From the IMG/VR virus record IMGVR_UViG_3300032053_000011, positions 73,515 to 137,514 of that record: a stretch of 64,000 nt of DNA; one strand, 5' to 3'. The stretch is from a virus. The notes below the pieces were generated by a model. That model did no database searches. It saw only the letters and a program-made list of their open reading frames with translations, and had not been told where the DNA came from. This document shows, piece by piece, positions 1 through 64,000 of this stretch. How positions within the stretch are numbered: the stretch's first letter is position 1; each line of letters opens with the position of its first letter. A program made the translations under genes and the position numbers.

Positions 1-729
1 GATGATGGTCTCCCGCGCGACCCAGATCGGCGAATCCTTGTCGAGCCCGGTGCCATCGACCAGTCCGCGCACGAATGCCTCGACCGCCGCCGGGTGTTTC
101 TTGTGCGCGAAGACCAGAGCCGCGCCGACCATGGCGGGCTTGAACGGCGCCTTGTCGGGCAGCACTTCGAGGATCAGGTCGATCGCCTTGTGATTCCGCT
201 GGTAGTACGCCTCGGTGTCCTCGACGCCGCCCTTGCCGCACATGTTGGTGAGGAGCTGGCGCTCGCCGTTGCACCATGCAGTCACGCGCTTCGGTCCGGG
301 GATCACTCCATCCCGGCGCAGAACTTCGGCGATCGACCGGGTCGCACCGCGGTCGATCGTCTTGATCGCGTCCTTGGCGACGTTGTACGCGACGGAGATC
401 CGCACCGTGATGCCCGACTCGACGATGGCCCAGAGCCGATGCTGGCCGTCGATCAGGTTGCCATCGACATCGAATCCGATCGCCTGATTGTTGACCTTCC
501 AACCACCGTTCTTCATGACACGCGCGAAAGCCTCGACGCGGTTCTGGCCGATGGGTCGGTTGTCGGTGTTCTTGTCGAGGAACGCGGCAGCCGTTGTGGG
601 ATCGATGTCCATCACGTCGAAGTAGGTCTCGTCGTCCGCGCGCACGGTTGGCTTGGGCGCCTTGACGCTCCGAAGATCGGCTACTGCTTTGCGGGTCGTG
701 GACTTCATAACGGCTCCGTGTTCGATCAT
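1..729 (-). CDS. ParB/Srx-like DGQHR-motif protein (runs off the window edge; absent from the ORF track)
   Basis: Manual translation from ATG 729 gives ...DIDPTTAAAFLDKNTDNRPIGQNRVEAFARVMKNGGWKVNNQAIGFDVDGNLIDGQHRLWAIVESG...TIDRGATRS, open to position 1. GAGG and TTGACC-N17-TATCCC lie upstream on the minus strand. Confidence 0.8.
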   Translation of the reverse strand, partial: MIEHGAVMKSTTRKAVADLRSVKAPKPTVRADDETYFDVMDIDPTTAAAFLDKNTDNRPIGQNRVEAFARVMKNGGWKVNNQAIGFDVDGNLIDGQHRLWAIVESGITVRISVAYNVAKDAIKTIDRGATRSIAEVLRRDGVIPGPKRVTAWCNGERQLLTNMCGKGGVEDTEAYYQRNHKAIDLILEVLPDKAPFKPAMVGAALVFAHKKHPAAVEAFVRGLVDGTGLDKDSPIWVARETII

Positions 730-784
730 TGTGTGCTGCCTCACCTGGGGATAATCCCGAAGCCTGATCGGGTCAACATCAAAA

Positions 785-803
785 CGCTAGCCACTGGCTA
801 GCG
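785..803. promoter_or_regulatory. Perfect palindrome CGCTAGCCA-C-TGGCTAGCG (GCTAGC-N5-GCTAGC operator-like site)
   Basis: 9-1-9 inverted repeat between divergent genes; related copies at 2983, 4660, 15140, 35560 and 43329. Confidence 0.65.
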
Positions 804-1595
804 CGGTACGATTCCGCGTGTCACCGACACGTACCGGCAACGACAGAGGTCCGCAACTCCGCGCCGGACATTGTCTGGCAGGACCTCTTGCACGCGCTAC
901 GAACGCGGCGTACAGACCGCGCATGGAACCACTCTCGTACGAACAGCTTGTCGCCCTCGGTTGGACCGACGCCGAGATCGACGCCCGCCAGTCGGCCGAG
1001 TCAGACGAACTGCACGATGGTTCGATCGAGCCTCTGCCTCGGAAGCCCGATCCGGTCACTCCAGATGTGGCAACTCGGCGTCGGCAGGAGCGCCGCTGAC
1101 GTCGTCGTACTCGCTGCGCCAGCGCCCGGCTGAACACAGGCGCGCCGTTGTGGACGCCGCCCCCGACCTACGCCAGAATGCCTGGATGCAGAACCTGTTG
1201 CGCCTATCCATCTCTCGCGGGTTGGGGATCGCGTTCGAGTCCCTGGGCGTGCTCGGCTCTGGCTTCGCGGTTCTGCGCGCCATCACTCCGCTCTACTCAC
1301 TGCCGGATGCTCAAGCGAGCACCAGTGCCCCGCGAATGATGCCGATCGGAACCCGTCTCAAGATCGACAGCGTGAGCACGGTCTCTGGCAGGCAGTTGTA
1401 TCGAGTTCGAATGCTGCGTGGCAAAGGTCCATCTCCCGCGACGTGGGCCTACGACACCGGGAGTCTGACGCGCGGGTACGCGTACCTGACCGCGGCCGAT
1501 CTTCGTCACTGAGTCAGCGCCGCGCGTACGGTCACGATCGAGCCGACGTTCTCGGCGAGGCACGACCATAGTCTGCCACTCACCGCTGGAGTTCC

Positions 1596-2941
1596 ATGAG
1601 CAGCCCACAGAACAATCCACGCATCAAGGTCGGTCCCTACGCGCTGCGACCGGTGCCAGATCAGATCCCGATCGGAATGATCTATGTCGCCACGGATCAA
1701 CCGATCATCTCGGTGGCGATTGGACCGGGCACGCCGCACATCTGGGAAGAGTTCGTTTCCATCCCCGCTCCTCAACCGTTGCGCAACACAGTGTTCGTTG
1801 CCAAGAATGGCGATGACTCCACTGCGGATGGTTCGATCGGCAAGCCATTTCTGACCGTACAGGCCGGGATGGAATACGCCTGGAGACGTACGTGGCGCCG
1901 CTCGGGCCGCAGCCCTATCCAGGCCCATACACCCGCCCGTGTGTCTTCATCAGCGCGGGGACGTACGACGGTCCGTTCGTGCTGCCGCCGCAGATCTGCC
2001 TGATGGGGGAGGGGTACAATCACTCTCGCCTCTCTGGCAACTGGTCGATCGATGATCGCTGGAGCAACTATGCTACGGCTACGGCTGCCGTCGCACCCAA
2101 CGCGGTTTCCATTCCGGTCGCGCCTCTCCTGATCGCCTTCCCGGCAGGGCAAGTGATGACCTGGATCGTGGGCGGTGCGGTGACGGTCCTGACCGCGCCA
2201 GCTCTGGTTGGTGCGACGACGCTCAGCATCGCGCCACTCGTGGGGGCTATTGCCCCAGGAGAGGGTGGCGAATACGCGAACGACATGCGGTCGTCGTGGA
2301 TCAACGTTGGAGTGTTCGGTGACATCACCGTCGACTTCGCAACCGTGATCAGCAACGAGGGCAAGCTCTACGCATTCGGCGTTCGGTTTGGCGGGAACAT
2401 CACGATCGACGAGAAGAGGGTCTTCCCTGTTTCCAACTCGCTCACAGTGATCGCCTCTGAACTTTTCGGCGACACGACCCTGGGCGGGATCCCCACGCTC
2501 CTGGAGGGCTGTGTGATGGGCGGCGGAACGCTGACGCTCAACCAGCTCGTGGGATCTGGCGTCGACAATCTCTTCGAGAGTTCTGGCGGATCGCTCGGAA
2601 ACATTGTCGTAAACAACCTCTCGGGCCCCGTACAGGCATACAAATGCAAGTTTGGTCACTCGGTGCAGCCCGGAACCACCCTGACCATGAACGGGCCGGA
2701 TTCCCTGGTCAGTGGTGACATCTCGAGCATCCCGCTGCAAACGTCTGTGACGTTGAGCGGCCTCGCAACCCTCGATCAGATCGTTCGCACAAACCAGCCG
2801 AATTGGAGCGGCCCGACAGCTACACGGCCAACCAACGTGTACATCGGACTTCAGTTCTTCGACACGAGTCTGGGACTGGCTGGTCTCCCGATCTGGTATG
2901 ACGGCACGAATTGGATCACCGCTGCTGGCGTGGTTGTCTAG
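1596..2941 (+). pseudogene. Spike/receptor-binding-like beta-rich protein split by a 1-nt frameshift near 1883
   Basis: The first frame gives VFVAKNGDDSTADGSIGKPFLTVQAG (beta-helix N-cap motif), and its expected continuation VFISAGTY lies in the 1892 frame. One extra G at TGGAGACG joins them into about 448 aa. The C-terminus SGPTATRP..G..FFDTSLG...PIWYDGTNW is typical of phage spike/fibre ends. Confidence 0.6.
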
Positions 2942-2972
2942 CGCGTTTTTACGCGCGGGGCAGAAGCGCTTC

Positions 2973-3001
2973 TTGACGATACGCTAGCCAGACGCTAGCG
3001 T
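2973..3001 (+). promoter_or_regulatory. Sigma70-type promoter with an overlapping GCTAGC-N5-GCTAGC site
   Basis: TTGACG-N17-TAGCGT; ATG 3009 follows the -10 box after 7 nt. Confidence 0.65.
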
Positions 3002-3008
3002 GCGCTCG

Positions 3009-3599
3009 ATGGTGCACCCGAAAGAGGCTGCTGCGAGACAGGCGATCCGCTTCACGGACGAGCCGTTGATGGAGCTCGCGCTGAAGCTTGCGGGCGGTCT
3101 TTCACTACTGCCGTGGTTCGTGAACCACGCTGCAAGTGGCCCCGAGGCGATCGCGGTCTATTGGAGCTGTTCGCGGGATCCTGTGAGCATGACGTTGGTG
3201 CTGGCGATCGTTGATCGGAGTGCCCTGTCCGACGCTCTCAGGTCGCTCAAGACACGGATCGTGCCCGGCCCTCCAGGCGCCGACTACATAGCATTCGGCA
3301 TGACGTGGCAAGACGGGCCGGATTACACCAAGCCTATCCAGGGTGGTGGCTGGTTCCACGACATTCTGGTGCACCTCGACTGCGCCATCCTGGGCCTCGC
3401 GTTCTGGACGTTCCGCAAAAATTACGAGCACCTCATTGATCTCGCACTCAACGCGGCGATCATGACCGGTGCGATTGAGGGCACCTGCCCGGGGCCGCAG
3501 CACGAATGCGTGGCGGCTGCCCTGTGCGAAGAGCTGCGCCGGGCGATGCCGGTGCTCAGTCCTGAGCGTATCCTCGCAATCGGTGGAGAAGATCAATGA
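3009..3599 (+). CDS. Hypothetical protein
   Basis: Directly follows the promoter; ATGA overlap with the next gene. Confidence 0.6.
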   Translation: MVHPKEAAARQAIRFTDEPLMELALKLAGGLSLLPWFVNHAASGPEAIAVYWSCSRDPVSMTLVLAIVDRSALSDALRSLKTRIVPGPPGADYIAFGMTWQDGPDYTKPIQGGGWFHDILVHLDCAILGLAFWTFRKNYEHLIDLALNAAIMTGAIEGTCPGPQHECVAAALCEELRRAMPVLSPERILAIGGEDQ

Positions 3600-4027
3600 C
3601 GGCGTACTTCGACAATCTTGGTTCCGCACTGCTTCAAGCGCGAGAGCTCGAGGGCGACCTGAAGCTCGACAATCGGCTACGCGAGATTGAAGAGGGTCTC
3701 GTCTACGACGTGACGTTGTGTTTCGAGTCGCCCGGCTTTCCGGCCGACCTGCGCGAGCGTGGGCATCGCATCATCCTGAAACACGGTGTACATACTCGGC
3801 CACTCAACGATGCGACCCATCCCACGGTGGATTCGCTGTACGACGCATTCAGGGCTGTCGCGCAGATGGGTTCCGATCTGCACGACCTGTTTCACGCCGT
3901 GTGCCGCCGCGAGACCGATGAAGGTCTGGTCGGGTTCAGCGATGACCCGCGCTCGCCGATGCGTGTTCTTGCGTGCCGTGGCGAGGAGTTCCGCGAAAAC
4001 CTCGCGGCCGAAGCGAAGCCCGCATGA
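3596..4027 (+). CDS. Hypothetical protein
   Basis: ATGA overlaps at both ends. Confidence 0.65.
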   Translation: MTAYFDNLGSALLQARELEGDLKLDNRLREIEEGLVYDVTLCFESPGFPADLRERGHRIILKHGVHTRPLNDATHPTVDSLYDAFRAVAQMGSDLHDLFHAVCRRETDEGLVGFSDDPRSPMRVLACRGEEFRENLAAEAKPA

Positions 4028-4680
4028 TCGACACCGATCCGTTCGTCGACTCGTTGACCGATCTGCTCGTCGGGATCGACGAGGACGGATATCCACCACT
4101 CGCATGGGTGGTCCGCTGGAGCGACGGCGGGCGCGATCCGGTGCATGCAGCATGGGAGGCGGCAGAGTCGCCGCATGCAATGGTGAAGGTCGTCCGCCTT
4201 GGATGGGGTGATCGCGCGATCCCCTTGAAGGCGACTATGGTCGCCACATTCCAAGCGGTCTCCGACGGCGTAACGGAAGTTCTGCCACCGGGTGGATGGC
4301 CCGCGAAGTCACCGCCACAACCGCCGCGCAAGGTGCGGCAGCGTCGACAGATGACCGGCGCCGAGTTCGTACGCGGCGCGCAGCGGTACCTATCATCGAC
4401 GGCATCGACGGCGGCGCTGTTCCCTCCACCTCTTCCCGGTGCTGCTGCGGATATCACATGGAGCCTGCCGGGGATCGCAGGCCGCTCAAGTCATGGTCCC
4501 ACGCGTCTCCGGTACATGGATTCCGCTGGTGAGAAGTGGTTCGAGCGCGTCCACCGTGACTACCAAGACGCGCGCGAGCGGCTCCAGTATCGCGTGGCAG
4601 TCGCCAAGATCCGCCGCGAGTGCCCTGTGCCGCCGACGCTGGAAGAGCTATTGCGCAGAGCTAGCACAGTGCTAACGTAA
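4024..4680 (+). CDS. Hypothetical protein (C-terminal PPTLEEL, as in 41983..42582)
   Basis: ATGA-coupled start MIDTDP. Confidence 0.6.
   Translation: MIDTDPFVDSLTDLLVGIDEDGYPPLAWVVRWSDGGRDPVHAAWEAAESPHAMVKVVRLGWGDRAIPLKATMVATFQAVSDGVTEVLPPGGWPAKSPPQPPRKVRQRRQMTGAEFVRGAQRYLSSTASTAALFPPPLPGAAADITWSLPGIAGRSSHGPTRLRYMDSAGEKWFERVHRDYQDARERLQYRVAVAKIRRECPVPPTLEELLRRASTVLT
4651..4678 (+). promoter_or_regulatory. Sigma70-type promoter with GCTAGC-N5-GCTAAC site
   Basis: TTGCGC-N16-TAACGT with a TG extension. Confidence 0.5.
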
Positions 4681-4712
4681 TCAACGCTGTCCAGGAATTG
4701 GGCAACACCCGC

Positions 4713-4907
4713 ATGATCCTCTACTTCAAAGTCGGCTCGCTGCCCGGGATGCACATGCGCGTGGTTCGCAAGCGCAAGCCGCCAGTCATTGGCGAGTGCT
4801 TCAAGATCGTCGACCCGAAGGAGAAGTACGCACGTCATGAGCCCGTGCGTCTTCTCGAGATTCGCGATGTGAGCAGCGGGACGCTCTACGTTGTGGAGCG
4901 TTTCTGA
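4713..4907 (+). CDS. Small hypothetical protein
   Basis: Starts MILYFKVG; TGATG overlap with the RNase H gene. Confidence 0.5.
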   Translation: MILYFKVGSLPGMHMRVVRKRKPPVIGECFKIVDPKEKYARHEPVRLLEIRDVSSGTLYVVERF

Positions 4908-5698
4908 TGCCTCGTTACGTCGTGACGGCACGCAAGGACAGGCTCTATCTCGAACATGTCCGATTGCTGGCGGAGCTCGAGGAGCCTGCCTACGGCGGCT
5001 TTGACGCCGCCCTCGTGGCCGATCGGACAATGCTTTGCGGCGCGCCTCTGTTCCACGGGTGGGACACGCGGCTGCCGCTGCCACGTCCGAAGGGACGTCG
5101 CTCCGACACGTGGTGCACCGTCTGTCGAGATGCCTACCTCGCGGCGGTCCATCCGGCGGCGCCGGTGAAGCCTCCGCGCGTGAAGCGCTACCGTGGCGAG
5201 TACACGCATCCCGATACCGCAGCGGGACTCGAGGGCCTCGTCGCATGGACGGACGGCAGCGGTACGTTCCAGCATTCACCGGCGGCGATCGGTGTAGTCG
5301 TCAGCGCTGATGGCGAGGTGATCTGCGAAGCATCGCAGTACGTCGGTCGCGGCACCAACAACGTCGCTGAACTCTGGGCCATCGGTCGGACACTCGCGAT
5401 CGTGTACGCGATCGCACGAACACGCGACGTGCCGTTGCAGATTCGCTCGGACAGCTCCTTCGCCATTGGTGCGGTCAGGCACGGTTCTGCATGGGAGCTC
5501 GACCCGGCGTCAACGGTCGGCGCCCTTGGCCTCAAGGTGCGTGCCGAAGTCGCCCGCTGGCCGCAGATCGACCTCACCCTGGTGGCGGGCCACAGCGGAG
5601 TGCTCGGGAACGAACGTGCGGATTGGCTTGCCGGACGTGCTCGCAAGGCATTCATCGCTGCCACGCAAACCGAGTCTCATGACGATGGAGTGTTTTGA
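4907..5698 (+). CDS. rnhA: Ribonuclease HI with an N-terminal extension
   Basis: AWTDGS, GTNNVAEL, IRSDS and VAGHSG..GNERAD motifs (D-E-D-D active site). Confidence 0.88.
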   Translation: MPRYVVTARKDRLYLEHVRLLAELEEPAYGGFDAALVADRTMLCGAPLFHGWDTRLPLPRPKGRRSDTWCTVCRDAYLAAVHPAAPVKPPRVKRYRGEYTHPDTAAGLEGLVAWTDGSGTFQHSPAAIGVVVSADGEVICEASQYVGRGTNNVAELWAIGRTLAIVYAIARTRDVPLQIRSDSSFAIGAVRHGSAWELDPASTVGALGLKVRAEVARWPQIDLTLVAGHSGVLGNERADWLAGRARKAFIAATQTESHDDGVF

Positions 5699-6672
5699 TG
5701 GTCACCAACTATCGCACCCTGGCGTCCGTTCATCCTGGACCGCATCCACCGGGTTGCCAGTGCGGCACGAGTCTCGAGGTCCGCCAAGCCTATGCTGCCA
5801 TCGGCGGCTGGTGGCACACCGAGGAGTGCAAACAGTGGAAGATCGCCGTCGAAATTTGGAAGCGCACCAATGAGCTGTCACCAGAGATGGTCCGCGACTT
5901 CCAAAGTGCGAGCCTCTGATCTCGGCGATCGTCGCGGCGCTCTGGGTTAGATGGTAGGAGACGCATGACCAACTACAAACAGAACACGAACCTGAAGTCC
6001 AACCTCACGCTGCTCCCATTGGTGCCCCAATGACTGCGCCAGAGGCAACGCACTGGATGTGCCGCTGCGTCGCGGCGCCGCGCAACCGGGTCCACATCAC
6101 GCACCCCGGGTGCCACGAGTGCGGCGCGAAGCAGACGGACCCGCCGCCGCAGGATCCAGTCGTCGCCGCCGAGCGCCGCGGTCGCGTCGTGGGCATGGAG
6201 GAAGCGGCTGCAATCCTCGAGTCCATGCGTGTCCCGAACAGCGACATGCCTTCGGTTCACGAGAAGAACAGGGCGCTGTACTACGCCATCGAACGTATCC
6301 GCGCCGCCATCAATGCACCGAGGACGCCGTGAGCAAGAGGCGTCGCAAGACTCGCGGCTGGACGCTGGCCGGTGCACTCGTCGATGGCGACCCGCGCATG
6401 CCTGCCGCTGCCCTCGCGCATGACATCGCGGAGATCAAACAGGCGGCACAGTACTTCGCCGACATTCGGAAGATCGGCGGCGCGGTTGGCTCCGGTATCG
6501 CCAACGACAACGCCGGGCCAAGAGCGCCATGAGCGTATCGCTCGATTTCTACATATTGCGCCAGCGGGCACGTTTGTATGGCCGCTGAACGGGATAAAGG
6601 GGGTATGGGGACAGCGACAAGATAGACCATGGTTCCAGATCGAGAACTTGATTGATTGAAGGAGTGAAGACG

Positions 6673-7173
6673 ATGGCTACGAAACCGAAGGCAGCGCTGA
6701 ATGGTTCGGAGTGGGTTGGTGCAGCCGATGCGGCCCGGTTCGGGCAGGTGCATCAGAAGCAACTCACGCAGCACGCCAAGATGGACCACTTTCGGAGGGC
6801 CAAGGACCCGACGACGGGTCGGTGGAAGTACAATGTTGCGGACCTGGAGGCCTATGCGGCCCGCGATCGCACCAAGGGTCGCAAGCGCAAGTACGTGCGG
6901 CCATCCAGCGTCGAGAGCGCGGCCAGCGAGAAGGCACCTGCGCCCAGGAACACCAGGAACGGCCATGCCAATGGCGACGTGGCTCCTGGTGTTGTGGCGA
7001 GAGTTGCAGGGCGGCACGCCGTATCAATCGCGCCGGTTCCACCCGTGACCAGCTCGCGCGCAGAATTCTTCGCGTGGATCGATGCCGGGATTCAGGCGAA
7101 CTGGCTCGGTGGAGATGAGGCTCTCGAGGTCATCAAGCGCCAGCTTCCGATCGCTCCATCCGCCTCGCACTAG
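6673..7173 (+). CDS. Excisionase/MerR-like HTH DNA-binding protein
   Basis: EWVGAADAARFGQVHQKQL...GRWKYNVADLEAY; GGAG upstream. Confidence 0.55.
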   Translation: MATKPKAALNGSEWVGAADAARFGQVHQKQLTQHAKMDHFRRAKDPTTGRWKYNVADLEAYAARDRTKGRKRKYVRPSSVESAASEKAPAPRNTRNGHANGDVAPGVVARVAGRHAVSIAPVPPVTSSRAEFFAWIDAGIQANWLGGDEALEVIKRQLPIAPSASH

Positions 7174-7209
7174 CTGCCACCATCCGAGCGCATGCGGTAG
7201 CATCGCTCG

Positions 7210-7515
7210 ATGAGCAATCCGCCAAACCCGCCACCTCCCCCATCGGTTTTCAAGCACACTGATACGAACGGGCCGATCCTGATAGGCGCGCTGCCCAGCC
7301 GGTCCGAGATCATGCACGCGCTTGCGCGCCTTCCACACGCCGAGCGCGTTACGATTCTCGACGAAGCCGCACGCTACGGATCGACCACGATCAGCGGCGA
7401 TACAAGTACGAGGCCGATGAACGATTTCGAGCGCGTGCTACTCGATCGCGCGCTCGAGTCGCCGGTGCTCGCATCCAACCGCGCTGCCCGGCGCGCGGCA
7501 CGTGGACGCCGCTGA
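7210..7515 (+). CDS. Hypothetical protein
   Basis: TAGCAT 6 nt before the ATG. Confidence 0.5.
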   Translation: MSNPPNPPPPPSVFKHTDTNGPILIGALPSRSEIMHALARLPHAERVTILDEAARYGSTTISGDTSTRPMNDFERVLLDRALESPVLASNRAARRAARGRR

Positions 7516-7739
7516 CGGCGTTGTGGTGTCCGAGCGATCGGCCCACGACCCATGGTGTGCCGTCCTGCGACCGCGTAATGCAACGCGTTGCGATGCGTGT
7601 TCATGAGCGGGTGCACGGGGCGTCTGTCACGACCTCTTCGATTCTTCTGGACACGACTTAACCGCTGGGAATTCCGTTTGAATGCGATAATCGCATCAAA
7701 GTCTTGCCAATTCTTCTGGACCGCTGATAAGTCTCGTTC

Positions 7740-7973
7740 ATGACGCAGAACGCAGCGGCTCGATCTACCAAGCGGGGACGTCGGCCGCTCCACGGCGAGA
7801 GCATGATATCGGTCACGTGCGATGTTCCGAGAGCGGTCCATGACCGCGCCCGTGAGCTCGCGAAACGGACCGATCGAACCATGGCGTTCGTGATCCGCGA
7901 AGCACTATCGGGTTATCTGGATATCGCTGAGAGCAACGACGTGCAGCCGATGATTGAGCCGACCGGCATCTGA
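7740..7973 (+). CDS. Ribbon-helix-helix (CopG-like) DNA-binding protein
   Basis: ISVTCDVPRAVHDRARELAKRTDRTMAFVIREAL. Confidence 0.75.
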   Translation: MTQNAAARSTKRGRRPLHGESMISVTCDVPRAVHDRARELAKRTDRTMAFVIREALSGYLDIAESNDVQPMIEPTGI

Positions 7974-8525
7974 CAGAGCGGTTGTTTGTGTCGGCGTGTT
8001 TGACGTGTCCGAGATCGGAAGCACTGGGCTGTCGATGCCTGTCATGGGGGTCATTGTGTCGCCATCCGACGCCGCGCGCGATGTCCGAGGTCCGCTGAAA
8101 CTGGCGAAGCCAGTGGACCCATTGGGCCATCTGTCACGGACGGTGCACCTCGTACACCAGTTTCTGTTCGTTCGCGCAGCGGGCAGAGATCTTCCGGCCG
8201 CCGACGTACTGCCGTTGATCCGCCATGCCAATTCGGAACCGCTGCCGTTCGCCGAGGCGATGGCTCGGCAGGGCGCGACGGAGATCTTGGCCATCCTGGT
8301 GGCGGAGAGACTGGCGCTCGAACTGCCAAGCGGCGACTGGCAGATCATCAGGCTTGCGCAACGCGAGAACGCCGCGATCTTCGCGGGCAGCGCGAACCTC
8401 GCGCAGTGGGATGCCGACTTCGTGACCGTGCTGGCGCTGGTGGACGAGAACAACGCGCTCGATGAGATGCTGCCTGAGACATGGGGCGCAGCACTCGACT
8501 CGATTGCCAATGAGAGGATCACTCG

Positions 8526-9542
8526 ATGAATGAGCCAATCCGTGAGCTGATCCCCGATGTCCGATACTACTGGCACGGTGACCAGCACGAATCCGAGTCA
8601 CGCCTCCTTTATGATCGACCGTCGGACGCCTTTGTCGCGTGGAATACATTCCCGCTCACAGAGGATAGCGAGTACGCATACCGCGTTCAGGATGCCCTCA
8701 ACTTCGTGCCGCGTGGCTATACACGCCCAGCCGACGCGCCAAACATCTTCGGGCATGAGCCTCCGATGGTGAGTACCGAGCTGACGGCATTGCCCGTGAT
8801 CGAGTCTAGGAATTCGAGGGAGCATTGGCGCTACCCACCAGAGTTCTGGTGTTGCGGTAACTGGGACAAGGCTATCGAGGAGGGTTTTGAACGCAGCCTT
8901 CTGTACTTCGGCGACAGCGAGCCGATCGGTGTCGTTCTTCGCGCGGCATCGCGTGGAGCATTCGATCGGTTCGCGGATGCATGCGACGTCGATGACTCAC
9001 GCCTTCGATGCAAGCAGTGGCGCAAGACATCGATGCAAGCGGCACTATCGCTCAGGTCGCAATTGCATGCGGATGATGCCCGTCTTTCGAACGAACACCG
9101 CCCCATTGGTGGCGTCACGTTGGCATTCCATGATGGACAGCCGTGCTTCTTGTGGCGCCTCCGTTCTCAGCACTTCGCCGGGATCGTGGTGATCGTCGAG
9201 GCCGACCGCTGGACTGCTGAGCGGTGCAGACGAGAGTCATGCGCAGCCTGTTCGAGCGCGCACACTGTCAGGCTTCCCCCCACGGGATGGGTCTACTTCT
9301 TCCGTGACACGTCGGGACGCATCAAGATCGGGACCACGATCACCATTCCAAAGCGGTTCGGGAACATCCAGACGGCGAGCGCTGAGAACATCATCATGAT
9401 CGCCAAGATTCCTGGCGGCAAACAGGTGGAGACGATGCTTCACGAGCGTTTCAAAGCCGATCGTACTCGTGGGGACGGAGAGTGGTTCATGCCATCAAAG
9501 GACCTGCTCACGATGATCAAACAGTTGAAAGGCGGCGATTGA
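8526..9542 (+). CDS. Protein with a C-terminal T5orf172/MUG113 (GIY-YIG-like) domain
   Basis: GWVYFF...RIKIGTT...KRF..IQTAS...ETMLHERF...GEWF. Confidence 0.75.
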   Translation: MNEPIRELIPDVRYYWHGDQHESESRLLYDRPSDAFVAWNTFPLTEDSEYAYRVQDALNFVPRGYTRPADAPNIFGHEPPMVSTELTALPVIESRNSREHWRYPPEFWCCGNWDKAIEEGFERSLLYFGDSEPIGVVLRAASRGAFDRFADACDVDDSRLRCKQWRKTSMQAALSLRSQLHADDARLSNEHRPIGGVTLAFHDGQPCFLWRLRSQHFAGIVVIVEADRWTAERCRRESCAACSSAHTVRLPPTGWVYFFRDTSGRIKIGTTITIPKRFGNIQTASAENIIMIAKIPGGKQVETMLHERFKADRTRGDGEWFMPSKDLLTMIKQLKGGD

Positions 9543-11149
9543 TGTCGGGGCGCATCCGTACCATCAAGCCGGAATTGATCGACGATGAGAAGACCGCCTC
9601 ACTGTCACACCTCGAGTTCCGGCTGTTCATCGCGTTCATTGTCACGGCGGACGACTATGGGAATCTTCGTGGCGAGCCTTCGATGTTGCGTGGACAACTG
9701 CTCTGGGCACTGGGTACGCCGGTCGCCGAGGTGGTGGCAGCGATGGACGTTCTCGAAGAGGTCGGATTGATCGACGCGTACATTGTCCGTGGTCAGCGTT
9801 ACCTCCATATCGCGGGCTGGTCGAAGCATCAGAAGGTCGATAAACCGGGCAAGCCGCGCGTTCCGAGTCCAACCGATCCAGAGCGGATTGAGGAGCGGCG
9901 CTGGAAGACGTACTTCATCCGGCTTGGCGACGATGGCCCGATTCGCATCGGCAAGACGATTCACATGGCGACCTGCATCACCAAGCTCCAGGCGACTGCC
10001 AGGGCTCCGTTGCAAGTACTGCGGGTCGTTGATGCAAACGTCGAGGCCGTTTGTCAGAAGCGGTTCAAGGGCTCGCGCACCGAAGGCGAATGGTTCGCGC
10101 CCACGCGCGAGCTGCTGGAGTACATCGCGACTGAACCGTTCGCCGACGACGTGCCGCCCGCTCCCATCGTGACGCCGGGTCAGGGCGAGCTGGTGCTTCG
10201 CCATCCGCCAGTCGCGCCGCCAGCTCTCGCAAAACCACCCGGACCCACAGCACCCCCCATCGGTGCGACGGCGCCCATGATGGCGCATACCGGCACGCCG
10301 ACTGACACACAAGTTCTGCCTGTGGAAACTACAGCGGAACCTGTTGCTGCGAGCGATTCGCGAATCATTCGCGAGACTCTCGCGACTGACCTCCGACCTC
10401 CGACCCCGAATCCGACCACGACCACGACCGACCAGTCGAGCGGTCTGGTCGCCCCGGTTCCAGCGATCCCGATCAAGTCGCAGACCGAGACCCAGGCCGA
10501 GACGGACTCGCAACGCGAGGCGCGGCTCGAGCGCATCACTCGGAGCCTGACCGATCGCCAGCACGGCGATGGTGTCGACTGGACGGCCGAAGGGAATCGG
10601 CTTCGGAAGGAATCCAAGGGGCGGTTGCGGACGTCATGCAGTCCGGTGCAGGCCGAGGAATTCGGACGTGCGATGCGATCGCTCGCGGACCAGCATGAAC
10701 GGCCAGCATCCGAGCTCGTGACCCTGCTCGCCGATCACGCTCGCGAAACGGACACGTGGGCATGGATGACCACATCGAATCCCGGCATGGGGTACCTGCT
10801 GAGAAATGGTGCAGAGGCGCTCGTCGAGGCGATCGAGAAAGCGCTGGCCTGGGAAGCTGCTGGGAAGCCGGAGTCATCTGGCTCAGCGCCATCCAGCGGA
10901 CCGTCCAACGCGCCTTCTGGGCCGACCAATGAGGAATATCTGACATCCTTGCGTGCCCGTCGGGCCGACGTCGCCGAGATGCGCGCGCCACGGCCGATGT
11001 CCGCGGAGGATACACGCGCCGCCGCAGAAGTAAGTCGTACGGCTCTTCAAAAGCTCCGCGCTGACCGAGCCGAGACAGATCGCATCGCGAACTATGCGCG
11101 CTTTGGTGAGGTGGCGCCTACGCTCAACCAGCCAACGGAGCCCAATTGA
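9542..11149 (+). CDS. Phage replication initiator-like protein with an inserted T5orf172-like domain
   Basis: N-terminus RIRTIKPE...RLF...ADDYG...WSKHQK; internal KTYFIR...PIRIGKT...GEWF; directly upstream of dnaB. Confidence 0.7.
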   Translation: MSGRIRTIKPELIDDEKTASLSHLEFRLFIAFIVTADDYGNLRGEPSMLRGQLLWALGTPVAEVVAAMDVLEEVGLIDAYIVRGQRYLHIAGWSKHQKVDKPGKPRVPSPTDPERIEERRWKTYFIRLGDDGPIRIGKTIHMATCITKLQATARAPLQVLRVVDANVEAVCQKRFKGSRTEGEWFAPTRELLEYIATEPFADDVPPAPIVTPGQGELVLRHPPVAPPALAKPPGPTAPPIGATAPMMAHTGTPTDTQVLPVETTAEPVAASDSRIIRETLATDLRPPTPNPTTTTTDQSSGLVAPVPAIPIKSQTETQAETDSQREARLERITRSLTDRQHGDGVDWTAEGNRLRKESKGRLRTSCSPVQAEEFGRAMRSLADQHERPASELVTLLADHARETDTWAWMTTSNPGMGYLLRNGAEALVEAIEKALAWEAAGKPESSGSAPSSGPSNAPSGPTNEEYLTSLRARRADVAEMRAPRPMSAEDTRAAAEVSRTALQKLRADRAETDRIANYARFGEVAPTLNQPTEPN

Positions 11150-12555
11150 CTCTGCAATCGATCCGCACCAACAAACCGGCTGAATTGGCTGTTCTCGGTG
11201 ATGCGATGGCGCACAAGGGTGCCATCGCGATCCTGAAAGGAATCCTCGGCATAGAGGACTTCTACTGGCCCGAGAACAGTACCATCTGGGCAGCAATGGT
11301 CGCGCTCGAAGAGCGCGGAGTAAGCATTGACCCGGTCACTATTGCCGACGAACTACGAACGATTCGTCGGCTGAATACGGTCAGTGGTCTCGTCGACATC
11401 GAGACACTGAAGTACCACGCCGGACGGGACATCGATGCTGTGGAATCCCATGCCCGCATCGTGGCTGGCCTCGCGATGGCGCGCCGCATCGAGTCCACTG
11501 CGCAGTCCATCGCAGCGCTCGCCCTCGATCCGTCCATCGCCGTGCCGGACTTCGCCGACCGCGCGATCACAGCATTATCTGAGGCCACCAAACAGCGGGA
11601 TGTACGGGCGCCCGCAGCGATGATCGACATGGCTGAAGATCTTACGAAGCGCATCGAGCAACAAGCAGATGCTCCAGAAGGCATCACCGGTGTTCCTTCC
11701 GGGCTTACTCAACTCGATGCCATCACGTCTGGTCTTCAGCCCGGGACGCTCGTGATCGTCGCGGCGAGACCAGCGATGGGAAAATCCAGCCTCGCGACGA
11801 AGTTGGTGAAGGCCTGCGCGGAACGCAACAACTCAGGCAACAAGGCCTCGCTGCTGTTCTCTCTCGAGATGCCCAACAAAGAGCAGTTCGAACGCATCGC
11901 TTGTGAGCAGGCCTCGATCGATGCGAAGAAGATCAAACGGCGGCAGTTGACTTCGGACGATATGACAGGGCTCACCAGCGCTTTGAACTACGTCGCAACG
12001 TTGCCGATTTTCATCGACGATGACTCGTCCGTGACCCCGCAGGACCTGCGCGCCCGCGCTCTACGGCAGCATTCACGCACGCCGCTCGGCCTGATCGCCA
12101 TCGACTATCTCCAGCTCATCATGCCTCCGCGCACGATGGGGCGCGACACACGTGAACGACAGGTTACCGTCATCGCCGAAGCGCTCAAGGCGCTGGCCAA
12201 AGAATTGAATATTCCGGTCGTTGCCCTCGCACAACTGAATCGATCACTTGAGGAACGGCCAGACAAGCGACCGCGGCTTTCAGATCTCCGCGAGAGCGGA
12301 GGACTGGAGCAATCCGCCGACCTCGTGCTCTTCATCTATCGGGACGACTACTACAATAAGGACTCGGCCGACAAAGGCATCGCCGAACTCATTGTTGCGA
12401 AGCAGCGCGGCGGCGATACGAGCACAGCCTATGCGCGATGGATCGCAACGCTGACGCGCTTTCAGGATCTATCAGACGAGGAACTCGAAGAACTCGATAA
12501 TCGCAAGGCGGCGCCAAATAACGTCGTGCCAATGCGGCCAAGGAACAGAGCATGA
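11146..12555 (+). CDS. dnaB: Replicative DNA helicase DnaB
   Basis: AARPAMGKS, FSLEM, IDYLQL, LAQLNR, LSDLRESGGLEQSAD and AKQRGG motifs, plus an N-terminal domain. Confidence 0.95.
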   Translation: MTLQSIRTNKPAELAVLGDAMAHKGAIAILKGILGIEDFYWPENSTIWAAMVALEERGVSIDPVTIADELRTIRRLNTVSGLVDIETLKYHAGRDIDAVESHARIVAGLAMARRIESTAQSIAALALDPSIAVPDFADRAITALSEATKQRDVRAPAAMIDMAEDLTKRIEQQADAPEGITGVPSGLTQLDAITSGLQPGTLVIVAARPAMGKSSLATKLVKACAERNNSGNKASLLFSLEMPNKEQFERIACEQASIDAKKIKRRQLTSDDMTGLTSALNYVATLPIFIDDDSSVTPQDLRARALRQHSRTPLGLIAIDYLQLIMPPRTMGRDTRERQVTVIAEALKALAKELNIPVVALAQLNRSLEERPDKRPRLSDLRESGGLEQSADLVLFIYRDDYYNKDSADKGIAELIVAKQRGGDTSTAYARWIATLTRFQDLSDEELEELDNRKAAPNNVVPMRPRNRA

Positions 12556-12565
12556 GGGCAAGATC

Positions 12566-13426
12566 GTGAACGACAAATCGCAGTATGGTGCATCAGACAC
12601 GCCGGATGGCATCACCGGGATTCCATCCGGCCTCCGCCAGCTCGACAACATCACCGGTGGCTTCCAGCCAGGAACGCTCATCCTCGTCGCGGCGAAGTCA
12701 GCGATGGGCAAGAGCAGCTTTGGAACAAAGCTCGTGAGAAAGTGCGCGGAACGCACCAACGATGGCAAGAGCGCGTCGCTGCTATTCTCCATCGAGATGA
12801 CAGGGGAAGAGCAGCACCTGCGCATTGTTTGCGAGGCAGCGTCGGTCGACGCGATGAGTATCAGGCGTGGCGACACAAGCGCACGGGCGTCGATGTTGGG
12901 CGCGGCGCGCTACGTCGCCACGTTGCCGATCTTCATCGACGACAATTCGTCCGTGACGCCGCAAGATCTCCGCGCACGTGCTCTTCTCCAGGACGCGCGC
13001 ACGCCGCTCGGTCTGATCGTGATCGACAACCTCCATCTGATCCGTCCGCCGCGCACGATGAGCCAGAATACGATTGCCGAATCGCTCAAGGCGCTCGGCA
13101 AAGAACTCAACATCCCGATCGTCGCGCTCACACATTTGAATCGGTTCCAGGAGGACAGGCCGAACAGGCGTCCGGGGCTCTCGGATCTGCCCGGTGACCT
13201 CGAGCAGTCCGCCGACGTCGTCATCTTCATCCACCGCGATGACTATGATGACAAGCATTCGTCAAACAAAGGCATCACCGAACTGATCGTTGCGAAGCAT
13301 CGCGGTGGCGAGACGAGCACCGCCTATGCGCGCTGGATCCCGACGCTGACGCGTTTTCAGGACCTCACCGACGAGGAGCTTGAGGACATCGATACGAGCA
13401 GGTCAGCACGGAGGGGTTCGACATGA
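12566..13426 (+). CDS. Truncated, degenerate DnaB paralog (C-terminal domain only)
   Basis: AAKSAMGKS, FSIEM, IDNLHL, LTHLNR, SDLPGDLEQSAD; clear DNA-level similarity to the upstream dnaB. Confidence 0.85.
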   Translation: MNDKSQYGASDTPDGITGIPSGLRQLDNITGGFQPGTLILVAAKSAMGKSSFGTKLVRKCAERTNDGKSASLLFSIEMTGEEQHLRIVCEAASVDAMSIRRGDTSARASMLGAARYVATLPIFIDDNSSVTPQDLRARALLQDARTPLGLIVIDNLHLIRPPRTMSQNTIAESLKALGKELNIPIVALTHLNRFQEDRPNRRPGLSDLPGDLEQSADVVIFIHRDDYDDKHSSNKGITELIVAKHRGGETSTAYARWIPTLTRFQDLTDEELEDIDTSRSARRGST

Positions 13427-14211
13427 ACGAGCCGTCGCCGTCCGGTACCTCTGGGTACGCTGGTTCTCCTCCATACATCGGCGTCACTGGGTTCATGTCC
13501 TCCGCCGAGGTCGCTGTGGTGTTGCGGGGGGTCCCGCTCACTGGCGCGCGCAAGCTGATGGTCGGCGTGCTTGCGAGCTCGAAGACGCTGGCCGGATATC
13601 GGAACCGCCACCCACGCCGGTATCCGGTCATGAACGCGATCGCCGGGATCTTCCCGACCGACCCCCGCGCGCTGAACCTGATCCACTACTTCACGGAGCA
13701 GCCGGACAGCCTCGCGGACCAACTCGAACAACTCACCGTGATTGGCGGCCCGAACCTGCATGGGTTCCAACTGAACGTCCGCTGGCCGAGCAAGAGCCAG
13801 ATCCAGAAGCACCTCGAGAGGTACCCACAGCACCGGATCGTGCTCCAGCTCGGGCCGAGCGTGCTGGCGGCGTCGGAGCCCGAGTTGCTCCTACGTCAAC
13901 TTGTGGACGTCAGCTATCCGGCCACGGACCTGTTGATCGACCCGTCCGGGGGTGTGGGGCGCCCGTTCGATCCAGCGGTCGCCCGGGAGTACGTCACAAC
14001 GCTGTGGGGACGTCTGGGCACCGGCCTGGGGCTCGCCGGTGGCCTTGGGCCGGACAGCCTCGGCGCCCTCGCCCCACTCGCCACCGACTTCCCTGGGCTG
14101 TCGATCGATGCCGAGGGACGGCTGCGCGATGAACAGGACTACCTTGATTGCGCGCGCGTTCTCGCATATCTAACCGCGGCGAGCACGATGTTCGGCACCG
14201 GCACCGGCTAG
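13423..14211 (+). CDS. Phosphoribosylanthranilate isomerase (TrpF)-like TIM-barrel protein
   Basis: GFQLN, LLIDPSGGVG, GLAGGLGPD and SIDAEG motifs. Confidence 0.65.
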   Translation: MNEPSPSGTSGYAGSPPYIGVTGFMSSAEVAVVLRGVPLTGARKLMVGVLASSKTLAGYRNRHPRRYPVMNAIAGIFPTDPRALNLIHYFTEQPDSLADQLEQLTVIGGPNLHGFQLNVRWPSKSQIQKHLERYPQHRIVLQLGPSVLAASEPELLLRQLVDVSYPATDLLIDPSGGVGRPFDPAVAREYVTTLWGRLGTGLGLAGGLGPDSLGALAPLATDFPGLSIDAEGRLRDEQDYLDCARVLAYLTAASTMFGTGTG

Positions 14212-14218
14212 GGGATCC

Positions 14219-14596
14219 ATGGGCGGCAGCACGTACGTTTCGAGTTATGACGAGTGGCTCCAGCGCCAGAAGACCTCCAAGACCACGCTGTCGTTCCTCT
14301 GGGCGGCTCGCATCTCGGCGACGGTCAGCGATGTTGCGGCGCCGCTCGTGCTGGCCGAGACGCTGTACCTCGCATTCGCCGACGTGGCTGTGGTGCGGCC
14401 CGAAGACAAGGAGCTCTTCAGTTTCTTCTGCGCGGCATCTTCGGAGTTCGCGCTCGAGGGCCGCGAGGCCGATTGCGCACGGATGCTGGTGCAGGCCCAG
14501 AAGCTCTCGGGACATGCCATGAGTTGGCTGCGCGCTGGCTGCGCGGCGATCCGCACCGAGATGGCTCGGCGCGGCGTGGCGCATCCGCGGGACTGA
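14219..14596 (+). CDS. Hypothetical protein
   Basis: Fills the gap in the operon; GGGG RBS-like sequence upstream. Confidence 0.5.
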   Translation: MGGSTYVSSYDEWLQRQKTSKTTLSFLWAARISATVSDVAAPLVLAETLYLAFADVAVVRPEDKELFSFFCAASSEFALEGREADCARMLVQAQKLSGHAMSWLRAGCAAIRTEMARRGVAHPRD

Positions 14597-14599
14597 CTG

Positions 14600-15121
14600 G
14601 TGGTGGCGCAACCCGTCGCACGACAGGTTCTACTCATCACCGGCTCGCGCGCGCTCTGCGACAGTCCGGCAGCCGAGTCCTGGGCGCGGGAGATCTTGTA
14701 CGAAACGATCCGCGTGCTGCCGCCGGATGCGGTCGTCGTGGCCGGTGATGCCGGGGGCCCAGATCACTGGGGCCTGCATGAAGCCGAGATCCGCGATCTC
14801 TACTGGACCCGATTCCAACTCGATGGGACCCGGCATGACTGGCGTGGGCTGCGGAAGCTACGCTGCGTGGAATGGTGCTCCATCGACGCTGTCCCGGAAC
14901 GTGGATCTCCGAGGTGGCGCCGGTGGCCACTCGAGCGCAACCGGGTGATGGTCGCGCAGATCGCGGCGGTGCGAGCGCCCATCGAACGCAGCGCACTTGC
15001 CCTCCTGGCGCCATGGGCCAGCACGCATGGGACCGCACACACGGCCATGCTTCTCGATCAGCGCGGCATCGTGGTACGGCGCGAGACCTGCCCGGTGGGA
15101 CACGCGCCGTTCAGCCACTGA
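14600..15121 (+). CDS. SLOG-family (YspA/DUF2493-like) protein
   Basis: LLITGSR, VVAGDAGGPD, PLERNRVM and HGTAHT motifs. Confidence 0.7.
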   Translation: MVAQPVARQVLLITGSRALCDSPAAESWAREILYETIRVLPPDAVVVAGDAGGPDHWGLHEAEIRDLYWTRFQLDGTRHDWRGLRKLRCVEWCSIDAVPERGSPRWRRWPLERNRVMVAQIAAVRAPIERSALALLAPWASTHGTAHTAMLLDQRGIVVRRETCPVGHAPFSH

Positions 15122-15165
15122 ACCGACTCTTCCTGTGTGGCTAGCAGCATGCAATACTCCGAACC

Positions 15166-15624
15166 ATGGCTCTGACGAAAAAACAGGCACACGACAAGAT
15201 CTGCACTGATGGACTGCTGATGGGCGGGCAGATGCGGGCGTATAATGGCCTGTGGTCCCATGGTCCCATCACCGCGACCGGGCTCAGTAGAGCTATGCAG
15301 ACGGAGCACGACAAGATCGAAGGACACCCCTGCTACCACAAGCGCCTCGCAGATCTGGAGAAGCGTGGATTGGTGTCGCGATCGGAGAATTCTGATCCAG
15401 CGCAACGTCGCCACGGAAAGGTGTGGAGCATCATCCCGGGCCAGTTGCCAGGGCCGATGCCGCCAGCCACAAAGGGTCCGCCGAAGCCGACCAGCGACGA
15501 GCTGAGGCTTTACAACGCGATCGTCGATGACCTCGCACGGAAGGGGAGGAAGGGCGGCTCCCACGGCGGTGCGTTCGAGAAGACTCGAGCGTGGTTGAAG
15601 TCTGGCGCTCGCCCGTCGAAGTGA
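15166..15624 (+). CDS. Winged-helix DNA-binding protein
   Basis: GPITATGLS...HKRLADLEKRGLVSR...KVW; GCTAGC site at 15140 and AATACT 7 nt before the ATG. Confidence 0.6.
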   Translation: MALTKKQAHDKICTDGLLMGGQMRAYNGLWSHGPITATGLSRAMQTEHDKIEGHPCYHKRLADLEKRGLVSRSENSDPAQRRHGKVWSIIPGQLPGPMPPATKGPPKPTSDELRLYNAIVDDLARKGRKGGSHGGAFEKTRAWLKSGARPSK

Positions 15625-16229
15625 TAGTGGAAATGGACGAGGACGAGGACGACATGGCCCGATGCGGAGTCTTTCACCGGATCATCGCTGAGGAGTCGAG
15701 AGGTCCGCGCGGTGGTGCCATCACGCACTATCAGGCGGAGTGCATCGGCTGCGGTCGCAAGACGGATCCAATCCGAATCACATCGGATTCAATGGGCCGC
15801 GAGCGGAGCCTTGCCGCGCTTCACGAACACCAGTGCCCGACGCCACCAGTGGTCTCCGCGCAAGGTCTTCTGCTGAACGGCCTCGCGAAGTACATCGAGG
15901 ATGAAGAGCCGATCCCTCTGACCTTCGCCATCGAACACTTCGGCGACCGCACGCCGGAAGATGCGCTGCGGCTGGCATGGAGCAAGTGTGTTGAGGGACA
16001 CGCGCTCGGCGCGTTGATGTATGCGCTCCGCCAGAAAGTCTCGTGCGAATCGGCACCGCGCTACAGCCAGGATCGCGCAACGACGTTCGTCTCGTTCAAC
16101 TGCGGCAACGTGTCGTATCAGTTGCGTGGGACCGACGCCAACGTCGCCGATGCGGTCCGTGGAATCGTCGATGCGGAAAAACTGATCGCTGGGACCCTGC
16201 GCCGGTGCTTCAAACCGGCCGTGGGATAG
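15621..16229 (+). CDS. Hypothetical protein with a CxxC motif
   Basis: GTGA-coupled to the previous gene. Confidence 0.55.
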   Translation: MIVEMDEDEDDMARCGVFHRIIAEESRGPRGGAITHYQAECIGCGRKTDPIRITSDSMGRERSLAALHEHQCPTPPVVSAQGLLLNGLAKYIEDEEPIPLTFAIEHFGDRTPEDALRLAWSKCVEGHALGALMYALRQKVSCESAPRYSQDRATTFVSFNCGNVSYQLRGTDANVADAVRGIVDAEKLIAGTLRRCFKPAVG

Positions 16230-16250
16230 GCGCTTTCGGTTTCTGCCGGG

Positions 16251-16461
16251 TTGAGGTTGCGCCTGAACATTGAGGTCGCGCCTGAATACGCCGCGAACAT
16301 CGCCAGAGCGGTTTGAGCGTCTCGGTTGCACCCTCTGGACAGTTGAATCGCCATTTCGACCCTTGACGACCAGTCATGCATCGGTGGACCCGCTACCTGC
16401 GGAAGATCATGAAATCTTCCGCACAGAGCGGTTTGAGCGATTGTAACGCCGTGTAACGCCG
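16251..16461. repeat. Non-coding repeat and hairpin cluster
   Basis: 2x19-bp tandem (16251-16288); CAGAGCGGTTTGAGCG at 16304 and 16424; 10-bp perfect stem 16398-16423; 2x TGTAACGCCG at 16442-16461. Confidence 0.75.
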
Positions 16462-16752
16462 TTCTCCGATCACCGGGCGAGATGATCGGATTGACATCGG
16501 CACGTTACGCCAAGCGTTGCCGCGTGAAGGCTTATTGGTCGAACTCGCACGCGTGCTGTTGCGAATCGATGTTCATCCGCCCGCAGTCTGGACACTGCGG
16601 CGCGAACTCGTGCGAGCGTGACTTTGCATGCTCGTCACGAGCGTCCACGGGCCCGTGGAACGCATGCGTTTGTTCGTTGCCACAGATGCCGCACTTGATG
16701 TGTCCGCATGCGGGACAGAACGGGCACGCATCTTTCGTCTTAGCCATGCCGA

Positions 16753-17127
16753 CTACGACTGGATTCGCGGCGTGAGGAACGGGGCCGGTGCACAACCGGT
16801 GGTGCGATCGCCGCTGAATGTCCCGGGTCCTACCCAGAACGGGCCAGGATTCGGCTGCCACGGTCCGATCGTCGGGGTCGCTGGCGGAAACGGCAACGGA
16901 AATGGCATCGGCATGATCGGCACGATCGGAAGCGGATAGACGTCGGGGTACATCCGTTGCGGCGCTATCGACACCGCGCGCAGCAACTCGGCAAGTGCGG
17001 CGCCCGGGGTCGGCAGCCACAGGAGGCCCGTCGCGCCGCATCCCTTGCACTTCACGCGCATGCGTGGTGCTGAGCCAGGATGTGAACCGCGTCCATCGCA
17101 GGCCGGGCACTTGATTGGATTGGTCAT
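16753..17127 (-). CDS. DnaJ-type CxxCxGxG zinc-finger protein
   Basis: CPACDGRG...CKGCGATG. Confidence 0.55.
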   Translation of the reverse strand: MTNPIKCPACDGRGSHPGSAPRMRVKCKGCGATGLLWLPTPGAALAELLRAVSIAPQRMYPDVYPLPIVPIMPMPFPLPFPPATPTIGPWQPNPGPFWVGPGTFSGDRTTGCAPAPFLTPRIQS

Positions 17128-17308
17128 CGATCGTCTCTCTTTCCGATCTCGAGACTACCATGCTACTGTCGACACAACGCAGTAGCTCAGCGAGCTGTAA
17201 GTGGCGGCGAAGTACAAGCCACCCAAGCGACAGAAGAGCACCCGGTTCCTAACCGGTTGGTCGCCCGTGCAACTCGGGCCTGCGTCCTATTGTGGTACCG
17301 TGGCGCCC

Positions 17309-17683
17309 ATGAAGATCGTCCTCGTGCGCGGCGCCCAAGCTGATGACGCCAGACGGCATCTCGGGCTGTTGAAGGTGACGCGCGCGACTGCCGAAGCGCT
17401 GTGGAACGTCGGCTTCCCCGTGATCCTGACCGGCAACAACGTCAACTCCCACCACTTCTTCACCGGCTGGAATCTGGCATACCCGATGCGGCCGAAGAGC
17501 GAGGACGGCAACTTCTCGGTTGCGGCCAACGCCTTCGTGGCGAACCTCGAGCCCGAGCTCGGAACCGGACCCGCGTTCTTCCTCAGACCCGAGCTGAGCG
17601 AGGACGAACTTCGGACGGTCGGACTGGCGACATATCTTCTGTTCGAGGCGGCTGTCGCCGCAGCGCTCTCGCCGAAACGATGA
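17309..17683 (+). CDS. Hypothetical protein
   Basis: TG-G-TACCGT 7 nt before ATG (MKIVLVRG). Confidence 0.55.
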   Translation: MKIVLVRGAQADDARRHLGLLKVTRATAEALWNVGFPVILTGNNVNSHHFFTGWNLAYPMRPKSEDGNFSVAANAFVANLEPELGTGPAFFLRPELSEDELRTVGLATYLLFEAAVAAALSPKR

Positions 17684-17701
17684 TGCGATGATCCGTGTGT
17701 T

Positions 17702-18025
17702 TCACGGCGGTCCCACAACCTCGGTTTTCCCGTAACGGTTGACCTCGAGATCCCGGATTACGATGCGGAGACCGTTGATCACATGCTCGCGCGACTCAGC
17801 ACAGTCCGCCATCGCCGCTCCGCCGCTTGGCGTCGCCACGAGGATGAAGATGACAGCGTCGGCGTGAAACCGCTGGCGCAGCACATCAAGACTTTGATGC
17901 GTGGCCACCTGCAACTGCTCACTGTTCATCGGCACGAGCGCACGGAGACGCTGCACCGGTCTCAGGATCGGTCCGAACACTGCACCGAGGATGCACCCGA
18001 GCACCAGCATGATCGCGAGGTTCAT
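17702..18025 (-). CDS. Small membrane protein
   Basis: N-terminal hydrophobic helix; divergent from the HTH gene. Confidence 0.5.
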   Translation of the reverse strand: MNLAIMLVLGCILGAVFGPILRPVQRLRALVPMNSEQLQVATHQSLDVLRQRFHADAVIFILVATPSGGAAMADCAESREHVINGLRIVIRDLEVNRYGKTEVVGPP

Positions 18026-18048
18026 CGTTTCGTTGTACCATTGCTGCG

Positions 18049-18429
18049 ATGTCCAGGGAGCTCCAGATCGGCGAGAGACGGCCGCCGCAGATTCACGTAG
18101 CCGGGCCCGCGCGCCTGAAGCTCTACATGAGCCAGCGTGGCGTCAGCCAGACGAAGTTCGCGAAGATCCTGCGCGTCGGCCGAGTGACGCTCTGCCGATG
18201 GCTGAACGAAGAACAGCGGCCGGACGGCGAGGGGCGCGAACGAATCGCACTCGCCACCGACGGCTTCGTTCGGCCGCCTGACTGGGAGACACCGGCGGAG
18301 TTCACCGCGCGCAGGGACAAGGAGCGTTACGTCGCCGAGCACCCGCGCAAACGGCAACGCAAGCCTCGACCGAAGCACTTCAGTTTCGCGCAGGCCATCT
18401 TCGATCCGCGTACAGGACAACTCCGGTGA
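18049..18429 (+). CDS. XRE-family HTH regulator
   Basis: VSQTKFAKILRVGRVTLCRWLNEEQRP. Confidence 0.75.
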   Translation: MSRELQIGERRPPQIHVAGPARLKLYMSQRGVSQTKFAKILRVGRVTLCRWLNEEQRPDGEGRERIALATDGFVRPPDWETPAEFTARRDKERYVAEHPRKRQRKPRPKHFSFAQAIFDPRTGQLR

Positions 18430-18824
18430 GCAAGCTCCTGCGGCTCTACGGGACCTTCAAGATCGAACGCGACCGGTTCGCGCGCGTCTTCCCGAATGTC
18501 GCCCATGCCACGCTGATGGTCTCGCCGCGCGCCTGCTCGCCCGCAAGCCGATGTGTGTGGCGCGACTTCGCCTGGGCGTTTCCAGATCATGGTGAAGTGC
18601 ATCTGTCCCATCGCGTCCTGTCGCTGCCGGTCGAGAATCAGATCGGCCTCATCCGTCACGAACTCGGACACCTCGCTGATGGGCATATTGCGGAGCCATG
18701 GGCAGAGCAGCGCGCCGACGATCTCGCCGAGAGAGCTACCGGCGAACGCATCTTCTACGACGCACGCGATCTTCAGACGATTGCGCGGGGCCAGTACCCG
18801 CGGCCCATGCACTTGCACCGGTGA
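18426..18824 (+). CDS. HExxH zinc metallopeptidase (ImmA/IrrE-like)
   Basis: LIRHELGH...EQRADDLA; GTGA-coupled to the HTH gene. Confidence 0.65.
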   Translation: MSKLLRLYGTFKIERDRFARVFPNVAHATLMVSPRACSPASRCVWRDFAWAFPDHGEVHLSHRVLSLPVENQIGLIRHELGHLADGHIAEPWAEQRADDLAERATGERIFYDARDLQTIARGQYPRPMHLHR

Positions 18825-18892
18825 TTGCGTCGTGAGAGGAACGCGAATGCGCGGGAAGTGTCCGCACTACTCGTGCCGTGTAGACTGCCGAC

Positions 18893-19930
18893 ATGCACGA
18901 GAACCCACCACGGCGGCTCCCAGTGTTCGGCCAGAGCCGTGTCGCGCCCGAAGAGCACGCGCGCGAAGCGGAAGTGTTCGCCCGGCGAATGGAGCGACGT
19001 GAAAAATTCCTGGCCTTCGTTGCCGCACGCGACCTCGCACTGGTAGTGCGCCCGGTCGACCCGTATACCGGCCATGTCCATGAGCCGTGCATAGTCCCTG
19101 TCGGCGGGCCGCTTGTGATGCAGTACGACGACGGCGAAGGCGGCATCAGGACGAGCAGCCCGATCTGGTCCGCCGGTCTCTTCTCGGACACCACGAAGAT
19201 GAAGGCGCCGAGCTTCTCTCTTCCGGCCGGACTCCCCTCGGCCGGAGGGACCTGTCCCGCATCCAAGCTGGATGGTGAGCCTGACAAAGTCTTCATCTGC
19301 CACGACTGTTACGCCACCAAGGGCGGATACCAGTGGCCCAGAAATGTCGCGCTGAGCCTCATCCGGCGTGACTGGACCATCTCCGCGGTGCGCGACAGCA
19401 GCTTCGCGCCGGGGATGATTGCTTCCATCGAGACCATCCTCGAGCGACCGCATGACCCACGCTGGGACTCACGCTACTTCCGAGTCCATGACTCTGGCGA
19501 CTTCATGGGCAGCGCGGCGTACGTGCGTGCCTGGAACACCGTGGCGGCTCACTTCGTGAAACGCATCATCTTCTGGGCGCCCACCCGCGACTGGGTGTTC
19601 TTCCCCGATCAGGCCCAGACGGCACGGAAGTACGGCAACGTCCGACCGAACCCCGATCTCGCCGCGGCGATGCGAGAGCGCCCAGCGAACTTCGTGATCC
19701 GGCCGAGCGCGCTCCAGGTCGGCGATGCACCGCCGGTCGTGCATGGACTGGACGGCGGAACCAGCGTGGATACCCCGTCCATCCACGCCGCGTTCACCAC
19801 GTGCGGTCCTGCCGCCAAGGGCCACCAGTGCAGTTGCCCGGCGTACGAACGTAGCGTCAACTGCCAGAGCGCAGGATGCCGGACCTGCTGGATCTTCCCC
19901 AAACGCCAAGTCGGTTACAAACAGCACTGA
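18893..19930 (+). CDS. Phage Gp88-like Cys-rich protein
   Basis: KM...SFSLPAG...TCP...CHDCYATKG...YFRVHDSGDF...FWAPTR...CRTCW. Confidence 0.7.
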   Translation: MHENPPRRLPVFGQSRVAPEEHAREAEVFARRMERREKFLAFVAARDLALVVRPVDPYTGHVHEPCIVPVGGPLVMQYDDGEGGIRTSSPIWSAGLFSDTTKMKAPSFSLPAGLPSAGGTCPASKLDGEPDKVFICHDCYATKGGYQWPRNVALSLIRRDWTISAVRDSSFAPGMIASIETILERPHDPRWDSRYFRVHDSGDFMGSAAYVRAWNTVAAHFVKRIIFWAPTRDWVFFPDQAQTARKYGNVRPNPDLAAAMRERPANFVIRPSALQVGDAPPVVHGLDGGTSVDTPSIHAAFTTCGPAAKGHQCSCPAYERSVNCQSAGCRTCWIFPKRQVGYKQH

Positions 19931-19936
19931 GGTCCC

Positions 19937-20653
19937 ATGACCGGCGCCGATCGACTTCAACAGTTCTACGCACATTTTCTCGCCGACGCGCCTGCTGGGC
20001 CACCGTTCCCAATGTCATCGGCGGACACGCTCTTCGAGGCATGGCTCGAAGGACACGAGATCGCCCCCGACGACTTCCGCGAGGAGGACTGGATCGAATT
20101 CCTGACGCGCATCGGGATCACCGACTCGCGCGATCAGGATGCCTACCTCACGCGCCTTTCAGAATGGGGAGGCGTCGTTCACGTGGATCGGGAGACTGCC
20201 GCAGCCGCCGGACAGGTGTACTACGGCATGGTCGCCAATCCGAGTGCTGGATACCCAGCGCCGTACCAAGCCAACATCAGCAAGGTTGGCTCGCAGAACA
20301 GGAACTTCAGACGCGTGCTGCATACCGGGCAGCGCATGCAACTGGTCGTGATGAGTCTTCCGCCTGGGGGCGAGATCGGTGCCGAAACGCACGCGCACGT
20401 CGAGCAGATGATCTTCGTTCAGAACGGCAAGGGTCGCGCGTGGATCGGCGATTCAGTCCGAACGATCACGACCGGCGATGTCGTCGTAGTGCCAGCAGGC
20501 GCACGGCACAATGTGCAGAACGACGGCAAGGATCCATTGCAGCTCTACACCGTCTACGGTCCGCCCAATCACATCGATGGTCGCGTGCATGCGACGCGTG
20601 CTGATGCCGATGCCGACAACGCTGACGAGGAGTTCGGACGGCAGGTTCGGTAA
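19937..20653 (+). CDS. Cupin-domain protein with an N-terminal extension
   Basis: NRNFRRVLHTG..MQLVVMSL.PG.EIG.E.H...VPAGARHNV...LYTVY.PP.H. Confidence 0.85.
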   Translation: MTGADRLQQFYAHFLADAPAGPPFPMSSADTLFEAWLEGHEIAPDDFREEDWIEFLTRIGITDSRDQDAYLTRLSEWGGVVHVDRETAAAAGQVYYGMVANPSAGYPAPYQANISKVGSQNRNFRRVLHTGQRMQLVVMSLPPGGEIGAETHAHVEQMIFVQNGKGRAWIGDSVRTITTGDVVVVPAGARHNVQNDGKDPLQLYTVYGPPNHIDGRVHATRADADADNADEEFGRQVR

Positions 20654-20665
20654 CTGGTATGCAGC

Positions 20666-21265
20666 TCAGCGCTCGCGGAGCGCCTCTTCGATTCGCTCGC
20701 GCTGTGCATGCACCGCTGAAACGAGCTTACGCATCTCCGCCTCGGTCGCCTCGATTCGTTGCTGATCGGTTCGCGCCTGACTCTCCGCCTGTGCTCGGAC
20801 GCGATCCAGTTCGCGCCTGAGCATGGCGTTGTCGTTCTTGGCCCACTTGGCCATCGCTTGAATGATCGTCTTCGTGCGGACGTCGGGCCGCTCGATCTTG
20901 TCGAGATCGATCCGTAGCTCGCGCGCGCAGTCCTCGATGTTGGCCGTTGGATCACCATCAAGAGACGACGAAATCGGTGGTCGTTCATACTTGCAGTTCC
21001 CGCAATCGATCCAGTCGGCAGGTCTGGGAACGTGCGGCTCACAGCCGCACTTCCATGTTCCGCTCTCGCACCACGTTCCGACCTTCGCTGCTTCCCTGGT
21101 CGCGACACGCTCTGGATACGCGTCGTCCAATCGCTGCCGTGCCGCAGGATCCCCCGGCATGAAGTGCCGATCGCAGGCATAGGATCCGCCGCAGTCGGTG
21201 CACGACGCGTTGAATCCGGCGTCTACTTCCCGCTGTTGAGTACCGTCACCGCGGTTCCCCATCAT
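20666..21265 (-). CDS. Cys-rich, coiled-coil hypothetical protein
   Basis: ATGA-coupled; CxxC motifs and a C-terminal heptad pattern. Confidence 0.5.
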   Translation of the reverse strand: MMGNRGDGTQQREVDAGFNASCTDCGGSYACDRHFMPGDPAARQRLDDAYPERVATREAAKVGTWCESGTWKCGCEPHVPRPADWIDCGNCKYERPPISSSLDGDPTANIEDCARELRIDLDKIERPDVRTKTIIQAMAKWAKNDNAMLRRELDRVRAQAESQARTDQQRIEATEAEMRKLVSAVHAQRERIEEALRER

Positions 21266-21732
21266 GGCCTCACGACTCGGCGAGCGGCATGATGAACGGC
21301 ACAACACGACTGGCCGTGAACCGCGTCATTCTCGCAGTCCAGAACGGCGCACGGAGGAGCATCGGAGATCGCGCGACTCAGCACAGCGATCACCTCGAGA
21401 TGCGAATGCGTGTCATTGTAGAGTCCGATTTGAGCATCGCTCTTCTTGCGCGACACAAACTCGATGTGGGTCAACAATATGACCAACGCATGGATCTCGG
21501 CGCGGCGCGTTGGCGCCACGCGCTGGACCGCGCCACGAAGGCACCAGCATGCGGCGCGGGGATCGCTCACGCCGACTGATACACCGTCGCTGCTCCGAGC
21601 ATATGCAACCTGGGACCAGCATCCAGGCGGCGAGATCAGATCACGTGCATCGCGCAGAACTCCGATGGCCAACGTGCGTTCCTCGGCGTTCATCGGCTTC
21701 CGGTCCTCAACATTGTAGAGAAACTCGGTCAT
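21262..21732 (-). CDS. Phage hypothetical protein (DUF6197-like)
   Basis: LRDARDLI...WSQ.AYAR...CWCL.GAV. Confidence 0.55.
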   Translation of the reverse strand: MTEFLYNVEDRKPMNAEERTLAIGVLRDARDLISPPGCWSQVAYARSSDGVSVGVSDPRAACWCLRGAVQRVAPTRRAEIHALVILLTHIEFVSRKKSDAQIGLYNDTHSHLEVIAVLSRAISDAPPCAVLDCENDAVHGQSCCAVHHAARRVVRP

Positions 21733-22152
21733 CGCGAAGCCTCAAGCGGTCCGATGGGTCGAATGGCACCGCAACGCGGACACCGGTCGACGGCAGCCCC
21801 CACGACGCGCGCAAGATCACCATCGCAATGGCAGCACCAGAACTCTCCCTCCGCACCTACGATCCATATCCCGGCCACTGTTGCTTCTGCGGCCGAGTCA
21901 TCGCCGCAGTGCGGACATGACCCGACTGAAGATCCGAAGCCGTCCGGGTGCGAGCACAGCGCGATGCGCAGAACGCCGGTGATCTGGGCGAGCGTCGATC
22001 GCACGGATAACAGATCCATCCAGTCGGGATCCTCTGCTGACGCCGCGAACGCCGCCACATCGCGGTCGCATTCGGCCAGCATGGCGAGGGCCTTCTCGCA
22101 TGCCTTACGCACCGACGTTTCGAGAACAGCCGCGGGAGATGCCGATGGCGCG

Positions 22153-22632
22153 TCAGCGTCCATTGCTACCCACCGCGATCCGCGGCCGTGCCGCTCGTGG
22201 CGCCTTCGCCGGTGTGCGCGCCGGATCACGCGCAGCCTTCGCACTCTTCACAGCGTCCTTCACCGCCGCCGCGGGCGCGGCTTTGTTTCGTGGTCGTCCA
22301 CGAACGCGTGGATACTCGCGAGCGAGATCGTCCAAGCCGAGCCCCCGTGGATCGCTCAAGGGCAGCAGCCAGTAATGCAGCACGCGCTGTGAGACCTTCA
22401 ACATGCGCGCGCTCTGATCCCTGTTGCCAGCATGCGTCTCGAGCGCCGCGCGAACGGCCGCACGAACGAGTTCCAGCGACGGAGCATGACCAGACCGCGC
22501 GAACCGGGCCAAGACCGCCAGCTTGACCGGGATGACCGGGGCGGTCTTCGTCGCGTGCCGTTCCTTGTGGGAGCTCTCGCTGATGTGCTCGAAAGCACCG
22601 CCCGTCCTTGCACAAAAAACACAGCCGTTCAT
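22153..22632 (-). CDS. Fis-type HTH protein with a basic tail (start uncertain)
   Basis: VRAALETHAGNRDQSARMLKVSQRVLHYWL. Confidence 0.6.
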   Translation of the reverse strand: MNGCVFCARTGGAFEHISESSHKERHATKTAPVIPVKLAVLARFARSGHAPSLELVRAAVRAALETHAGNRDQSARMLKVSQRVLHYWLLPLSDPRGLGLDDLAREYPRVRGRPRNKAAPAAAVKDAVKSAKAARDPARTPAKAPRAARPRIAVGSNGR

Positions 22633-22719
22633 GGCCGAACACCATAACGCACGGGGCGTGCGGCTGTCACCGCAATGCGGACCGTCCGAGTACCGATCGT
22701 ACTCGGACGGCATGCCCGC

Positions 22720-24279
22720 CTACTCGACATCGAGCGCTGCACTGCGCCCGCCGGAGCGCTCGGCTGCCTCGGGGGTGCTTGCCGGTCGCGCACGGCCCTT
22801 TGCCCAGGTTCGGAGCACCTCGAGCTTCTCGCTCGCGCTCTTGCTCTGCGGCACGACGTTCTTCGCGGCCTCGAGCAGGTCGGCCGAGGTGATCGCACGC
22901 TCGTTCTCGGCGAACGCCACGAACAGCGCATCGGGCACCAGGGCAGACAGCTCTGCGCCGGTGAATCCTGCGGTGGCGCGCGCGACGCTGTCGATCTGGG
23001 CGTCCGGCGCGCGATCGTACTGACGAAGCGACGACGCCAGGATGGCGCTGCGCTCCACCGCGGTCGGCAGATCGAGGAAGAACACCTCGTCGAAGCGGCC
23101 CTTGCGCATTAGCTCGGGCGGCAGCGCGCGAACGTCGTTGGCGGTCGCGATCACGAAGACCGAACCGACCCGCTCTTGCATCCAAGACAGTACCGCGCCA
23201 AGTGCATCGGCCGCCACGCCGCCGTCGCCCTGGGGCGAGGTGCTGCCGCCGAGCGCCTTCTCGATCTCGTCGAGCCAGAGCACGCAGGGGCTGACTGCTT
23301 CGGCCACCTGGAGCGCCTTGCGGATGTTGGCCTCCGACTCGCCGACCCACTTCGACTTGAGCGCGCCCATGTCCAGGCGCAAGAGCGGCATGCCCCAGGC
23401 GCTGGCGATGCACTTCGCCACGAGGCTCTTGCCGGTCCCGGGCGGACCGATCAGGAGCGCGCCCTTCGGCGCGGGCAGACCGAAGGCACGTGCGCGCGGC
23501 GAGAATGCCTGCTTGCGCGCGGAGAGCCAGTTCTTGAGCAGGTCCAGGCCGCCGACGGCCTCCATGCCGCGCGGATCCGGCTCGTGCCACGTAAGGACCT
23601 TCTCGCGAGCGATCACACGGCGCTTCTCAGCGCTGACGATCGCGGGATCGATCTTCTTGAGCGTGACGAGCGAACGTGCGTAGCAGTTGGCGGCTTCCTC
23701 CGAGGTGAGACCGACCGCCGCGTCGATCGCGGCCTCGCGGATCGGACCATCGGCGACCTTGTCGCGGATCTTCTCGGGGAGCGCCTCGATCACGTCCGAA
23801 AGAATCTGCGCGACCTCGGCACGGTCGGGGAGCGGATACTCGATCACCGTAGTATGGCCGGATAGCTCGGGCGGGACATCGCCGCTCGGCGTGAGGACGA
23901 TGATCGTGCGGGCCACGTCGGAAGGCGCGCTTTGAAGCGACCGCGCGAGTGAACGTACGCCGCGCAGGACGACGGGATCCAACCACTTGTGCAAGTCGCG
24001 CAGGACGTAGACACAACGCTCTTTGCTATCCCGGATGTAGTCGAGGACGGCGCTCGGGTCCTTGTCGCCAGAGACCTCCTCGCCCTCGAGGTCGGTGAGG
24101 CCAGTGGCGCAATCCCAGAACCGGGTCTCGTACTTCGCAACCGCGCACGCATCGGCGATCGCGCGTTCGACGCGCACTTCCTCGCGGGTGACGATCCACA
24201 ACAGCGTGTTGCGCGCCTTGAGGAGCGCGGTGATGTCTGCGTTGGTCTTCTGTCCGCGGGTCTGGGTCTCGGTGGCCAT
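22720..24279 (-). CDS. Ycf46-like AAA+ ATPase
   Basis: VGGLDLLK, PKGALLIGPPGTGKS, VGESE, LWLDEIEK and PPELMRKGRFDE motifs; AAGGAG RBS before ATG 24279. Confidence 0.9.
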   Translation of the reverse strand: MATETQTRGQKTNADITALLKARNTLLWIVTREEVRVERAIADACAVAKYETRFWDCATGLTDLEGEEVSGDKDPSAVLDYIRDSKERCVYVLRDLHKWLDPVVLRGVRSLARSLQSAPSDVARTIIVLTPSGDVPPELSGHTTVIEYPLPDRAEVAQILSDVIEALPEKIRDKVADGPIREAAIDAAVGLTSEEAANCYARSLVTLKKIDPAIVSAEKRRVIAREKVLTWHEPDPRGMEAVGGLDLLKNWLSARKQAFSPRARAFGLPAPKGALLIGPPGTGKSLVAKCIASAWGMPLLRLDMGALKSKWVGESEANIRKALQVAEAVSPCVLWLDEIEKALGGSTSPQGDGGVAADALGAVLSWMQERVGSVFVIATANDVRALPPELMRKGRFDEVFFLDLPTAVERSAILASSLRQYDRAPDAQIDSVARATAGFTGAELSALVPDALFVAFAENERAITSADLLEAAKNVVPQSKSASEKLEVLRTWAKGRARPASTPEAAERSGGRSAALDVE

Positions 24280-24318
24280 GTGAGAAACTCCTTGCCGGGG
24301 TCCGATCCCGACTCCCAG

Positions 24319-24347
24319 AGAATAGTGCACGGGCCGTGCGTCGTCAA
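24319..24347 (-). promoter_or_regulatory. Sigma70-type promoter with the palindrome GCACGG-G-CCGTGC in its spacer
   Basis: TTGACG-N17-TATTCT on the minus strand; same palindrome at 29225-29237. Confidence 0.7.
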
Positions 24348-24560
24348 GCCATTACGAGCGTTTTCGAATACGCCGGTTCGGAATGATCGTTTCCGTGCGG
24401 ATTCCCCACTTGTCTTTCACGTGGTGCCAGCCTGGGAAAGCACGGGATGGCGCCACGTAGGTACCCGGCTCCCAGCTATTCAGCGTGATCGGCGGCGGCG
24501 GGTTCGCCCGGATGAACTCGATGGGATCGCCCTCGAGAAACGCCTTCACGAATGGCTTTC

Positions 24561-26381
24561 TCACCGGCCGTCGCCGAGCACTCGGATCATCTCGATCGCC
24601 GCGCCGCGCTTCGCGTCGATCTTGCTTCCGGCCCGGGCGTGGACAATCAGCTCGCGCACCTTGCACGCGCAGAGCATCACCGGAATGTGCGGTGGACCGC
24701 TGACCTCGAACGTGTACGACGGCATCACGTTCTCGATCTGGCACCATTCCTGGAGTGTGGAGATGGGGTCCTTCGAGGGGTTCAAGGTCGGCACCGGCGC
24801 AGCGACGGGGACAGGCGCCGTCGGGCTCACCGGCGGACGCTCCATGTCCGCCTGGGGCACTGGCACGCCCGCCATGTTCGCGAGAATGGCAACCGTCGCC
24901 AACTGCTCCGCGCGTTTCTTCTGCTTGGCACTGGCCTTCCCAGTCCACACAACACCGTCGATCGACACCGACGCAACGACCTCGAACACCGGCACGGTAC
25001 CGGGCGCGGTACTAGTGAGTTCGTATTGCGGCACGGTCCATCTCGGATCGAGCGACGCCGCCTGTGCGAGAGCGCTCACCGCATCCTCCGGGCGCTGAGC
25101 CAGCGCTGCGATGATGGCGGCGCGCATGGGCCGCCACGCATCGGTCATCGGCGCCTGCGTCAGGACGACCGTCATCGCCAAGAGTGGGGTCTTGTTCTCT
25201 CTGGTGCGAAGCAGGAACGCATCGGCGAACGCCGCGGACGGGTCGAGACCAGACCGGGCCTCGACCTTCGTCACTCGCTCGAAATCCTTGTGCGCGAGGC
25301 CATCGATCTGCCGAGCACCGATCGCGCGCGCGGCCTTCTGCTCGCTCTTCTCTTTCATCGCTCGAGATGTGGCAGCGTCCTCCGCCTTCATCACCGTCGC
25401 GATGTGCTCGGCGAACACCGTCATCTGATCCTTCGCGTAGAAGTGCGTGCCGTCTTTCAGCGCTCGGCGGATCTGGCGATGGTTGATCAGATCCGCGTAT
25501 CGTCGAATGGGAGAGGTGAAGTGCGTGTAGACCGGAAGGTTCAGCCCATAGTGGCCGAGCACCGAGCCGCCGTAAGATGCGCGGTCGAGCAGCAGATGCG
25601 TACGCTGACGGAGGGCATCGAGTCCCTGGAGCGGCGCAGTGATGGCGCCGCCGAGCTGTCGTTGTAACTCCGCCCGGTCAGGCGCCGCCGCGCGCGCGAC
25701 GTGGTTGCGAAATAGGATCGGGATGTCTTGATCCACAGCCCAACGAGCGATCGCGCTGTTCGCGAGGATCATCAGCTCCTGGATGAGGATGTATCCGACG
25801 GTGGCGTCATGGCTCTCGATCCGTCGAAGGAATCCCTCCTCGCTGGCCACCCAGCCGTTGTTGAGGTCGTACAGGACGAAGGCTCCATCCAACCGGCGCT
25901 TGTCGAGCAACGCTCGCGTGAGCGACGCCGCGGAGATCAACATGGCGCGATACGGCGGATCCATCTCTCCATTCAGGATCGCTGGGATCTCTCGATAGGT
26001 GAGCTTCGCAAGGCTGACCAGGATCTCGTGCGACACGGTCACGTCTGTGTTCGTGAGGCTTTCTTTGTCGACGGCGATCGTCACCGCCAGCACGCGACGT
26101 TTCTGTCCAGGCCACAGCGAGATGTCCCCCTCACTCAGATCACGCCGAAGCATCGGGCTATTCCCCGAAGCGAAGTACCGCGTCTCGGCCATCACGCGCG
26201 CGCGCAGATCATCTTCGTCGCCATCCTTGACGAACGCAGCGACGTCCGCGATCGAAACGGTCACCTTCCATGCCGTCGCAGTCTCCTCGACCCAGATCGC
26301 ATCGTCGATGTCGCGTGTCGAAGCGTCGTCGATCGTCAGCCCAGAGATCGTTGGCTCCCCATATACTTTCTCGGTCTTCAT
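24561..26381 (-). CDS. RNase II/R-family (RNB) exoribonuclease fused to two dsRNA-binding domains
   Basis: TIDDASTRDIDDA, VSIADV, ELMILAN and HYGL...YTHFTSPIRRYADL.NHR motifs; C-terminal DAVSAL...KKRAEQLA and DPISTLQEWCQ...SKIDAKRGAA. Confidence 0.88.
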   Translation of the reverse strand: MKTEKVYGEPTISGLTIDDASTRDIDDAIWVEETATAWKVTVSIADVAAFVKDGDEDDLRARVMAETRYFASGNSPMLRRDLSEGDISLWPGQKRRVLAVTIAVDKESLTNTDVTVSHEILVSLAKLTYREIPAILNGEMDPPYRAMLISAASLTRALLDKRRLDGAFVLYDLNNGWVASEEGFLRRIESHDATVGYILIQELMILANSAIARWAVDQDIPILFRNHVARAAAPDRAELQRQLGGAITAPLQGLDALRQRTHLLLDRASYGGSVLGHYGLNLPVYTHFTSPIRRYADLINHRQIRRALKDGTHFYAKDQMTVFAEHIATVMKAEDAATSRAMKEKSEQKAARAIGARQIDGLAHKDFERVTKVEARSGLDPSAAFADAFLLRTRENKTPLLAMTVVLTQAPMTDAWRPMRAAIIAALAQRPEDAVSALAQAASLDPRWTVPQYELTSTAPGTVPVFEVVASVSIDGVVWTGKASAKQKKRAEQLATVAILANMAGVPVPQADMERPPVSPTAPVPVAAPVPTLNPSKDPISTLQEWCQIENVMPSYTFEVSGPPHIPVMLCACKVRELIVHARAGSKIDAKRGAAIEMIRVLGDGR

Positions 26382-27772
26382 GACTTCTCCTGGTACAGCG
26401 ACACATGAACGAGCCCTGCGGATGGGCAGATGGAAACTCTGGTGCCAGCGGGGTATCGCGTACACGCTTTCGGCACGAGTACGATCGGGATGTTGCGCTC
26501 GAGCGCCACCTGGGCGAGATGAGCCAACGCGCCTCCGGCTTCGGTGATCACGCCCTTCGCAGACAGGAGAGACTCGAGCCGGTCTGGATGCAGATCGGGC
26601 AGAACGATGATGTCCGTCCCAACGACGCCGTAGACGTCTGCGCCGCCAACGAGCACGGCACACTCGAAGTTGCCGAGCCGTTCCTGGAGCTCGTACATCG
26701 TGTGGTCCGCGCCCTTGCAGACCTCGGAATCGGGGTTGTAGGCGTCTTCGATCGGGAGTCCCGCGCCGAGCCACCAATCCGTGTGGTACGGATCATCGTT
26801 TGTCATCTTCGTTCCAGAATGGGCGACACACTTCCATGCCGGAGCGAGGTGGCGCAGCGAGGTTCGGTGGAGTGCCCAGTTCATGAACGGCGCACGCGGA
26901 ACCGAAGCCACCACCTTGCCGCCCTCGGTGGTCACGTCGAGCATGTCGCCATTCGCACGCTCGATGACGCCGAGGCGAATGCGGTCGAGTTCGGCACGGT
27001 ACTCCACCTCTTGCGCGTCTTCGCGTAGCGCTCGTTCCATGGCCACCGCGGACCGCGACGGCCGCGGCAGCTCTTCGTCCGAGTCCTCATCAGGTACTGA
27101 CCTCGCGCGGTCGCCACAGCGTGCGCTCCAGCCCTCTTTGGTGAGCGTGCGGCCAGCGGCGAGAAAGTCGGCGAGCGCCTTCGTCGGCGTCGTGTTCTCG
27201 GTCCACCACACCGGTGGTTCGCCGCATGCCTCGAAGATGATGCAAGCTTCCCATGGGTCACGATCGGGGCGGTCGACTCGGCAGACGCGATCGCCTTCCC
27301 CTGCATAGAACGAGACACGATCGTCGTAACCACGCTCTGTGATACCGCGTGTGCGGACACGTCTCGAGTTCGCGTGATCGGCATCGTCCGGGCCCAAGTC
27401 CATCACCTCCGCGCTCGGCCGCCACCATGTCCCGTCGATGCGGATGCGTCCCGCATAGAGGTATCGGACCTGCGCGATGTACTCGAGGTCATCGTCATCG
27501 GCGGCGTCCATGCCCGTCTCGTCCCCGACCAACTTCTGTCTGCCGTCGAGTAGCTCCGAAGCAACATGCTCCGCGGCGCCGGGCGGGCCGCCACCGAGGC
27601 CATCGACGATCAGACGCCATGCCTTTCCGGGCATGTCAGATAGGAAGATGTCGCGCGCCGCGCGGGTGAGATACTCGCCCGAGATGCGGAAGTGCGTGAC
27701 CCCGCACCTGCGCTCAGCGGGCTCCGCTGTTTCCTGGCGCGCTACCGACGTCTTGTTCTTCTTCGTTCGCAT
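26378..27772 (-). CDS. Protein with a C-terminal PEP-utilising mobile (phospho-His swivel) domain
   Basis: KGVITEAGGALAHLAQVALERNIPIV; ATGA overlap with the RNB gene. Confidence 0.75.
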   Translation of the reverse strand: MRTKKNKTSVARQETAEPAERRCGVTHFRISGEYLTRAARDIFLSDMPGKAWRLIVDGLGGGPPGAAEHVASELLDGRQKLVGDETGMDAADDDDLEYIAQVRYLYAGRIRIDGTWWRPSAEVMDLGPDDADHANSRRVRTRGITERGYDDRVSFYAGEGDRVCRVDRPDRDPWEACIIFEACGEPPVWWTENTTPTKALADFLAAGRTLTKEGWSARCGDRARSVPDEDSDEELPRPSRSAVAMERALREDAQEVEYRAELDRIRLGVIERANGDMLDVTTEGGKVVASVPRAPFMNWALHRTSLRHLAPAWKCVAHSGTKMTNDDPYHTDWWLGAGLPIEDAYNPDSEVCKGADHTMYELQERLGNFECAVLVGGADVYGVVGTDIIVLPDLHPDRLESLLSAKGVITEAGGALAHLAQVALERNIPIVLVPKACTRYPAGTRVSICPSAGLVHVSLYQEKS

Positions 27773-28028
27773 TCGTATCCCCTGGTCGATTGTCTGCGCG
27801 CCCGTGGCTCCGCGATCGGAGCGCGAACTCATCGTCCGAGCGTCATCCCCATGGACATGGCGCCCCGGAGTGAGCTGGCCTCGCCGCTGAAGACCTCGGT
27901 GCCATCCTTGAGTGCCCAGACACGAAATCGCTCATGGCCAACCTGCGTCGCAACGACGACGTAGGGACCCGATTCGTAGCGATCCATCAGCTTTGATCTC
28001 GCCTTTCGGCTTTGGCTGTTCATGTCTT

Positions 28029-28367
28029 CTACTTGTGGCCCGGGTGCCATGTGTTGCCACCGTCGTGCGAGTGCACGCCTGCTCCGACCGCCTGTGGGTT
28101 GAGCTTGCGTCCGCTGGTCGTCTCGGCGCGCGAGACGGCTTGGCGGAGTGCCCAGGAATTCCTCGCCGCCAGCGCGCGGTACGCGCAGACGTCGGACACG
28201 CCATCGCTGTCCTTCCAACCGGAGAAGGCGATCGCGCCGTTCTGTCCGATGTTGGCGCGGACCCGCCCGGCCGTGAGAGCGACCTCCAGGCGGCTCAGTG
28301 CCTTGGTGATCTGGATGTTGCGCGTCTCGAGCGTCATGCCCTCGGGGATCTTGCTATCGCACGGCAT
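28029..28367 (-). CDS. Hypothetical protein
   Basis: TGATG-coupled to the upstream gene. Confidence 0.6.
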   Translation of the reverse strand: MPCDSKIPEGMTLETRNIQITKALSRLEVALTAGRVRANIGQNGAIAFSGWKDSDGVSDVCAYRALAARNSWALRQAVSRAETTSGRKLNPQAVGAGVHSHDGGNTWHPGHK

Positions 28368-29167
28368 CAGACTGCCGCCGCGTGAACAACCGGGGCATCC
28401 GTGGCCGCGTCGGCATCGGCATCGGCGCCGAGATCCGCGAACCGCTGAATGGTGACCGCGGGGAGCGACAGGGAGGTCTGAACGGCATCCTCTTCGAGGT
28501 CGAGGAATGTGACCCGGGCGCGGTCGATTGCGCCGCGACGCATGTCCTTGAGAACGAGGGCAGCCTCTTCGCCGCCCTTCTCGATGCGGCGAACGATCTC
28601 GCGGGCATTGGCGCGGGCCGCCGTCACCGCCTCGGTCACGATCTTCTCGCGTTCCGGCGATAGCATCGCCGACAGCTCACGGGCGCGGGTCGCGGCGGCG
28701 CGGATCGATTCCGGGTTGAGCTTCTCGACGCTCGAGCCCAGCTCGTTGATCAGACCAGCCAACTCCGCGTTGATCGTCTTCACGGCCTGCTCGTCGGTCG
28801 CAGCGATCCGGCCACGAAGCATGTGCAGCTCCACGACGGAGCACTTGGCCTGCGCGTTGTGGGCATCGCGCATCTCGAGCGCCTTGGCGAACGCTGCGTC
28901 GAGCTCCGCTTCCTTTTCGGCGGGGCACAGCAGACCGAAACTCGTCGTAATGCATACGCCGCGTATCTGCGCGATCGCGTTGCTGCGAGCCTTCTGCGCC
29001 AGCGCGTGCTCCTTCGGGTCGTTGATCACGCGCGTTGTTTCCCAACGGACGGTCGCTTCCGAGTCGGACTCGAGGTTGACGCGGGTGTAGTTGACTCCAC
29101 CGCGGACGGTGCTGCGCAGGGCGATGAGGAGGCCGGGCTTGATCGTGAGGGTCGCTGACGGTGCCAT
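28367..29167 (-). CDS. Helical hypothetical protein (possibly DUF3150-like)
   Basis: AAAGGA RBS, start MAPSATLT; long alpha-helical composition. The family assignment is tentative. Confidence 0.6.
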   Translation of the reverse strand: MAPSATLTIKPGLLIALRSTVRGGVNYTRVNLESDSEATVRWETTRVINDPKEHALAQKARSNAIAQIRGVCITTSFGLLCPAEKEAELDAAFAKALEMRDAHNAQAKCSVVELHMLRGRIAATDEQAVKTINAELAGLINELGSSVEKLNPESIRAAATRARELSAMLSPEREKIVTEAVTAARANAREIVRRIEKGGEEAALVLKDMRRGAIDRARVTFLDLEEDAVQTSLSLPAVTIQRFADLGADADADAATDAPVVHAAAV

Positions 29168-29215
29168 GTGACGGATCCTTTGGTTGGGCGCCAGCGGTGT
29201 TGCTGACGTTGGGTA

Positions 29216-29245
29216 GGTATATATGCACGGGCCGTGCGGTGTCAA
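29216..29245 (-). promoter_or_regulatory. Sigma70-type promoter with the palindrome GCACGG-G-CCGTGC
   Basis: TTGACA followed by the palindrome and an AT-rich TATATACC -10 region on the minus strand. Confidence 0.65.
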
Positions 29246-29336
29246 GCGAGTCGAACGCTTTTCTCGTTCACCCCATGAACACGCAAGGCGCCTGGGCGGT
29301 CTTGCGCCGCGCGGGCGGGCGACCTACCAACGTCCG

Positions 29337-29669
29337 ATGAATCGCCGCCAGCGTCGAAAGAACGCACTGGGCGAGTTCGTCCAGTTCGGGTTCTCCGTCG
29401 ACGGCTCGTTCGTTTCCGATGGGCTACGTGACACAGAGCCGTTCTGCGATGCGCTGATCGCTTTCGTGGAGAGCCGCGGACTCAGCTACGGTGGCAGCAT
29501 CGACGCCTTCGGGATGGAGGGGTTCGTCGAGCGCTGGCGTCGGAACGAGCGTGGTCGTTGGAGCACGGTCACCAGCACCGATGCCGATCGCGCTTTGGTC
29601 GGGCGCTGGTTGTGTGCTAGACAAGAGATAGCCAGCGTCGCTGTGGGTCCGCTGCGCGTGATCCGGTGA
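29337..29669 (+). CDS. yggL: YggL/DUF469-like ribosome-associated protein
   Basis: MNRRQRRK..LGEFVQFGF...FVE...L.YGG...EGFV...TDADR..V..WL. Confidence 0.7.
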   Translation: MNRRQRRKNALGEFVQFGFSVDGSFVSDGLRDTEPFCDALIAFVESRGLSYGGSIDAFGMEGFVERWRRNERGRWSTVTSTDADRALVGRWLCARQEIASVAVGPLRVIR

Positions 29670-29693
29670 ACCACTGAGCTCGAGGTTCGGTCC

Positions 29694-30488
29694 ATGAAGA
29701 TCAAAGAGAAGGTCCGCAAGCGCATCGTCCGCACCGTGGTGAAGGACATCCTCTGCAACCTATGCGGGGAGAGCTGCATGAAAACGCAGCATGAAGGGAC
29801 GCCGCAGGCGCGTCAGTATCTGACGGGAGGATCCACAGTGGTGGACGGCGGCTACGAGAGTGCCTTCCCGCCGGACTATCACCGGTGGCGATTCGATCTG
29901 TGCGAGTCCTGCCTCGGTTTCCTCGTCTCGCGTTTCAAGATCCAGCCGACAGATTGCGACATGACTAACGCGGTGTTCCGCGGCGGGAAACCGGAAGCCA
30001 TCGAAGACTATCACCCGACACGCGACATGCTCGCGAACGGGACGATCCACGACGCCGAGACGACGATCGGGGACCGCACTTTCGGCGCTACGCCAGACTG
30101 GATCAGAATCGCATACGCCAGGGCCATGGCGAAGGGCGCGCTGATCACCGGCGATAGCGTGGCGCAGCGCGCGGCCGATGCCGCCAACGCGGTGAGCGAC
30201 GAACTCGAGCGGCAGCGTGGAGCGCATCGTGGTGAGTGCTGGGCGACACACGAGGCGTTGAGCGCCATCGGCTGCCCAGGATCTGGCTCGGTGCTGGAGC
30301 GCGTTCAATTGCTTCGCGCCGAGACGGTCGATGAGAGGCTGGTCGGCCAACTCCGCCAGCTCCACGACGTTCTCGAGAAGATCTTCGAGACCGAGATGAA
30401 GCTTCTCTCGCCGACGTCTATCGATCGACATGCGGTCGCGGTGGCGCTCGACGATGCCAGGGCATACCTCGAGGAGCGCGCGAAGTAA
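29694..30488 (+). CDS. Hypothetical protein with CxxC motifs
   Basis: GAGG RBS; CNLC...DLCESC. Confidence 0.6.
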   Translation: MKIKEKVRKRIVRTVVKDILCNLCGESCMKTQHEGTPQARQYLTGGSTVVDGGYESAFPPDYHRWRFDLCESCLGFLVSRFKIQPTDCDMTNAVFRGGKPEAIEDYHPTRDMLANGTIHDAETTIGDRTFGATPDWIRIAYARAMAKGALITGDSVAQRAADAANAVSDELERQRGAHRGECWATHEALSAIGCPGSGSVLERVQLLRAETVDERLVGQLRQLHDVLEKIFETEMKLLSPTSIDRHAVAVALDDARAYLEERAK

Positions 30489-31312
30489 CGGCCGCGCGAC
30501 TTTCGCGCGGAGACAAGGGAAAGACGACATGGCGATCGAAGGATTGGAACGGATGTTCGGCGAGCTTCTCGGCGTGATTGGATCGGCCGACGAGACGGCC
30601 GTCTACGTGCGTGCGATCCGACGCGCATCCATCGAGGGAGCGAAGGCATTCGCAGCGTCTCTCGAGAGCTACGACGCGGCGGAAGTGAAGAGCCTCGAGA
30701 AACCAGCGCAGGTCGCGTTGCCACCGGGCGCCGAGCGTTGATCTGTGCGCATGCTGCGCAGAGTGCGTTCGTGATCGAGCTCCGCCAGTGCGAGGCGATG
30801 GACTGGGTCCCGACCGAGGACGACGCGGAGTACCTGCGCTGCCCGAGGGATGGCGCGGTGATTGAAGAGCGGGATGAGTTCGGCCATGTCCGGCATCGAT
30901 CCGTGTGTGTGGATCACGGTCTCGATCTGTGCAGTGCGATTCTCGCGGATGTGTCCGATGGGTAGATACGAAGTCAGTGGTGTTGGGCTGGAAGACGAAT
31001 GAGCGCTGCGCATGAGCATGCTGCATGGCTGACGCTCGTGCAGGTCATCGTGTGCGATGCGATCGAGGATGTCGTCGTCATTCACTCCTCGGCGCGGACC
31101 ACGAGTGATGCGGTGAGACTGTGGATTGGGCGCGTCGATACACACCACACGGCATGGTTCGACGTGTCGGTGAACGGCGAGATCACGGCGACGACGCGCG
31201 GCAACGGTGCCCGCCGTATGCTGGATGACGTCAGCATCGACGACATTGGCATCGAGTCGGCTCGACTGCTCGCATGGGTCCAGCGTGGAACTGCCGTCTG
31301 ACGTTCAGCCGG

Positions 31313-31966
31313 TCATCGCCGAGACTGCGCAGCGACAACGCCGGGCAGAAGTTCGTTCAGACGCAACCACTCACGCTGGAGCGGCGTCGGATACCAATAC
31401 TGCTCACGTTCCTCGCCGAAGCGTGGATCGTAACGAGTGCCCTCGGGCGAGTCGCGGAACCGCTCCTCGGCCTCGCTCCAAGAGACGTAGCGTCGGATCT
31501 GGTCCTCGTTGAGGACGTGATCGCCCTCGGCTGACAACTCAGCGAAGAATCCGTACTCAGCATCCCGAGCATCCCGAAGCTTCCATGGATCGTCGACGTC
31601 AGGGCGAACGATCTCGAGCAGTCGTGGCGGTTCGGTCGCGATCGTATCGGCGAGGAGTCGTCGCCATGTTCGCTCGATCGAAGATCCGAATGCATACCCA
31701 GGCGTCTCGAAGTCGAGCGCACGGCGGCCGGTCTTCGTGAGGATGGCAATGGCCTCGCCGCGGGCGATGATGTCGGCGGCCATCTCCATCGCCTCGGGTG
31801 CGATTCCGATCGCGACGACGGACTGAACGAGGCGATACACGCCTGGATCCGCGATTTCGTACGGCCGTGGCGGCGTCTTGTCGAAGTCGATCGCGTACGG
31901 AGCATTGAACGTCGGCCGCAGGCTCTCCATGGTGACGGCAACCCAGAGTGGATACGGCGCGGTCAT
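31313..31966 (-). CDS. Hypothetical protein
   Basis: ATGA-coupled start MTAPYPLW. Confidence 0.55.
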   Translation of the reverse strand: MTAPYPLWVAVTMESLRPTFNAPYAIDFDKTPPRPYEIADPGVYRLVQSVVAIGIAPEAMEMAADIIARGEAIAILTKTGRRALDFETPGYAFGSSIERTWRRLLADTIATEPPRLLEIVRPDVDDPWKLRDARDAEYGFFAELSAEGDHVLNEDQIRRYVSWSEAEERFRDSPEGTRYDPRFGEEREQYWYPTPLQREWLRLNELLPGVVAAQSRR

Positions 31967-32328
31967 CGTTGTGTCCGACGGTACTGCGCCGCGCGTTGCG
32001 CCGCGAGCGCGACGCCCGGCAGAGCCACGTTCAGCGAGAGCCACTTGTCCTGAACCGTGATCGGCGGTGACATCGGGATATACGTGGTGGCGAGCCAGAG
32101 AAGGATGCCGACCACTACGAGGACCTGGATGATCTGACCGAAGATGCCGAGGGCCACGAAGATTCCGAAGACCTGAAGGATCCAGAACACGAGCGCGATC
32201 ACCACGACAGTGACGAGGAGCTGTTTGATCGGTGGGGCCATCGGGACGTATGTGGTCACGAGTCCCAGCAGAAGGCCTGCCAGGACGAGAACAACGATGA
32301 TCGTGCCGATGGCGCCGAGGTGGATCAT
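31963..32328 (-). CDS. Small membrane protein (Thivi_2564-like) with a partial internal duplication
   Basis: IIVVLVLAGLLLGLVTTYVPMAPPI recurs as IIQVLVVVGILLWLATTYIPMSPPI. Confidence 0.65.
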   Translation of the reverse strand: MIHLGAIGTIIVVLVLAGLLLGLVTTYVPMAPPIKQLLVTVVVIALVFWILQVFGIFVALGIFGQIIQVLVVVGILLWLATTYIPMSPPITVQDKWLSLNVALPGVALAAQRAAQYRRTQR

Positions 32329-32448
32329 CGTCCCAGACTGCTCGCTTCCACGCCAGAATGGTAGCGGTGACGGAACCGCCCCGGGCGCGTATCATGCGCG
32401 CGCCGCCGTTGACGCAGACCATACGACCGTGTTCAGCATGGTGTCGCG

Positions 32449-33186
32449 ATGCCCAACCCAATCGTGCACTGGCGCGACATCCTCACGCTCGATTGGCCGC
32501 AGAACCCCAAGCCCTGGATCCTCCTGCCCGAGGGAGAGCGGTTGCCATCGGTCGTGATGTCGGTGGTCTGGGGCACCGTCTCGGAGGCACACGGACGCGC
32601 GCTCGAGTGCGGGATGCTGGTCAGCAGCGCCCGCGCGGCGGCACTCTCCGAACAACTTCAGCTCCTGGCGATCGACCTCTGCGAGAACTGCATGGCGCAT
32701 CGGTATTGCGTGCGGCTACTCCAGCGCGGCGATGAGTTCCGACGCCGGACGCTTCTTGCGGGAATGACCCGACCCGGCACCAGCGCCACCTGGGTGGGCG
32801 ACCACGATCGCTTCATGCGCTTCGCGACAGCCCCGGCCGATCCGCCGCCTCCTCCATGGCGCACCGGCTTCGCGGACCCATATGGGTCGATGTGGGATAG
32901 CGGGAGATACGCCGACCGAGTCCGGGAAGCCATGGAGGACATGCATCGGCAGCGGCCACCCGGCCGAGCGATCTCGATACCGGCCGACGAGCGCGAGGTG
33001 CGCAAGGCCGCCAAGACCCTCGGAGTTACCCTCCCCACGACGGTGGATGCAGTTCAAAAGGCCTGGAAGCGAAAGGCGAGACAGCATCACCCGGATTCGC
33101 ATCCCGACGGCAAGGATGGGTCGACAGAGAAAATGGTAGCTGTAAACGTCGCGCGCGACCTATTATTGCGTCACCTCCGCACTTGA
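32449..33186 (+). CDS. J-domain protein (C-terminal J domain)
   Basis: TLGV...VQKAWKRKARQHHPD...MVAVNVARDLL. Confidence 0.8.
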   Translation: MPNPIVHWRDILTLDWPQNPKPWILLPEGERLPSVVMSVVWGTVSEAHGRALECGMLVSSARAAALSEQLQLLAIDLCENCMAHRYCVRLLQRGDEFRRRTLLAGMTRPGTSATWVGDHDRFMRFATAPADPPPPPWRTGFADPYGSMWDSGRYADRVREAMEDMHRQRPPGRAISIPADEREVRKAAKTLGVTLPTTVDAVQKAWKRKARQHHPDSHPDGKDGSTEKMVAVNVARDLLLRHLRT

Positions 33187-33198
33187 AAGGCAAACCCA

Positions 33199-33594
33199 AT
33201 GGGTCTCCTCGATTACGTCCAGAAGTCCGTCCGCGTGGCCCAGGACGTGGCCGCCGCGGCAAAGCTGATCGCCGGAGCCGCCCCCGCGATGAAGTCAGCG
33301 ATGGCGGACGTCGAGCAGGCTGCGAATCTGTTCCGCGGCGAGGCGCGCGTCGATCCGACCGCTGGCGGCGTCACCGATGGGATGAACTACCCGCCCGAAG
33401 TGCTCCACGCGGCAGGCGTCCTGGGGCTCTCCCTGCCTGCTACGCGAGCCGATGTCGACGCTGCCTACAAGAAAGCAGCGAGGCTCGCACACCCCGATCG
33501 TCTGAACGGCGACACTGCCGCGATGGTGCGCGTAAATCGCGCAAAAGGAACGATGGTTCGCTATCTGGCACCTGTATCGGCTGCGCCGCGCTGA
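33199..33594 (+). CDS. J-domain protein
   Basis: VLGL...VDAAYKKAARLAHPDR..GD...MVRVNRA. Confidence 0.8.
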   Translation: MGLLDYVQKSVRVAQDVAAAAKLIAGAAPAMKSAMADVEQAANLFRGEARVDPTAGGVTDGMNYPPEVLHAAGVLGLSLPATRADVDAAYKKAARLAHPDRLNGDTAAMVRVNRAKGTMVRYLAPVSAAPR

Positions 33595-33661
33595 TACAGG
33601 CTGTCGATACATCCACACGTTTTCCACACCTCGTTTCGGCGCCGCGTGTTACCTTTGAGGC

Positions 33662-34648
33662 ATGGGTGCTGACGCCGCCGCCTCCAGCTCTGCTGCTCCT
33701 GCATTCATGCCGCTGTTCCCCGAGGTTCCGGTCGACGCGTGCGCGTTCATCGAACTGTTCGGGATCTCGACGCGCGGCAAAGGCGAGGAGGACCTGTGGC
33801 TGATCGACAAGATCAAGCCCGCCTCCATCGAGCAGGACATCACCGATCAGTATGGAGGTGGCCGCTTTCAGCTCGGCGCCGTCGCCCCTGATGCCGCCGC
33901 GGGCGGCAAGAAGCGTTACGTGATGGAGCGGCAGCTCGCGCTGGTAGGCGAGGAGCGCTGGCGCTCGCTGGTACCGCAACTCCGCGAAGAATCAGAGAGA
34001 AAGGCGCGAGAAGCCAACATGAGCCGAGGATATCAGCCGCCCGCACCGGGAGCCCCCGCCGCAGGGTATCCCCCAGGTTACCCGCAGCAGGCCGGTGGCT
34101 ATCCACCGGCGGGCTACGGTCCGCCGGGGTATCCGCCCGGCGGCTATCCACCGGCGGGCTATCCGCCCGCGGGGTATCCACCTGCCGGATACGGCGGCGG
34201 ACAGGCCGCGCCGAACCGCCCGGACGAGTTCGAACGGACGCTGAACAATACGAAGGCGCTCACCACCCTGATTCAGGGTTCCGGGTCGCAGCACACCAGC
34301 AACGACCAATCACAGATCCAGTGGCTTCAGGGAGAACTGAACCGCAAGAACGGCGAGATCGAACAGATCCGTGGGACGCACCGTGATCAGTTGGCCCAGC
34401 GCGATGCCGAGGTCTTCAAGCTGCGCAACGACTTCCTCACCCTCCAGGGCGAGCTGTTCCAGATGCGCGCCGAGCGCGCCGCGGGAGTTCGTCCCGGCGA
34501 AGCGCCGTCGATGGCCGGTCAGGTTGGCGTCGCCGCCGTCCAGGCAATGATCCCCAAGCTCATGGACAACCCCGCCATCGGACGTCTGATCGGCAGCCTC
34601 GCCACCTCGATGGGCGCGCCGCCTGCGGGCACGAGTGGTAGCGGCTGA
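33662..34648 (+). CDS. Protein with GYPP(A/G) low-complexity repeats and a coiled coil
   Basis: GYPPGYPQQAGGYPPAGYGPPGYPPGGYPPAGYPPAGYPPAGY; TG-T-TACCTT 6 nt before the ATG. Confidence 0.7.
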   Translation: MGADAAASSSAAPAFMPLFPEVPVDACAFIELFGISTRGKGEEDLWLIDKIKPASIEQDITDQYGGGRFQLGAVAPDAAAGGKKRYVMERQLALVGEERWRSLVPQLREESERKAREANMSRGYQPPAPGAPAAGYPPGYPQQAGGYPPAGYGPPGYPPGGYPPAGYPPAGYPPAGYGGGQAAPNRPDEFERTLNNTKALTTLIQGSGSQHTSNDQSQIQWLQGELNRKNGEIEQIRGTHRDQLAQRDAEVFKLRNDFLTLQGELFQMRAERAAGVRPGEAPSMAGQVGVAAVQAMIPKLMDNPAIGRLIGSLATSMGAPPAGTSGSG

Positions 34649-34656
34649 GGGCTGAG

Positions 34657-35016
34657 GTGAGTGATCCGCTCGTTCCCGCCACGACTTGGGGCGAGGTCGT
34701 AGGGCGCGTACTGATCAGCACGCGCAATTCGATCTCGATGACCCAGGCCGAGATGGCACGTAGAGTCGGCCTCAGCAAGGGCGCATGGTCGCGGATCGAA
34801 CATGGCTCGAGAGCCTTCAGGATCGACCAACTCGAGAACGCAGCGCGCGCCATGGGCACCACGTCCGATGATATCCTGCGCCTCGCTCGGCTCGTTGCCG
34901 AACATCTCAGAGCGCGGGGCATTCGCGTAGAGACGGCACGCGAACTCACCGTTGGTCGCGTGGGGATCGACGGCAGTGCCCTCGCGACGCTGGCCGATCA
35001 AGTCATGAACTCGTAG
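34657..35016 (+). CDS. XRE-family HTH regulator
   Basis: MTQAEMARRVGLSKGAWSRIEHG. Confidence 0.8.
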   Translation: MSDPLVPATTWGEVVGRVLISTRNSISMTQAEMARRVGLSKGAWSRIEHGSRAFRIDQLENAARAMGTTSDDILRLARLVAEHLRARGIRVETARELTVGRVGIDGSALATLADQVMNS

Positions 35017-35550
35017 CAGTGGTTGACGCCGATGCGCTAGGACGGCATTGTACTCGTACGAGCGGGGGGTGGAGTCATCCTGCCGGTCTCATAAGCCGGA
35101 CAACTGGGCGCGACTCCCAGGCTCGGAACCACACACCCAGAACGCCTCGGCATCCAATCGATGCCGAGGCGTTCTGCTTCAGCGCCGATAGCCGGGGCCG
35201 GGATGCTCTGCCGGATTCCACGGAAGAGCGACGCGAGCGGGAGCAGCCGGGTCCAATGCTGGGCCGCTCTTGGCCGACATCGAATACTGGACCGTGTAAC
35301 CCTCCCGCACGAGCTCGCGCGGAGTGATCTGGATCCCGTGCTTCGCGAACTCCGCAATCAACTGATGTGCGAACACCAGCGCATTACGAAGGTCGGGTTC
35401 GCCGATTGGCTCATCTCGATTGGCGCGTCCAATGGCCTCGCAAACCGCGTCGGCGAGTGGCTGAAGGTGTTGAGGGATCATGCCGACAACGGTACCAGGA
35501 CCATGTCTGCGTGGAAACATGATCTGGACCGACTGCTGCCTGCGTTGCGC

Positions 35551-35579
35551 TTGACGCGCGCTAGCACCAAGGCTACGGT
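35551..35579 (+). promoter_or_regulatory. Sigma70-type promoter with a GCTAGC site, upstream of an RHH gene
   Basis: TTGACG-N17-TACGGT, with GCTAGC at 35560-35565. Confidence 0.6.
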
Positions 35580-35589
35580 CCATTCTAAT

Positions 35590-35883
35590 ATGGCGAAATC
35601 ATCGAAGACCCGGACCCCGCCGCGTCGGCCCGCGCGTGTCCTGTTTGTGCGCGTTCCCGAAGAAACACTCGCATGGCTGGACGATCTCGCCGCCGTACGT
35701 GAAACCGCGACGGGATTGCCGGTGAATCGCTCGGACGTGGTACGGCTGTTGATCGGTGAGGCGAAGAAAGCCGCCATGCCGACCGAGTCAGCGGAAACGC
35801 TGGCAGCGCTCTCTTCGGTCTCGAAGAAACCGAAGAGCAAGGTCGCCAAGAATGGCAGCAAGGCTCGTCACGCGACCGGATAG
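35590..35883 (+). CDS. Ribbon-helix-helix DNA-binding protein
   Basis: VLFVRVPEETLAWLDDLA...NRSDVVRLLI; start MAKSSK lies after the promoter. Confidence 0.75.
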   Translation: MAKSSKTRTPPRRPARVLFVRVPEETLAWLDDLAAVRETATGLPVNRSDVVRLLIGEAKKAAMPTESAETLAALSSVSKKPKSKVAKNGSKARHATG

Positions 35884-35895
35884 AGCTGGAATTCC

Positions 35896-36240
35896 ATGGC
35901 CAAGACGCACGTCTCTACGAGGGTGGCTGTGCGAGAAGAGCGGAGGCTCACGAAGCGAGCCCGCGCAATCATGCGGTTGATGGTCGAGCCGAAGGACGGC
36001 GACGATGGCCAGTTGGTTGGCGAGTCAGGCCAGTGGTGGGTCGATCTCGAGCGAACGTCGTGGTCTGTCGTCCGCCAGCTTCTGAAGCTCTGCCTGATCC
36101 GGCTGGAGTACGAAGACAATCGCGGCAACTACCAGCAGTATGCCGCGACGGATGAAGCTCGGAAGATTCTCGACGATCCTAGCTATGTGACGATGATCGA
36201 GCGCGCAAAAGCGACCGGAAAGCCGGTGTACGCGTTCTGA
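35896..36240 (+). CDS. Hypothetical protein
   Basis: In-operon ORF with plausible composition. Confidence 0.6.
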   Translation: MAKTHVSTRVAVREERRLTKRARAIMRLMVEPKDGDDGQLVGESGQWWVDLERTSWSVVRQLLKLCLIRLEYEDNRGNYQQYAATDEARKILDDPSYVTMIERAKATGKPVYAF

Positions 36241-36245
36241 CGTCG

Positions 36246-36725
36246 TCAGTGATGTGGTCCGGGGCCGGGATGCGGACCTGGATGCGGGCCAGGGCCAGGA
36301 CCCGGATGCGGGCCCGGCCCGGGATGTCCGGGATGCAGCGGGAAGTGCGCGGGCCGACCCTGCCAGAAATGATACGGCGCGTACTGCCGGGTGTACGCGT
36401 TGACGAGAAAGGTCTCGCTGCTCGGGTCGGCGAAGTAGAACGGGTGGAGGACGATCGGGTACACCGCATTCGGTGGGATCAGCAGGTCCTCGAGCCCGGT
36501 CACTTCGATCATGAAGCGGTGGGACTCCCAGACGCCGCCGACCTGAGAGACGTTGACCTCGGCCATCTGCCGTCCGCCTTCCGGCGCGAGGATCGTGACG
36601 TCGACGAGCCACCAGCCTGTTCCTTCCACGCCAAAGTGTGAGGACACGAGCTGTCGCACGTCCCGTGCGAAGTCATTCCAGGAGCGCGGCAGCGGATCGG
36701 TGCGGACCGTGATGAAGTCGCTCAT
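36246..36725 (-). CDS. Hypothetical protein with a C-terminal PGPHPG repeat tail
   Basis: Start MSDFITV preceded by TACGAT; ends HPGHPGPGPHPGPGPGPHPGPHPGPGPHH. Confidence 0.65.
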   Translation of the reverse strand: MSDFITVRTDPLPRSWNDFARDVRQLVSSHFGVEGTGWWLVDVTILAPEGGRQMAEVNVSQVGGVWESHRFMIEVTGLEDLLIPPNAVYPIVLHPFYFADPSSETFLVNAYTRQYAPYHFWQGRPAHFPLHPGHPGPGPHPGPGPGPHPGPHPGPGPHH

Positions 36726-36753
36726 CGGCCGATCGTACGCTAGGATGTTCACC

Positions 36754-36945
36754 ATGCTCAAACTTGCTGCTCTGCTCTCCATGCTCGCTCTCAGTGCTTG
36801 TGTGCCGCCCGCGGCCACTCCCGACGTCCTGGACGCCACCGCCGTGGAGGCATCGACGGTCGACGCCTCGGCCGAGGTGACCAGCGACGAGCCCGCGCCG
36901 CGGCCCGACGGCGAGCTGCCGATGGATGCGCGCGTCGACTTCTGA
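36754..36945 (+). CDS. Small lipoprotein
   Basis: MLKLAALLSMLALSA-C lipobox; TAGGAT 7 nt before the ATG. Confidence 0.6.
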   Translation: MLKLAALLSMLALSACVPPAATPDVLDATAVEASTVDASAEVTSDEPAPRPDGELPMDARVDF

Positions 36946-36999
36946 GCGGCACTCTGCACGCAGGGTGACGGCGTCGCCGCGGGCGGCGATACTGCGCAA

Positions 37000-37656
37000 G
37001 TGCCCAAGCTGATCAAATGCCCGGAATGTGGACAGGCGTTGTCCGAACGGCGCATGCACGCTCACCGCGGGCTCCAGTGTCAGGTCGCTTGCGCAGAATC
37101 CAAGGCACGCGCCGAAGGACTCGATCGGCTCGACTCCGAATGGAGTGGCTGGCTGAACGAACTGTACGACACTGGCATGCGAATCGAGCGACGACCGACG
37201 GGTCTACCGGATCTCCATGGCTTCGGCGCCTACGAGCGCGCGGTTGAGGAATGGTGGACCGAGGCTTGGATCGCCAGGATCGCATCCTGGGAAGGGCTGT
37301 ATCAGAACCAGAAGCGGGCTGCGGTTCGGCGTCTCATCGCAGACCCGGCCATGCTTGCCGATGCACGCGCACACATCGGGGCCTGTGCCTCGACCGTATT
37401 TACCGAGCAGGCAACAGTGCACCTGATCTCGGCGACCGGCGCCGAGGTGATGATGAAGGAACAGCCCGGCCTCCGGTGGATTCTGGTGTTCGACGATGAC
37501 GGCCAGATCGTCGACTCTTTCCTTGGTGCACGCATGGGGAAGTACGAGCATGAGGGAAAGTTTCCCCCGTTGCACATCGTGCTCGCAGTGATGCCAGTGA
37601 TTGAACAGTTCGCTCGGTGCAACGCGATGTTCAACTGGCTTGCAGGGACGCGATGA
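37000..37656 (+). CDS. Tandem paralog family member 1 (Zn finger + WTEAW domain)
   Basis: CPEC..H..C; WWTEAWIARIASW; PPLH...IEQFARCNAMFNWLAG. Confidence 0.75.
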   Translation: MPKLIKCPECGQALSERRMHAHRGLQCQVACAESKARAEGLDRLDSEWSGWLNELYDTGMRIERRPTGLPDLHGFGAYERAVEEWWTEAWIARIASWEGLYQNQKRAAVRRLIADPAMLADARAHIGACASTVFTEQATVHLISATGAEVMMKEQPGLRWILVFDDDGQIVDSFLGARMGKYEHEGKFPPLHIVLAVMPVIEQFARCNAMFNWLAGTR

Positions 37657-38438
37657 GCGCGCGCGTACGCTGCGAGGTCTGCGACGTGAACGTCGCATAC
37701 AAAGGCTTGCGAGCGCATGAGCAGACGACCGGGCATCAGGAAGCGGCGCCGTTGTTCCTCGCATCGCGCGCGGCAGAAGCACAGGCACACAATGACGGCC
37801 TCGACCGTCTGATCGATTTCGACTTCGCGCCGTACGACCAGGATGCTTTGTCGACTGCGAGCGCAGGCCATGATCGGCTGACGCCGGTCTTCGATGCCCT
37901 TGGTATTCCAGTTCTCGCGTTGCCAACCGGATTCCATCGCGGCACTCGATACAGCCACCGCTATGACGAGTTGTGGACCGTGTGGTGGGCAGCGAATGTC
38001 GCTAACTGGAAAGAGGTCGAGTTCAAGACGCGTGTCCGCGCGCTCGAGCGTCTTGCGGCCGAGCCGAACCTCCGCGAGTACGTGCGCGACTGGCCCCCCG
38101 TCATCGGCATGAGCGTCCGCCTCGTTGGCCTGGAATTCTCAAGCGGGCACGCCATCGCCGGAACTGCGCGAAGGGCCGGGATGCAAGTCTGGGTCAGCCA
38201 ACCCGGGTCAGCGCATCTGATGATCTTGCTGGATCCGTCGGACAAGTGGACGTCCGTGGAATCCTGGGACCTCACTTTCAGCCCACACGGAGAGATCCTG
38301 GAGTTCCGGTCGAGCCATTGGCCACAGCACGAAGAGATGCCGATGCCGCCGCTGAACGTGATGATCGAAACTCAGGGTGCGATCGAGAAGTTCGCCCGGT
38401 GCAGTGCCACGATCCGTTGGCTGGCAGGTGGCACGTGA
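37653..38438 (+). CDS. Tandem paralog family member 2
   Basis: CEVC-x11-H-x5-H; WTVWWAANVANW; PPL...IEKFARCSATIRWLAG. Confidence 0.75.
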   Translation: MSARVRCEVCDVNVAYKGLRAHEQTTGHQEAAPLFLASRAAEAQAHNDGLDRLIDFDFAPYDQDALSTASAGHDRLTPVFDALGIPVLALPTGFHRGTRYSHRYDELWTVWWAANVANWKEVEFKTRVRALERLAAEPNLREYVRDWPPVIGMSVRLVGLEFSSGHAIAGTARRAGMQVWVSQPGSAHLMILLDPSDKWTSVESWDLTFSPHGEILEFRSSHWPQHEEMPMPPLNVMIETQGAIEKFARCSATIRWLAGGT

Positions 38439-39130
38439 GCGCGACGTACTGCGAGGTCTGTGGCATGAAGGTCGCGCCCCATGGGATGTGGGCTCACAAA
38501 CACACCGCGGAGCATCTGAGGGCCGTGCCAGTGGTGCAGGCAGCTCAGGCTGAGACCGAGAATGCCGCTGCCGCTGGGCTGGTCCGACTATATTACGCCG
38601 CCGAATTCTACGATCATCTCGCTGCAATCGGCGTCCGAACAGAGATGCTACCAACGTCGGTCGAGCACGAATCGGCGCGCGGCAGAGTTCGGCCACTACG
38701 TCAGCCATGGACAGAAGCCTGGGCTGGAGCAATCGCCAATTGGGATGCTGTGGATACCAAGACTCGCAAGCGCGCGCTGGCACGTGTGGCAGCCGATCCA
38801 GCGTTGCGTGCATCCGTGCCCGAGTGTCAGCAGGACGTAGACTTGCCGGGCGCTCGCGTGTCGCTCAAGAGCTTCGAGTGGAATCCTAGCGCGATGGCAA
38901 CAATCTCGACTGAGCGCGAGCACGGACGGATCGCCGGTAGCAGCATGTGGAACCTCTACTTCGATGAAGTCGGACACATCCTGGAGATCACGCGATGTGA
39001 GATCCCGCATCTGCGAATCGCAACGCACGACGCTGCGCCACCATTGCACCTGATGGTTCAGGCAGTGGACATCATCGAGCACTTCGCGCGCTGCAACGCT
39101 GCCATCCGTTGGCTGGCAGGTGCGCCGTGA
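38435..39130 (+). CDS. Tandem paralog family member 3
   Basis: CEVC-x11-H-x5-H; WTEAWAGAIANW; IEHFARCNAAIRWLAG. Confidence 0.75.
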   Translation: MSATYCEVCGMKVAPHGMWAHKHTAEHLRAVPVVQAAQAETENAAAAGLVRLYYAAEFYDHLAAIGVRTEMLPTSVEHESARGRVRPLRQPWTEAWAGAIANWDAVDTKTRKRALARVAADPALRASVPECQQDVDLPGARVSLKSFEWNPSAMATISTEREHGRIAGSSMWNLYFDEVGHILEITRCEIPHLRIATHDAAPPLHLMVQAVDIIEHFARCNAAIRWLAGAP

Positions 39131-39870
39131 GCGCGACGTACTGCGAGGTCTGCAAGACGAAGGTCATGTCCGGCGGCATGCGTGCGCACGAGCGTTCAGC
39201 GGGGCATCAACGCACGGCGCCGCTGGCGGCCGAGGCGAGACTTGCGACAGAGCAGGCGATCGCTCAGGGACTCGTTCGAATGACCGAACACGACTTCTCG
39301 AACTGGGATACTGGGACGCCATTTCTCGATTCCATTGGAGTGCGCACGGAACGGTTGCTCACCTCGTATGCGCGCAGCCGGAACCATAGCTGGAAGTATC
39401 CAGAATGGTGGACCGAGGCCTGGGCAGCACCGATCGCTGACTGGCGAGGTCTCGACGTCGCCACTCGCGAACGGGCGCTCGCGCGAGTGGCTGCTGATCC
39501 GAGTCTGCGAGCCTACGTGCCGCACTGCCCGCTTGTCTTGGAATTCCAGGGTGTAACAGTGACCATCAACCACAAGCGCTACGTGCAAGATATGGCGATG
39601 TTGTCTGATGAACACGCGGCGGGCGCAGACGGGCTATCCATGGCAACAATCTCGATCTCGGGGCACGGACGCGGCAACACGAACATGTGGCACGTCCACT
39701 TCGACGGCACCGGGAGCATCGTGGATATCGTCCCGTTCCGTGTCCCACATCTCGAGATCAACACGCCGGAGGATGCCCCGCCGCTGAGCGTGATGGTCGA
39801 GGCTCAGGGCGCGATCGAGCACTTCGCGCGCTGCAATGCTGCGATCCGATGGCTGGCAAGCGATGCATGA
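39127..39870 (+). CDS. Tandem paralog family member 4
   Basis: CEVC-x11-H-x5-H; WWTEAWAAPIADW; IEHFARCNAAIRWLAS. Confidence 0.75.
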   Translation: MSATYCEVCKTKVMSGGMRAHERSAGHQRTAPLAAEARLATEQAIAQGLVRMTEHDFSNWDTGTPFLDSIGVRTERLLTSYARSRNHSWKYPEWWTEAWAAPIADWRGLDVATRERALARVAADPSLRAYVPHCPLVLEFQGVTVTINHKRYVQDMAMLSDEHAAGADGLSMATISISGHGRGNTNMWHVHFDGTGSIVDIVPFRVPHLEINTPEDAPPLSVMVEAQGAIEHFARCNAAIRWLASDA

Positions 39871-40231
39871 AGAGAGCTTCATCATCGGCGAGCATGTGAT
39901 CGGTTTGCGTTGGCTCGAACGCAAGGGCGAGAGCGCGTTCTATAGAGGCGCTGGCCTCTTCTGGTTTCCTGGGTTCCCCATCGGTGTGCTCGGTGGTCGC
40001 TACTTTTCTTACCAGCGGGGAACCTTCCACCGGGACGAATTGTTCCCAGAGGGCCACGGAGTGGGCAGGAACTTCGATGATTTCAAGTCGTTGTCGGCGC
40101 ACCATCAGAAAGCAGTGCGGCCGATGCTCCGTAGATTCTACGAGCTCGTCGGGGTAACGCCCGAGGCTCTCCAGATGATGGGGCTCGCAGGCTACATCGT
40201 ACTCGAACAGATGGTTAAGGGTGCTGCATGA
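39863..40231 (+). CDS. Unrelated hypothetical protein interrupting the array
   Basis: Starts MHEESF; overlaps both neighbours. Confidence 0.55.
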   Translation: MHEESFIIGEHVIGLRWLERKGESAFYRGAGLFWFPGFPIGVLGGRYFSYQRGTFHRDELFPEGHGVGRNFDDFKSLSAHHQKAVRPMLRRFYELVGVTPEALQMMGLAGYIVLEQMVKGAA

Positions 40232-40788
40232 GCCGGAAGACCGAAGACTTCGAGAAATCCTACTACGCGGCGGAGCGTTTCGCTCCGCTGCTGAGGGAGC
40301 TTGGAATCCCCGTCATCATGTTGCGCGATCCGGCGAACGCCGGACGTGGATATGACGATCGGCCCGTGCCACATGTCCCGTTCTGGGCAGTCCGAGTCGT
40401 CAACTGGATGGGGTTGAGCGTGGCGGAGATAGAGACAGCGTTGCGGCGGTTGGCCGCCGAGCCAGCCTTGCGGGCGACCGTGCGCGGCCTCGTCCAGGTC
40501 ATGCGAACGGATACGGTCACAGTCGCTCTTCAGAGCACGTCATTCATGCGAGATCGAGAGGGTAGGTTCCCGACAGAGATGTTCGCGCAGGTGTGGACCA
40601 ATGATCGGAACATTGGAGAGTGGGAGGTCCACTACGATCGCACCGGTGCGATTCTCAAGATTGGGCCGCGCTCGAGAGCGGGGGGGGAGATTGTCCCCAT
40701 GCCGCTGCATATTGCGGTCGTCGTCCAGCAGGCCATCGAGGAGTTCGTGCGGGGCGACGCCGTGATGCACGCCTTGGGCGCGTCGTGA
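40228..40788 (+). CDS. Tandem paralog family member 5 (no Zn finger)
   Basis: LRELGIPV...FWAVRVVNW...LRRLAAEPALR...MPLHIAV...IEEFVR. Confidence 0.7.
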   Translation: MSRKTEDFEKSYYAAERFAPLLRELGIPVIMLRDPANAGRGYDDRPVPHVPFWAVRVVNWMGLSVAEIETALRRLAAEPALRATVRGLVQVMRTDTVTVALQSTSFMRDREGRFPTEMFAQVWTNDRNIGEWEVHYDRTGAILKIGPRSRAGGEIVPMPLHIAVVVQQAIEEFVRGDAVMHALGAS

Positions 40789-41351
40789 ACCGCTCCGAAA
40801 GATTGATCGAGTGCTATGGGGCACGACAACACGAGGCCCTGCTCACAGAGCTTGGAGTGCCGATCACCTGGAAGGCGCCGCGCATCGTCGGAGCGGGGAA
40901 GTCCGAGCTTCCGGCGCCATACATCGCTGCCTGGGCAGGCGTGATCATCTACTGGATTGGTCTCGACGACGAAGAGCGTGAACGCGTGCTCCGCCGCGTG
41001 GCCGCCGATCCAGCACTGCGGGCAATCGTTGGAGATCTCACGCAACGATTCGGCACCGACGATATTCGAGTCACTCTCAATCGCGTCCATCGGTCGGACT
41101 GGCGTTCGCATGAGCGGCTGCATAGCGATGGCTCAGGAGAGGCGTCCGTCGGTTTTGCGGATGGCCCATGGGTCGATGAACGATGGTTGGTGAGCTACGA
41201 TTCGACCGGCGTCATCCTCAATATCCTGCAACACGATGACGCGCAGGTGGAAGAGATGCCATTGCACATCGCGGTCATCGTTCAGGCGGCCATCGAGGAG
41301 TTCATTCGCGGCGGCTTGCTGATGCATCAGCTCGGAGCGAAGCAGCCGTGA
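40785..41351 (+). CDS. Tandem paralog family member 6 (no Zn finger)
   Basis: LTELGVPI...AWAGVIIYW...LRRVAADPALR...MPLHIAV...IEEFIR. Confidence 0.7.
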   Translation: MNRSERLIECYGARQHEALLTELGVPITWKAPRIVGAGKSELPAPYIAAWAGVIIYWIGLDDEERERVLRRVAADPALRAIVGDLTQRFGTDDIRVTLNRVHRSDWRSHERLHSDGSGEASVGFADGPWVDERWLVSYDSTGVILNILQHDDAQVEEMPLHIAVIVQAAIEEFIRGGLLMHQLGAKQP

Positions 41352-41986
41352 GCGACCACTCTGTCGAGTGCCCGATCTGTCACGAGCGCGTCGCCAGTTG
41401 GCGTGGGATGACGGCACATCAACGCGGCTTCCGCTGCATGGCCGCCCGCGCGACGAGCGAGGCGATCGCGGAGGGTCTCGGCCGTGTCGATCCACGCGAC
41501 TTGGCCTCAGTCGGACTTGCATGCCAATACCGTTTCACCCGCCGCGAGAGAACAGCCCCGAGCGAATGCTGGACCGAGGCATGGATCGCCGGGATCCTGA
41601 ACTGGGTCGCGCTTCGTCGCGTGGTGCGGAGAGCTGCGGTGCGACATGTTCTGCGCGACCCGTCATTGCGAACGCGGGTACCGATCTGCCCGCCGAATAC
41701 CTTCTACTTCGACGACAGCAGGATGCAGATCTGGCTCGGTCGCTCGAACGAACTTGGCTTCAAGGAGAACGATGCGCGGATGCATATCCCGGTACCGAGT
41801 CCGCCGACCGGCGGTCCGAACTATGACGCATGGGATCTCATCTTCGATGACGATGGGTACATCGCATTCCCCGATGCGGTGGTCTATCCACCGATGTTCG
41901 TCGTGCTCCAGGCACAGTCGGTCACGATGCAATGGGCCGCCTGCTCGGCGGCCATCCGCGCGCTGGCCGAGGGCGAGATACTGTGA
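41348..41986 (+). CDS. Tandem paralog family member 7
   Basis: CPIC..H..C; WTEAWIAGILNW; PPM...QWAACSAAIRALA. Confidence 0.7.
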   Translation: MSDHSVECPICHERVASWRGMTAHQRGFRCMAARATSEAIAEGLGRVDPRDLASVGLACQYRFTRRERTAPSECWTEAWIAGILNWVALRRVVRRAAVRHVLRDPSLRTRVPICPPNTFYFDDSRMQIWLGRSNELGFKENDARMHIPVPSPPTGGPNYDAWDLIFDDDGYIAFPDAVVYPPMFVVLQAQSVTMQWAACSAAIRALAEGEIL

Positions 41987-42582
41987 CGCCGTCGATCGCA
42001 CTGATCGAGACGTACGTCTGGTTCAGCGCCGGTCCGATGCCGCTCGAGCTCGCGATTCAGCTCACGCCAGAGCGGCTCCACAAGCTCTGGCACCGCACTA
42101 CGAACTGGCGAGCGATGCTGCGCATCCTGCTCGTCACGCGATTGCCACTAGCGCGGCTCGCGGTAGTCGAGGCTGTTGCTCTCGCGCTCGAGAAAGAGCC
42201 GCGAGTATCCAATCCAATCGACGCGCAAGGTTCGTTGTCGCTCCTGCGGATGAGAGCGGCTGAGTTGTCGGTTGGGATTCCGCTCCAGCGTGCGTCGGAG
42301 GTCGTCACGGCGCGCGCGTTCGCCAACTCACAAGCGTCATTCGATGCCCGGTTCCGCAAGCTCACGAACTCTGGACTCGTATGGGATGCGATCTACGATG
42401 CTCTGAGAAGTCTGCTTGAGAGTGATGACCTAGTGTTCGGTCAGCCGAAGTACGCCGCCGACCGTGCCATGTGTGCGGCGGAGAAAGCTGGCGTTACCGG
42501 CGGCGAGATCCTGCATTGGCTTCGACCACTGGGGCCTCCGACGCTCGAGGAAATCGTGGCTGCGAGCTTTCAAGGCATCTAG
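41983..42582 (+). CDS. Hypothetical protein (C-terminal PPTLEEI)
   Basis: GTGA-coupled to the previous gene. Confidence 0.55.
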   Translation: MTPSIALIETYVWFSAGPMPLELAIQLTPERLHKLWHRTTNWRAMLRILLVTRLPLARLAVVEAVALALEKEPRVSNPIDAQGSLSLLRMRAAELSVGIPLQRASEVVTARAFANSQASFDARFRKLTNSGLVWDAIYDALRSLLESDDLVFGQPKYAADRAMCAAEKAGVTGGEILHWLRPLGPPTLEEIVAASFQGI

Positions 42583-42682
42583 GCATCCCGATCGTCGTCA
42601 GCCAGCCCATGTGACAACCAATGTCCAGCGGGCCGCAACTGCATGGTTGCCAAGACTCGTCATGGACTTCTAGGCTACCGTC

Positions 42683-43315
42683 ATGACGGAGCGCAAAACG
42701 TATGGCGCATGGACTCGTCTCGGCCGCGAGAAACGCGAGAAACGACGCAGCGGCCGTGGCAACACGCTGTTCTGGGAATGCGAGTGCCGATGCGGGACCG
42801 TGAAGTGGGTGCGGGCATCGCAATTGAAGAACAACACATCAACCTGCTGCGGGTGCATCCGGCCTATCAAACATGGCAAGTGCGACACGCCCGAATACCA
42901 TATCTGGGCGACCATGCTCGCGCGCTGCCGGAACCCATCATCGGACAGTTATTATCTGTACGGGGAACAGGGCGTTACCGTCTGCACCGACTGGCTGCGC
43001 TTCGAGAATTTTCTTCGTGATATGGGTCCTCGGCCATCTCCTGAACTGTCAATCGAGAGGAAGAACAACGACGGCAACTATGAGTTGCTGAACTGCCGCT
43101 GGGCGACCGCTGGAGAGCAGTCACGAAATACGTGCAGGACAAAGCTGTTCACCATTGCCGGGAAGACACTGTGTATGAAGGACTGGGCCAAGGATCAGGG
43201 GATGGTCTATACCACGCTGCAAGGACGATTACGGCGAGGTCTCTCCATCGAGGCCGCTCTGAATCTGCCGCTTCAAGTACACAAACCACGCCGGAACGTG
43301 GCACCAGTGCCATAG
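42683..43315 (+). CDS. Phage-type HNH (homing) endonuclease
   Basis: WECECRCG, CCGC, YGEQGVTVC..W..FENF..DMG.RP...SIERKNNDGNY...NCRWAT...Q.RN. Confidence 0.8.
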   Translation: MTERKTYGAWTRLGREKREKRRSGRGNTLFWECECRCGTVKWVRASQLKNNTSTCCGCIRPIKHGKCDTPEYHIWATMLARCRNPSSDSYYLYGEQGVTVCTDWLRFENFLRDMGPRPSPELSIERKNNDGNYELLNCRWATAGEQSRNTCRTKLFTIAGKTLCMKDWAKDQGMVYTTLQGRLRRGLSIEAALNLPLQVHKPRRNVAPVP

Positions 43316-43319
43316 CAGC

Positions 43320-43347
43320 TTGCAACGCGCTAGCACTGTGTTACCCT
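43320..43347 (+). promoter_or_regulatory. Sigma70-type promoter with GCTAGC-N5-GTTACC site, driving the kinase cassette
   Basis: TTGCAA-N16-TACCCT with a TG extension; ATG 43355 follows after 7 nt. Confidence 0.6.
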
Positions 43348-43354
43348 GTTTCGC

Positions 43355-44929
43355 ATGCTCAACGCGGCGGCCTTGGAAGCACGGATTGGAACGATGCTGG
43401 CTGGCAAGTATCGGCTCGATCGAATTCTTGGCATGGGTGGCATGGGCGCGGTCTTCGACGCCGAGAACACATGGCTCACACGGCGGGTTGCCGTCAAGGT
43501 TATGCACCCCGACGTGAGTCGTGATCAGGCGCTCGTGGAGCGTTTCCTACGCGAAGCAAGAGCCGCCGCACGTGTGCATCATCCGAATGTCGTCGACGTG
43601 CTCGACTTGGGGCAGGATGCCGATGGGACTCTTTTCATCGTGCAGGAATTCTTGCCGGGGACCGACCTCGAGCATCTGATGCGAGATCGTGGGCCGCTTC
43701 CTCCGCGTGAAGCGCTCGAGATCATCGTGCCCGTGATGAGCGCGTTGATTGCTGCTCACCGCAGCGGCATCCTGCACCGCGACGTGAAGCCCGCCAACGT
43801 GCTCCTCGCGAATTCACCAGGAGGTGGTGTTGTCCCCAAGCTTCTGGACTTTGGTATCGCGAAGGTACAGGAGTCCGTCGCATCGAAGGACCTCACACAG
43901 ACCGGCGTCGCACTCGGCACAGTGCATTACTTCTCGCCCGAGCAAGCCGCGGGCGCGCGCGACGTTGATGCGCAGACCGACGTTTGGGCCCTGGCAGTGA
44001 TGTTGTACGAGATGCTCTCGGGACGCTGCCCCTGGGAAGGCGAGACGGTCAACCAGATCTTCGCAGCCGTGTTGACCGCAGAAGTGCCGCCGATTCAGTC
44101 GATCGCGCCGAACGTGCCCGATGCACTCGCGGCGGTGATCATGCGTGCGCTCGAGCGCGATCGGACGGTGCGCTTCCGTTCGATGCAGGAATTCCTTGGT
44201 GCTCTGCTCGACTGCCCGACGTTCGAGAAGGAGAGCTGGCACACCACTCTGCGGGTCACCCATCAGGCAGCCACTACATCGGTCGACGGCCCAATCGAGA
44301 TGGAGCGCGAACGCCGTGGGACGGACGTGCTGCAAGTGATGCCGAGCAAGGTAACGCCGCCACGCATGACTACGTTCGGCAGGACGGCGCGCGAGATCCT
44401 CGTCCCGTCGGACAACCATCTCGATACATCATCGCTCAGCGGATTCGTCGTGATGGCCGGGTTCCTGATGCTCACCGCATTCGGGATGACCGCAATCGGT
44501 ATTGCGTTTGGGATCGGTGGACTTGGCTCCCATGCCTCCGTCCCCGCGCCGCGTCCGGCTGCGACGTTCGAAGCGGTCTTCGATGTCCCCGGCGCCACGA
44601 TCGAGATCGACGGTGTGCCGATGGGCACCGGTCATGTCGCCGTGGTGCTGCCGGTTGATGGCCGCAGCCATGTCGCGCGCTGCTACGCCCCCGGACGTGT
44701 CGAACGTCGCGTGGAGTTTCGCAACCAGCTTCCGCCGGTTCGCATCGCGCTCGAGCCAATTGCGGTTCCGCCTCTCGTCGTGGAACCACCGACGGCAGCG
44801 CCCACCATCATTCGCCATGTCCGGGCTGCGGCGCCAGTCGCGGTCCATCCGACGCCTCCACCGCCTGCCGCGGCTCATTCCGCAAGCCGCTCGCGCAATG
44901 GCGCACCGATCCTGGGGCTCGATGAATAA
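43355..44929 (+). CDS. Hanks-type Ser/Thr protein kinase with a TM helix and PEGA-like domain
   Basis: LGMGGMGAV, VAVK, HRDVKPAN, DFG, SPE and DVWAL motifs; TM around aa 365-390; VPGATIEIDG. Confidence 0.93.
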   Translation: MLNAAALEARIGTMLAGKYRLDRILGMGGMGAVFDAENTWLTRRVAVKVMHPDVSRDQALVERFLREARAAARVHHPNVVDVLDLGQDADGTLFIVQEFLPGTDLEHLMRDRGPLPPREALEIIVPVMSALIAAHRSGILHRDVKPANVLLANSPGGGVVPKLLDFGIAKVQESVASKDLTQTGVALGTVHYFSPEQAAGARDVDAQTDVWALAVMLYEMLSGRCPWEGETVNQIFAAVLTAEVPPIQSIAPNVPDALAAVIMRALERDRTVRFRSMQEFLGALLDCPTFEKESWHTTLRVTHQAATTSVDGPIEMERERRGTDVLQVMPSKVTPPRMTTFGRTAREILVPSDNHLDTSSLSGFVVMAGFLMLTAFGMTAIGIAFGIGGLGSHASVPAPRPAATFEAVFDVPGATIEIDGVPMGTGHVAVVLPVDGRSHVARCYAPGRVERRVEFRNQLPPVRIALEPIAVPPLVVEPPTAAPTIIRHVRAAAPVAVHPTPPPPAAAHSASRSRNGAPILGLDE

Positions 44930-45710
44930 CCGCATCGTCCTCGCACTCGCGCTGATCGGACTCACGCTCGTCCTTGGAGTGTTTGCTGGGTCAGCGCACG
45001 CGCAGGCCAGTGATCCAGTCACCGAACAGATCCGGCATGGGATCGCTCTGCGCGAAGCAGGTGACGATGCGTCGGCGCTGCTGGAATTCCAGCACGCGTT
45101 CGATCAATCGCACCGACCGCTTGCCGTGGCGCAGATGGGACTGGCGGAGCAGGCTCTTGGACACTGGACTGACGCCGAGGCTCATCTGCGCGCGGCGCTG
45201 GCTGCGCAGGGAGACACCTGGATTGACCGACATCGTGACGCGCTCCAAGCCGCCTATGCCGTGATCCTCCAGCATACGGCGCCGCCAACGGAGGCGCAGC
45301 CATCACGACCGGTGGCCGCGCTTTCGCCTGCTCCGTCCCCGGCGCCGCAGGTCTCGTCCACTCGTTCGAACACCCTGCCACTCGGCCTCGCCGCCGGGGC
45401 AGTAGTATTGCTGGGAGCTGGAGTGGCTGGTGCGATCGCGCGTGAATCGATCGCGCAGTCCTACAATCGGACCTGCCGTGGGATCGGTGACCCGACTCCG
45501 AGCAACGGCTGCCTCGAGAGCGCATGGGTCGGCAGCGCCAATGGCGCGGGGGCGCTGGCAGCCACCGGGCTGATCACCGGCGGATTGCTGGCGATTGTCG
45601 CGGCGATCGTCTTCGTCCGGCCTGCATCCGAGCATTCGCACCAGCAGGCCAGGATCTGGTGCGGCAGCGGTCCTGGGGATCTTGGAATCGCTTGTGGAGG
45701 CTCGCTGTGA
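44922..45710 (+). CDS. Secreted TPR-like membrane protein of myxobacterial kinase cassettes
   Basis: Signal peptide ending AHA-Q; GIALRE.G.D..AL..F..A...QMGLAEQALG.W..AE; two C-terminal hydrophobic segments. Confidence 0.75.
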   Translation: MNNRIVLALALIGLTLVLGVFAGSAHAQASDPVTEQIRHGIALREAGDDASALLEFQHAFDQSHRPLAVAQMGLAEQALGHWTDAEAHLRAALAAQGDTWIDRHRDALQAAYAVILQHTAPPTEAQPSRPVAALSPAPSPAPQVSSTRSNTLPLGLAAGAVVLLGAGVAGAIARESIAQSYNRTCRGIGDPTPSNGCLESAWVGSANGAGALAATGLITGGLLAIVAAIVFVRPASEHSHQQARIWCGSGPGDLGIACGGSL

Positions 45711-45715
45711 AGACC

Positions 45716-46387
45716 ATGAAGATCCATCTACTCCTGATCCTCGCGATCTCGGCCTGCACGCCCTTCAAGCTCTATGACTCGCGGGAGGATGCCGAGAGCG
45801 ACGCCGCGCGCGACGAACGCGCAGAGAATTCCAGCGATAGTGGGTCCGGCGACGATGCCGTCGATGTCGCCGAATCTAGCTCCGATGCCGTTGACGTTGT
45901 GACCGCCGCCGATGTCCCGGCATCCACCGACGTTGTGGATGTCGTCGACGTATCACTGCCTCCTGATGTCGTTCAGGACGTCGTCGTGGATGTACGGCCA
46001 GACGTTTCCATCGTCGATACCGCGCCCGACACGGCCTCGGACGTCCCGGCCGACGTACGGCCGGATGCGCCGGGCACCTGCACGGACGGAATCCAGAACG
46101 GTCTCGAGAGCGACATCGATTGCGGCGGTGGCGTTTGCCGCCAATGCCGCCAAGGCAATCACTGTCGGGGCGTCACCGACTGTCTGTCATTCTCGGCCGA
46201 GTGCCGAGCTGGCTCCTGTTTCGAGCCCGCGTGCATCGATGGAAGACAGACCGGTCTCGAGACCGACATCGACTGCGGAGCGTACTGCGCGGCATGTGTG
46301 GTCGGCCGTCGCTGTCAGTTGCCAAGCGACTGCGCTTCGTCGCGCTGCTCCATCGGCGATGCGGGATTCCTGATCTGTATGCCGTGA
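45716..46387 (+). CDS. Myxobacterial-type Asp-rich/Cys-rich lipoprotein
   Basis: MKIHLLLILAISA-C; DV-rich linker; two C.DG...G.E.DIDCG repeats. Confidence 0.8.
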   Translation: MKIHLLLILAISACTPFKLYDSREDAESDAARDERAENSSDSGSGDDAVDVAESSSDAVDVVTAADVPASTDVVDVVDVSLPPDVVQDVVVDVRPDVSIVDTAPDTASDVPADVRPDAPGTCTDGIQNGLESDIDCGGGVCRQCRQGNHCRGVTDCLSFSAECRAGSCFEPACIDGRQTGLETDIDCGAYCAACVVGRRCQLPSDCASSRCSIGDAGFLICMP

Positions 46388-46390
46388 CCC

Positions 46391-46969
46391 ATGTACGGCA
46401 CCTTCCCGCTGGAATTCCAGGCTCAGATGCGACCGTTCATTGCAGAGCGGCGTGTGGTCGACTTGGGAGCTGGTGACGGGGAGCGCACCCTCATCTTGCT
46501 GGCGCTCGGTGCCGCTTCGGTTCTCGCCGTCGAGAAGGACCCCGCGCCCTGGTATGCGACACCCATCCTCGGCATCGAATCGTTCCGCAGCCAATTCCGA
46601 GATGCGCGCGGCAAGATCAGGGACCGGGACATCGAAGTCGCTCATCTCGCATGGCCCTTGAACCACGACAGCCTTGGCTTGATCGACATTCTCGAAGAGC
46701 TACGGATGGTGATCTACGTCGGCTCGAATACGAGCGGCAACGCTTGTGGCACGCAGGCGCTGTTCGCTCACTTCAATGCGCGTGAAGTTCTGGCGTATGT
46801 CCCGGCGCGGGCCAATACCCTGATCGTGTATGGGCAGCGATTGACCGGCCCGCGCGCCCTGCTCCACTGGGAAGAGCATCCATCGTTGTTTGGGCGGACG
46901 ATTATCCCGTTCTCAGACACGATGGAACTCTTTCCGAGCACCCGAAAGTTGCCTGCGCGAGACGCATAG
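46391..46969 (+). CDS. Class I SAM-dependent methyltransferase-like protein
   Basis: VVDLGAGDG...VLAVEKD. Confidence 0.65.
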   Translation: MYGTFPLEFQAQMRPFIAERRVVDLGAGDGERTLILLALGAASVLAVEKDPAPWYATPILGIESFRSQFRDARGKIRDRDIEVAHLAWPLNHDSLGLIDILEELRMVIYVGSNTSGNACGTQALFAHFNAREVLAYVPARANTLIVYGQRLTGPRALLHWEEHPSLFGRTIIPFSDTMELFPSTRKLPARDA

Positions 46970-46983
46970 CCGACGATGTCGGC

Positions 46984-48732
46984 ATGCCCCCATCACTCTT
47001 CGGCAAGAGCACGCCCGCGCCGCTTCGTCGCACCGTCCGTCCCGCGGGTCAGGTCGAGACCCCGCGCGAGACGCTGAAACGAAAGCTTGGCGGGGTCGAG
47101 GTGCCGCTAGAGATGAGCGATGACGAGGTCAGTCGTCTGCTCGCGAATGATGACGCCCGCGCCGCGTGGCTGGCCGCCCGGACCTCGGGGCCTGCGGTGG
47201 CTCGGCAGACTCTGATGCTCCGGCTCGATGTCCACGACCTCCCGCCGGAACTCAGCGATGCCGATGTGACTGCGCTGCTGGCAATGGATGGCCCGACACG
47301 CACGACGTGGTTCCGCGCCCAGCCCTTTTGCACGCCGCCCGCGGAGGGCTTCGCCTCCGAAGCGCTGCGGCAGGCGTGGGCGGACAGTCATCGCTGGTGC
47401 CCGCCTCCCGCCCTCAGCACTGTCCGGGCACCCGGCGGCGCGCCTCTCATGGAAGTGCCGGATCTGCTCTCTCCCGGTGACGCGAACCGCGTCCTCGCCA
47501 ACAGCAACGTCACCTTCTCGTGGAAGACGGTTCGCGGCGCAGCGAGTTACGAGGTGCGGGTCTGCACCGACGCCGCCATGACCCAGGGATGCCTGCCCGG
47601 TGGCGCGGCACAGATCACAGGCCTGAACACGACCTTCGCTGTTCCCGCGGGCGACTACTTCTGGAACGTGCGCGCCATCGGCGCTGACGGCACCGTGGGG
47701 CCGGTCTCCGCGACACGCCATCTGGCGTCGGCCGCGCCTGCCGCCTCACCAAGCCTCGCGGCTCCCACCCTCGCAGGGCCGACCGATGCGGCTCTCGTCG
47801 TCGCGAATGGAACCGTGGCGTTCTCCTGGAATTCCGTGGCGAATGCAACCGGCTACGAGGTCCAGGTCTGCACGGATGCCGCCATGACCCAGGGGTGTTT
47901 GCAGAGCGGCAACGGTCGGACGGCAGCGCCGGACGCGACGATGCTTCTCTTCGCGGTGCCCGCAGGCGATTACTTCTGGCGCGTGCGCGCGATCGCCGCC
48001 GACGGCACGCTCGGTCCGGCATCGGAAGTCCGCCATCTCGCGTCGGCCGCGCCGTCCGCGACGACGACGACCCCGCCCGGGCAACCCCTGCCACCGCCGA
48101 CGCTGATTGCGCCTGCGGACATGACACATGCAGATCCCGACACCCTCGTGACCTTCTCTTGGGCGCTCGTGCCCGGTGCCGCAGGCCATGAATTGGTGGT
48201 CTGTACCGATCCCGGCATGACGGTCGGTTGCCTAACCGGACAGGGACGTCTGCCTGCGCCGCAGAGCACGCTCACCGTGAGTATTCCAGCGGGAACCTAC
48301 TACTGGACTGTGCGCGGCATCGCCGAAGATGGCACCGTCGGTCACTCCGCTGGAGTGCGTCGGTTGCTCGGCGCGTCCGTGGCAGCACCGTTTCAGACGT
48401 CGGTGGAAGCCTTGACCTCGGCGCCAGCGCCGACGACGCCCGCGGCGCCACAGGTGGCGGCGAAGGCCTCGGCAGTGCCATGGATCCTCGGCGCTGCCGC
48501 GCTGGCGGGCGCTGCATGGTGGCTCTGGCCGAAGAGTGATGGCCCGGGTCCGCATTCGAACCCGTCGCATTCGTTCATCGGCAGTCGGGTGACCAAGCTT
48601 GGACGGGGCGCCGGGCGCCGCGGCACGATCCTCTCGCTCGAGGGGTCCGGCCCAATGATGAACGCGACTGTCCGCTGGGAAGACGGCTCGGTGGGGACTG
48701 CCCACGGGAAAGATCTCGGACTGGTCGGCTGA
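46984..48732 (+). CDS. Putative virion membrane protein: three FnIII/Ig-like repeats, a TM anchor and a terminal SH3-like domain
   Basis: Three copies of V.FSW..V.(G/N)A..(Y/H)E..VCTD..MT.GCL...PAG.Y.W.VR; PWILGAAALAGAAWWLW; PAGQ near the N-terminus. Confidence 0.7.
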   Translation: MPPSLFGKSTPAPLRRTVRPAGQVETPRETLKRKLGGVEVPLEMSDDEVSRLLANDDARAAWLAARTSGPAVARQTLMLRLDVHDLPPELSDADVTALLAMDGPTRTTWFRAQPFCTPPAEGFASEALRQAWADSHRWCPPPALSTVRAPGGAPLMEVPDLLSPGDANRVLANSNVTFSWKTVRGAASYEVRVCTDAAMTQGCLPGGAAQITGLNTTFAVPAGDYFWNVRAIGADGTVGPVSATRHLASAAPAASPSLAAPTLAGPTDAALVVANGTVAFSWNSVANATGYEVQVCTDAAMTQGCLQSGNGRTAAPDATMLLFAVPAGDYFWRVRAIAADGTLGPASEVRHLASAAPSATTTTPPGQPLPPPTLIAPADMTHADPDTLVTFSWALVPGAAGHELVVCTDPGMTVGCLTGQGRLPAPQSTLTVSIPAGTYYWTVRGIAEDGTVGHSAGVRRLLGASVAAPFQTSVEALTSAPAPTTPAAPQVAAKASAVPWILGAAALAGAAWWLWPKSDGPGPHSNPSHSFIGSRVTKLGRGAGRRGTILSLEGSGPMMNATVRWEDGSVGTAHGKDLGLVG

Positions 48733-48795
48733 GGCAAGAGTCGCGCAATCTGCGTGAAAGTTGACCGTTCTGCGGTGTCGCCAGACGATGGGCGC

Positions 48796-50445
48796 ATGGA
48801 ACCCTGCAAGCCCTGTGGGCGCGGTCGCCTCTTTCCTTCGACCGCGGGGACCTCGCCAGCGGGCATCTTGGCTCCGGGACTTGGAAACAGGGCCGGTATC
48901 GTATTCCCTGGTCAGAAGAGACTCGGACCACAGCCGTCGGGACAGATCGTCAGCCGCCGTGAGCAACTGCGGGCCAGCCTGAACGTCACCGATCTGCCCG
49001 AGCAGAACAAGGACAACGGCCGAGGCGTCGTCTTCAACGATGCCCATGTGCAATGGCTGCTCGTGATGCCGCTCGATCAGCGACGCGCGCAGTTTCTCCA
49101 CGACTGGTGCACCCTGCCCGACGCAGGGTTCATCAACGAGGCCGCCCGAGCAGCCTGGGCGCGAAGCCATGTCTGGTGTGAAGCCCCGGCGAGCGACACC
49201 GTGCGCGATGTCTCGCGCGCTGCCCTCAAGCTGATGCTCGGATTCGGCAATCAGAAGCTTCCGTCGGAGCTGTCGGATGCCATGGCGCGCGAGCTGATCG
49301 TGATGGGCCGTGATGCAGCAGCCCTGGAATTCCAGCGTCGATTCTGTGTGACGCCCCCGGGCGGATTCGCGACCGATGCGGACATGGCCGCCTGGATGAC
49401 GGACCATGATTGGTGCACCGTTCCCGCGATCCGGGACGCGCGGCCCGGCGCACCCACGCCGTTGAGCGAAGCCGATCAGTACCTGCATACGATGGGGATG
49501 GGGTGTCCGGCCTGGGCGCGAATCACCGACGCAGCCGCTCGGACGCTTCGGCTCCGTTCGTCGAATCCCGATCTCTCTCCCGAGGAAGCCGACCGTCGGC
49601 GCCGGGTCATCGATGCGCAGTGCGGCATCGTCTCCACGCGAGCGGCGTTCGTGGGCGCGACAACGCTTCTGCCCTCGAGCACGAGCACTTTCACTCTGGT
49701 CGGTGGTGGTGGTGCCAAAGGGGGAACTCCAGCAGCTTCGCCGCCACGGACCGGGCCGTTGCCAGCCCCGGTCTTGGGCAACCCGCTTGCGGGCGTCCCT
49801 GTGGTGGCGGATGCCGACGTGTCCTTCAACTGGGCAGCGGTGGATGGAGCGCAGAACTACGAGTTCCGTCTGTGTCTCGATGCCGATCTCCAGCTCGGGT
49901 GCATCACGGGAACAGGTGGCGGCATGATGCTCACTGGCCTCTCGCTCACAATGCGAGTGCCAGCCGGTTCCTACTTCTGGTCCGTGCGCGCTACGGGCAG
50001 CGACGGAACGCCTGGAATTCTTGCCGAAGCGCGTGCTCTTCGGTCTGTGCAGGCCACGACCCAAGTACCGATTCCGGTGCAAACACCGGCGACGCTCCTG
50101 GCGAGCCTCGGCCTGACATGCGACGAGTGGAGCGCACTCACCGCCGATGACCAGGGCACTCGGCTCGCTCTTCTCATTCCGCCATCACGTTCTGGCGATC
50201 CATCAGAAGCCCCGAGAGCGAACCCGATCCCGGCGCAGATCGCCGCCATCAACGTCTACTGCCAGAACCAGTCCATGCTCGATGGCAGAGGCACAAATCA
50301 AGACGCTATACTCCGCCAGACGATGGCACCGCCTGCCGTCGTGCGCAGTAGCCCACTGGTCCCCGTGCTTCTCGTTGCAGGCGCGGTGGGCGTCGTCGGC
50401 CTCGGCTGGTGGATGTTGCGCGATCCGACCCCGGCGCATCGGTAG
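48796..50445 (+). CDS. Putative virion membrane protein (mosaic of Cys-paired modules, one FnIII-like repeat, C-terminal TM)
   Basis: Shares modules with the 46984, 51792 and 58212 ORFs; PSGQ at 48934-48945. Confidence 0.7.
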   Translation: MEPCKPCGRGRLFPSTAGTSPAGILAPGLGNRAGIVFPGQKRLGPQPSGQIVSRREQLRASLNVTDLPEQNKDNGRGVVFNDAHVQWLLVMPLDQRRAQFLHDWCTLPDAGFINEAARAAWARSHVWCEAPASDTVRDVSRAALKLMLGFGNQKLPSELSDAMARELIVMGRDAAALEFQRRFCVTPPGGFATDADMAAWMTDHDWCTVPAIRDARPGAPTPLSEADQYLHTMGMGCPAWARITDAAARTLRLRSSNPDLSPEEADRRRRVIDAQCGIVSTRAAFVGATTLLPSSTSTFTLVGGGGAKGGTPAASPPRTGPLPAPVLGNPLAGVPVVADADVSFNWAAVDGAQNYEFRLCLDADLQLGCITGTGGGMMLTGLSLTMRVPAGSYFWSVRATGSDGTPGILAEARALRSVQATTQVPIPVQTPATLLASLGLTCDEWSALTADDQGTRLALLIPPSRSGDPSEAPRANPIPAQIAAINVYCQNQSMLDGRGTNQDAILRQTMAPPAVVRSSPLVPVLLVAGAVGVVGLGWWMLRDPTPAHR

Positions 50446-50450
50446 GTCCG

Positions 50451-51038
50451 ATGATCCGGTGGCAGACTCCTGCGGAACTCCAGGACGCATACGACGTACT
50501 GCCGCGGCTTTCGCCGGACATCGCGACGCGTCTACTCGACCCGTACTCGAAGCCCTATCGGATCCCGGACACCACCCAGGCGGATGATCGCCTGCGCATG
50601 CAGGACATTCTCGTCCACATCACGATGCAGCAGCCCATCATTCAGGGGCTGGCAGCCACCATCGGGGAGGGGTTGAACACCGAGACTGAGCGCGCGATGG
50701 CAGTGCTCAACTACGTGCAGCATCTCGGCTACATCCCGGATCCGCCGGGCGAGTGGTACCAGAGCGGTCTCTACACGATCGCCAGTCGTGGGAGGGCAGG
50801 CAACTGCAACGATCTTGGCGTCGTGGCGGTGGCTCTGCTGCGCTTGCTGGGCATCGAGGCTTGGGTCTGGTGGATCTTCCAGAAAGGGGCCGCCCTCAAT
50901 CACATGACCGTGCGTGCCAGCGTCGACGGTCGGATGCGATGGGTGGAAACCACAATCGTCGACGCACGGCTCGGCGAGAACCCCTATCGCGCCGCGGAAC
51001 GAACAGGTCAGCAAGCGAACGTGGGCATCACCGCATAG
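50451..51038 (+). CDS. Transglutaminase-like cysteine enzyme (candidate maturation protease)
   Basis: YIPDP.GEWYQ...GNCNDL...ALL...GI...NHM...WVETT: Cys-His-Glu arrangement of the transglutaminase-like fold. Confidence 0.75.
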   Translation: MIRWQTPAELQDAYDVLPRLSPDIATRLLDPYSKPYRIPDTTQADDRLRMQDILVHITMQQPIIQGLAATIGEGLNTETERAMAVLNYVQHLGYIPDPPGEWYQSGLYTIASRGRAGNCNDLGVVAVALLRLLGIEAWVWWIFQKGAALNHMTVRASVDGRMRWVETTIVDARLGENPYRAAERTGQQANVGITA

Positions 51039-51051
51039 CTGCGCCAGTGCG

Positions 51052-51070
51052 CCTGCACGAAAATAGACAG
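51052..51070 (+). promoter_or_regulatory. Conserved 19-mer CCTGCACGAAAATAGACAG (candidate late promoter element)
   Basis: Identical intergenic copies at 62674-62692 and 63905-63923. Confidence 0.65.
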
Positions 51071-51125
51071 CGAAGAGTTCTCGGCCGAGAGTTGACATCC
51101 AGACTCCAACCACGAGGACGATCGC

Positions 51126-51338
51126 ATGTACGCAACGACGACTGCACCCGCTGGCTACTCGAGCCGCATCGGTTCCAGCTCCATGGTCCAGGCCTCGGGA
51201 CAGGCCGTCACCGCGACGCCTGCCGTCGATCTGACGCCCCACCAGATGCAGGTGCGATCCGACCTCGTGTCGTACTTCGCGCTCGGCGGCGCCATCCTCG
51301 GCCTCGCCATCGGCATCATGAACCGCCACCAGGGCTAG
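51126..51338 (+). CDS. Small membrane peptide, copy 1 of 3
   Basis: ASGQ...LTPHQMQVRSDLVSYFALGGAILGLAIGIMNR; GAGG RBS. Confidence 0.8.
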   Translation: MYATTTAPAGYSSRIGSSSMVQASGQAVTATPAVDLTPHQMQVRSDLVSYFALGGAILGLAIGIMNRHQG

Positions 51339-51419
51339 TTCATCGCGCTCGCCTATCGAGCGCCTCGCACGCCTTCTGTTTCCCACAGGCTCTCAAACGA
51401 TCGATTGACGGAGACGAAA

Positions 51420-51701
51420 ATGCCCGACGCGACCACGACTGACACGACCACGACCGAACCCCTCAACCTCCGCGGCTCCGAGTACGCGGCGCTCGCCGTC
51501 GGCACCGTTGTCGCTGGCGCGTTCGGCGCCGTCCTCGGCCATGCCATCGGCGACGCCATCAAGAGCATGAAGGACCGCAAGGCCCTCGGTGCCGGGGCGC
51601 ACGACAACCCCTACGAGAATCCGCGCTACCACTACACCCGTGGTGGCCAGGGTCACTACGGCTACCGTCCGGCGGGCGATCGTCCCGGCGGCCGTCGCTA
51701 G
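51420..51701 (+). CDS. Small membrane protein with an NP-containing basic tail
   Basis: Gly-zipper TM; HDNPYENP; GGAG RBS. Confidence 0.7.
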   Translation: MPDATTTDTTTTEPLNLRGSEYAALAVGTVVAGAFGAVLGHAIGDAIKSMKDRKALGAGAHDNPYENPRYHYTRGGQGHYGYRPAGDRPGGRR

Positions 51702-51791
51702 TCGTTCCGTCCCGTCGGTCCGTTCCAACGAGGATGCCTTTCGCGTGACGTGCCCGTCCGTTGAGTAGGCACGTCCACGCGGAGGCATCTC

Positions 51792-53864
51792 ATGGCAGCG
51801 GTCTGGCAGCTCATTCACATCCGCGCACGCGTTGACGGTGACCGTGCCACCGTGGACCCGAACGGATCCTGGGATATCCTGCATTGGGCGGATGTCGAGC
51901 TCGCGCGTGCATGGATCCGGCAGGCCTCTGCCGCGATCGATCCGCAGCGAGTCCGCGATGCAGACGCTGGTGGTCATGCCGCACAGGTTGCGCTGCTCGT
52001 AGCCGTCACCTTCGCGATCGCCAACGCCTACAACGCCATGAACATCCTGTGGGAGAACGACCCGCTCGCACGCATGCGATACCGGGCGTCCCTCTCCGGG
52101 CCCCCCGCGAGTAGCAGCAGCGAATACTCCGCCTACGACAACTATGGCGGCGGGCATTGGTACCGGGCCAACGAGAGCTTCCCGACAGCCGGTGGCATTC
52201 GTTTGTTGGATGGCGAGCAGGTGCACGCCGAGGACTTCACCGGCAGCATTCCAATGCTGGCGCGTCAGATCTTCCTCCAGGACTACCCTCTCGGACGCCG
52301 TGTGGCGGAGATGCATCCCAGCGAGTTCCGGCAATCAGTCGGTGTCTACGTGGACTCGCAGGGCCGCCTGGACGCCCAGGGACGGCCCGCAGACGTATTC
52401 GAAGACGTCCGTACCTCGAGGAATCGGATCAACCGGCCCTTCGTGATGGGCGATCTGCCGCAAGAGATTCTCCCCGGAACTGATCCGAGCACTGGACGCG
52501 GGAGCAACGCCCCTCTGTCCCCCGAGAATTGGTGCCGTACCAATCGAGACTTCGAATGTCCGAGGTGGATCAGCCCGGCTGCATTCATGGGATTCGTCAC
52601 CGGTGTCGTCACGAGCGGCGGAGGTGTCCTTTGTGGACCCGCGCCGCCAAGGCGCGCCGATGAAACGGCAGTCGACACGGCCTGGGGCGCCATCCAGCGA
52701 TCTGTCACGATGCACGCGAATTGCGCGAACCTCGACTGGCATTACGGAATGTTCGTGGAGGCGCTCCGCATCACCACGCATCTGGCACTCGTCATCACCG
52801 ACGACCTCAATCCGTTCGTTCCATTGCCGGTCTGGGCGCCGCTGCGCGCCTATCTGCCGTGGCTCCAGGCATGGATCGGAGATCTCGAGAGTCGGTCGCC
52901 TGAACAGATCATCGTGGACAGCCGCAAGTTCGTGATTCAGCAGAATCTGCATTGGATCCAGAACGCAGGCGGTCCCGATGCATTCTATCGACAGCTCCTC
53001 GCCGGGCAGGAGAATCGCGCGGCAGACCAGGGTGCCGCCGATCCGAATGTGCAGATGGCCGCTGCGGCCGTCGGTGCCATTGGCGCCGCTCTCGCAGGAG
53101 CGACGTACGGCATCTCCGCTGTTGCGGGCGCCGTGATCGGTGCGGGTCTCACGATCTGGGACGCGTCACGGACGCATGACGTCGCGCCCGATGGCAACTT
53201 CAAGGACGACCTCGGTCGGTACAAACCATCGTTCGCGCTCGGCTGGCTTGGCGGACTCGGACCAGGATTTCCCGGCGAGGAAGGTCACCCTGATAACGCT
53301 CGCCTTCCGATCCCTGACCCGCCAGGATTCCAACGCGGCGGTCGGCCTACCGTGCAGGGTCCGAATGCCGGGCAGACCTACCTGAGCGACCTTGGAATGG
53401 GCTGCGATGCCTGGGCGCGAATCAGCGATCCGGCCGCGCGAACGATCCGACTCCGGTCGGCCTCGGTGAACCGTGGCATCGATCCGGCGGAAGGCGATCG
53501 CCGCCGAGTCCTCGTCGATGCGTATTGCGCCAGTCAGGGCGCCCAAGTCAGAGGAGCCGTGAATCCGCCGGTCCTGAACATAATGGCTGTCCTGACGTCG
53601 ACGACCCCTGGCAAGGGCGTCACGGAGACCGCGACGCAGACATTGACCTCGACGCCAGCAGCGCCCCCATCGACAACGACGCCAGCGACATCAACGACGC
53701 CTGCGTTGGAGATCCTGCCAGCGCACAACGAGGTCGTGCAACTGACCGAGATCGTGCCCGCACCGCGCAAGGTATGGCCGTGGGTCGTCGGTGGTGTCGT
53801 GGTCCTTGGTGCAGGCGCAGGCGGCTACTGGTGGCTGCATCGCGACAAGCGACCGCACCAGTGA
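51792..53864 (+). CDS. Large putative virion protein with a Gly/Ala hydrophobic hairpin and C-terminal TM
   Basis: AAAAVGAIGAALAGATYGISAVAGAVIGAGLTIW; MGC.AWARI module; WPWVVGG...YWWLHRDKR; GGAGG RBS. Confidence 0.75.
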   Translation: MAAVWQLIHIRARVDGDRATVDPNGSWDILHWADVELARAWIRQASAAIDPQRVRDADAGGHAAQVALLVAVTFAIANAYNAMNILWENDPLARMRYRASLSGPPASSSSEYSAYDNYGGGHWYRANESFPTAGGIRLLDGEQVHAEDFTGSIPMLARQIFLQDYPLGRRVAEMHPSEFRQSVGVYVDSQGRLDAQGRPADVFEDVRTSRNRINRPFVMGDLPQEILPGTDPSTGRGSNAPLSPENWCRTNRDFECPRWISPAAFMGFVTGVVTSGGGVLCGPAPPRRADETAVDTAWGAIQRSVTMHANCANLDWHYGMFVEALRITTHLALVITDDLNPFVPLPVWAPLRAYLPWLQAWIGDLESRSPEQIIVDSRKFVIQQNLHWIQNAGGPDAFYRQLLAGQENRAADQGAADPNVQMAAAAVGAIGAALAGATYGISAVAGAVIGAGLTIWDASRTHDVAPDGNFKDDLGRYKPSFALGWLGGLGPGFPGEEGHPDNARLPIPDPPGFQRGGRPTVQGPNAGQTYLSDLGMGCDAWARISDPAARTIRLRSASVNRGIDPAEGDRRRVLVDAYCASQGAQVRGAVNPPVLNIMAVLTSTTPGKGVTETATQTLTSTPAAPPSTTTPATSTTPALEILPAHNEVVQLTEIVPAPRKVWPWVVGGVVVLGAGAGGYWWLHRDKRPHQ

Positions 53865-53895
53865 GATAGTGCCTTTTGAGGAGATCAGAGCCCAT

Positions 53896-55398
53896 ATGGT
53901 CAACATGAACTTCGACGCGTATTCCTCGGCCAACATGTGTGGTGCCTGCGGCACGCGTGGGGCATGCAGCGGAGGACGTTGCCCAGGCCCGGAAGCATCT
54001 GGAATTCTTGCGTCGGGAGGCATCAACTGCTGCCCCGGATGCGCCAGCGCGATTGGCTGTGAGGGCGGCGATTGCCCGGGACCCAGCGCATGCTTGCGAG
54101 TGCGCTTCGGGATGCGCGGCAACACGCATGGGAATGTCGGCTGCACCCTTTCGTTGGCAAAGCGCGAGTATTCGCGGGCCAACAACACCTTGCAGGAGCT
54201 GCCTCGCACGCCCGGCCGCGGACGTCTGTTCCCCACGCCGGAGACCAAGCAGTCGCAGCCGCGGCTGCCCGGTCCGCCGGAGGGGAACTTTCCCCTCATT
54301 CCGCCGCCGCCCCCGCCGACGACCGAGCAGCGCTACCCGAATCAGCCGGAGCAGCCGCGTCCGCAGATCATGCAGCCGCGTTCCCCGGCGCCTCCGAAGC
54401 CGCTGGCATTCCAGCCTCTTCCGAGCCAGCCCGGCGCGCCGCAGGGGTCTGTCGCGCAGGCGATGATTCCTCAGCAGCCCGCCGGTCCGGTCGCTCAGGT
54501 CGCGTACGCCGCGCCGCCACCGCCCGCCCCAGTGGACGCCGTGTCGCAGCCCGTCAAGGCGATGCCGTATGCGGAGCCACCGACGCCGGTCACGCCGATG
54601 GCGACCAAGACCTCCGCCCCACTGCCGAGCAAAGGCAGCAGCCCGCTCGGACCGATCACTCACGCCGCAGGAGCTGTCAACATGTATGGAATTCCAGCGG
54701 GCTACGGCCCGAGGCCGTCGGGACAGACGGCGACCGTTCGCGTCACCGTTCCCGCTCCGCCCCGGCCGCCGCCCCCGCCACCTCGGCCGCTGACCGCTGT
54801 CGAAGCGCAAGCCGCCGCGGTCGCAGGTGCCCAGGCAACGGCGACGCGGAACGCGCAGATCGATGCCGATCGACAAGTGGCGCTCGAACGCCAGCACACC
54901 ATCACGAGCATCGCCACCACGGCAGGCGAAGCTCTCGGCACGACGGCCGGTACGATCACGGCGATCGTCGCATCGAGCAATGCGACGGCGCTCGAGCGCC
55001 TCCGCATTCAATCAGCGGAGCGCCTGGAGGCGATGCGACTCGACAATGCCCGGGCAGCGGCGGCGGCGGGTGGAACGATCACCCCTGCGGCCCAGGCTCA
55101 GATGGACGCCGTCGCGACTCTCCAGGCATCTCTGGCGGCGCGATTGGCGGAACTCGCTGCTGCGCCTCCGGCGCCCACCGTCACGCTCACGCAAGGCCTG
55201 ACCGCCGCACCGACCGCCGAAGAGGCTGCCGCTGCCAGGAACAAGACCATGCTCTACGTCGGTCTCGGCGTGGTTGGCGTGGCGGCAGTCGGCGGCGTCG
55301 CCTATCTCGCGCTGCGCAAGAAGGATGAGCCGAAGCACAATCCATCGCTGCCGAGCTACCCGCCCGGCGCATACGCGTCCCAGTACGGGGTCCGCTAG
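53896..55398 (+). CDS. Putative virion membrane protein (Cys-rich leader, Pro/Gln-rich linker, helical module, TM)
   Basis: PSGQ at 54715-54726; TM followed by RKK..HNP. Start is 53896 or 53905. Confidence 0.7.
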   Translation: MVNMNFDAYSSANMCGACGTRGACSGGRCPGPEASGILASGGINCCPGCASAIGCEGGDCPGPSACLRVRFGMRGNTHGNVGCTLSLAKREYSRANNTLQELPRTPGRGRLFPTPETKQSQPRLPGPPEGNFPLIPPPPPPTTEQRYPNQPEQPRPQIMQPRSPAPPKPLAFQPLPSQPGAPQGSVAQAMIPQQPAGPVAQVAYAAPPPPAPVDAVSQPVKAMPYAEPPTPVTPMATKTSAPLPSKGSSPLGPITHAAGAVNMYGIPAGYGPRPSGQTATVRVTVPAPPRPPPPPPRPLTAVEAQAAAVAGAQATATRNAQIDADRQVALERQHTITSIATTAGEALGTTAGTITAIVASSNATALERLRIQSAERLEAMRLDNARAAAAAGGTITPAAQAQMDAVATLQASLAARLAELAAAPPAPTVTLTQGLTAAPTAEEAAAARNKTMLYVGLGVVGVAAVGGVAYLALRKKDEPKHNPSLPSYPPGAYASQYGVR

Positions 55399-55406
55399 AG
55401 CGCCAC

Positions 55407-55958
55407 ATGCCTACGACTGCTGCCGAAGTGACCGCTGCGAGGGAGCGAACCAATACCGCGATCGCAACGGCGGCAGCGGACGCTCTTACTGTCAGCGCAA
55501 ACACGATCGCGGCAGTCATTCAGTCCAACAATTCCCTGGCGATCGGCCGCCTGAACATCCAGGCGGCCGAGGCGCTGCGCCATCTGATGGACGAATCCGC
55601 GCAGGCGACCACGGCGGAAGATGCGCTCGCCATACAGCGAGAAAACCAGCAGCAGATCCAGGCGTTGACCGATCTGATCAATCGGCTTCAAGCGGCCCAT
55701 TCAGAAACGACAGCAGAGCCGATCGTGGCTGCGCCGCCGACAACGACGACCACTACGACGGCAACGCCAGCGTCACCCGCAGTCACGCCCGCAGCCGAGA
55801 AGAGCCACGCCCTGCTTTATGTAGGGCTGGGCATCGCCGGGCTCACGCTGGCGGGCGGCATCGCCTACTTCGCCATGCGGGCCAAACCAGTGGCTCGCAC
55901 GCACCGGAACCCTTGGGATTCCAGCTCAGATGCGCTTGGAGGCGCTGACTCGCAATGA
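55407..55958 (+). CDS. Putative virion membrane protein, paralog of the C-terminal part of 53896..55398
   Basis: TAIATAAADAL...RLNIQAAE matches TSIATTAGEAL...RLRIQSAE; LLYVGLG TM; RNP. Confidence 0.75.
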   Translation: MPTTAAEVTAARERTNTAIATAAADALTVSANTIAAVIQSNNSLAIGRLNIQAAEALRHLMDESAQATTAEDALAIQRENQQQIQALTDLINRLQAAHSETTAEPIVAAPPTTTTTTTATPASPAVTPAAEKSHALLYVGLGIAGLTLAGGIAYFAMRAKPVARTHRNPWDSSSDALGGADSQ

Positions 55959-57184
55959 CGTACCCACAAGCTCCAAACTTCCGTACCAGCACCTTCGGCG
56001 ACGCGTGGTGGCGAGTGGCGCGCAACGGCGTCGCTCAGCTCATCGAAACGGACGGATTGGCGACGACGGTCCAGATCCAGATGATGCTGTTCAATGGCGT
56101 CCCGTCTGGTACTCGAACCTTCGATGGCGTCACGCCTCATCAAGTGCGGATCGATGGCGTCCTCGGACCGGATTCGCTGCGCGCGCTCTGGGCGTACGGC
56201 AAGACGGTCATGGCGGTACCGGCGACGGCTTTCGCACAGATCCAGGCCGACGCCGCAGCGCGGAGAATCACCGCCGAAACGTATCGGATCGCCCTCTGGC
56301 TCGCATACAACCAGCCGAGAAATGTCGATCTGACCGAGGGGCCGACCAATGCCCGTCGCCGTGTGCGTCGGACTGATCCAGCGATTTTGTGGATCCAGAC
56401 GCTGGGCGGCGTCTCGCTCGCTCCGGGTGCGCAACTGCCGCAGTGGCTCGAGCGTCCGGCGATTCCGGTGAACACCAATCAATCGCCAGCGCCCCCGCAG
56501 GTCACAGCGCTCTCTTCGGATGGCACCCGGACCACGGACGTGATGCAGGTCCCCGATGAGCCGACCGCGCCGCCGCCCGCGCAGCCCGCTCAAGCACCGG
56601 CGCTCGTGCCGGAAACGGCGACACCGGTGGGCACGACACCGACGCCTGCACCGGCGACAACGCCGGATACGAATGCGACGCCCGACGACACCAGTGCCAC
56701 ACCAGCAACGCCTCCCGCAGCCGCGAGCTCGACGAACTACGTCCCCTGGATTCTGGGTGGCCTCGCAGTCGCGGCAGCGGTGGGCATCGGGATCGCGGTC
56801 ACGCGCAAGAAAGACGCGCATCCCGCGCTCGGGCCGAGTGGACCGAGTGGACGTCCGGCGCCCGCTGGCATGCCGCCGCACGCAGCACCGCCCCTGCATG
56901 CGAATCCATCCGACGCTCGAGGGTCGACGACCGGCGGTATTCACCAGCAGCACGACGTGCCTCGATGGGTGCTCGAACATGGCATCAGCGATGCCACGCG
57001 GCGCGATCGCATCAATCAGGCGCTCGCGCTCGCCATGAAGATGAACAACCGGAAGGGCGATGCAATCGTCGGCACGATCTGGGAAGGGCTTCTGACCCCT
57101 CCAACCTCGCCAGAATTGCTTCATGATTTTCTCCGCTCGCCGCTCTGGCACAAGTTCGCGAGCCGCGCCGCCACACGGCTGTAG
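55955..57184 (+). CDS. Membrane-anchored protein with a peptidoglycan-binding-like motif (paralog 1)
   Basis: MTYPQAPNFR...AWW; IDGVLGPDSLRALW; Pro/Thr linker; TM followed by RKK. Confidence 0.7.
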   Translation: MTYPQAPNFRTSTFGDAWWRVARNGVAQLIETDGLATTVQIQMMLFNGVPSGTRTFDGVTPHQVRIDGVLGPDSLRALWAYGKTVMAVPATAFAQIQADAAARRITAETYRIALWLAYNQPRNVDLTEGPTNARRRVRRTDPAILWIQTLGGVSLAPGAQLPQWLERPAIPVNTNQSPAPPQVTALSSDGTRTTDVMQVPDEPTAPPPAQPAQAPALVPETATPVGTTPTPAPATTPDTNATPDDTSATPATPPAAASSTNYVPWILGGLAVAAAVGIGIAVTRKKDAHPALGPSGPSGRPAPAGMPPHAAPPLHANPSDARGSTTGGIHQQHDVPRWVLEHGISDATRRDRINQALALAMKMNNRKGDAIVGTIWEGLLTPPTSPELLHDFLRSPLWHKFASRAATRL

Positions 57185-57243
57185 CGCGCGGCGCGGACTG
57201 CGCGAAAGATGACGGCGCTCTAAGCATCTGAGAGCCTTCATCG

Positions 57244-57609
57244 ATGGCATGCAGGTTCCCGACCCCGAGCGGCAACGTCCAGGCTAGCCCGCGCGGACTC
57301 AATCAGTTCGATGTGGAGTTCGTGTCGCGGCTGCTTGCGGGCACCGACGGCCGCGCCTTCACAAGGCCTGACTGGAATCGCGCGGAACAAGCCGCGCACG
57401 CGACTGCGATCGAAGCCGCCCGGCACAAGGCTGCGAACGCGCAGCGCGAAACTGCGCGAACTCCCAATCCGCGTCCCTCTGGTCAGGTCGCTCCCGCGGA
57501 CACGCTCACGCCGCACCAGATGCTGGTCCGGTCCGATCTCATCTCGTATTTCGCCCTCGGCGGCGCTGTTCTCGGCCTCGCCATCGGCGTCGCGAACTGC
57601 CACCGGTAG
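57244..57609 (+). CDS. Small membrane peptide, copy 2 of 3, with a long leader
   Basis: PSGQ...LTPHQMLVRSDLISYFALGGAVLGLAIGVAN. Confidence 0.75.
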   Translation: MACRFPTPSGNVQASPRGLNQFDVEFVSRLLAGTDGRAFTRPDWNRAEQAAHATAIEAARHKAANAQRETARTPNPRPSGQVAPADTLTPHQMLVRSDLISYFALGGAVLGLAIGVANCHR

Positions 57610-57666
57610 TTCCAAGAATCGCTTCGAAACCGTCAACGAATCGCTCACTCGACAAGGATCATCCCC

Positions 57667-57837
57667 ATGCGCAACAACATCTTCCCCAGTGGTCAGTCCA
57701 CCGCCATCACTCCGGCGCCCGCGGCCGAGCTCACGCCGCACCAGATGCAGGTACGATCCGACCTCGTGTCGTACTTCGCGCTCGGCGGCGCCGTGCTCGG
57801 TCTCGCCATCGGCATCATGAATCGCTCCAAGAAGTAG
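57667..57837 (+). CDS. Small membrane peptide, copy 3 of 3 (56 aa, absent from the ORF track)
   Basis: MRNNIFPSGQSTAITPAPAAELTPHQMQVRSDLVSYFALGGAVLGLAIGIMNRSKK; AAGGA RBS. Confidence 0.8.
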   Translation: MRNNIFPSGQSTAITPAPAAELTPHQMQVRSDLVSYFALGGAVLGLAIGIMNRSKK

Positions 57838-58211
57838 GCCGATCGCGTCCGTTCGCTCGCCATCTGAGGCAGGCGTGGCGGACGCGTTGCTCCACTCCAC
57901 CAACAATCTTCATTGGGAGATTCGCGAATGGCTTGACGACGCTCAGCACCGGTGGTCACCGGTACAGCAGCCCCTTCGAATGCTCAGCCCAGCGCGGAGG
58001 ATGCGGCGATTCTCGCGCAGTTCCTCGCGTCGTGTCCGACGTGCGATCCGACAGACGCAGCTCTCGCGCAGTTTGCAGCGTCGCTTCTCGCGACCCAGCC
58101 GCCGAAGAGATAGCCTGTTCCAATCAGCATCTTCGCGGCCACGACCTCGCCACCGCAAACTGCCCCTGCACAAAAGTAGTCGACAGACTCCGCCTCCGAT
58201 ACGGTAACCCC

Positions 58212-59879
58212 ATGTCGGGTTGCACAGGATGCGGCGTATGTTTCCCGGGACAGTCCCTCGGCACCGGAGGGCGCTGCGCAGGCGGCTGTGTGCCCCGGCA
58301 GCCGCAGGCGGCTGACCCGCGCCATCCATTCGCGGAATCACTCGCATTCCAGCGGCAGGAACAAGGCCGTCGCACCCTCATGCTGATGGGCAAGGACTTC
58401 CACGACTGTGCAGCATGGCTCGCACTCAGCGATGCCGACAAACGCATCCAGGTCGCGCGCGGACTGCATGTGCCCGCAGGGTCCAACTTCAGCTACGAGT
58501 TCGCTGTTTCGAGAATCGATGAATACTGCGCTGCAAATGCGCCGGAAGGAAGTGTCGCGATGGCTTCAGGAGCGCTGTTTGGCAAGCCGCAGGCGAGTGG
58601 GATGGCTCTTCCGGGTGGCGCGCGTCCCGCGTTCCCGCTCGGGCCATCGGGCATGACTCTTCCGGGAGGCGCCCGTCCGGGCTTCCCGCTCGGGCCGTCG
58701 GGTATGGCTCTTCCGGGTGGCGCGCGTCCCGCGTTTCCGCTCGGGCCGTCCGGCCAGATCAACCCCGGCATCGCCGCCGCGGAAGCGGAGGCTCGTGCAC
58801 GCGGCGGCCGTGCGCTCCTGCTCATCGGCCTGGACTGCCTCACGTGGTCGCGCATGCCCTTCGACAACAAGGTCGAAGCGCTGCGTCGCGGCCTGCGTAC
58901 GCCTCCGGTCACGCGCCTGGACTTCGATCGTGCCATCAACGAGATGGACGCGTACTGCACGTCGATGGGCTTCCCGCCGCCCGTCAGGGCCACGGGCTTT
59001 GCCGCTGCCACCGAGTACAAGAGCCCGCTCCGCTCGGGAGGGTCGGCCATCACGGGGCTCTTCGGGAAGAATGCCGGGACATTCCAGCAGAAGACCAGCG
59101 CCTCGGGCCAGTTGACCGCGAGCGCCAACACGCTCACCGATCAGGGTCGTGCCCTGGATGTGGCGATGCACGCCGCTCTCGCGCGCAACGACTATGCGAC
59201 GTACGAGCGGTTGTGGAAGCAGGCGTCACAGCTCACCCAGGCCGCGCGGATCGCCAGGATGGATGCATTCTCGCGACCGGGCATGGGACTCGCAGACCCG
59301 CAGAGCCTCCGCGCTTCGGGACAGATCGACATCGCGCCGATGTCGATCGTCGGCGGCCTGAGCGCTGCTTCGTGGAACGGCCTCTCGGACGTCGATCGCC
59401 TCACCTACCTGCTCAACAACGCGCAAACCACCGCGCTGCTCGAAGAGACTCGCAACATCGGTCTCGAGCAGGGATACCGAGGCATCACCGAGGCGGTCAA
59501 CGCCGCCGAGGCCGCGATGGGTCTGGATCGCGTGGCTGCATCGGGCACGGCTGGGGGCTGGGAGAATCAGGCTCGCGAACTGGTGCATGCCTCGGGACAG
59601 ACGGCTGTCACCGAGTCCGCTCCCGGGGCCACCAACATCACCGCGACGCCCGCCGCCGCCACGCCCGTTGTCGCTGCGAAGATGACGGTGTCGCCATGGG
59701 TCGTCGCCGGACTCGGCGCTGCGGTGATCGCAGGAGTGGTGATCTACCGCAAGTCTTCCAAGGAAGAGCCCGCGCACGGCCCCTATGGCGTGCGTGGTGG
59801 CGAGAACGAGTCACATCGCGGCGGGTCGAACCTGCCGAACCCCTCGGGCCAGTCTCCGTACTATCCCGTCGCGCGCTGA
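58212..59879 (+). CDS. Putative virion polyprotein with multiple [P/A]SG junctions and a C-terminal TM
   Basis: Cys-rich leader; ASG-M, 2x PSG-M, PSGQ, 3x ASGQ, and a further PSGQ after the TM. Confidence 0.7.
   Translation: MSGCTGCGVCFPGQSLGTGGRCAGGCVPRQPQAADPRHPFAESLAFQRQEQGRRTLMLMGKDFHDCAAWLALSDADKRIQVARGLHVPAGSNFSYEFAVSRIDEYCAANAPEGSVAMASGALFGKPQASGMALPGGARPAFPLGPSGMTLPGGARPGFPLGPSGMALPGGARPAFPLGPSGQINPGIAAAEAEARARGGRALLLIGLDCLTWSRMPFDNKVEALRRGLRTPPVTRLDFDRAINEMDAYCTSMGFPPPVRATGFAAATEYKSPLRSGGSAITGLFGKNAGTFQQKTSASGQLTASANTLTDQGRALDVAMHAALARNDYATYERLWKQASQLTQAARIARMDAFSRPGMGLADPQSLRASGQIDIAPMSIVGGLSAASWNGLSDVDRLTYLLNNAQTTALLEETRNIGLEQGYRGITEAVNAAEAAMGLDRVAASGTAGGWENQARELVHASGQTAVTESAPGATNITATPAAATPVVAAKMTVSPWVVAGLGAAVIAGVVIYRKSSKEEPAHGPYGVRGGENESHRGGSNLPNPSGQSPYYPVAR
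58602..58754 (+). repeat. 3 x 51-bp in-frame tandem repeat (M[A/T]LPGGARP[A/G]FPLGPSG)
   Basis: Directly visible, with synonymous differences between units. Confidence 0.9.
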
Positions 59880-59946
59880 GGAAACTCGCGCCTCGCTGAG
59901 AGTCGTCTCTTCTCGATCAACGCCGTCCCGCACAACGAGGTCCACC

Positions 59947-60900
59947 GTGGCATTCCCGAGCAACGCTCCGAACTACAACTCCGCCACCGCAATGTCCGCA
60001 TGGTGGGTCGAACGCGGCGCCTCCGAGCAGTCCGTGGTCGCGACGACCGGCAATGCGTTCGTCAAGCGGCTCCAGAACCAGCTCACGGAGTACTTCCTGG
60101 CGCTGTCACGCAACGCACCCGTGATCGGCGCGCTCAATCCGAACGAGCATGCCTACGGCGGCGGACGCGGTGATGTTGCCGAGATCCGCTTCGACTGGCA
60201 CGCCATCGGCAACGATGCCAACTGGGGACCGGTGACCAATGCCGCCCTCTGGCGCTGGGTTGAAAACCAGCGCGCGAGCACCGTCGGAGACGATGCTCTG
60301 CATGGTCTCCAGTTCCATCTCGATCAGATCGAGCTGACCGTGAAGGATGGACGGATCAACTTCGAGACCCTCAAGGCCGCGATCTGGGCCGCACGCCATT
60401 CGACGATCGGCTTCGCCGCCGCGATGGGTAAGATCGAACTCGCCACCGCGTCGATGCTGAATCAGATCACGCCGCCGCCGTGGCGCCATGTTGCGCCCGC
60501 GCCTGCCGCCGCCGAGCTCGGGAAGTTCTACACGTGGAACCCCGACACGACGCCGGTCGCGACGCCTCTCTCGCAGGGCGGCGGATCTCCGGCGATCACG
60601 ACGACCACGCCGAGCACTCCCGCCGCACAGGGACAGGGAGTCACGATGACGCCCGCGGTGAGCACCGCAGGCACTGACCAGGACATCAAGCTCGAAGATC
60701 GCACCATGGGCCTGACGCGCAATCAATGGTTGCTCGGCGGCGCCATTCTTCTGGGTGTGGCCGGAGTGGCCTACTACACCAAGGACAAGAAGGATGGTCA
60801 CCCCGGCCATCCCGGCGGGCCGGGAGGTGGACCGGGTGGGCCGCCCGGACACGGCTACGGTCCTTCTCCCCATTCTCCCAGCCACGCGGCGCGGCGGTAG
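59947..60900 (+). CDS. Membrane-anchored protein with a peptidoglycan-binding-like motif (paralog 2)
   Basis: GTG start with GAGG; APNY...SAWW; DANWGPVTNAALW; TM followed by a Gly/His/Pro tail. Confidence 0.7.
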   Translation: MAFPSNAPNYNSATAMSAWWVERGASEQSVVATTGNAFVKRLQNQLTEYFLALSRNAPVIGALNPNEHAYGGGRGDVAEIRFDWHAIGNDANWGPVTNAALWRWVENQRASTVGDDALHGLQFHLDQIELTVKDGRINFETLKAAIWAARHSTIGFAAAMGKIELATASMLNQITPPPWRHVAPAPAAAELGKFYTWNPDTTPVATPLSQGGGSPAITTTTPSTPAAQGQGVTMTPAVSTAGTDQDIKLEDRTMGLTRNQWLLGGAILLGVAGVAYYTKDKKDGHPGHPGGPGGGPGGPPGHGYGPSPHSPSHAARR

Positions 60901-60909
60901 GAGACCACG

Positions 60910-61671
60910 ATGACGTACCCGGCAGCACCGAACTTCCGCCTCGGCGATCCAGGCTCCGCATGGTGGGTCGTGCAGACCCCCGAGGGTCCGCGCGTCACCA
61001 TCACGCAGTGGGATGTCGTCCTGCGCATGTTCCAGGACAAGGCAAAGAACCACTTCCTGCCTGCGATCTACGGCCGTTCGAACAGCGGAAGCTGTCCGCG
61101 GACGACATCGCGTGTCTGGGGCGATGTGTGGGGCGTGCTGTCGGCCAATGCGCGCTCGCGATCCGACATCGCGGTCGATGGCCTGTGGCACGACGACACC
61201 GCCGACATTCTCTGGGCGCTGCTCTGCATGACGCATCAGACGACGCGCGCCGAAGAATGGGCGTTGGCAGCGAACGAGCGCTCGATCACGCACGAGGCTG
61301 TGCGGCAGATCATCTGGTTCGCGTTCTACGTGGACGCGGTGGATCCTGATCCGCAGGCGCCAGCGCCATGGCATTCGTCGGTGGACGGCACCACTCTGGT
61401 GTTGCCGGACAACGCGGTATTGCCTCTGTGGCAGTCGGCGCCGCAGAGTCTGCGCGAAGACAGCACGTGGTCCGGGACCTTCCGGCCGGGTGTCGATCCG
61501 ATGCCGATGTCGCCGAGTCAGGCGGCTGCCGCAGCGCGTCCTCCGGTGACGATTCAGCCGGTCACGACGCCGATGCGCGTGTCAGTGCCGATGACGCTGG
61601 GAATTCTTGCTCTCCTCGCCGCCGGTGCATGGGTTCTGTCCGCTCCTTCCTCGCCGGGCGCTCACCGCTAA
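60910..61671 (+). CDS. Membrane-anchored protein with a peptidoglycan-binding-like motif (paralog 3)
   Basis: MTYPAAPNFR...SAWW; VDGLWHDDTADILW; C-terminal TM; AGGAG RBS. Confidence 0.7.
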   Translation: MTYPAAPNFRLGDPGSAWWVVQTPEGPRVTITQWDVVLRMFQDKAKNHFLPAIYGRSNSGSCPRTTSRVWGDVWGVLSANARSRSDIAVDGLWHDDTADILWALLCMTHQTTRAEEWALAANERSITHEAVRQIIWFAFYVDAVDPDPQAPAPWHSSVDGTTLVLPDNAVLPLWQSAPQSLREDSTWSGTFRPGVDPMPMSPSQAAAAARPPVTIQPVTTPMRVSVPMTLGILALLAAGAWVLSAPSSPGAHR

Positions 61672-61676
61672 CACCC

Positions 61677-62636
61677 ATGGCGAAGCGTCGCGCGCCACAC
61701 TGCAAGCCCGCCGATATCCGCGCTGCCGCGGAGGCGTACCGGGCCTTGCACGATGGCATCGAACCCACGGAGATCGAGTGCCGTGCGTGGGACGTGCGCA
61801 AGCCGCGCTTCGAGGTGGAGCTCGGGCCGATGCCTGAGAACCGCTACATCAAGAAGCACGTCGAGGAAAATGAGCCGCGGAAAGACGTCTACCGGCACAT
61901 CAACTTCGAAGAACTCCAGAAGACCGATCCCGCACTCGCCGAAGAGTACATGCCCGTTCTGGTCCACAACGACCGGGGCGAAATGCGCATCGAGCAATCC
62001 CATCGCGGACGCAATTACACCGTGACCTCTCACGGCATCGAGGACATTCCCATGCACGACAACGACGGTGACGGTTACGGCATGTACGGCATCCGACGGA
62101 ACGCATCGCCCTACGCGGCCCCAGCAGAAGCTGCGGCCGAACAAAGGCGACAGGCCGAGATGCTCGGTCAGCCGGGATACGGCGGCGGCTATCGGCCCCC
62201 CGCGCCGACCACGCAGGGGGCCCGGTCATTCTTCACGGACATGGCGATCATCGGCGGCTGGGCCGGTGGCGCGACCATCCTCGGCGCGATGGCGATGCGC
62301 GACACGCGCATGTCGCATCCGATGAAGGCGACTCTCACAGGAGTGGTTGCGACGGGCACCGGCCTCGCCGTCAATCAGAAGGCTCCTCGAATCGCGATCG
62401 GTCTCGCCGCAGGTGGCGTGGCGAACCTGCTCCAGGCGCTGTTCGAAACGATGATCGCCGAGCCTGTCCCGGCGCCTGCCCCATTGCAGACGTCTGCGCA
62501 GCAGCTCGTGGCTGCGCCTGCGATCTCGGCGCCGCTCCCCGCTCAAGCACCGGTGCAACTCAATGCACCGCCTGCGATCGCACCCGCGGGACACGTGAGC
62601 AGGCAGGGCATCAACCTCATGATGCGAGGCCGCTGA
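61677..62636 (+). CDS. Putative structural protein: soluble N-terminal domain plus 2-3 Gly-rich TM segments
   Basis: Starts MAKRRAPH; hydrophobic segments in the C-terminal half; PAGH near the end. Confidence 0.65.
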   Translation: MAKRRAPHCKPADIRAAAEAYRALHDGIEPTEIECRAWDVRKPRFEVELGPMPENRYIKKHVEENEPRKDVYRHINFEELQKTDPALAEEYMPVLVHNDRGEMRIEQSHRGRNYTVTSHGIEDIPMHDNDGDGYGMYGIRRNASPYAAPAEAAAEQRRQAEMLGQPGYGGGYRPPAPTTQGARSFFTDMAIIGGWAGGATILGAMAMRDTRMSHPMKATLTGVVATGTGLAVNQKAPRIAIGLAAGGVANLLQALFETMIAEPVPAPAPLQTSAQQLVAAPAISAPLPAQAPVQLNAPPAIAPAGHVSRQGINLMMRGR

Positions 62637-62661
62637 ACAGGCGACGTCCAGAGATGCGGCA

Positions 62662-62769
62662 CGTGTAGAAGCCCCTGCACGAAAATAGACAGGCGCAGAG
62701 GCTCAGGGCACAACCGACAAAACGGCCCACTTCAATCGCGGCCAACCACCCGTCCAAGAGGAAATCCAC
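62662..62769 (+). repeat. 108-bp direct repeat, copy 1 (promoter, leader and RBS of the 62771 gene)
   Basis: Identical to 63893-64000. Confidence 0.92.
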
Positions 62770-62770
62770 C

Positions 62771-63763
62771 ATGAGCAGCGACACTCTGAATTCGGTTGCC
62801 GCGTATCTCGGTCAAAGCGCGCGCACGTACCCCATGATCCAGGGCAACCAGGAACTGATTCCTGGCCGGTCGTTCGGTGCCTGCTGCGATCCGCTCTTCG
62901 CCGACGCGCCCTCCGCGCTCATGGTCGAGCGCTGGTCCACCATCCGCCTCTTGCTGGTGCTCAACGCTGCGGGTCAGCTCGTGCTGACGCCGAATGTCGG
63001 CAACCAGTTCCCGTCGTTCTTCGCCGTGGGTCAGAGCGATCCGGGCGCGCCCGCGGGCATCTGGGAGCAGAGCAACATCACGCAGTCGAACCTGTACGCC
63101 GGTGGCGCACCGGTCGATCGCGGGCAGCTCTTCCTGTGCTTCGGTCACTCGATCGAACCGGTCGGCCTGATCAACCGCGTTTCGCCGGTCACGCCCTTCG
63201 CGCCGATCCCGGCCTCCGGCGTGGGCGGCACCGCTGGCGACGCGGTCAACTCGGTGTTCGCGACCCTCTCGGGCTCGGGCAGCTACGAGACCCGCATCAT
63301 CAAGGCGATCCTGGAGCGCGTGTCGCTCACGGCCGTCTTCGGTGGAGGTTCGAACTTCACGTACGTGCTCGGCAACCTCAGCGACGCGCCGTCGATGTCG
63401 CAGATCTTCGGCAACGAGGCGACGACCTTCGGTCAGCCGATCTGCAACTGCTTCAAGCCGTACATGGCCGTGCTCATGATCAATGCGCGCGACGAGAGCC
63501 GCAAGCTGACGGTCACCACGGGCGTCCCCACGGGCGTCGTGATCGGACCGGATCCGTTCAATGTCCTCCCCATCACGGTGGACCCGGCGGCGTTCTACCT
63601 CGAGGTCAAGATGCGCATGTTCGGCATCCCGGTCTGCGCGACCGACTCGCTCCTCTGCGGCGTGCCCTCGGGCCCGGTCGCCCCCGATGCGACCGCGCTG
63701 CGCGCGGCGATCTACGACGAACTGAAGCGCATGCAGGCTGGCCAGCTCGGCCCCGGCCGGTAG
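62771..63763 (+). CDS. Candidate major capsid protein (possibly single jelly-roll)
   Basis: Soluble and beta-rich, 330 aa, with strongly biased codons, a GAGG RBS and a dedicated repeated leader. The FFAVGQ...TQSNL..GG...GQLF...G.SI pattern recalls jelly-roll capsid proteins, but this is unverified. Confidence 0.45.
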   Translation: MSSDTLNSVAAYLGQSARTYPMIQGNQELIPGRSFGACCDPLFADAPSALMVERWSTIRLLLVLNAAGQLVLTPNVGNQFPSFFAVGQSDPGAPAGIWEQSNITQSNLYAGGAPVDRGQLFLCFGHSIEPVGLINRVSPVTPFAPIPASGVGGTAGDAVNSVFATLSGSGSYETRIIKAILERVSLTAVFGGGSNFTYVLGNLSDAPSMSQIFGNEATTFGQPICNCFKPYMAVLMINARDESRKLTVTTGVPTGVVIGPDPFNVLPITVDPAAFYLEVKMRMFGIPVCATDSLLCGVPSGPVAPDATALRAAIYDELKRMQAGQLGPGR

Positions 63764-63892
63764 TAGCTTCCCAAGCTCCGCGCGGACCGAGTGGATCGGT
63801 AGATCCTCGGTTCGCGCATCTCTCCTCCATCACTTCCTCGCCCCCTCACTACATCCTGCCGAATAGCACTCACGCCCCAATGTTGAGGCGCG

Positions 63893-64000
63893 CGTGTAGA
63901 AGCCCCTGCACGAAAATAGACAGGCGCAGAGGCTCAGGGCACAACCGACAAAACGGCCCACTTCAATCGCGGCCAACCACCCGTCCAAGAGGAAATCCAC
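63893..64000 (+). repeat. 108-bp direct repeat, copy 2 (truncated by the window end)
   Basis: Identical to 62662-62769; ends at the RBS-spacer GAGGAAATCCAC. Confidence 0.92.

Follow-up and report, generated by a model that had tools for sequence, protein, structure and literature searches.

Motif enrichment and specificity

A four-residue motif, [P/A]-[S/A]-G-Q, recurs at leader or module boundaries in several proteins encoded by one block (positions 46984-62636) of the 64,000-nucleotide stretch of viral DNA analysed here (the window). The motif is non-random, order-specific, block-specific and conserved at the protein level. It is tentatively read as a site of sequence-specific proteolytic processing, a reading that we hold at somewhat less than even confidence. 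A transglutaminase-fold enzyme encoded in the same block may be the partner of the motif, judging by the neighbouring position of its gene and the precedent of LapG, a protease of transglutaminase fold. All features given below as start..end lie on the + strand.

In total, 15 [PA][SA]G[QM] sites were found in the 15 ORFs (5210 aa) of the block, compared to 1.55 ± 1.16 in 300 per-protein shuffles, which yielded at most 5 (0/300 reached 15). An earlier sequence-only reading had named PAGQ at 47041, PSGQ at 48934, ASGQ at 51192 and PSGQ at 54715, 57475 and 57685, and all six were present, as were the eight sites it had counted in the 58212-59879 product (ASGM 58593, PSGM 58644, PSGM 58695, PSGQ 58746, ASGQ 59100, 59313 and 59589, and PSGQ 59841); PAGM at 56861 is an additional block site absent from its list. 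The remaining 68 ORFs of the window (14,814 aa) contain four sites against 1.97 expected, a number reached by 38 of 300 shuffles. Over the whole 137.5-kb contig, all 10 occurrences of [PA]SGQ fall in the block, and the 187 ORFs outside it (39,195 aa) have none (Fisher p = 4.9e-10); for plain SGQ the counts are 10 inside and six outside. An unbiased scan ranked SGQ first among all 8000 tripeptides (10 observed vs 1.21 expected, Poisson 6e-7), and alternative orders of S, G and Q appear 0-3 times. With shuffles confined to segments of 8-30 residues the expectation stayed at 1.3-1.4 sites and 0/400 reached 15, so local composition does not explain the enrichment. This enrichment and specificity count in favour of processing. 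The motif sits in Pro/Gly/Ser-rich linkers.

The block could instead have been built by duplication and shuffling of modules, leaving the motif as a functionless remnant of an ancestral linker. Paralogy is indeed found between the products of 46984 and 48754, 48754 and 51792, and 55955 and 60910, as well as among three small proteins, and a tandem repeat is present. Owing to the paralogy (46984/48754 and the three small proteins) and to non-independent repeat copies, the 15 sites reduce to about eight independent ones, against roughly 0.8-1 expected. This is still roughly ten times expectation, however, and outside the four residues the surrounding sequences are dissimilar, while the motif itself survives to 33-38% identity. 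The codons also differ among the copies, as claimed from the sequence earlier (Ser TCG/TCT/TCC/AGT; Gly GGA/GGC/GGT/GGG), and a mere by-product is on balance quite improbable.

Motif placement in the block proteins

The first gene of the block encodes a 582-aa protein (46984..48732) with three Ig-like repeats, whose matches in Pfam and PHROGs are weak and under the Pfam cut-offs, and a C-terminal hydrophobic anchor; PAGQ lies at residue 20 (nt 47041). Its 563-aa paralogue (48754..50445; E 9e-24) has a TM anchor at residues 529-547 and PSGQ at residue 61 (nt 48934), and the two motifs align with each other, near the start of the similarity between the proteins. A 'GMGC..AWARI.D.AART.RLRS' module is common to the 48754 and 51792 products (52% identity over 66 aa). 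Further downstream, a 535-aa Pro-rich protein (53791..55398) carries PSGQ at residue 309 (nt 54715) and a C-terminal TM anchor at residues 490-508. A 409-aa protein (55955..57184), which together with the products of 59785-60900 and 60910-61671 forms the 'TYP.APNF..AWW' paralogue family, has PAGM (nt 56861) after its TM segment. Basic residues are found after the TM helices, and the membrane topology is therefore uncertain, which counts against processing.

The motif had been claimed to separate unrelated leaders from conserved cores, and this is borne out by three small membrane proteins of 70 aa (51126..51338; TM residues 47-65), 121 aa (57244..57609) and 56 aa (57667..57837). SGQ is invariant in these paralogues and lies exactly at the first alignable position, with ASGQ (nt 51192) at the start of the conserved core in the first, and PSGQ (nt 57475 and 57685) in the second and third. 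The leaders upstream are mutually unalignable and comprise 23, 78 and 7 aa, lengths that are uncertain to the extent that start codons are uncertain for several block genes. This placement of SGQ in leader-divergent paralogues also counts in favour of processing.

Known signals were considered as well. A signal-peptidase site (Sec, Tat or lipoprotein) was rejected, since a hydropathy scan revealed no N-terminal hydrophobic segment in any motif protein and the leaders are polar or Pro-rich, and a prepilin-type G|F/M site was rejected because no hydrophobic helix follows the motif. The shared anchors do not correspond to a known C-terminal sorting domain either, as the best NCBIfam match, CoaP_CTERM, reached 14.9 bits where 35 are required.

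Conservation in homologues of the modular protein

The most site-rich product is a modular, polyprotein-like, TM-anchored protein of 555 aa when read from the ATG at 58212 (58212..59879; the database gene call begins at GTG 58290). It contains a 51-nt (17-aa) tandem repeat (58602..58754) in 3.0 copies (Tandem Repeats Finder: 83% matches, score 236) encoding SGM, SGM and SGQ. The repeat is thus real, but whether each unit ends exactly at SG, as stated earlier, depends on the repeat phase, which can be chosen freely.

Comparison with the nearest homologue, a metagenomic protein of 69% identity (P0013), divides the eight sites. Q is kept at the three ASGQ junctions (59100, 59313 and 59589), whereas Q/M is lost at the other five (58593, 58644, 58695, 58746 and 59841): the SGM copies have become SGP, SGG and SGG, the repeat-end PSGQ reads PSGA, and the C-terminal PSGQ reads PGGY. 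This loss counts against processing. The motif was originally proposed with Q or M in the last position; the M variants are, from this comparison, probably non-functional sites.

More distant relatives were informative in another respect. Homologues without the motif had been named by the sequence-only reading as evidence that would speak against it; in the single family that could be tested, that of the 58212 product, [SA]GQ is kept at the same module junctions at 33-38% identity. Both P0022 and P0024 retain it, P0022 with Ala in place of Ser at both of its sites and P0024 with three [PA]SGQ within 206 aa. At the membrane-proximal site, G and Q are invariant over the four sequences, and [AS]GQ is found 12-20 aa upstream of a conserved 'WN..L' domain in 4/4. 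Phosphorylation or glycosylation of the Ser was rejected as a function, as Ala replaces it both in PAGQ 47041 and in the two P0022 sites.

The G-Q conservation counts for processing, as does the observation that relatives carry motif-bounded pieces of the 58212 product as proteins in their own right, each shorter and with only part of its modules: P0022 (279 aa), P0023 (238 aa) and P0024 (206 aa). All homologue-conserved sites moreover lie on the N-terminal side of the TM anchor, which again counts for processing; two sites, PAGM 56861 and PSGQ 59841 (the latter lost in P0013), are C-terminal to a TM segment.

The co-encoded transglutaminase-fold enzyme

The Cys-His-Glu transglutaminase-like gene reported earlier within the block (50451..51038, 195 aa) proved genuine by Pfam match, conserved triad and predicted fold. 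PF01841 (Transglut_core) matched residues 81-169 of the 209-aa ORF with 35.0 bits, above its cut-off of 23 (E 1.9e-08), and six of the seven retrieved homologues carry the same family, P0021 having none on record. In an alignment of eight sequences (A3), Cys119 (nt 50805) and His151 (nt 50901) are invariant; residue 166 (nt 50946), assigned as the third triad member by spacing and not from coordinates, is Glu in seven and Asp in one. The AF2 model (pLDDT 90.9, pTM 0.90) matched 3kd4 with Z 11.3, followed by TglA (9.3), factor XIII (9.2), TG3 (8.8), TG2 (8.5), PeiP (8.1), LapG (8.0) and PeiW (7.9), with eight chains at Z >= 8, and Foldseek gave E 3e-4 to 3kd4 and 3isr. No PDB sequence matched at E <= 1, and neither a signal peptide nor a TM anchor was seen. 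By these matches the fold is about as close to proteases as to cross-linkers and wall endoisopeptidases. That cross-linking transglutaminases (Z 8.5-9.2) and the pseudomurein endoisopeptidases (Z 7.9-8.1) match no worse than proteases counts against processing.

A precedent for site-specific proteolysis by a transglutaminase fold is LapG of the BTLCP family, and this counts for processing. The likeness comprises the fold (rmsd 3.4 over 116 residues at the Z given above), the Cys-His-acid triad, site-specific processing between small residues and a membrane- or surface-associated substrate. In the available text of PMC3032545, LapG cuts LapA at Ala108|Ala109, and cleaved LapA starts AGPSAAGTGG. 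LapG is periplasmic, calcium-dependent and has one adhesin substrate, whereas the viral enzyme is apparently cytoplasmic and has many candidate substrates with G-Q instead of A-A. No BTLCP profile was among its Pfam matches at E <= 0.01, and the similarity seen is one of fold.

Cross-linking transglutaminases such as factor XIII, TG2 and TG3, and the Bacillus spore-coat Tgl, suggest a different use of the same chemistry. The motif Gln would then be an acyl donor, cross-linked to Lys of capsid or membrane partners, or would be deamidated, and the particle would be stabilised with its proteins uncut. For transglutaminases the Gln must be exposed, and deamidation of Gln is known for several enzymes with this fold. 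The absolute need for a substrate Gln matches the motif, whose Gln is invariant at the conserved sites, and the linker context of the motif and the fold matches listed above point the same way. A protease cutting after Gly would normally have no need for an invariant P1' Gln, which Gln-directed chemistry fits at least equally well. On the other hand, the enzyme is a single domain lacking the flanking beta-sandwich and barrel domains of these transglutaminases, no conserved acceptor Lys was identified, and most prokaryotic members of the superfamily are predicted, and several shown, to be hydrolases. Placement at junctions and leader boundaries, together with the separate modules in relatives, is also more simply explained by cutting, and relatives of the enzyme exist without the motif. 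On balance, modification of the Gln is rather unlikely.

These relatives also bear on whether motif and enzyme belong together. Close metagenomic homologues of the enzyme share 78-82% identity with it, and relatives of about 40% identity are located in Myxococcota MAG elements. Four such loci (L009, L010, L011 and L014) contained neither [PA][SA]G[QM] nor comparably enriched tripeptides, and this counts against processing; in L009, a homologue of the 59785-60900 product adjoins the enzyme relative. Structure prediction of the enzyme (A3) with residues 25-150 of a candidate substrate (A4) gave no answer (run scores 0.64, 0.00 and 0.00).

It is possible that the motif acts by non-covalent docking or as a turn, recognised by a capsid protein, an assembly chaperone or a membrane-insertion route, while the enzyme does an unrelated job, for instance as a wall endopeptidase of the virion or in lysis. 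This would be in keeping with the motif-less elements, with a close homologue that loses five of eight sites yet keeps the protein, and with the fold resemblance to PeiP and PeiW; among the nearest structural clusters of the enzyme in the Atlas are those of Pei-like proteins and of small viral Transglut_core proteins. PeiW and PeiP are likewise encoded by viruses, in their case of methanogens, but they act on the cell wall and not on viral proteins, and in contrast to them the present enzyme has no pseudomurein-binding repeats, no Peptidase_C71 match and a bacterial host. An SLT transglycosylase domain elsewhere on the contig already covers wall lysis, at least partly, and docking offers no known partner here for an invariant G-Q at the exact starts of cores. 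Such a role is given a low probability.

Processing as the preferred reading

Taken as a processing system, the block would encode family-rich modular proteins, most with a predicted C-terminal transmembrane helix, and would be part of the late or structural module of a large, uncultured virus whose hosts are Myxococcota-like. P/A-S/A-G-Q would be a short linear signal under selection, sited in linkers where modules join and where leader meets core. Processing may take place during particle assembly, removing N-terminal leaders from the small membrane proteins and cutting the 58212 product into its modules, with the cytoplasmic cysteine enzyme (putative triad Cys119-His151-Glu166) as the most likely agent. 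Cleavage at the motif, its side relative to Gln, the responsibility of this enzyme and the status of the proteins as virion components are all points that we infer. The enzyme gene is the sole Pfam-recognisable peptidase-fold family in about 177 of the 202 ORF calls of the contig, which counts for processing, though another protease could lie off-contig since the contig is probably incomplete. The bacterial-virus processing system proposed by the sequence-only reading is thus partly supported, by motif specificity, placement, conservation in homologues, and the fold and triad of the enzyme, and weakened by the M variants and the motif-less relatives of about 40% identity.

That proposal had drawn a parallel to poxvirus I7 (AG|X), ASFV pS273R (GG|X) and adenain, which holds as a functional analogy: in each, a viral cysteine protease cuts several structural or membrane proteins after a small-residue/Gly motif in morphogenesis, and terminal pieces of membrane proteins are removed. 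It does not extend to ancestry. Those proteases belong to clan CE, with a Ulp1-like fold and His before Cys, whereas the present enzyme is papain/transglutaminase-like, comes from a virus with a bacterial host, and was rejected as a clan CE member because Pfam gives PF01841 only (E <= 0.01) and the order is Cys119 then His151.

Capsid candidate and implications

The block is closed by a candidate major capsid protein (62771..63763, 330 aa, GC3 0.90) with 11 metagenomic homologues at 35-79% identity. Its model is beta-rich and of low confidence (pLDDT 56.7), and the best fold matches were single jelly-roll capsids of membrane-containing viruses, SPV1 (Z 5.5) and HHIV-2 (Z 5.1); the jelly-roll assignment is weak, as it rests only on matches of Z <= 5.5 to a low-confidence model. 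A Foldseek search of viral models found no match at E <= 0.001, and the nearest named families in the Atlas, PRD1 P3 and PM2 P2, scored 0.75-0.77, which is chance level. The block products are inferred to be virion membrane proteins from their C-terminal TM anchors and this neighbouring, weakly assigned capsid-like gene.

Searches of GenBank phages with tblastn matched neither the enzyme nor the capsid candidate; among viral contigs no relative was found of either as single proteins, nor of alignments A1 and A4, and genome contigs gave no match for A1. A metagenome scan found three loci, of which L001 begins inside the capsid homologue and thus lacks the upstream block, while L002 and L003, on contigs of 3 kb, differ in the order of the upstream genes. 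No terminase, portal, HK97-type capsid or prohead protease was among the Pfam matches of the contig, a weak result, as part of the genome is probably missing from the contig; for the window's own proteins, the longest contig on record measures 247,125 bp.

Tailed phages and eukaryotic large DNA viruses are well known to mature their virions by a dedicated protease with a consensus site. To our knowledge, such maturation has not been described for bacterial membrane-containing tailless viruses. Within the available text of a 2018 survey of prokaryotic double jelly-roll virus genomes, the word 'protease' is absent (PMC5894146), and the maturation protease of the jelly-roll lineage is presented as a eukaryotic acquisition, absent from the PRD1-like ancestor, in the part of a review that was available (PMC6260650). 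A literature search, at the level of result lists, returned no relevant paper on a transglutaminase-like enzyme in phage virions or tectiviruses, or on Myxococcota jelly-roll viruses. It is conceivable, if doubtful, that the present case is the first maturation system in a prokaryotic, non-tailed, membrane-containing virus of jelly-roll type, in which a transglutaminase-fold cysteine enzyme processes or Gln-cross-links a dozen tail-anchored membrane proteins of the virion, including a polyprotein-like precursor. If so, the system would be independent of the Ulp1-like proteases of eukaryotic jelly-roll viruses, G-Q would constitute a new substrate logic for transglutaminase-fold enzymes, and the genome, of 137 kb or more and possibly near 247 kb, would far exceed those of known members of this architectural class. 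The conserved four-residue signal and the adjacent candidate enzyme provide a testable handle on the assembly of a membrane proteome, and even without a link to the enzyme, the motif marks domain boundaries in proteins otherwise without annotated relatives.

Motif enrichment and gene content of the block

The sequence-only reading had drawn attention to a recurrent [PA][SA]G[QM] motif in the proteins encoded between 46984 and 62636 of the window. All of the sites that it named were found, together with one more, PAGM at 56861, and the enrichment that it proposed was borne out: the block contains 15 motifs in 5210 residues, where shuffling each protein separately gave 1.55 ± 1.16 (none of 300 shuffles reached 15), while the remaining window is at expectation, with 4 motifs against 1.97 expected. 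Over the whole contig, [PA]SGQ was found 10 times in the block and never in the 39,195 other residues (Fisher 4.9e-10), and SGQ is preceded by P or A in all ten block copies, as opposed to none of the six copies outside the block. Since the pattern had been picked after it was seen, an unbiased tripeptide scan was run, in which SGQ was the top-ranked tripeptide (10 observed against 1.21 expected, Poisson 6e-7, or p ~0.005 once corrected for 8000 tests); each of the five remaining permutations of these residues is seen 0–3 times in the block. Shuffling within local windows of 8 to 30 residues left the expectation at 1.3–1.4, which shows that linker composition is not the cause of the motif. Codons vary between the copies, as had been described. 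The 17-residue tandem repeat is likewise real (51-nt period, 3.0 copies), but the observation that it ends at SG is uninformative, as the phase of a repeat is arbitrary.

Fifteen ORFs were called in the block, all on the + strand, and several share segments. The products of 46984 and 48754 are paralogues (E 9e-24), a 66-residue module is common to 48754 and 51792, an N-terminal domain to 55955 and 60910, and a 45-residue core to three small membrane proteins. With such paralogy the motif could be a by-product of duplication, which we consider very unlikely: once paralogy and the repeat are allowed for, the fifteen sites come down to about eight independent ones, still approximately tenfold above expectation. 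The motif is a real and statistically robust junction signal, evolutionarily maintained and adjoining the gene for a transglutaminase-fold enzyme.

Apart from this enzyme, searches of the block against Pfam, PHROGs and NCBIfam gave sub-threshold matches only (Ig-like for 46984 and FlxA-like for 55407). In a 19-residue hydropathy scan, 8 of the 15 block ORFs showed a hydrophobic segment in their C-terminal 45 residues, compared to 2 of the 68 other ORFs in the window; the tails in the scan output, and those of 46984, 51792 and 59785 as judged by eye from the sequence, have a helix and then basic residues with a P-x-H or N-P element. Taken with the capsid candidate that follows the block, this makes it reasonable to infer that the block is a structural module of a membrane-containing virus. 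In many of the proteins from 48754 to 61671 the C-terminal ending is shared, with a Gly/Ala/Val-rich transmembrane helix followed by basic residues (R/K) and a P-x-H or N-P element (for instance ...RKKDEPKHNP, ...RKSSKEEPAH and ...RDPTPAHR), and no known C-terminal sorting-domain family in NCBIfam matched these tails. P0024, a distant relative of the 58212 product, has a similar ending. The N-terminal leaders of three proteins, 48754 (48790–48830), 53791 (53930–54100) and 58212 (58212–58290), also include Cys-rich stretches of CxxCG type, and P0024 carries a CSGCGCGMGGCGCG stretch; the database gene call for 58212 begins at the GTG at 58290 and so leaves out the Cys-rich stretch of that leader.

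Placement and conservation of the motif

The motif had been said to separate unrelated leaders from conserved cores, and the alignments agree. The alignment of three small paralogues begins at the invariant S, G and Q, after leaders of 23, 78 and 7 residues that do not align with one another, and the motifs of 46984 and 48754 align together near the start of the similarity between these two proteins. In the 58212 product, the sites lie between recognisable modules, namely a repeated Cys...Trp...Cys helical module, a Pro/Gly repeat, a helical segment, a 'WN..L...YLLNNA' domain and a membrane anchor. The position after the motif Gln is mostly V, I, T, A, L or S.

Word-based search returned a single homologue of the 58212 product, P0013 (69% identity), in which the three internal ASGQ sites are kept, while the three SGM copies have become SGP, SGG and SGG, the repeat-end PSGQ has become PSGA and the C-terminal PSGQ has become PGGY. 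The Q or M is hence lost at five of the eight sites, every Met variant among them. A full profile search provided more distant relatives. P0022 (279 aa) and P0024 (206 aa) comprise the C-terminal modules only, at 33–38% identity; both have an invariant G and Q at the membrane-proximal junction and keep [AS]GQ 12–20 residues upstream of the conserved domain, and P0024 contains three [PA]SGQ within its 206 residues. P0023 (238 aa) consists of the helical module alone, without the motif, so that the modules flanking the motif occur as separate proteins in relatives. Since P0022 and P0024 keep [SA]GQ at the junction and P0013 drops the Met variants, the core motif is taken to be [PA]-[SA]-G-Q. Judged from these alignments it is under selection at junctions, which constitutes the strongest support for a function of the motif. 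For the one family sampled, the comparison thus favours the motif over a retention of the proteins with loss of the motif.

The transglutaminase-fold enzyme and possible functions of the motif

The transglutaminase-like gene reported at 50451–51038 gave a Transglut_core match above threshold, and among eight homologues Cys119 and His151 are kept, with Glu or Asp at position 166. No solved structure matching the enzyme by sequence was found. Its structural model is confident (pLDDT 90.9), and the best fold match was 3kd4, a putative protease of unknown function (Z 11.3), followed by TglA (Z 9.3), factor XIII, TG3 and TG2 (Z 8.5–9.2), the viral pseudomurein endoisopeptidases PeiP and PeiW (8.1 and 7.9), the LapG protease (8.0) and, lower, PNGase (Z 7.5) and the CPR-C4 protease (Z 6.5). 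In its fold the enzyme belongs to the transglutaminase-like superfamily, and within it is about as similar to proteases of the LapG type as to Pei endoisopeptidases and to true transglutaminases; the fold by itself is therefore compatible with proteolysis, cross-linking and wall hydrolysis alike. Its nearest neighbours in the protein Atlas, which serve as leads only, are small viral Transglut_core clusters (one labelled mostly Preplasmiviricota, others Uroviricota) and Pei-like archaeal proteins. No second peptidase-fold family was seen in about 177 of the 202 ORF calls on the contig.

Proteolytic processing at the motif, as put forward in the sequence-only reading, is plausible and is ranked first here, if tentatively, since it best fits the position of the motif at boundaries between leader and core and between modules, the occurrence of the modules as separate genes and the presence of an enzyme with a cysteine hydrolase fold. 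Cleavage would take place before or after the motif Gln. A study of LapG provides a precedent, in that LapG cuts LapA between two small residues (PMC3032545). Transamidation at the Gln, the other chemistry that had been proposed, or deamidation of it, is the better account of the invariant Gln, and comes second as a rather unlikely alternative. The motif proteins have no N-terminal signal peptide and the enzyme has neither signal peptide nor anchor, which for processing would put both on the cytoplasmic side, with the basic residues after the anchors leaving the topology uncertain.

Poxvirus I7, ASFV pS273R and adenain, with which the system had been compared, are its closest functional analogues; the likeness does not extend to clan membership, as the order of the triad differs and no profile matched. 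A review places the origin of the maturation protease of the jelly-roll lineage in eukaryotic elements (PMC6260650), and a survey of prokaryotic members of the lineage makes no mention of a protease (PMC5894146). A literature search for transglutaminase-like enzymes in membrane-containing phages gave nothing relevant.

The weak point of the reading, and its least supported step, is the connection of the enzyme with the motif. Proteins related to the enzyme at ~40% identity come from MAGs of Myxococcota (Polyangiales, Myxococcaceae and others). They are encoded in elements that also have a D5-type primase-helicase, where they adjoin C-terminally anchored proteins; in L009, a Polyangiales MAG contig, a homologue of 59785–60900 is a further neighbour. 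In four such loci (L009, L010, L011 and L014), [PA][SA]G[QM] does not occur, with scattered [SAG]G[QM] only, and no tripeptide enrichment in the enzyme-relative loci went past p ~1e-4. Either the specificity of the enzyme differs in these loci, or its job is independent of the motif. The latter would suit an arrangement in which the motif is a non-covalent linker and the enzyme a wall endopeptidase, as the similarity to PeiP and PeiW would allow; the junction placement is best fitted by proteolysis, and we regard this arrangement as doubtful, on a par with Gln-directed chemistry. The four Myxococcota elements are provirus-like and share a conserved ~310-aa ORF ending ...KDSAKEIVAGVLNEMA.

Genome setting and capsid candidate

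The virus record consists of a single contig (137,514 bp), of which the window is the final 64 kb; the GC content is ~64%. By Pfam, the contig encodes DnaB-type helicases, RecT and YqaJ recombination proteins, a peptide deformylase and a Ser/Thr kinase, as well as a nuclease of RNase II type bearing a dsRNA-binding motif, an SLT transglycosylase domain and the phage-typical domains T5orf172, GP88 and L5 gp82; no terminase, portal, HK97-type capsid or prohead protease was detected by Pfam. For two of the window's own proteins (P0012 and P0014), the longest contig given in the protein collection is 247,125 bp, so that the genome is probably around twice as long as the present contig. The block probably forms the structural module of a large and novel virus of Myxococcota. 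The kinase (43355–44929; Pkinase, E 7e-44), with a transmembrane segment at residues 365–383, lies ~2 kb upstream of the block on the same strand, with two ORFs between.

Directly downstream of the block, 62771–63763 shows the most biased codon usage of the window (GC3 0.90), and it has eleven metagenomic homologues. Its model is beta-rich and of low confidence (pLDDT 56.7), and the structures most similar to it, single jelly-roll capsid proteins from membrane-containing viruses, scored Z 5.1–5.5, within the range of common arrangements; the gene is accordingly referred to as a capsid candidate. In related contigs, a conserved gene of ~180 aa (about 175–183 aa; 30% identity, E 3e-15) is found 3' of the capsid-candidate homologue (L001:1030–1557, L003:2141–2689 and L002:2846–3178) and could encode a second capsid protein; the window's contig stops before this position. 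A direct repeat of 111 nt (99% identity) has one copy directly upstream of the capsid-candidate start (62659–62769) and the other at the extreme end of the contig (63890–64000), and 19 nt of it are found again at ~51052–51070, upstream of the small protein 51126. The assembly probably broke at the contig end because of this repeat, which may be a late promoter or leader shared between the sites. Upstream of the capsid homologue in two of the related contigs, ORFs on the minus strand (L002:1072–1734(-) and L003:310–792(-)) contain an ...AAGL(V/L)DG.G... stretch, which we take to resemble a LAGLIDADG homing endonuclease.

Follow-up and report, generated by a model that had tools for sequence, protein, structure and literature searches.

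Putative late gene module of anchored membrane proteins and a new predicted jelly-roll family in an uncultured virus of at least 247 kb

Results and discussion

The window analysed here (the whole stretch of 64,000 nucleotides of viral DNA) contains a block at 46984-63763 that is filled by 16 co-oriented plus-strand ORFs (Table 1). Our tentative reading, with confidence just short of even, is that these ORFs form a late module under common regulation, and that the uncultured virus carrying it is a jumbo virus, probably tailed, with a genome of at least 247 kb. The block may build the virus particle. Its products are dominated by membrane-anchored proteins, and its last gene founds a new family, for which a single jelly-roll fold is predicted.

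Genome size and gene content

The window lies on a contig (G000) of 137,514 b. Its exact 690-aa protein (51792..53864) occurs in the record of a 247,125-b contig, and a contig of that size also carries exact copies of seven proteins from a further contig, L005 (111,128 b). The sequence of L005 begins within a jelly-roll gene that shares 82% identity with that of the window, with its first 126 nt identical to the window's copy. The virus genome is at least 247 kb, the window's contig represents about 55% of it, and about 100 kb lie outside the data. The CheckV completeness of 93% for the window's contig is at odds with the 247-kb contig, and the latter was trusted over that estimate. The element is thus viral and large, as the earlier note had proposed, and is larger than supposed there.

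Outside the block, the gene content is typical of tailed phages. The contig carries DUF5131, L5 gp82, GP88, RecT, and YqaJ genes, all from the tailed-phage gene pool, together with a Corndog gp96-like AAA ATPase (42.9% identity, E 2e-116), and L005 encodes an N4 gp24-like ATPase that was matched in 733 phage records. In addition, ten tRNAs were identified, with a suppressor tRNA in the array.

Block layout, anchors, and the promoter-like box

A hydrophobic anchor, mostly C-terminal, was detected in 14 of the 16 block ORFs, bearing out the earlier description of co-oriented genes in which membrane-anchored proteins predominate. The pattern for uncharged hydrophobic stretches identified 13, and the Kyte-Doolittle scan added 60910-61671; the scan alone flagged 12/16 block ORFs versus 28/135 ORFs elsewhere on the 137.5-kb contig. 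Only the transglutaminase-like ORF and the last gene lacked a clear anchor. The translations of the anchored ORFs revealed no signal peptides but a common anchor cassette, consisting of a Pro/Thr linker, often with (V/S)PW, a Gly/Ala-rich helix, Lys/Arg directly C-terminal of each helix, and then P-x-H-x-P, with Pro/Thr stalks and Cys-paired Ig-like domains preceding the helix. A second anchored-protein cluster, with the glycan enzymes GH64 and NAGPA, was found elsewhere on the contig.

Pairwise comparison revealed that the modules of the block proteins are shuffled and locally duplicated. The first ORF has two N-terminal 'LSDAD...WC' module copies, three Ig/FN3-like repeats, and a Pro/Thr linker before its anchor; its modules are common to the 48754 ORF (E 4e-15 to 3e-9), whose 'GMGC.AWARI' module recurs in the 51792 ORF (51.5% over 66 aa, E 1.7e-13). 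Similarly, the N-terminus of the 55955 ORF is shared with the 60910 ORF (E 1.7e-4), the 51126 peptide matches its 57667 copy at 79%, and 51-nt repeats at 58599-58754 (family D3) underlie the 17-aa repeats of 57933-59879. The true start of the 53791..55398 ORF is probably downstream of 53791, that of the 61368..62636 ORF is probably the Met near 61677, and the translation suggests the Met near 58212 as the probable start of 57933-59879.

Table 1 Features of the block and its promoter-like boxes
Feature	Position	Strand	Basis
582-aa anchored protein with 66-aa tail	46984..48732	+	Translation; anchor AVPWILGAAALAGAAWWLW
563-aa anchored protein, same modules as the 46984 ORF plus 'GMGC.AWARI' module	48754..50445	+	
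Transglutaminase-core (papain-like) protein, 209 aa	50409..51038	+	Pfam PF01841
Promoter-like box CCTGCACGAAAATAG	51052..51066	+	60 nt before ATG at 51126
Small anchored peptide, copy 1 of 3, LTPHQMQVRSDL plus TM	51126..51338	+	Repeat family D1
98-aa single-TM protein	51405..51701	+	Hydrophobicity scans
690-aa protein, internal hydrophobic region, C-terminal anchor VWPWVVGGVVVLGAGAGGYWWL	51792..53864	+	
Protein with Cys-rich N-terminus, long Pro-rich region, coiled region, C-terminal anchor	53791..55398	+	
183-aa anchored protein	55407..55958	+	Translation, anchor pattern
409-aa protein, N-terminal 'MTYPxAPNF...WW' module, anchor YVPWILGGLAVAAAVGIGIAVT, 126-aa tail	55955..57184	+	
Small anchored peptide, copy 2	57244..57609	+	Family D1, anchor
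Small anchored peptide, copy 3	57667..57837	+	Family D1, anchor
Anchored protein, Cys-rich N-terminus, three 17-aa tandem repeats, C-terminal anchor	57933..59879	+	
Promoter-like box CCTGCACAAAAGTAG	58165..58179	+	Inside listed ORF 57933-59879
371-aa anchored protein, Gly/Pro/His-rich tail	59785..60900	+	Translation, anchor
253-aa anchored protein, N-terminal paralogue of 55955	60910..61671	+	Translation, Kyte-Doolittle
Membrane protein just upstream of jelly-roll gene	61368..62636	+	Translation, anchor
111-nt leader, copy 1	62659..62769	+	Box at 62674-62688 plus ribosome-binding site; family D2
330-aa predicted single jelly-roll protein, new-family founder	62771..63763	+	Profile search, predicted fold
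111-nt leader, copy 2	63890..64000	+	Box at 63905-63919; 99% identical to copy 1

A 15-nt promoter-like box (CCTGCAC-RAAARTAG) had four matches in the window, all on the plus strand and all in the block, where 0 were expected in the window (100 shuffles). The initial 74.5 kb of the contig had no match, and L005 had one, located 24 nt before the first spike-like gene. The contig end falls 1-2 nt before the start codon that follows leader copy 2. The 16 same-strand ORFs agree with the earlier description of the block as co-oriented, and the four sites support its co-regulation as one unit.

Family searches

Among the 10 large block proteins, only one Pfam match exceeded its curated cut-off, namely Transglut_core (PF01841) on 50409-51038 (E 1.9e-8, 35 bits, cut-off 23), and three were sub-threshold (FlxA and two Ig-like domains). 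None of the 14 Pfam families found in 50 window proteins was on the six smaller block ORFs. PHROG searches matched the 46984 ORF at the Ig-domain level to phrog_31 (tail fibre J, 2.4e-8) and phrog_4971 (major tail protein, 3.9e-6), and otherwise gave one weak match, to an uncharacterised family. Terminase, portal, sheath, baseplate, and tape-measure families were found by neither search in the block, as had been noticed from the letters alone. Moreover, a six-frame HMM search of G000 with eight models (Terminase_6N, TerL_ATPase, Terminase_6C, Terminase_3, Phage_capsid, Phage_portal, Pox_A32, and FtsK_SpoIIIE) gave 0/8 at E <= 1, including 0/6 for the Caudoviricetes terminase, capsid, and portal models. 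No packaging-ATPase-like protein was found among the Walker-A proteins of the contig, and no structural PHROG among the families listed for 83 + 10 + 10 + 10 proteins (25 of 31 for the 83-protein set).

In the 148 kb seen (the 137.5-kb contig and 10.9 kb of L005) of the genome, neither TerL nor an FtsK/HerA or A32-type packaging ATPase was present, L005 genes included, nor were genes for tail tube, sheath, baseplate, or tape measure; the sole tail-type signals were the tail-fibre-kind Ig-like domains and the spike-like paralogues. The flanks had been proposed as a means to discriminate between a packaging ATPase on the one hand and an HK97 capsid, terminase, or portal on the other, and these 148 kb contained neither set, with ~100 kb outside the data. 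To our knowledge, no icosahedral dsDNA virus of this size manages without a packaging ATPase. The enzyme must therefore lie in the unseen sequence; the morphogenesis set is thus incomplete in the data, and absent head and tail genes carry little weight.

The jelly-roll protein and its family

The protein encoded at 62771-63763, which the earlier note had called capsid-like, is real, conserved, and confidently predicted as a single jelly roll (pLDDT 85.1, pTM 0.81), in a model with one beta sandwich of about nine strands, but the term capsid is an interpretation rather than an observation. A Bamfordvirae-type double jelly roll was rejected owing to the single sandwich in the model and the absence of a fused double form (none of the 123 profile hits > 415 aa). 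All structural neighbours had Z <= 5.9, under the 7-8 that the tool gives as its noise ceiling, and were a mix of capsid proteins of membrane-containing viruses, cement/turret proteins of tailed viruses, and cellular jelly rolls. The top neighbour was the turret protein of the tailed virus HFTV1 (Z 5.9, 104 residues aligned, rmsd 3.3), and the KHP40 cement protein reached Z 5.3-5.4. The capsid proteins of SPV1, HHIV-2, HCIV-1, SH1, and P23-77 (VP17) gave Z 4.7-5.6 over 133-151 residues, also below the noise ceiling, including the longest alignments (SPV1, 147-151 residues; HHIV-2, 144; HCIV-1, 140-145; P23-77 VP17, 147). Comparable Z values were obtained for nucleoplasmin, a peptidylglycine monooxygenase domain, polyomavirus VP1, and tailed-virus cement/turret proteins. 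The predicted fold bears out the jelly roll of the earlier reading, but the model resembles capsid proteins no more closely than unrelated jelly rolls resemble one another.

At the sequence level, 62771-63763 founds an undescribed protein family, which comprises 123 cluster representatives in a whole-library profile search. Four cysteines are invariant in the 12 closest members. The family had no Pfam, PHROG, PDB-sequence, or GenBank-phage match: four of four members queried were without a match in GenBank phages (50,697 records), and 0/114 members matched a PHROG or the Pfam P3 or P2 families. Its absence from GenBank phages and PHROGs argues against its being one of the accessory proteins known from tailed phages in culture. 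In a protein language-model search, the nearest named clusters were all PRD1 P3 or PM2 P2 capsid families (0.75-0.77, lead level only). The family was carried only by large contigs (163, 137.5, 111, 90.8, 77.8, 67.4, and 65.6 kb). The GC3 of the gene (0.90) tied for the highest among the contig's long genes, a hint of abundance.

Furthermore, a large (about 300-330 aa) then small (about 175-182 aa) gene pair was conserved in L005, L006, and L007 (30% identity, E 3e-15) and also occurred on the P0009/P0140 contig (tied by the same 3,498 b size), the small partner being beta-rich and conserved in four contigs. A LAGLIDADG-like ORF, with its motif read by eye, adjoins the jelly-roll gene in L006 and L007; LAGLIDADG-type endonucleases typically lie beside essential conserved phage genes.

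Competing interpretations

The earlier note had favoured an apparently tailless, membrane-containing icosahedral virus. By analogy with Halopanivirales, P23-77, and SPV1, its major capsid proteins would be a pair of single jelly rolls, with the 330-aa protein as the large and the about 180-aa partner as the small one. The anchored proteins would sit in the virion membrane, inserted tail-first with cytoplasmic, capsid-facing N-terminal domains, and the spike-like paralogues would form vertex spikes. We consider this unlikely. The confident single jelly-roll prediction, the longest alignments, and the PRD1 P3 and PM2 P2 language-model neighbours are consistent with it, as are the conserved pair, the LAGLIDADG-like ORFs, the restriction of the family to large contigs, the 14/16 anchored ORFs without signal peptides, and the lack of HK97 capsid, portal, and terminase genes in the 148 kb. 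The predicted single jelly-roll core and the adjacent large and small genes have counterparts in P23-77 VP17/VP16, HHIV-2/SH1/HCIV-1 VP4/VP7, and SPV1, the pair resembles that of Halopanivirales-type capsids, and many membrane-protein genes lie nearby, as in internal-membrane viruses. However, the Z values tie with those of unrelated and tailed-virus jelly rolls, no sequence signal accompanies them, the order here is large then small, and the anchored proteins are large (183-690 aa) rather than small. The ATPase adjoins the capsid genes in known internal-membrane members, but none of FtsK/HerA or A32 type was found near these genes or anywhere in the 148 kb. Characterised prokaryotic internal-membrane viruses have genomes of about 10-31 kb (about 16-31 kb for the P23-77/HHIV-2/SH1/HCIV-1/SPV1 group), roughly eight times smaller than the at least 247 kb here. 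PRD1 P3 and PM2 P2, from membrane-containing tailless phages, differ from the single sandwich and the Pfam-negative family found here, and the best PRD1 alignment (Z 3.8) came from a low-confidence model of the jelly-roll protein. Tailless was therefore not upheld, given a contig of about 55% of the genome, neither packaging ATPase in the 148 kb, and a tailed-phage gene pool; of membrane-containing, the anchored-protein genes stand and the internal virion membrane is conjecture.

A non-structural block, namely a late or lysogenic host-envelope effector cassette in the host inner membrane acting in superinfection exclusion, adhesion, envelope remodelling, or lysis control, seems improbable as well; here the jelly-roll protein would be an abundant non-virion neighbour, e.g., a lectin-like or nucleoplasmin-like oligomer. 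Lys/Arg after the helix, with stalks and Cys-paired Ig-like domains before it, suggests an N-out, C-in orientation under the established positive-inside rule, a typical envelope topology, and the shuffled, locally duplicated modules resemble diversifying surface-protein families; the second anchored cluster with glycan enzymes and the equal scores of cellular jelly rolls also fit. This would leave the export of N-terminal domains as long as 660 residues unexplained, given the lack of signal peptides. The box before the jelly-roll gene also precedes anchored-protein genes and the L005 spike-like paralogues, and the jelly-roll family is conserved over 123 clusters with invariant cysteines on large virus-like contigs only.

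The late module of a probably tailed jumbo virus is the reading we prefer. The Ig-like domains of the first ORF appear to be of the kind in tail fibre J and major tail proteins, and the top or near-top neighbours of the predicted model include tailed-virus proteins (HFTV1 turret, KHP30/KHP40 cement, and Pam1 cement; Z 5.9, 5.3-5.4, and 4.5), which are abundant on virion surfaces. Unlike these proteins of 114-140 residues, to which it has no sequence similarity, the 330-residue protein has an N-terminal arm, long insertions, and a C-terminal helix, and its family is absent from GenBank phages. Size, tRNA array, paralogous families, and sediment origin recall the metagenomic huge phages > 200 kb, a group defined by hallmark capsid, portal, and terminase genes, none of which occurs in the 148 kb seen. 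Against a tailed virus, all head, tail, and terminase genes would have to cluster in the unseen 100 kb, and an internal-membrane virion would account for the large-small pair and the anchored set no less naturally.

In the preferred module, the box would drive at least four transcription units, headed by a small anchored peptide, a 648-aa anchored protein, the jelly-roll gene, and the next gene, and in the genome's continuation the same box precedes a cluster of spike-like paralogues. One kind of product would be about 14 bitopic membrane proteins with one C-terminal anchor cassette and shuffled N-terminal modules (Ig/FN3-like repeats and Cys-rich heads), with a transglutaminase-like neighbour; their role would probably be at a membrane, during assembly, egress, or exclusion in late infection. 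The other would be an abundant single jelly-roll protein, probably encoded by two paralogous genes in tandem, each preceded by the same leader, with one or two small beta-rich partners downstream, and likely serving in the virion as capsid-surface cement, decoration, turret, or fibre-associated protein. The data themselves show the gene layout, anchors, paralogy, box, fold class, genome size, and missing packaging enzyme; late timing, abundance, virion association, and tailed architecture are what we infer. On this reading, the roughly 100 kb outside the data would contain the genes for the capsid shell, portal, packaging enzyme, and tail.

Implications

It is rather unlikely that this is the first jumbo (at least 247 kb) prokaryotic virus with a tailless membrane icosahedral particle, a shell of new-family single jelly-roll capsid proteins (large paralogues in tandem and their small partners), and about 14 tail-anchored proteins lining the virion membrane. 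If true, it would represent a new large-genome lineage beside the Halopanivirales-type and PRD1-type viruses. All tailless membrane-containing viruses of bacteria and archaea known to us have small genomes, and a 247-kb member would shift the view of how this architecture scales and of the origin of large jelly-roll viruses. Even if the virus is tailed, the block defines a family of membrane proteins that lack signal peptides and share an anchor cassette, and for which known export routes explain neither topology nor targeting. Likewise, the new jelly-roll family (123 clusters) is widespread but rare and confined to large viral contigs, and the conserved large-small gene pair defined here holds its value in a tailed virus too.

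Extent of the genome and probable tandem jelly-roll genes

The 690-aa protein of the block (51792–53864) is recorded in exact form on a 247,125-b contig, as are seven exact proteins of L005, a metagenome locus carrying a member of the jelly-roll family. This indicates that the 137,514-b virus record (G000; 63.5% G+C), whose final 64 kb form the window, and the contig of L005 both come from one genome, which measures at least 247 kb. The jelly-roll protein of the window has its only exact record on the 137,514-b contig. L005 forms the beginning of a contig of 111,128 b, and its sequence opens 60 nt into a jelly-roll gene, the product of which is 82% identical to that of the window; over the first 126 nt, L005 and the window copy do not differ, and the similarity stops about 76 nt past the stop codon. 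The window itself ends in a second copy (99% identical) of the 111-nt leader that precedes its jelly-roll gene, 1–2 nt short of the expected start codon. On the simplest reading, two tandem jelly-roll paralogues lie each behind the same leader, their ~300-nt repeat having interrupted one of the assemblies. The lengths fit this arrangement, as 137,514 + 61 + 111,128 gives 248,703, and subtracting one 1,231-b repeat unit leaves 247,472, 347 b off 247,125, which is compatible with, but not proof of, an assembly that collapsed the pair. In addition, one sediment run, possibly the source, contains 0.95 of the words, and its short contigs over 62926–63066 fall into two versions: the first has 0 differences, the second 22 differences and 3 gaps, which fits either a second diverged copy (paralogues) or a second strain. 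Two other runs contained small shares alone and were left out of any statement on habitat.

A circular and near-complete G000 (CheckV completeness of 93%) was considered and rejected: no terminal repeat was found when looked for in G000, the 247,125-b contig exists, and the downstream 9.9 kb of L005 has no counterpart in G000 except for a spike-like N-terminus. The CheckV value for a 137.5-kb record conflicts with the 247-kb contig and looks wrong for this lineage. After the jelly-roll pair, the gene order in L005 is small partners (~180-aa proteins), a 483-aa protein, an ATPase, spike-like paralogues, an anchored protein and a papain-like protein. The two small partners are paralogous (66% identical), the second being fused to a CxxCxxCC domain, and the four spike-like paralogues have a common N-terminus and variable C-termini. 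Among twelve L005 proteins, only these four spike-like N-termini had counterparts in G000, all matching one domain near the start of the window. This domain lies in ORF 1596–2003, which overlaps ORF 1892–2941 in another frame; the overlap may reflect either a frameshift or two separate genes. The ATPase of L005, which is N4 gp24-like, sits among otherwise unknown genes.

Architecture of the membrane-anchored block

The description of a 17-kb co-oriented block rich in anchored proteins, given in the earlier note, held up: 46984–63763 comprises 16 ORFs on the + strand, 14 of them with an anchor. An uncharged hydrophobic stretch was present in 13, and hydropathy added 60910–61671; hydropathy alone flagged 12 of the 16, compared with 28 of 135 ORFs elsewhere. 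No N-terminal signal peptide was seen by eye in any of the 16. About ten of the proteins have one anchor cassette in common, consisting of a Pro/Thr-rich linker, often (V/S)PW, a Gly/Ala-rich helix, Lys/Arg and a P-x-H-x-P-like motif. The charge distribution of the anchored proteins suggests an N-out orientation, yet they lack a signal peptide.

The N-terminal portions of the anchored proteins are mosaics. Ig/FN3-like repeats occur three times in the first ORF and once in the second (E 4e-15 to 6e-12), a further module is present in two copies in each of these ORFs, and a 66-residue module is common to the second ORF and the 690-aa protein (51.5%, E 1.7e-13). Moreover, three small anchored peptides are paralogues with identities of up to 79%, 50409–51038 matched Transglut_core, and the 648-aa anchored protein (57933–59879) contains tandem repeats. 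The first ORF gave Ig-level matches to the tail fibre J and major tail protein families, and a search of two block proteins against PDB sequences returned nothing or noise. A peptidoglycan-binding appearance of the ORFs at 55955, 59785 and 60910, noted by eye, was unsupported and dropped. The 12-nt palindrome CTGGAATTCCAG was found in three exact copies (45084, 46412 and 49327), encoding in-frame 'LEFQ' in a genome of 63% G+C; GAATTC-centred 'LEFQ' motifs were discarded as promoter candidates, their 40 sites not being restricted to the block. Three ORFs just upstream of the block resemble host genes and may be informative about the host.

Family and fold of the jelly-roll protein

The last gene of the block (62771–63763; 330 aa; GC3 of 0.90), described earlier as capsid-like, encodes a protein with 11 close homologues. 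A whole-library profile search detected 123 cluster representatives at E <= 0.001 and 64 at E <= 1e-10, all of 208–415 aa. The window protein, the close homologues and 102 of 120 new representatives were aligned (114 sequences), the 18 with partial or split matches being left out. None of the 114 matched a PHROG, Pfam gave only noise (six families, each in at most two members, E 0.012–0.042), and two family profiles retrieved nothing meaningful from PDB sequences. Likewise, none of four queried members matched GenBank phages (50,697 records), and searches of viral contigs (including an exact 60-mer of L005), genome contigs and plasmids found no member, a weak absence given that these collections may omit records very near the window. 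Literature listings and abstract openings yielded no report of a large tailless prokaryotic virus or of this protein family.

Modelling from 12 sequences at first gave a pLDDT of 56.7; this model was replaced by an AlphaFold2 model from the 114-row alignment (pLDDT 85.1, pTM 0.81). The newer model contains a single beta sandwich built from about nine strands, some 12–18 residues long, and has an arm at the N-terminus and a helix at the C-terminus. This prediction supports a jelly-roll fold for the supposed capsid protein. Foldseek found no match at E <= 0.001 in PDB or BFVD, and an exhaustive structural aligner returned eight chains with Z >= 5, none of them reaching Z 8, with the same picture on a repeat search. 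The matches included the HFTV1 turret (Z 5.9, 104 residues aligned), the SPV1 capsid protein (Z 5.6, 151 residues), a plant nucleoplasmin-like domain (Z 5.4), the HHIV-2 capsid protein and KHP40 cement protein (both Z 5.3), peptidylglycine monooxygenase (Z 5.2), HCIV-1 (Z 4.8) and P23-77 VP17 (Z 4.7). By the aligner's stated norm, a model that has no real relatives still usually reaches best scores of 7–8, so these matches reveal no more than the fold class. A language-model search placed the protein with unnamed viral clusters at 0.94; the closest named clusters were only the PRD1 P3 and PM2 P2 capsid families, at 0.75–0.77, which is lead level.

Members of the family were also present on long contigs of 163,089, 90,751, 77,784, 67,379 and 65,558 b. 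In two further metagenome loci, L006 and L007, the jelly-roll proteins (42–43% identical) are followed by a ~182-aa protein, a homologue of the 175-aa protein encoded behind the jelly-roll gene of L005 (30% identity, E 3e-15). The genes of these small partners occupy 1030–1557 in L005 and 2141–2689 in L007. A further homologue, P0140, and the jelly-roll family member P0009 are each recorded on a 3,498-b contig, presumably the same one. The conserved LAGLIDADG-like ORF next to the jelly-roll gene in L006 and L007 is possibly a homing endonuclease beside a conserved gene.

Gene content and a promoter-like box

Codon-usage gene calling gave 147 genes in G000, mainly leftward in the left 74 kb and mainly rightward in the window. 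Family scans of 83 left-part genes, 50 further window genes and three sets of ten identified two DnaB-like helicases, RecT, YqaJ/RecE, DUF5131, L5 gp82, GP88, peptide deformylase, PTH2, RNB nuclease, a Ser/Thr kinase and AAA ATPases, one of the latter 42.9% identical to mycobacteriophage Corndog gp96. These replication, recombination and accessory genes are typical of tailed phages. The DnaB query retrieved only generic relatives from viral contigs (80 loci, L008–L087; 30–38% identity), which were left out of the later comparisons. Ten tRNA genes were detected, one with anticodon CUA; the block gave no sign of TAG read-through, and its jelly-roll gene stops with TAG TAG. No structural family was among those listed in the scans (25 of 31 families for the left part). 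The earlier note had set a packaging ATPase against an HK97 capsid, terminase or portal, and six-frame HMM searches of the whole of G000 turned up neither side, with none of eight families at E <= 1 (Terminase_6N, TerL_ATPase, Terminase_6C, Terminase_3, Phage_capsid, Phage_portal, Pox_A32 and FtsK_SpoIIIE). The 715-aa gene was dropped as a possible large capsid protein, since it looks like a GHKL/MutL-type ATPase: its N-terminus gave a weak match of this type (PDB E 0.011), and HATPase_c_3 is in the contig's Pfam list. It had no match in GenBank phages.

Coordinates of features in the window, in G000 and in the related loci
Feature	Location	Details
Spike-like N-terminal domain ('NNPRIK...')	window 1596–1830	homologous to tandem paralogues at L005 6005–8641, E 3e-7 to 7e-20
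tRNA-Ile	window 32355–32424	
524-aa Ser/Thr kinase with transmembrane helix	within window 43355–46387	Pkinase, E 7e-44; just upstream of block
ORF with signal-peptide-like start and TPR-like content	within window 43355–46387	just upstream of block
Cys-rich lipoprotein-like ORF	within window 43355–46387	just upstream of block
Three tandem 51-nt repeats	window 58599–58754	83–93% identical; encode 17-residue 'GMALPGGARPAFPLGPS' unit in 648-aa anchored protein
Eight-tRNA array	G000 4448–6147	locus L001
Separate tRNA, anticodon CUA	G000 16506–16580	locus L001; amber suppressor type, ARAGORN call Pyl
715-aa gene	G000 36490–38637 (-)	L002 17493–19637; strongest codon-usage score on contig
N4 gp24-like AAA ATPase	L005 4063–5151	28–29% identity, 733 phage records; 3 kb downstream of jelly-roll pair
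LAGLIDADG-like motif ORF (by eye)	L006 1072–1734 (-); L007 310–792 (-)	just upstream of jelly-roll gene, opposite strand

The box CCTGCACRAAARTAG occurs at four sites in the window (51052, 58165, 62674 and 63905), all on the + strand within the block and 33–83 nt ahead of a likely start; none was expected by chance in 100 shuffles. A 14-nt core of the box has no match in the initial 74.5 kb of G000 and one match in L005, 24 nt ahead of the first spike-like gene. With box sites before them, the anchored-protein, jelly-roll and spike-like genes look like one regulon, which may be late.

Interpretation of the block

The proposal of a tailless, membrane-containing virus with a large genome was built on absent head, tail and terminase genes, together with the anchored proteins and the capsid-like gene. 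The large genome was borne out. The argument from gene absence now counts for little because the sequence covers only about 55% of the genome, plus 10.9 kb of L005. The jelly-roll fold, the conserved large–small gene pair, the anchored proteins without signal peptides and the absence of the family from all deposited tailed phages (four members queried, 50,697 records) are real and agree well with a virion that contains an internal membrane. However, the sequence seen also contains no packaging ATPase, which a tailless jelly-roll virus needs, suggesting that the morphogenesis genes are not all in view; moreover, the tRNA array and the pool of accessory genes speak for tailed phages. A tailless, membrane-containing virus is rated unlikely, though as the strongest of the rival readings. 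That the block is a non-structural envelope-effector cassette ranks somewhat behind it as a further improbable reading, and the rest of the odds falls to something else. The leading interpretation, held tentatively and at a little short of even odds, is that the block may be the late module of a tailed-type jumbo virus, in which the jelly-roll proteins would be abundant virion accessory proteins.
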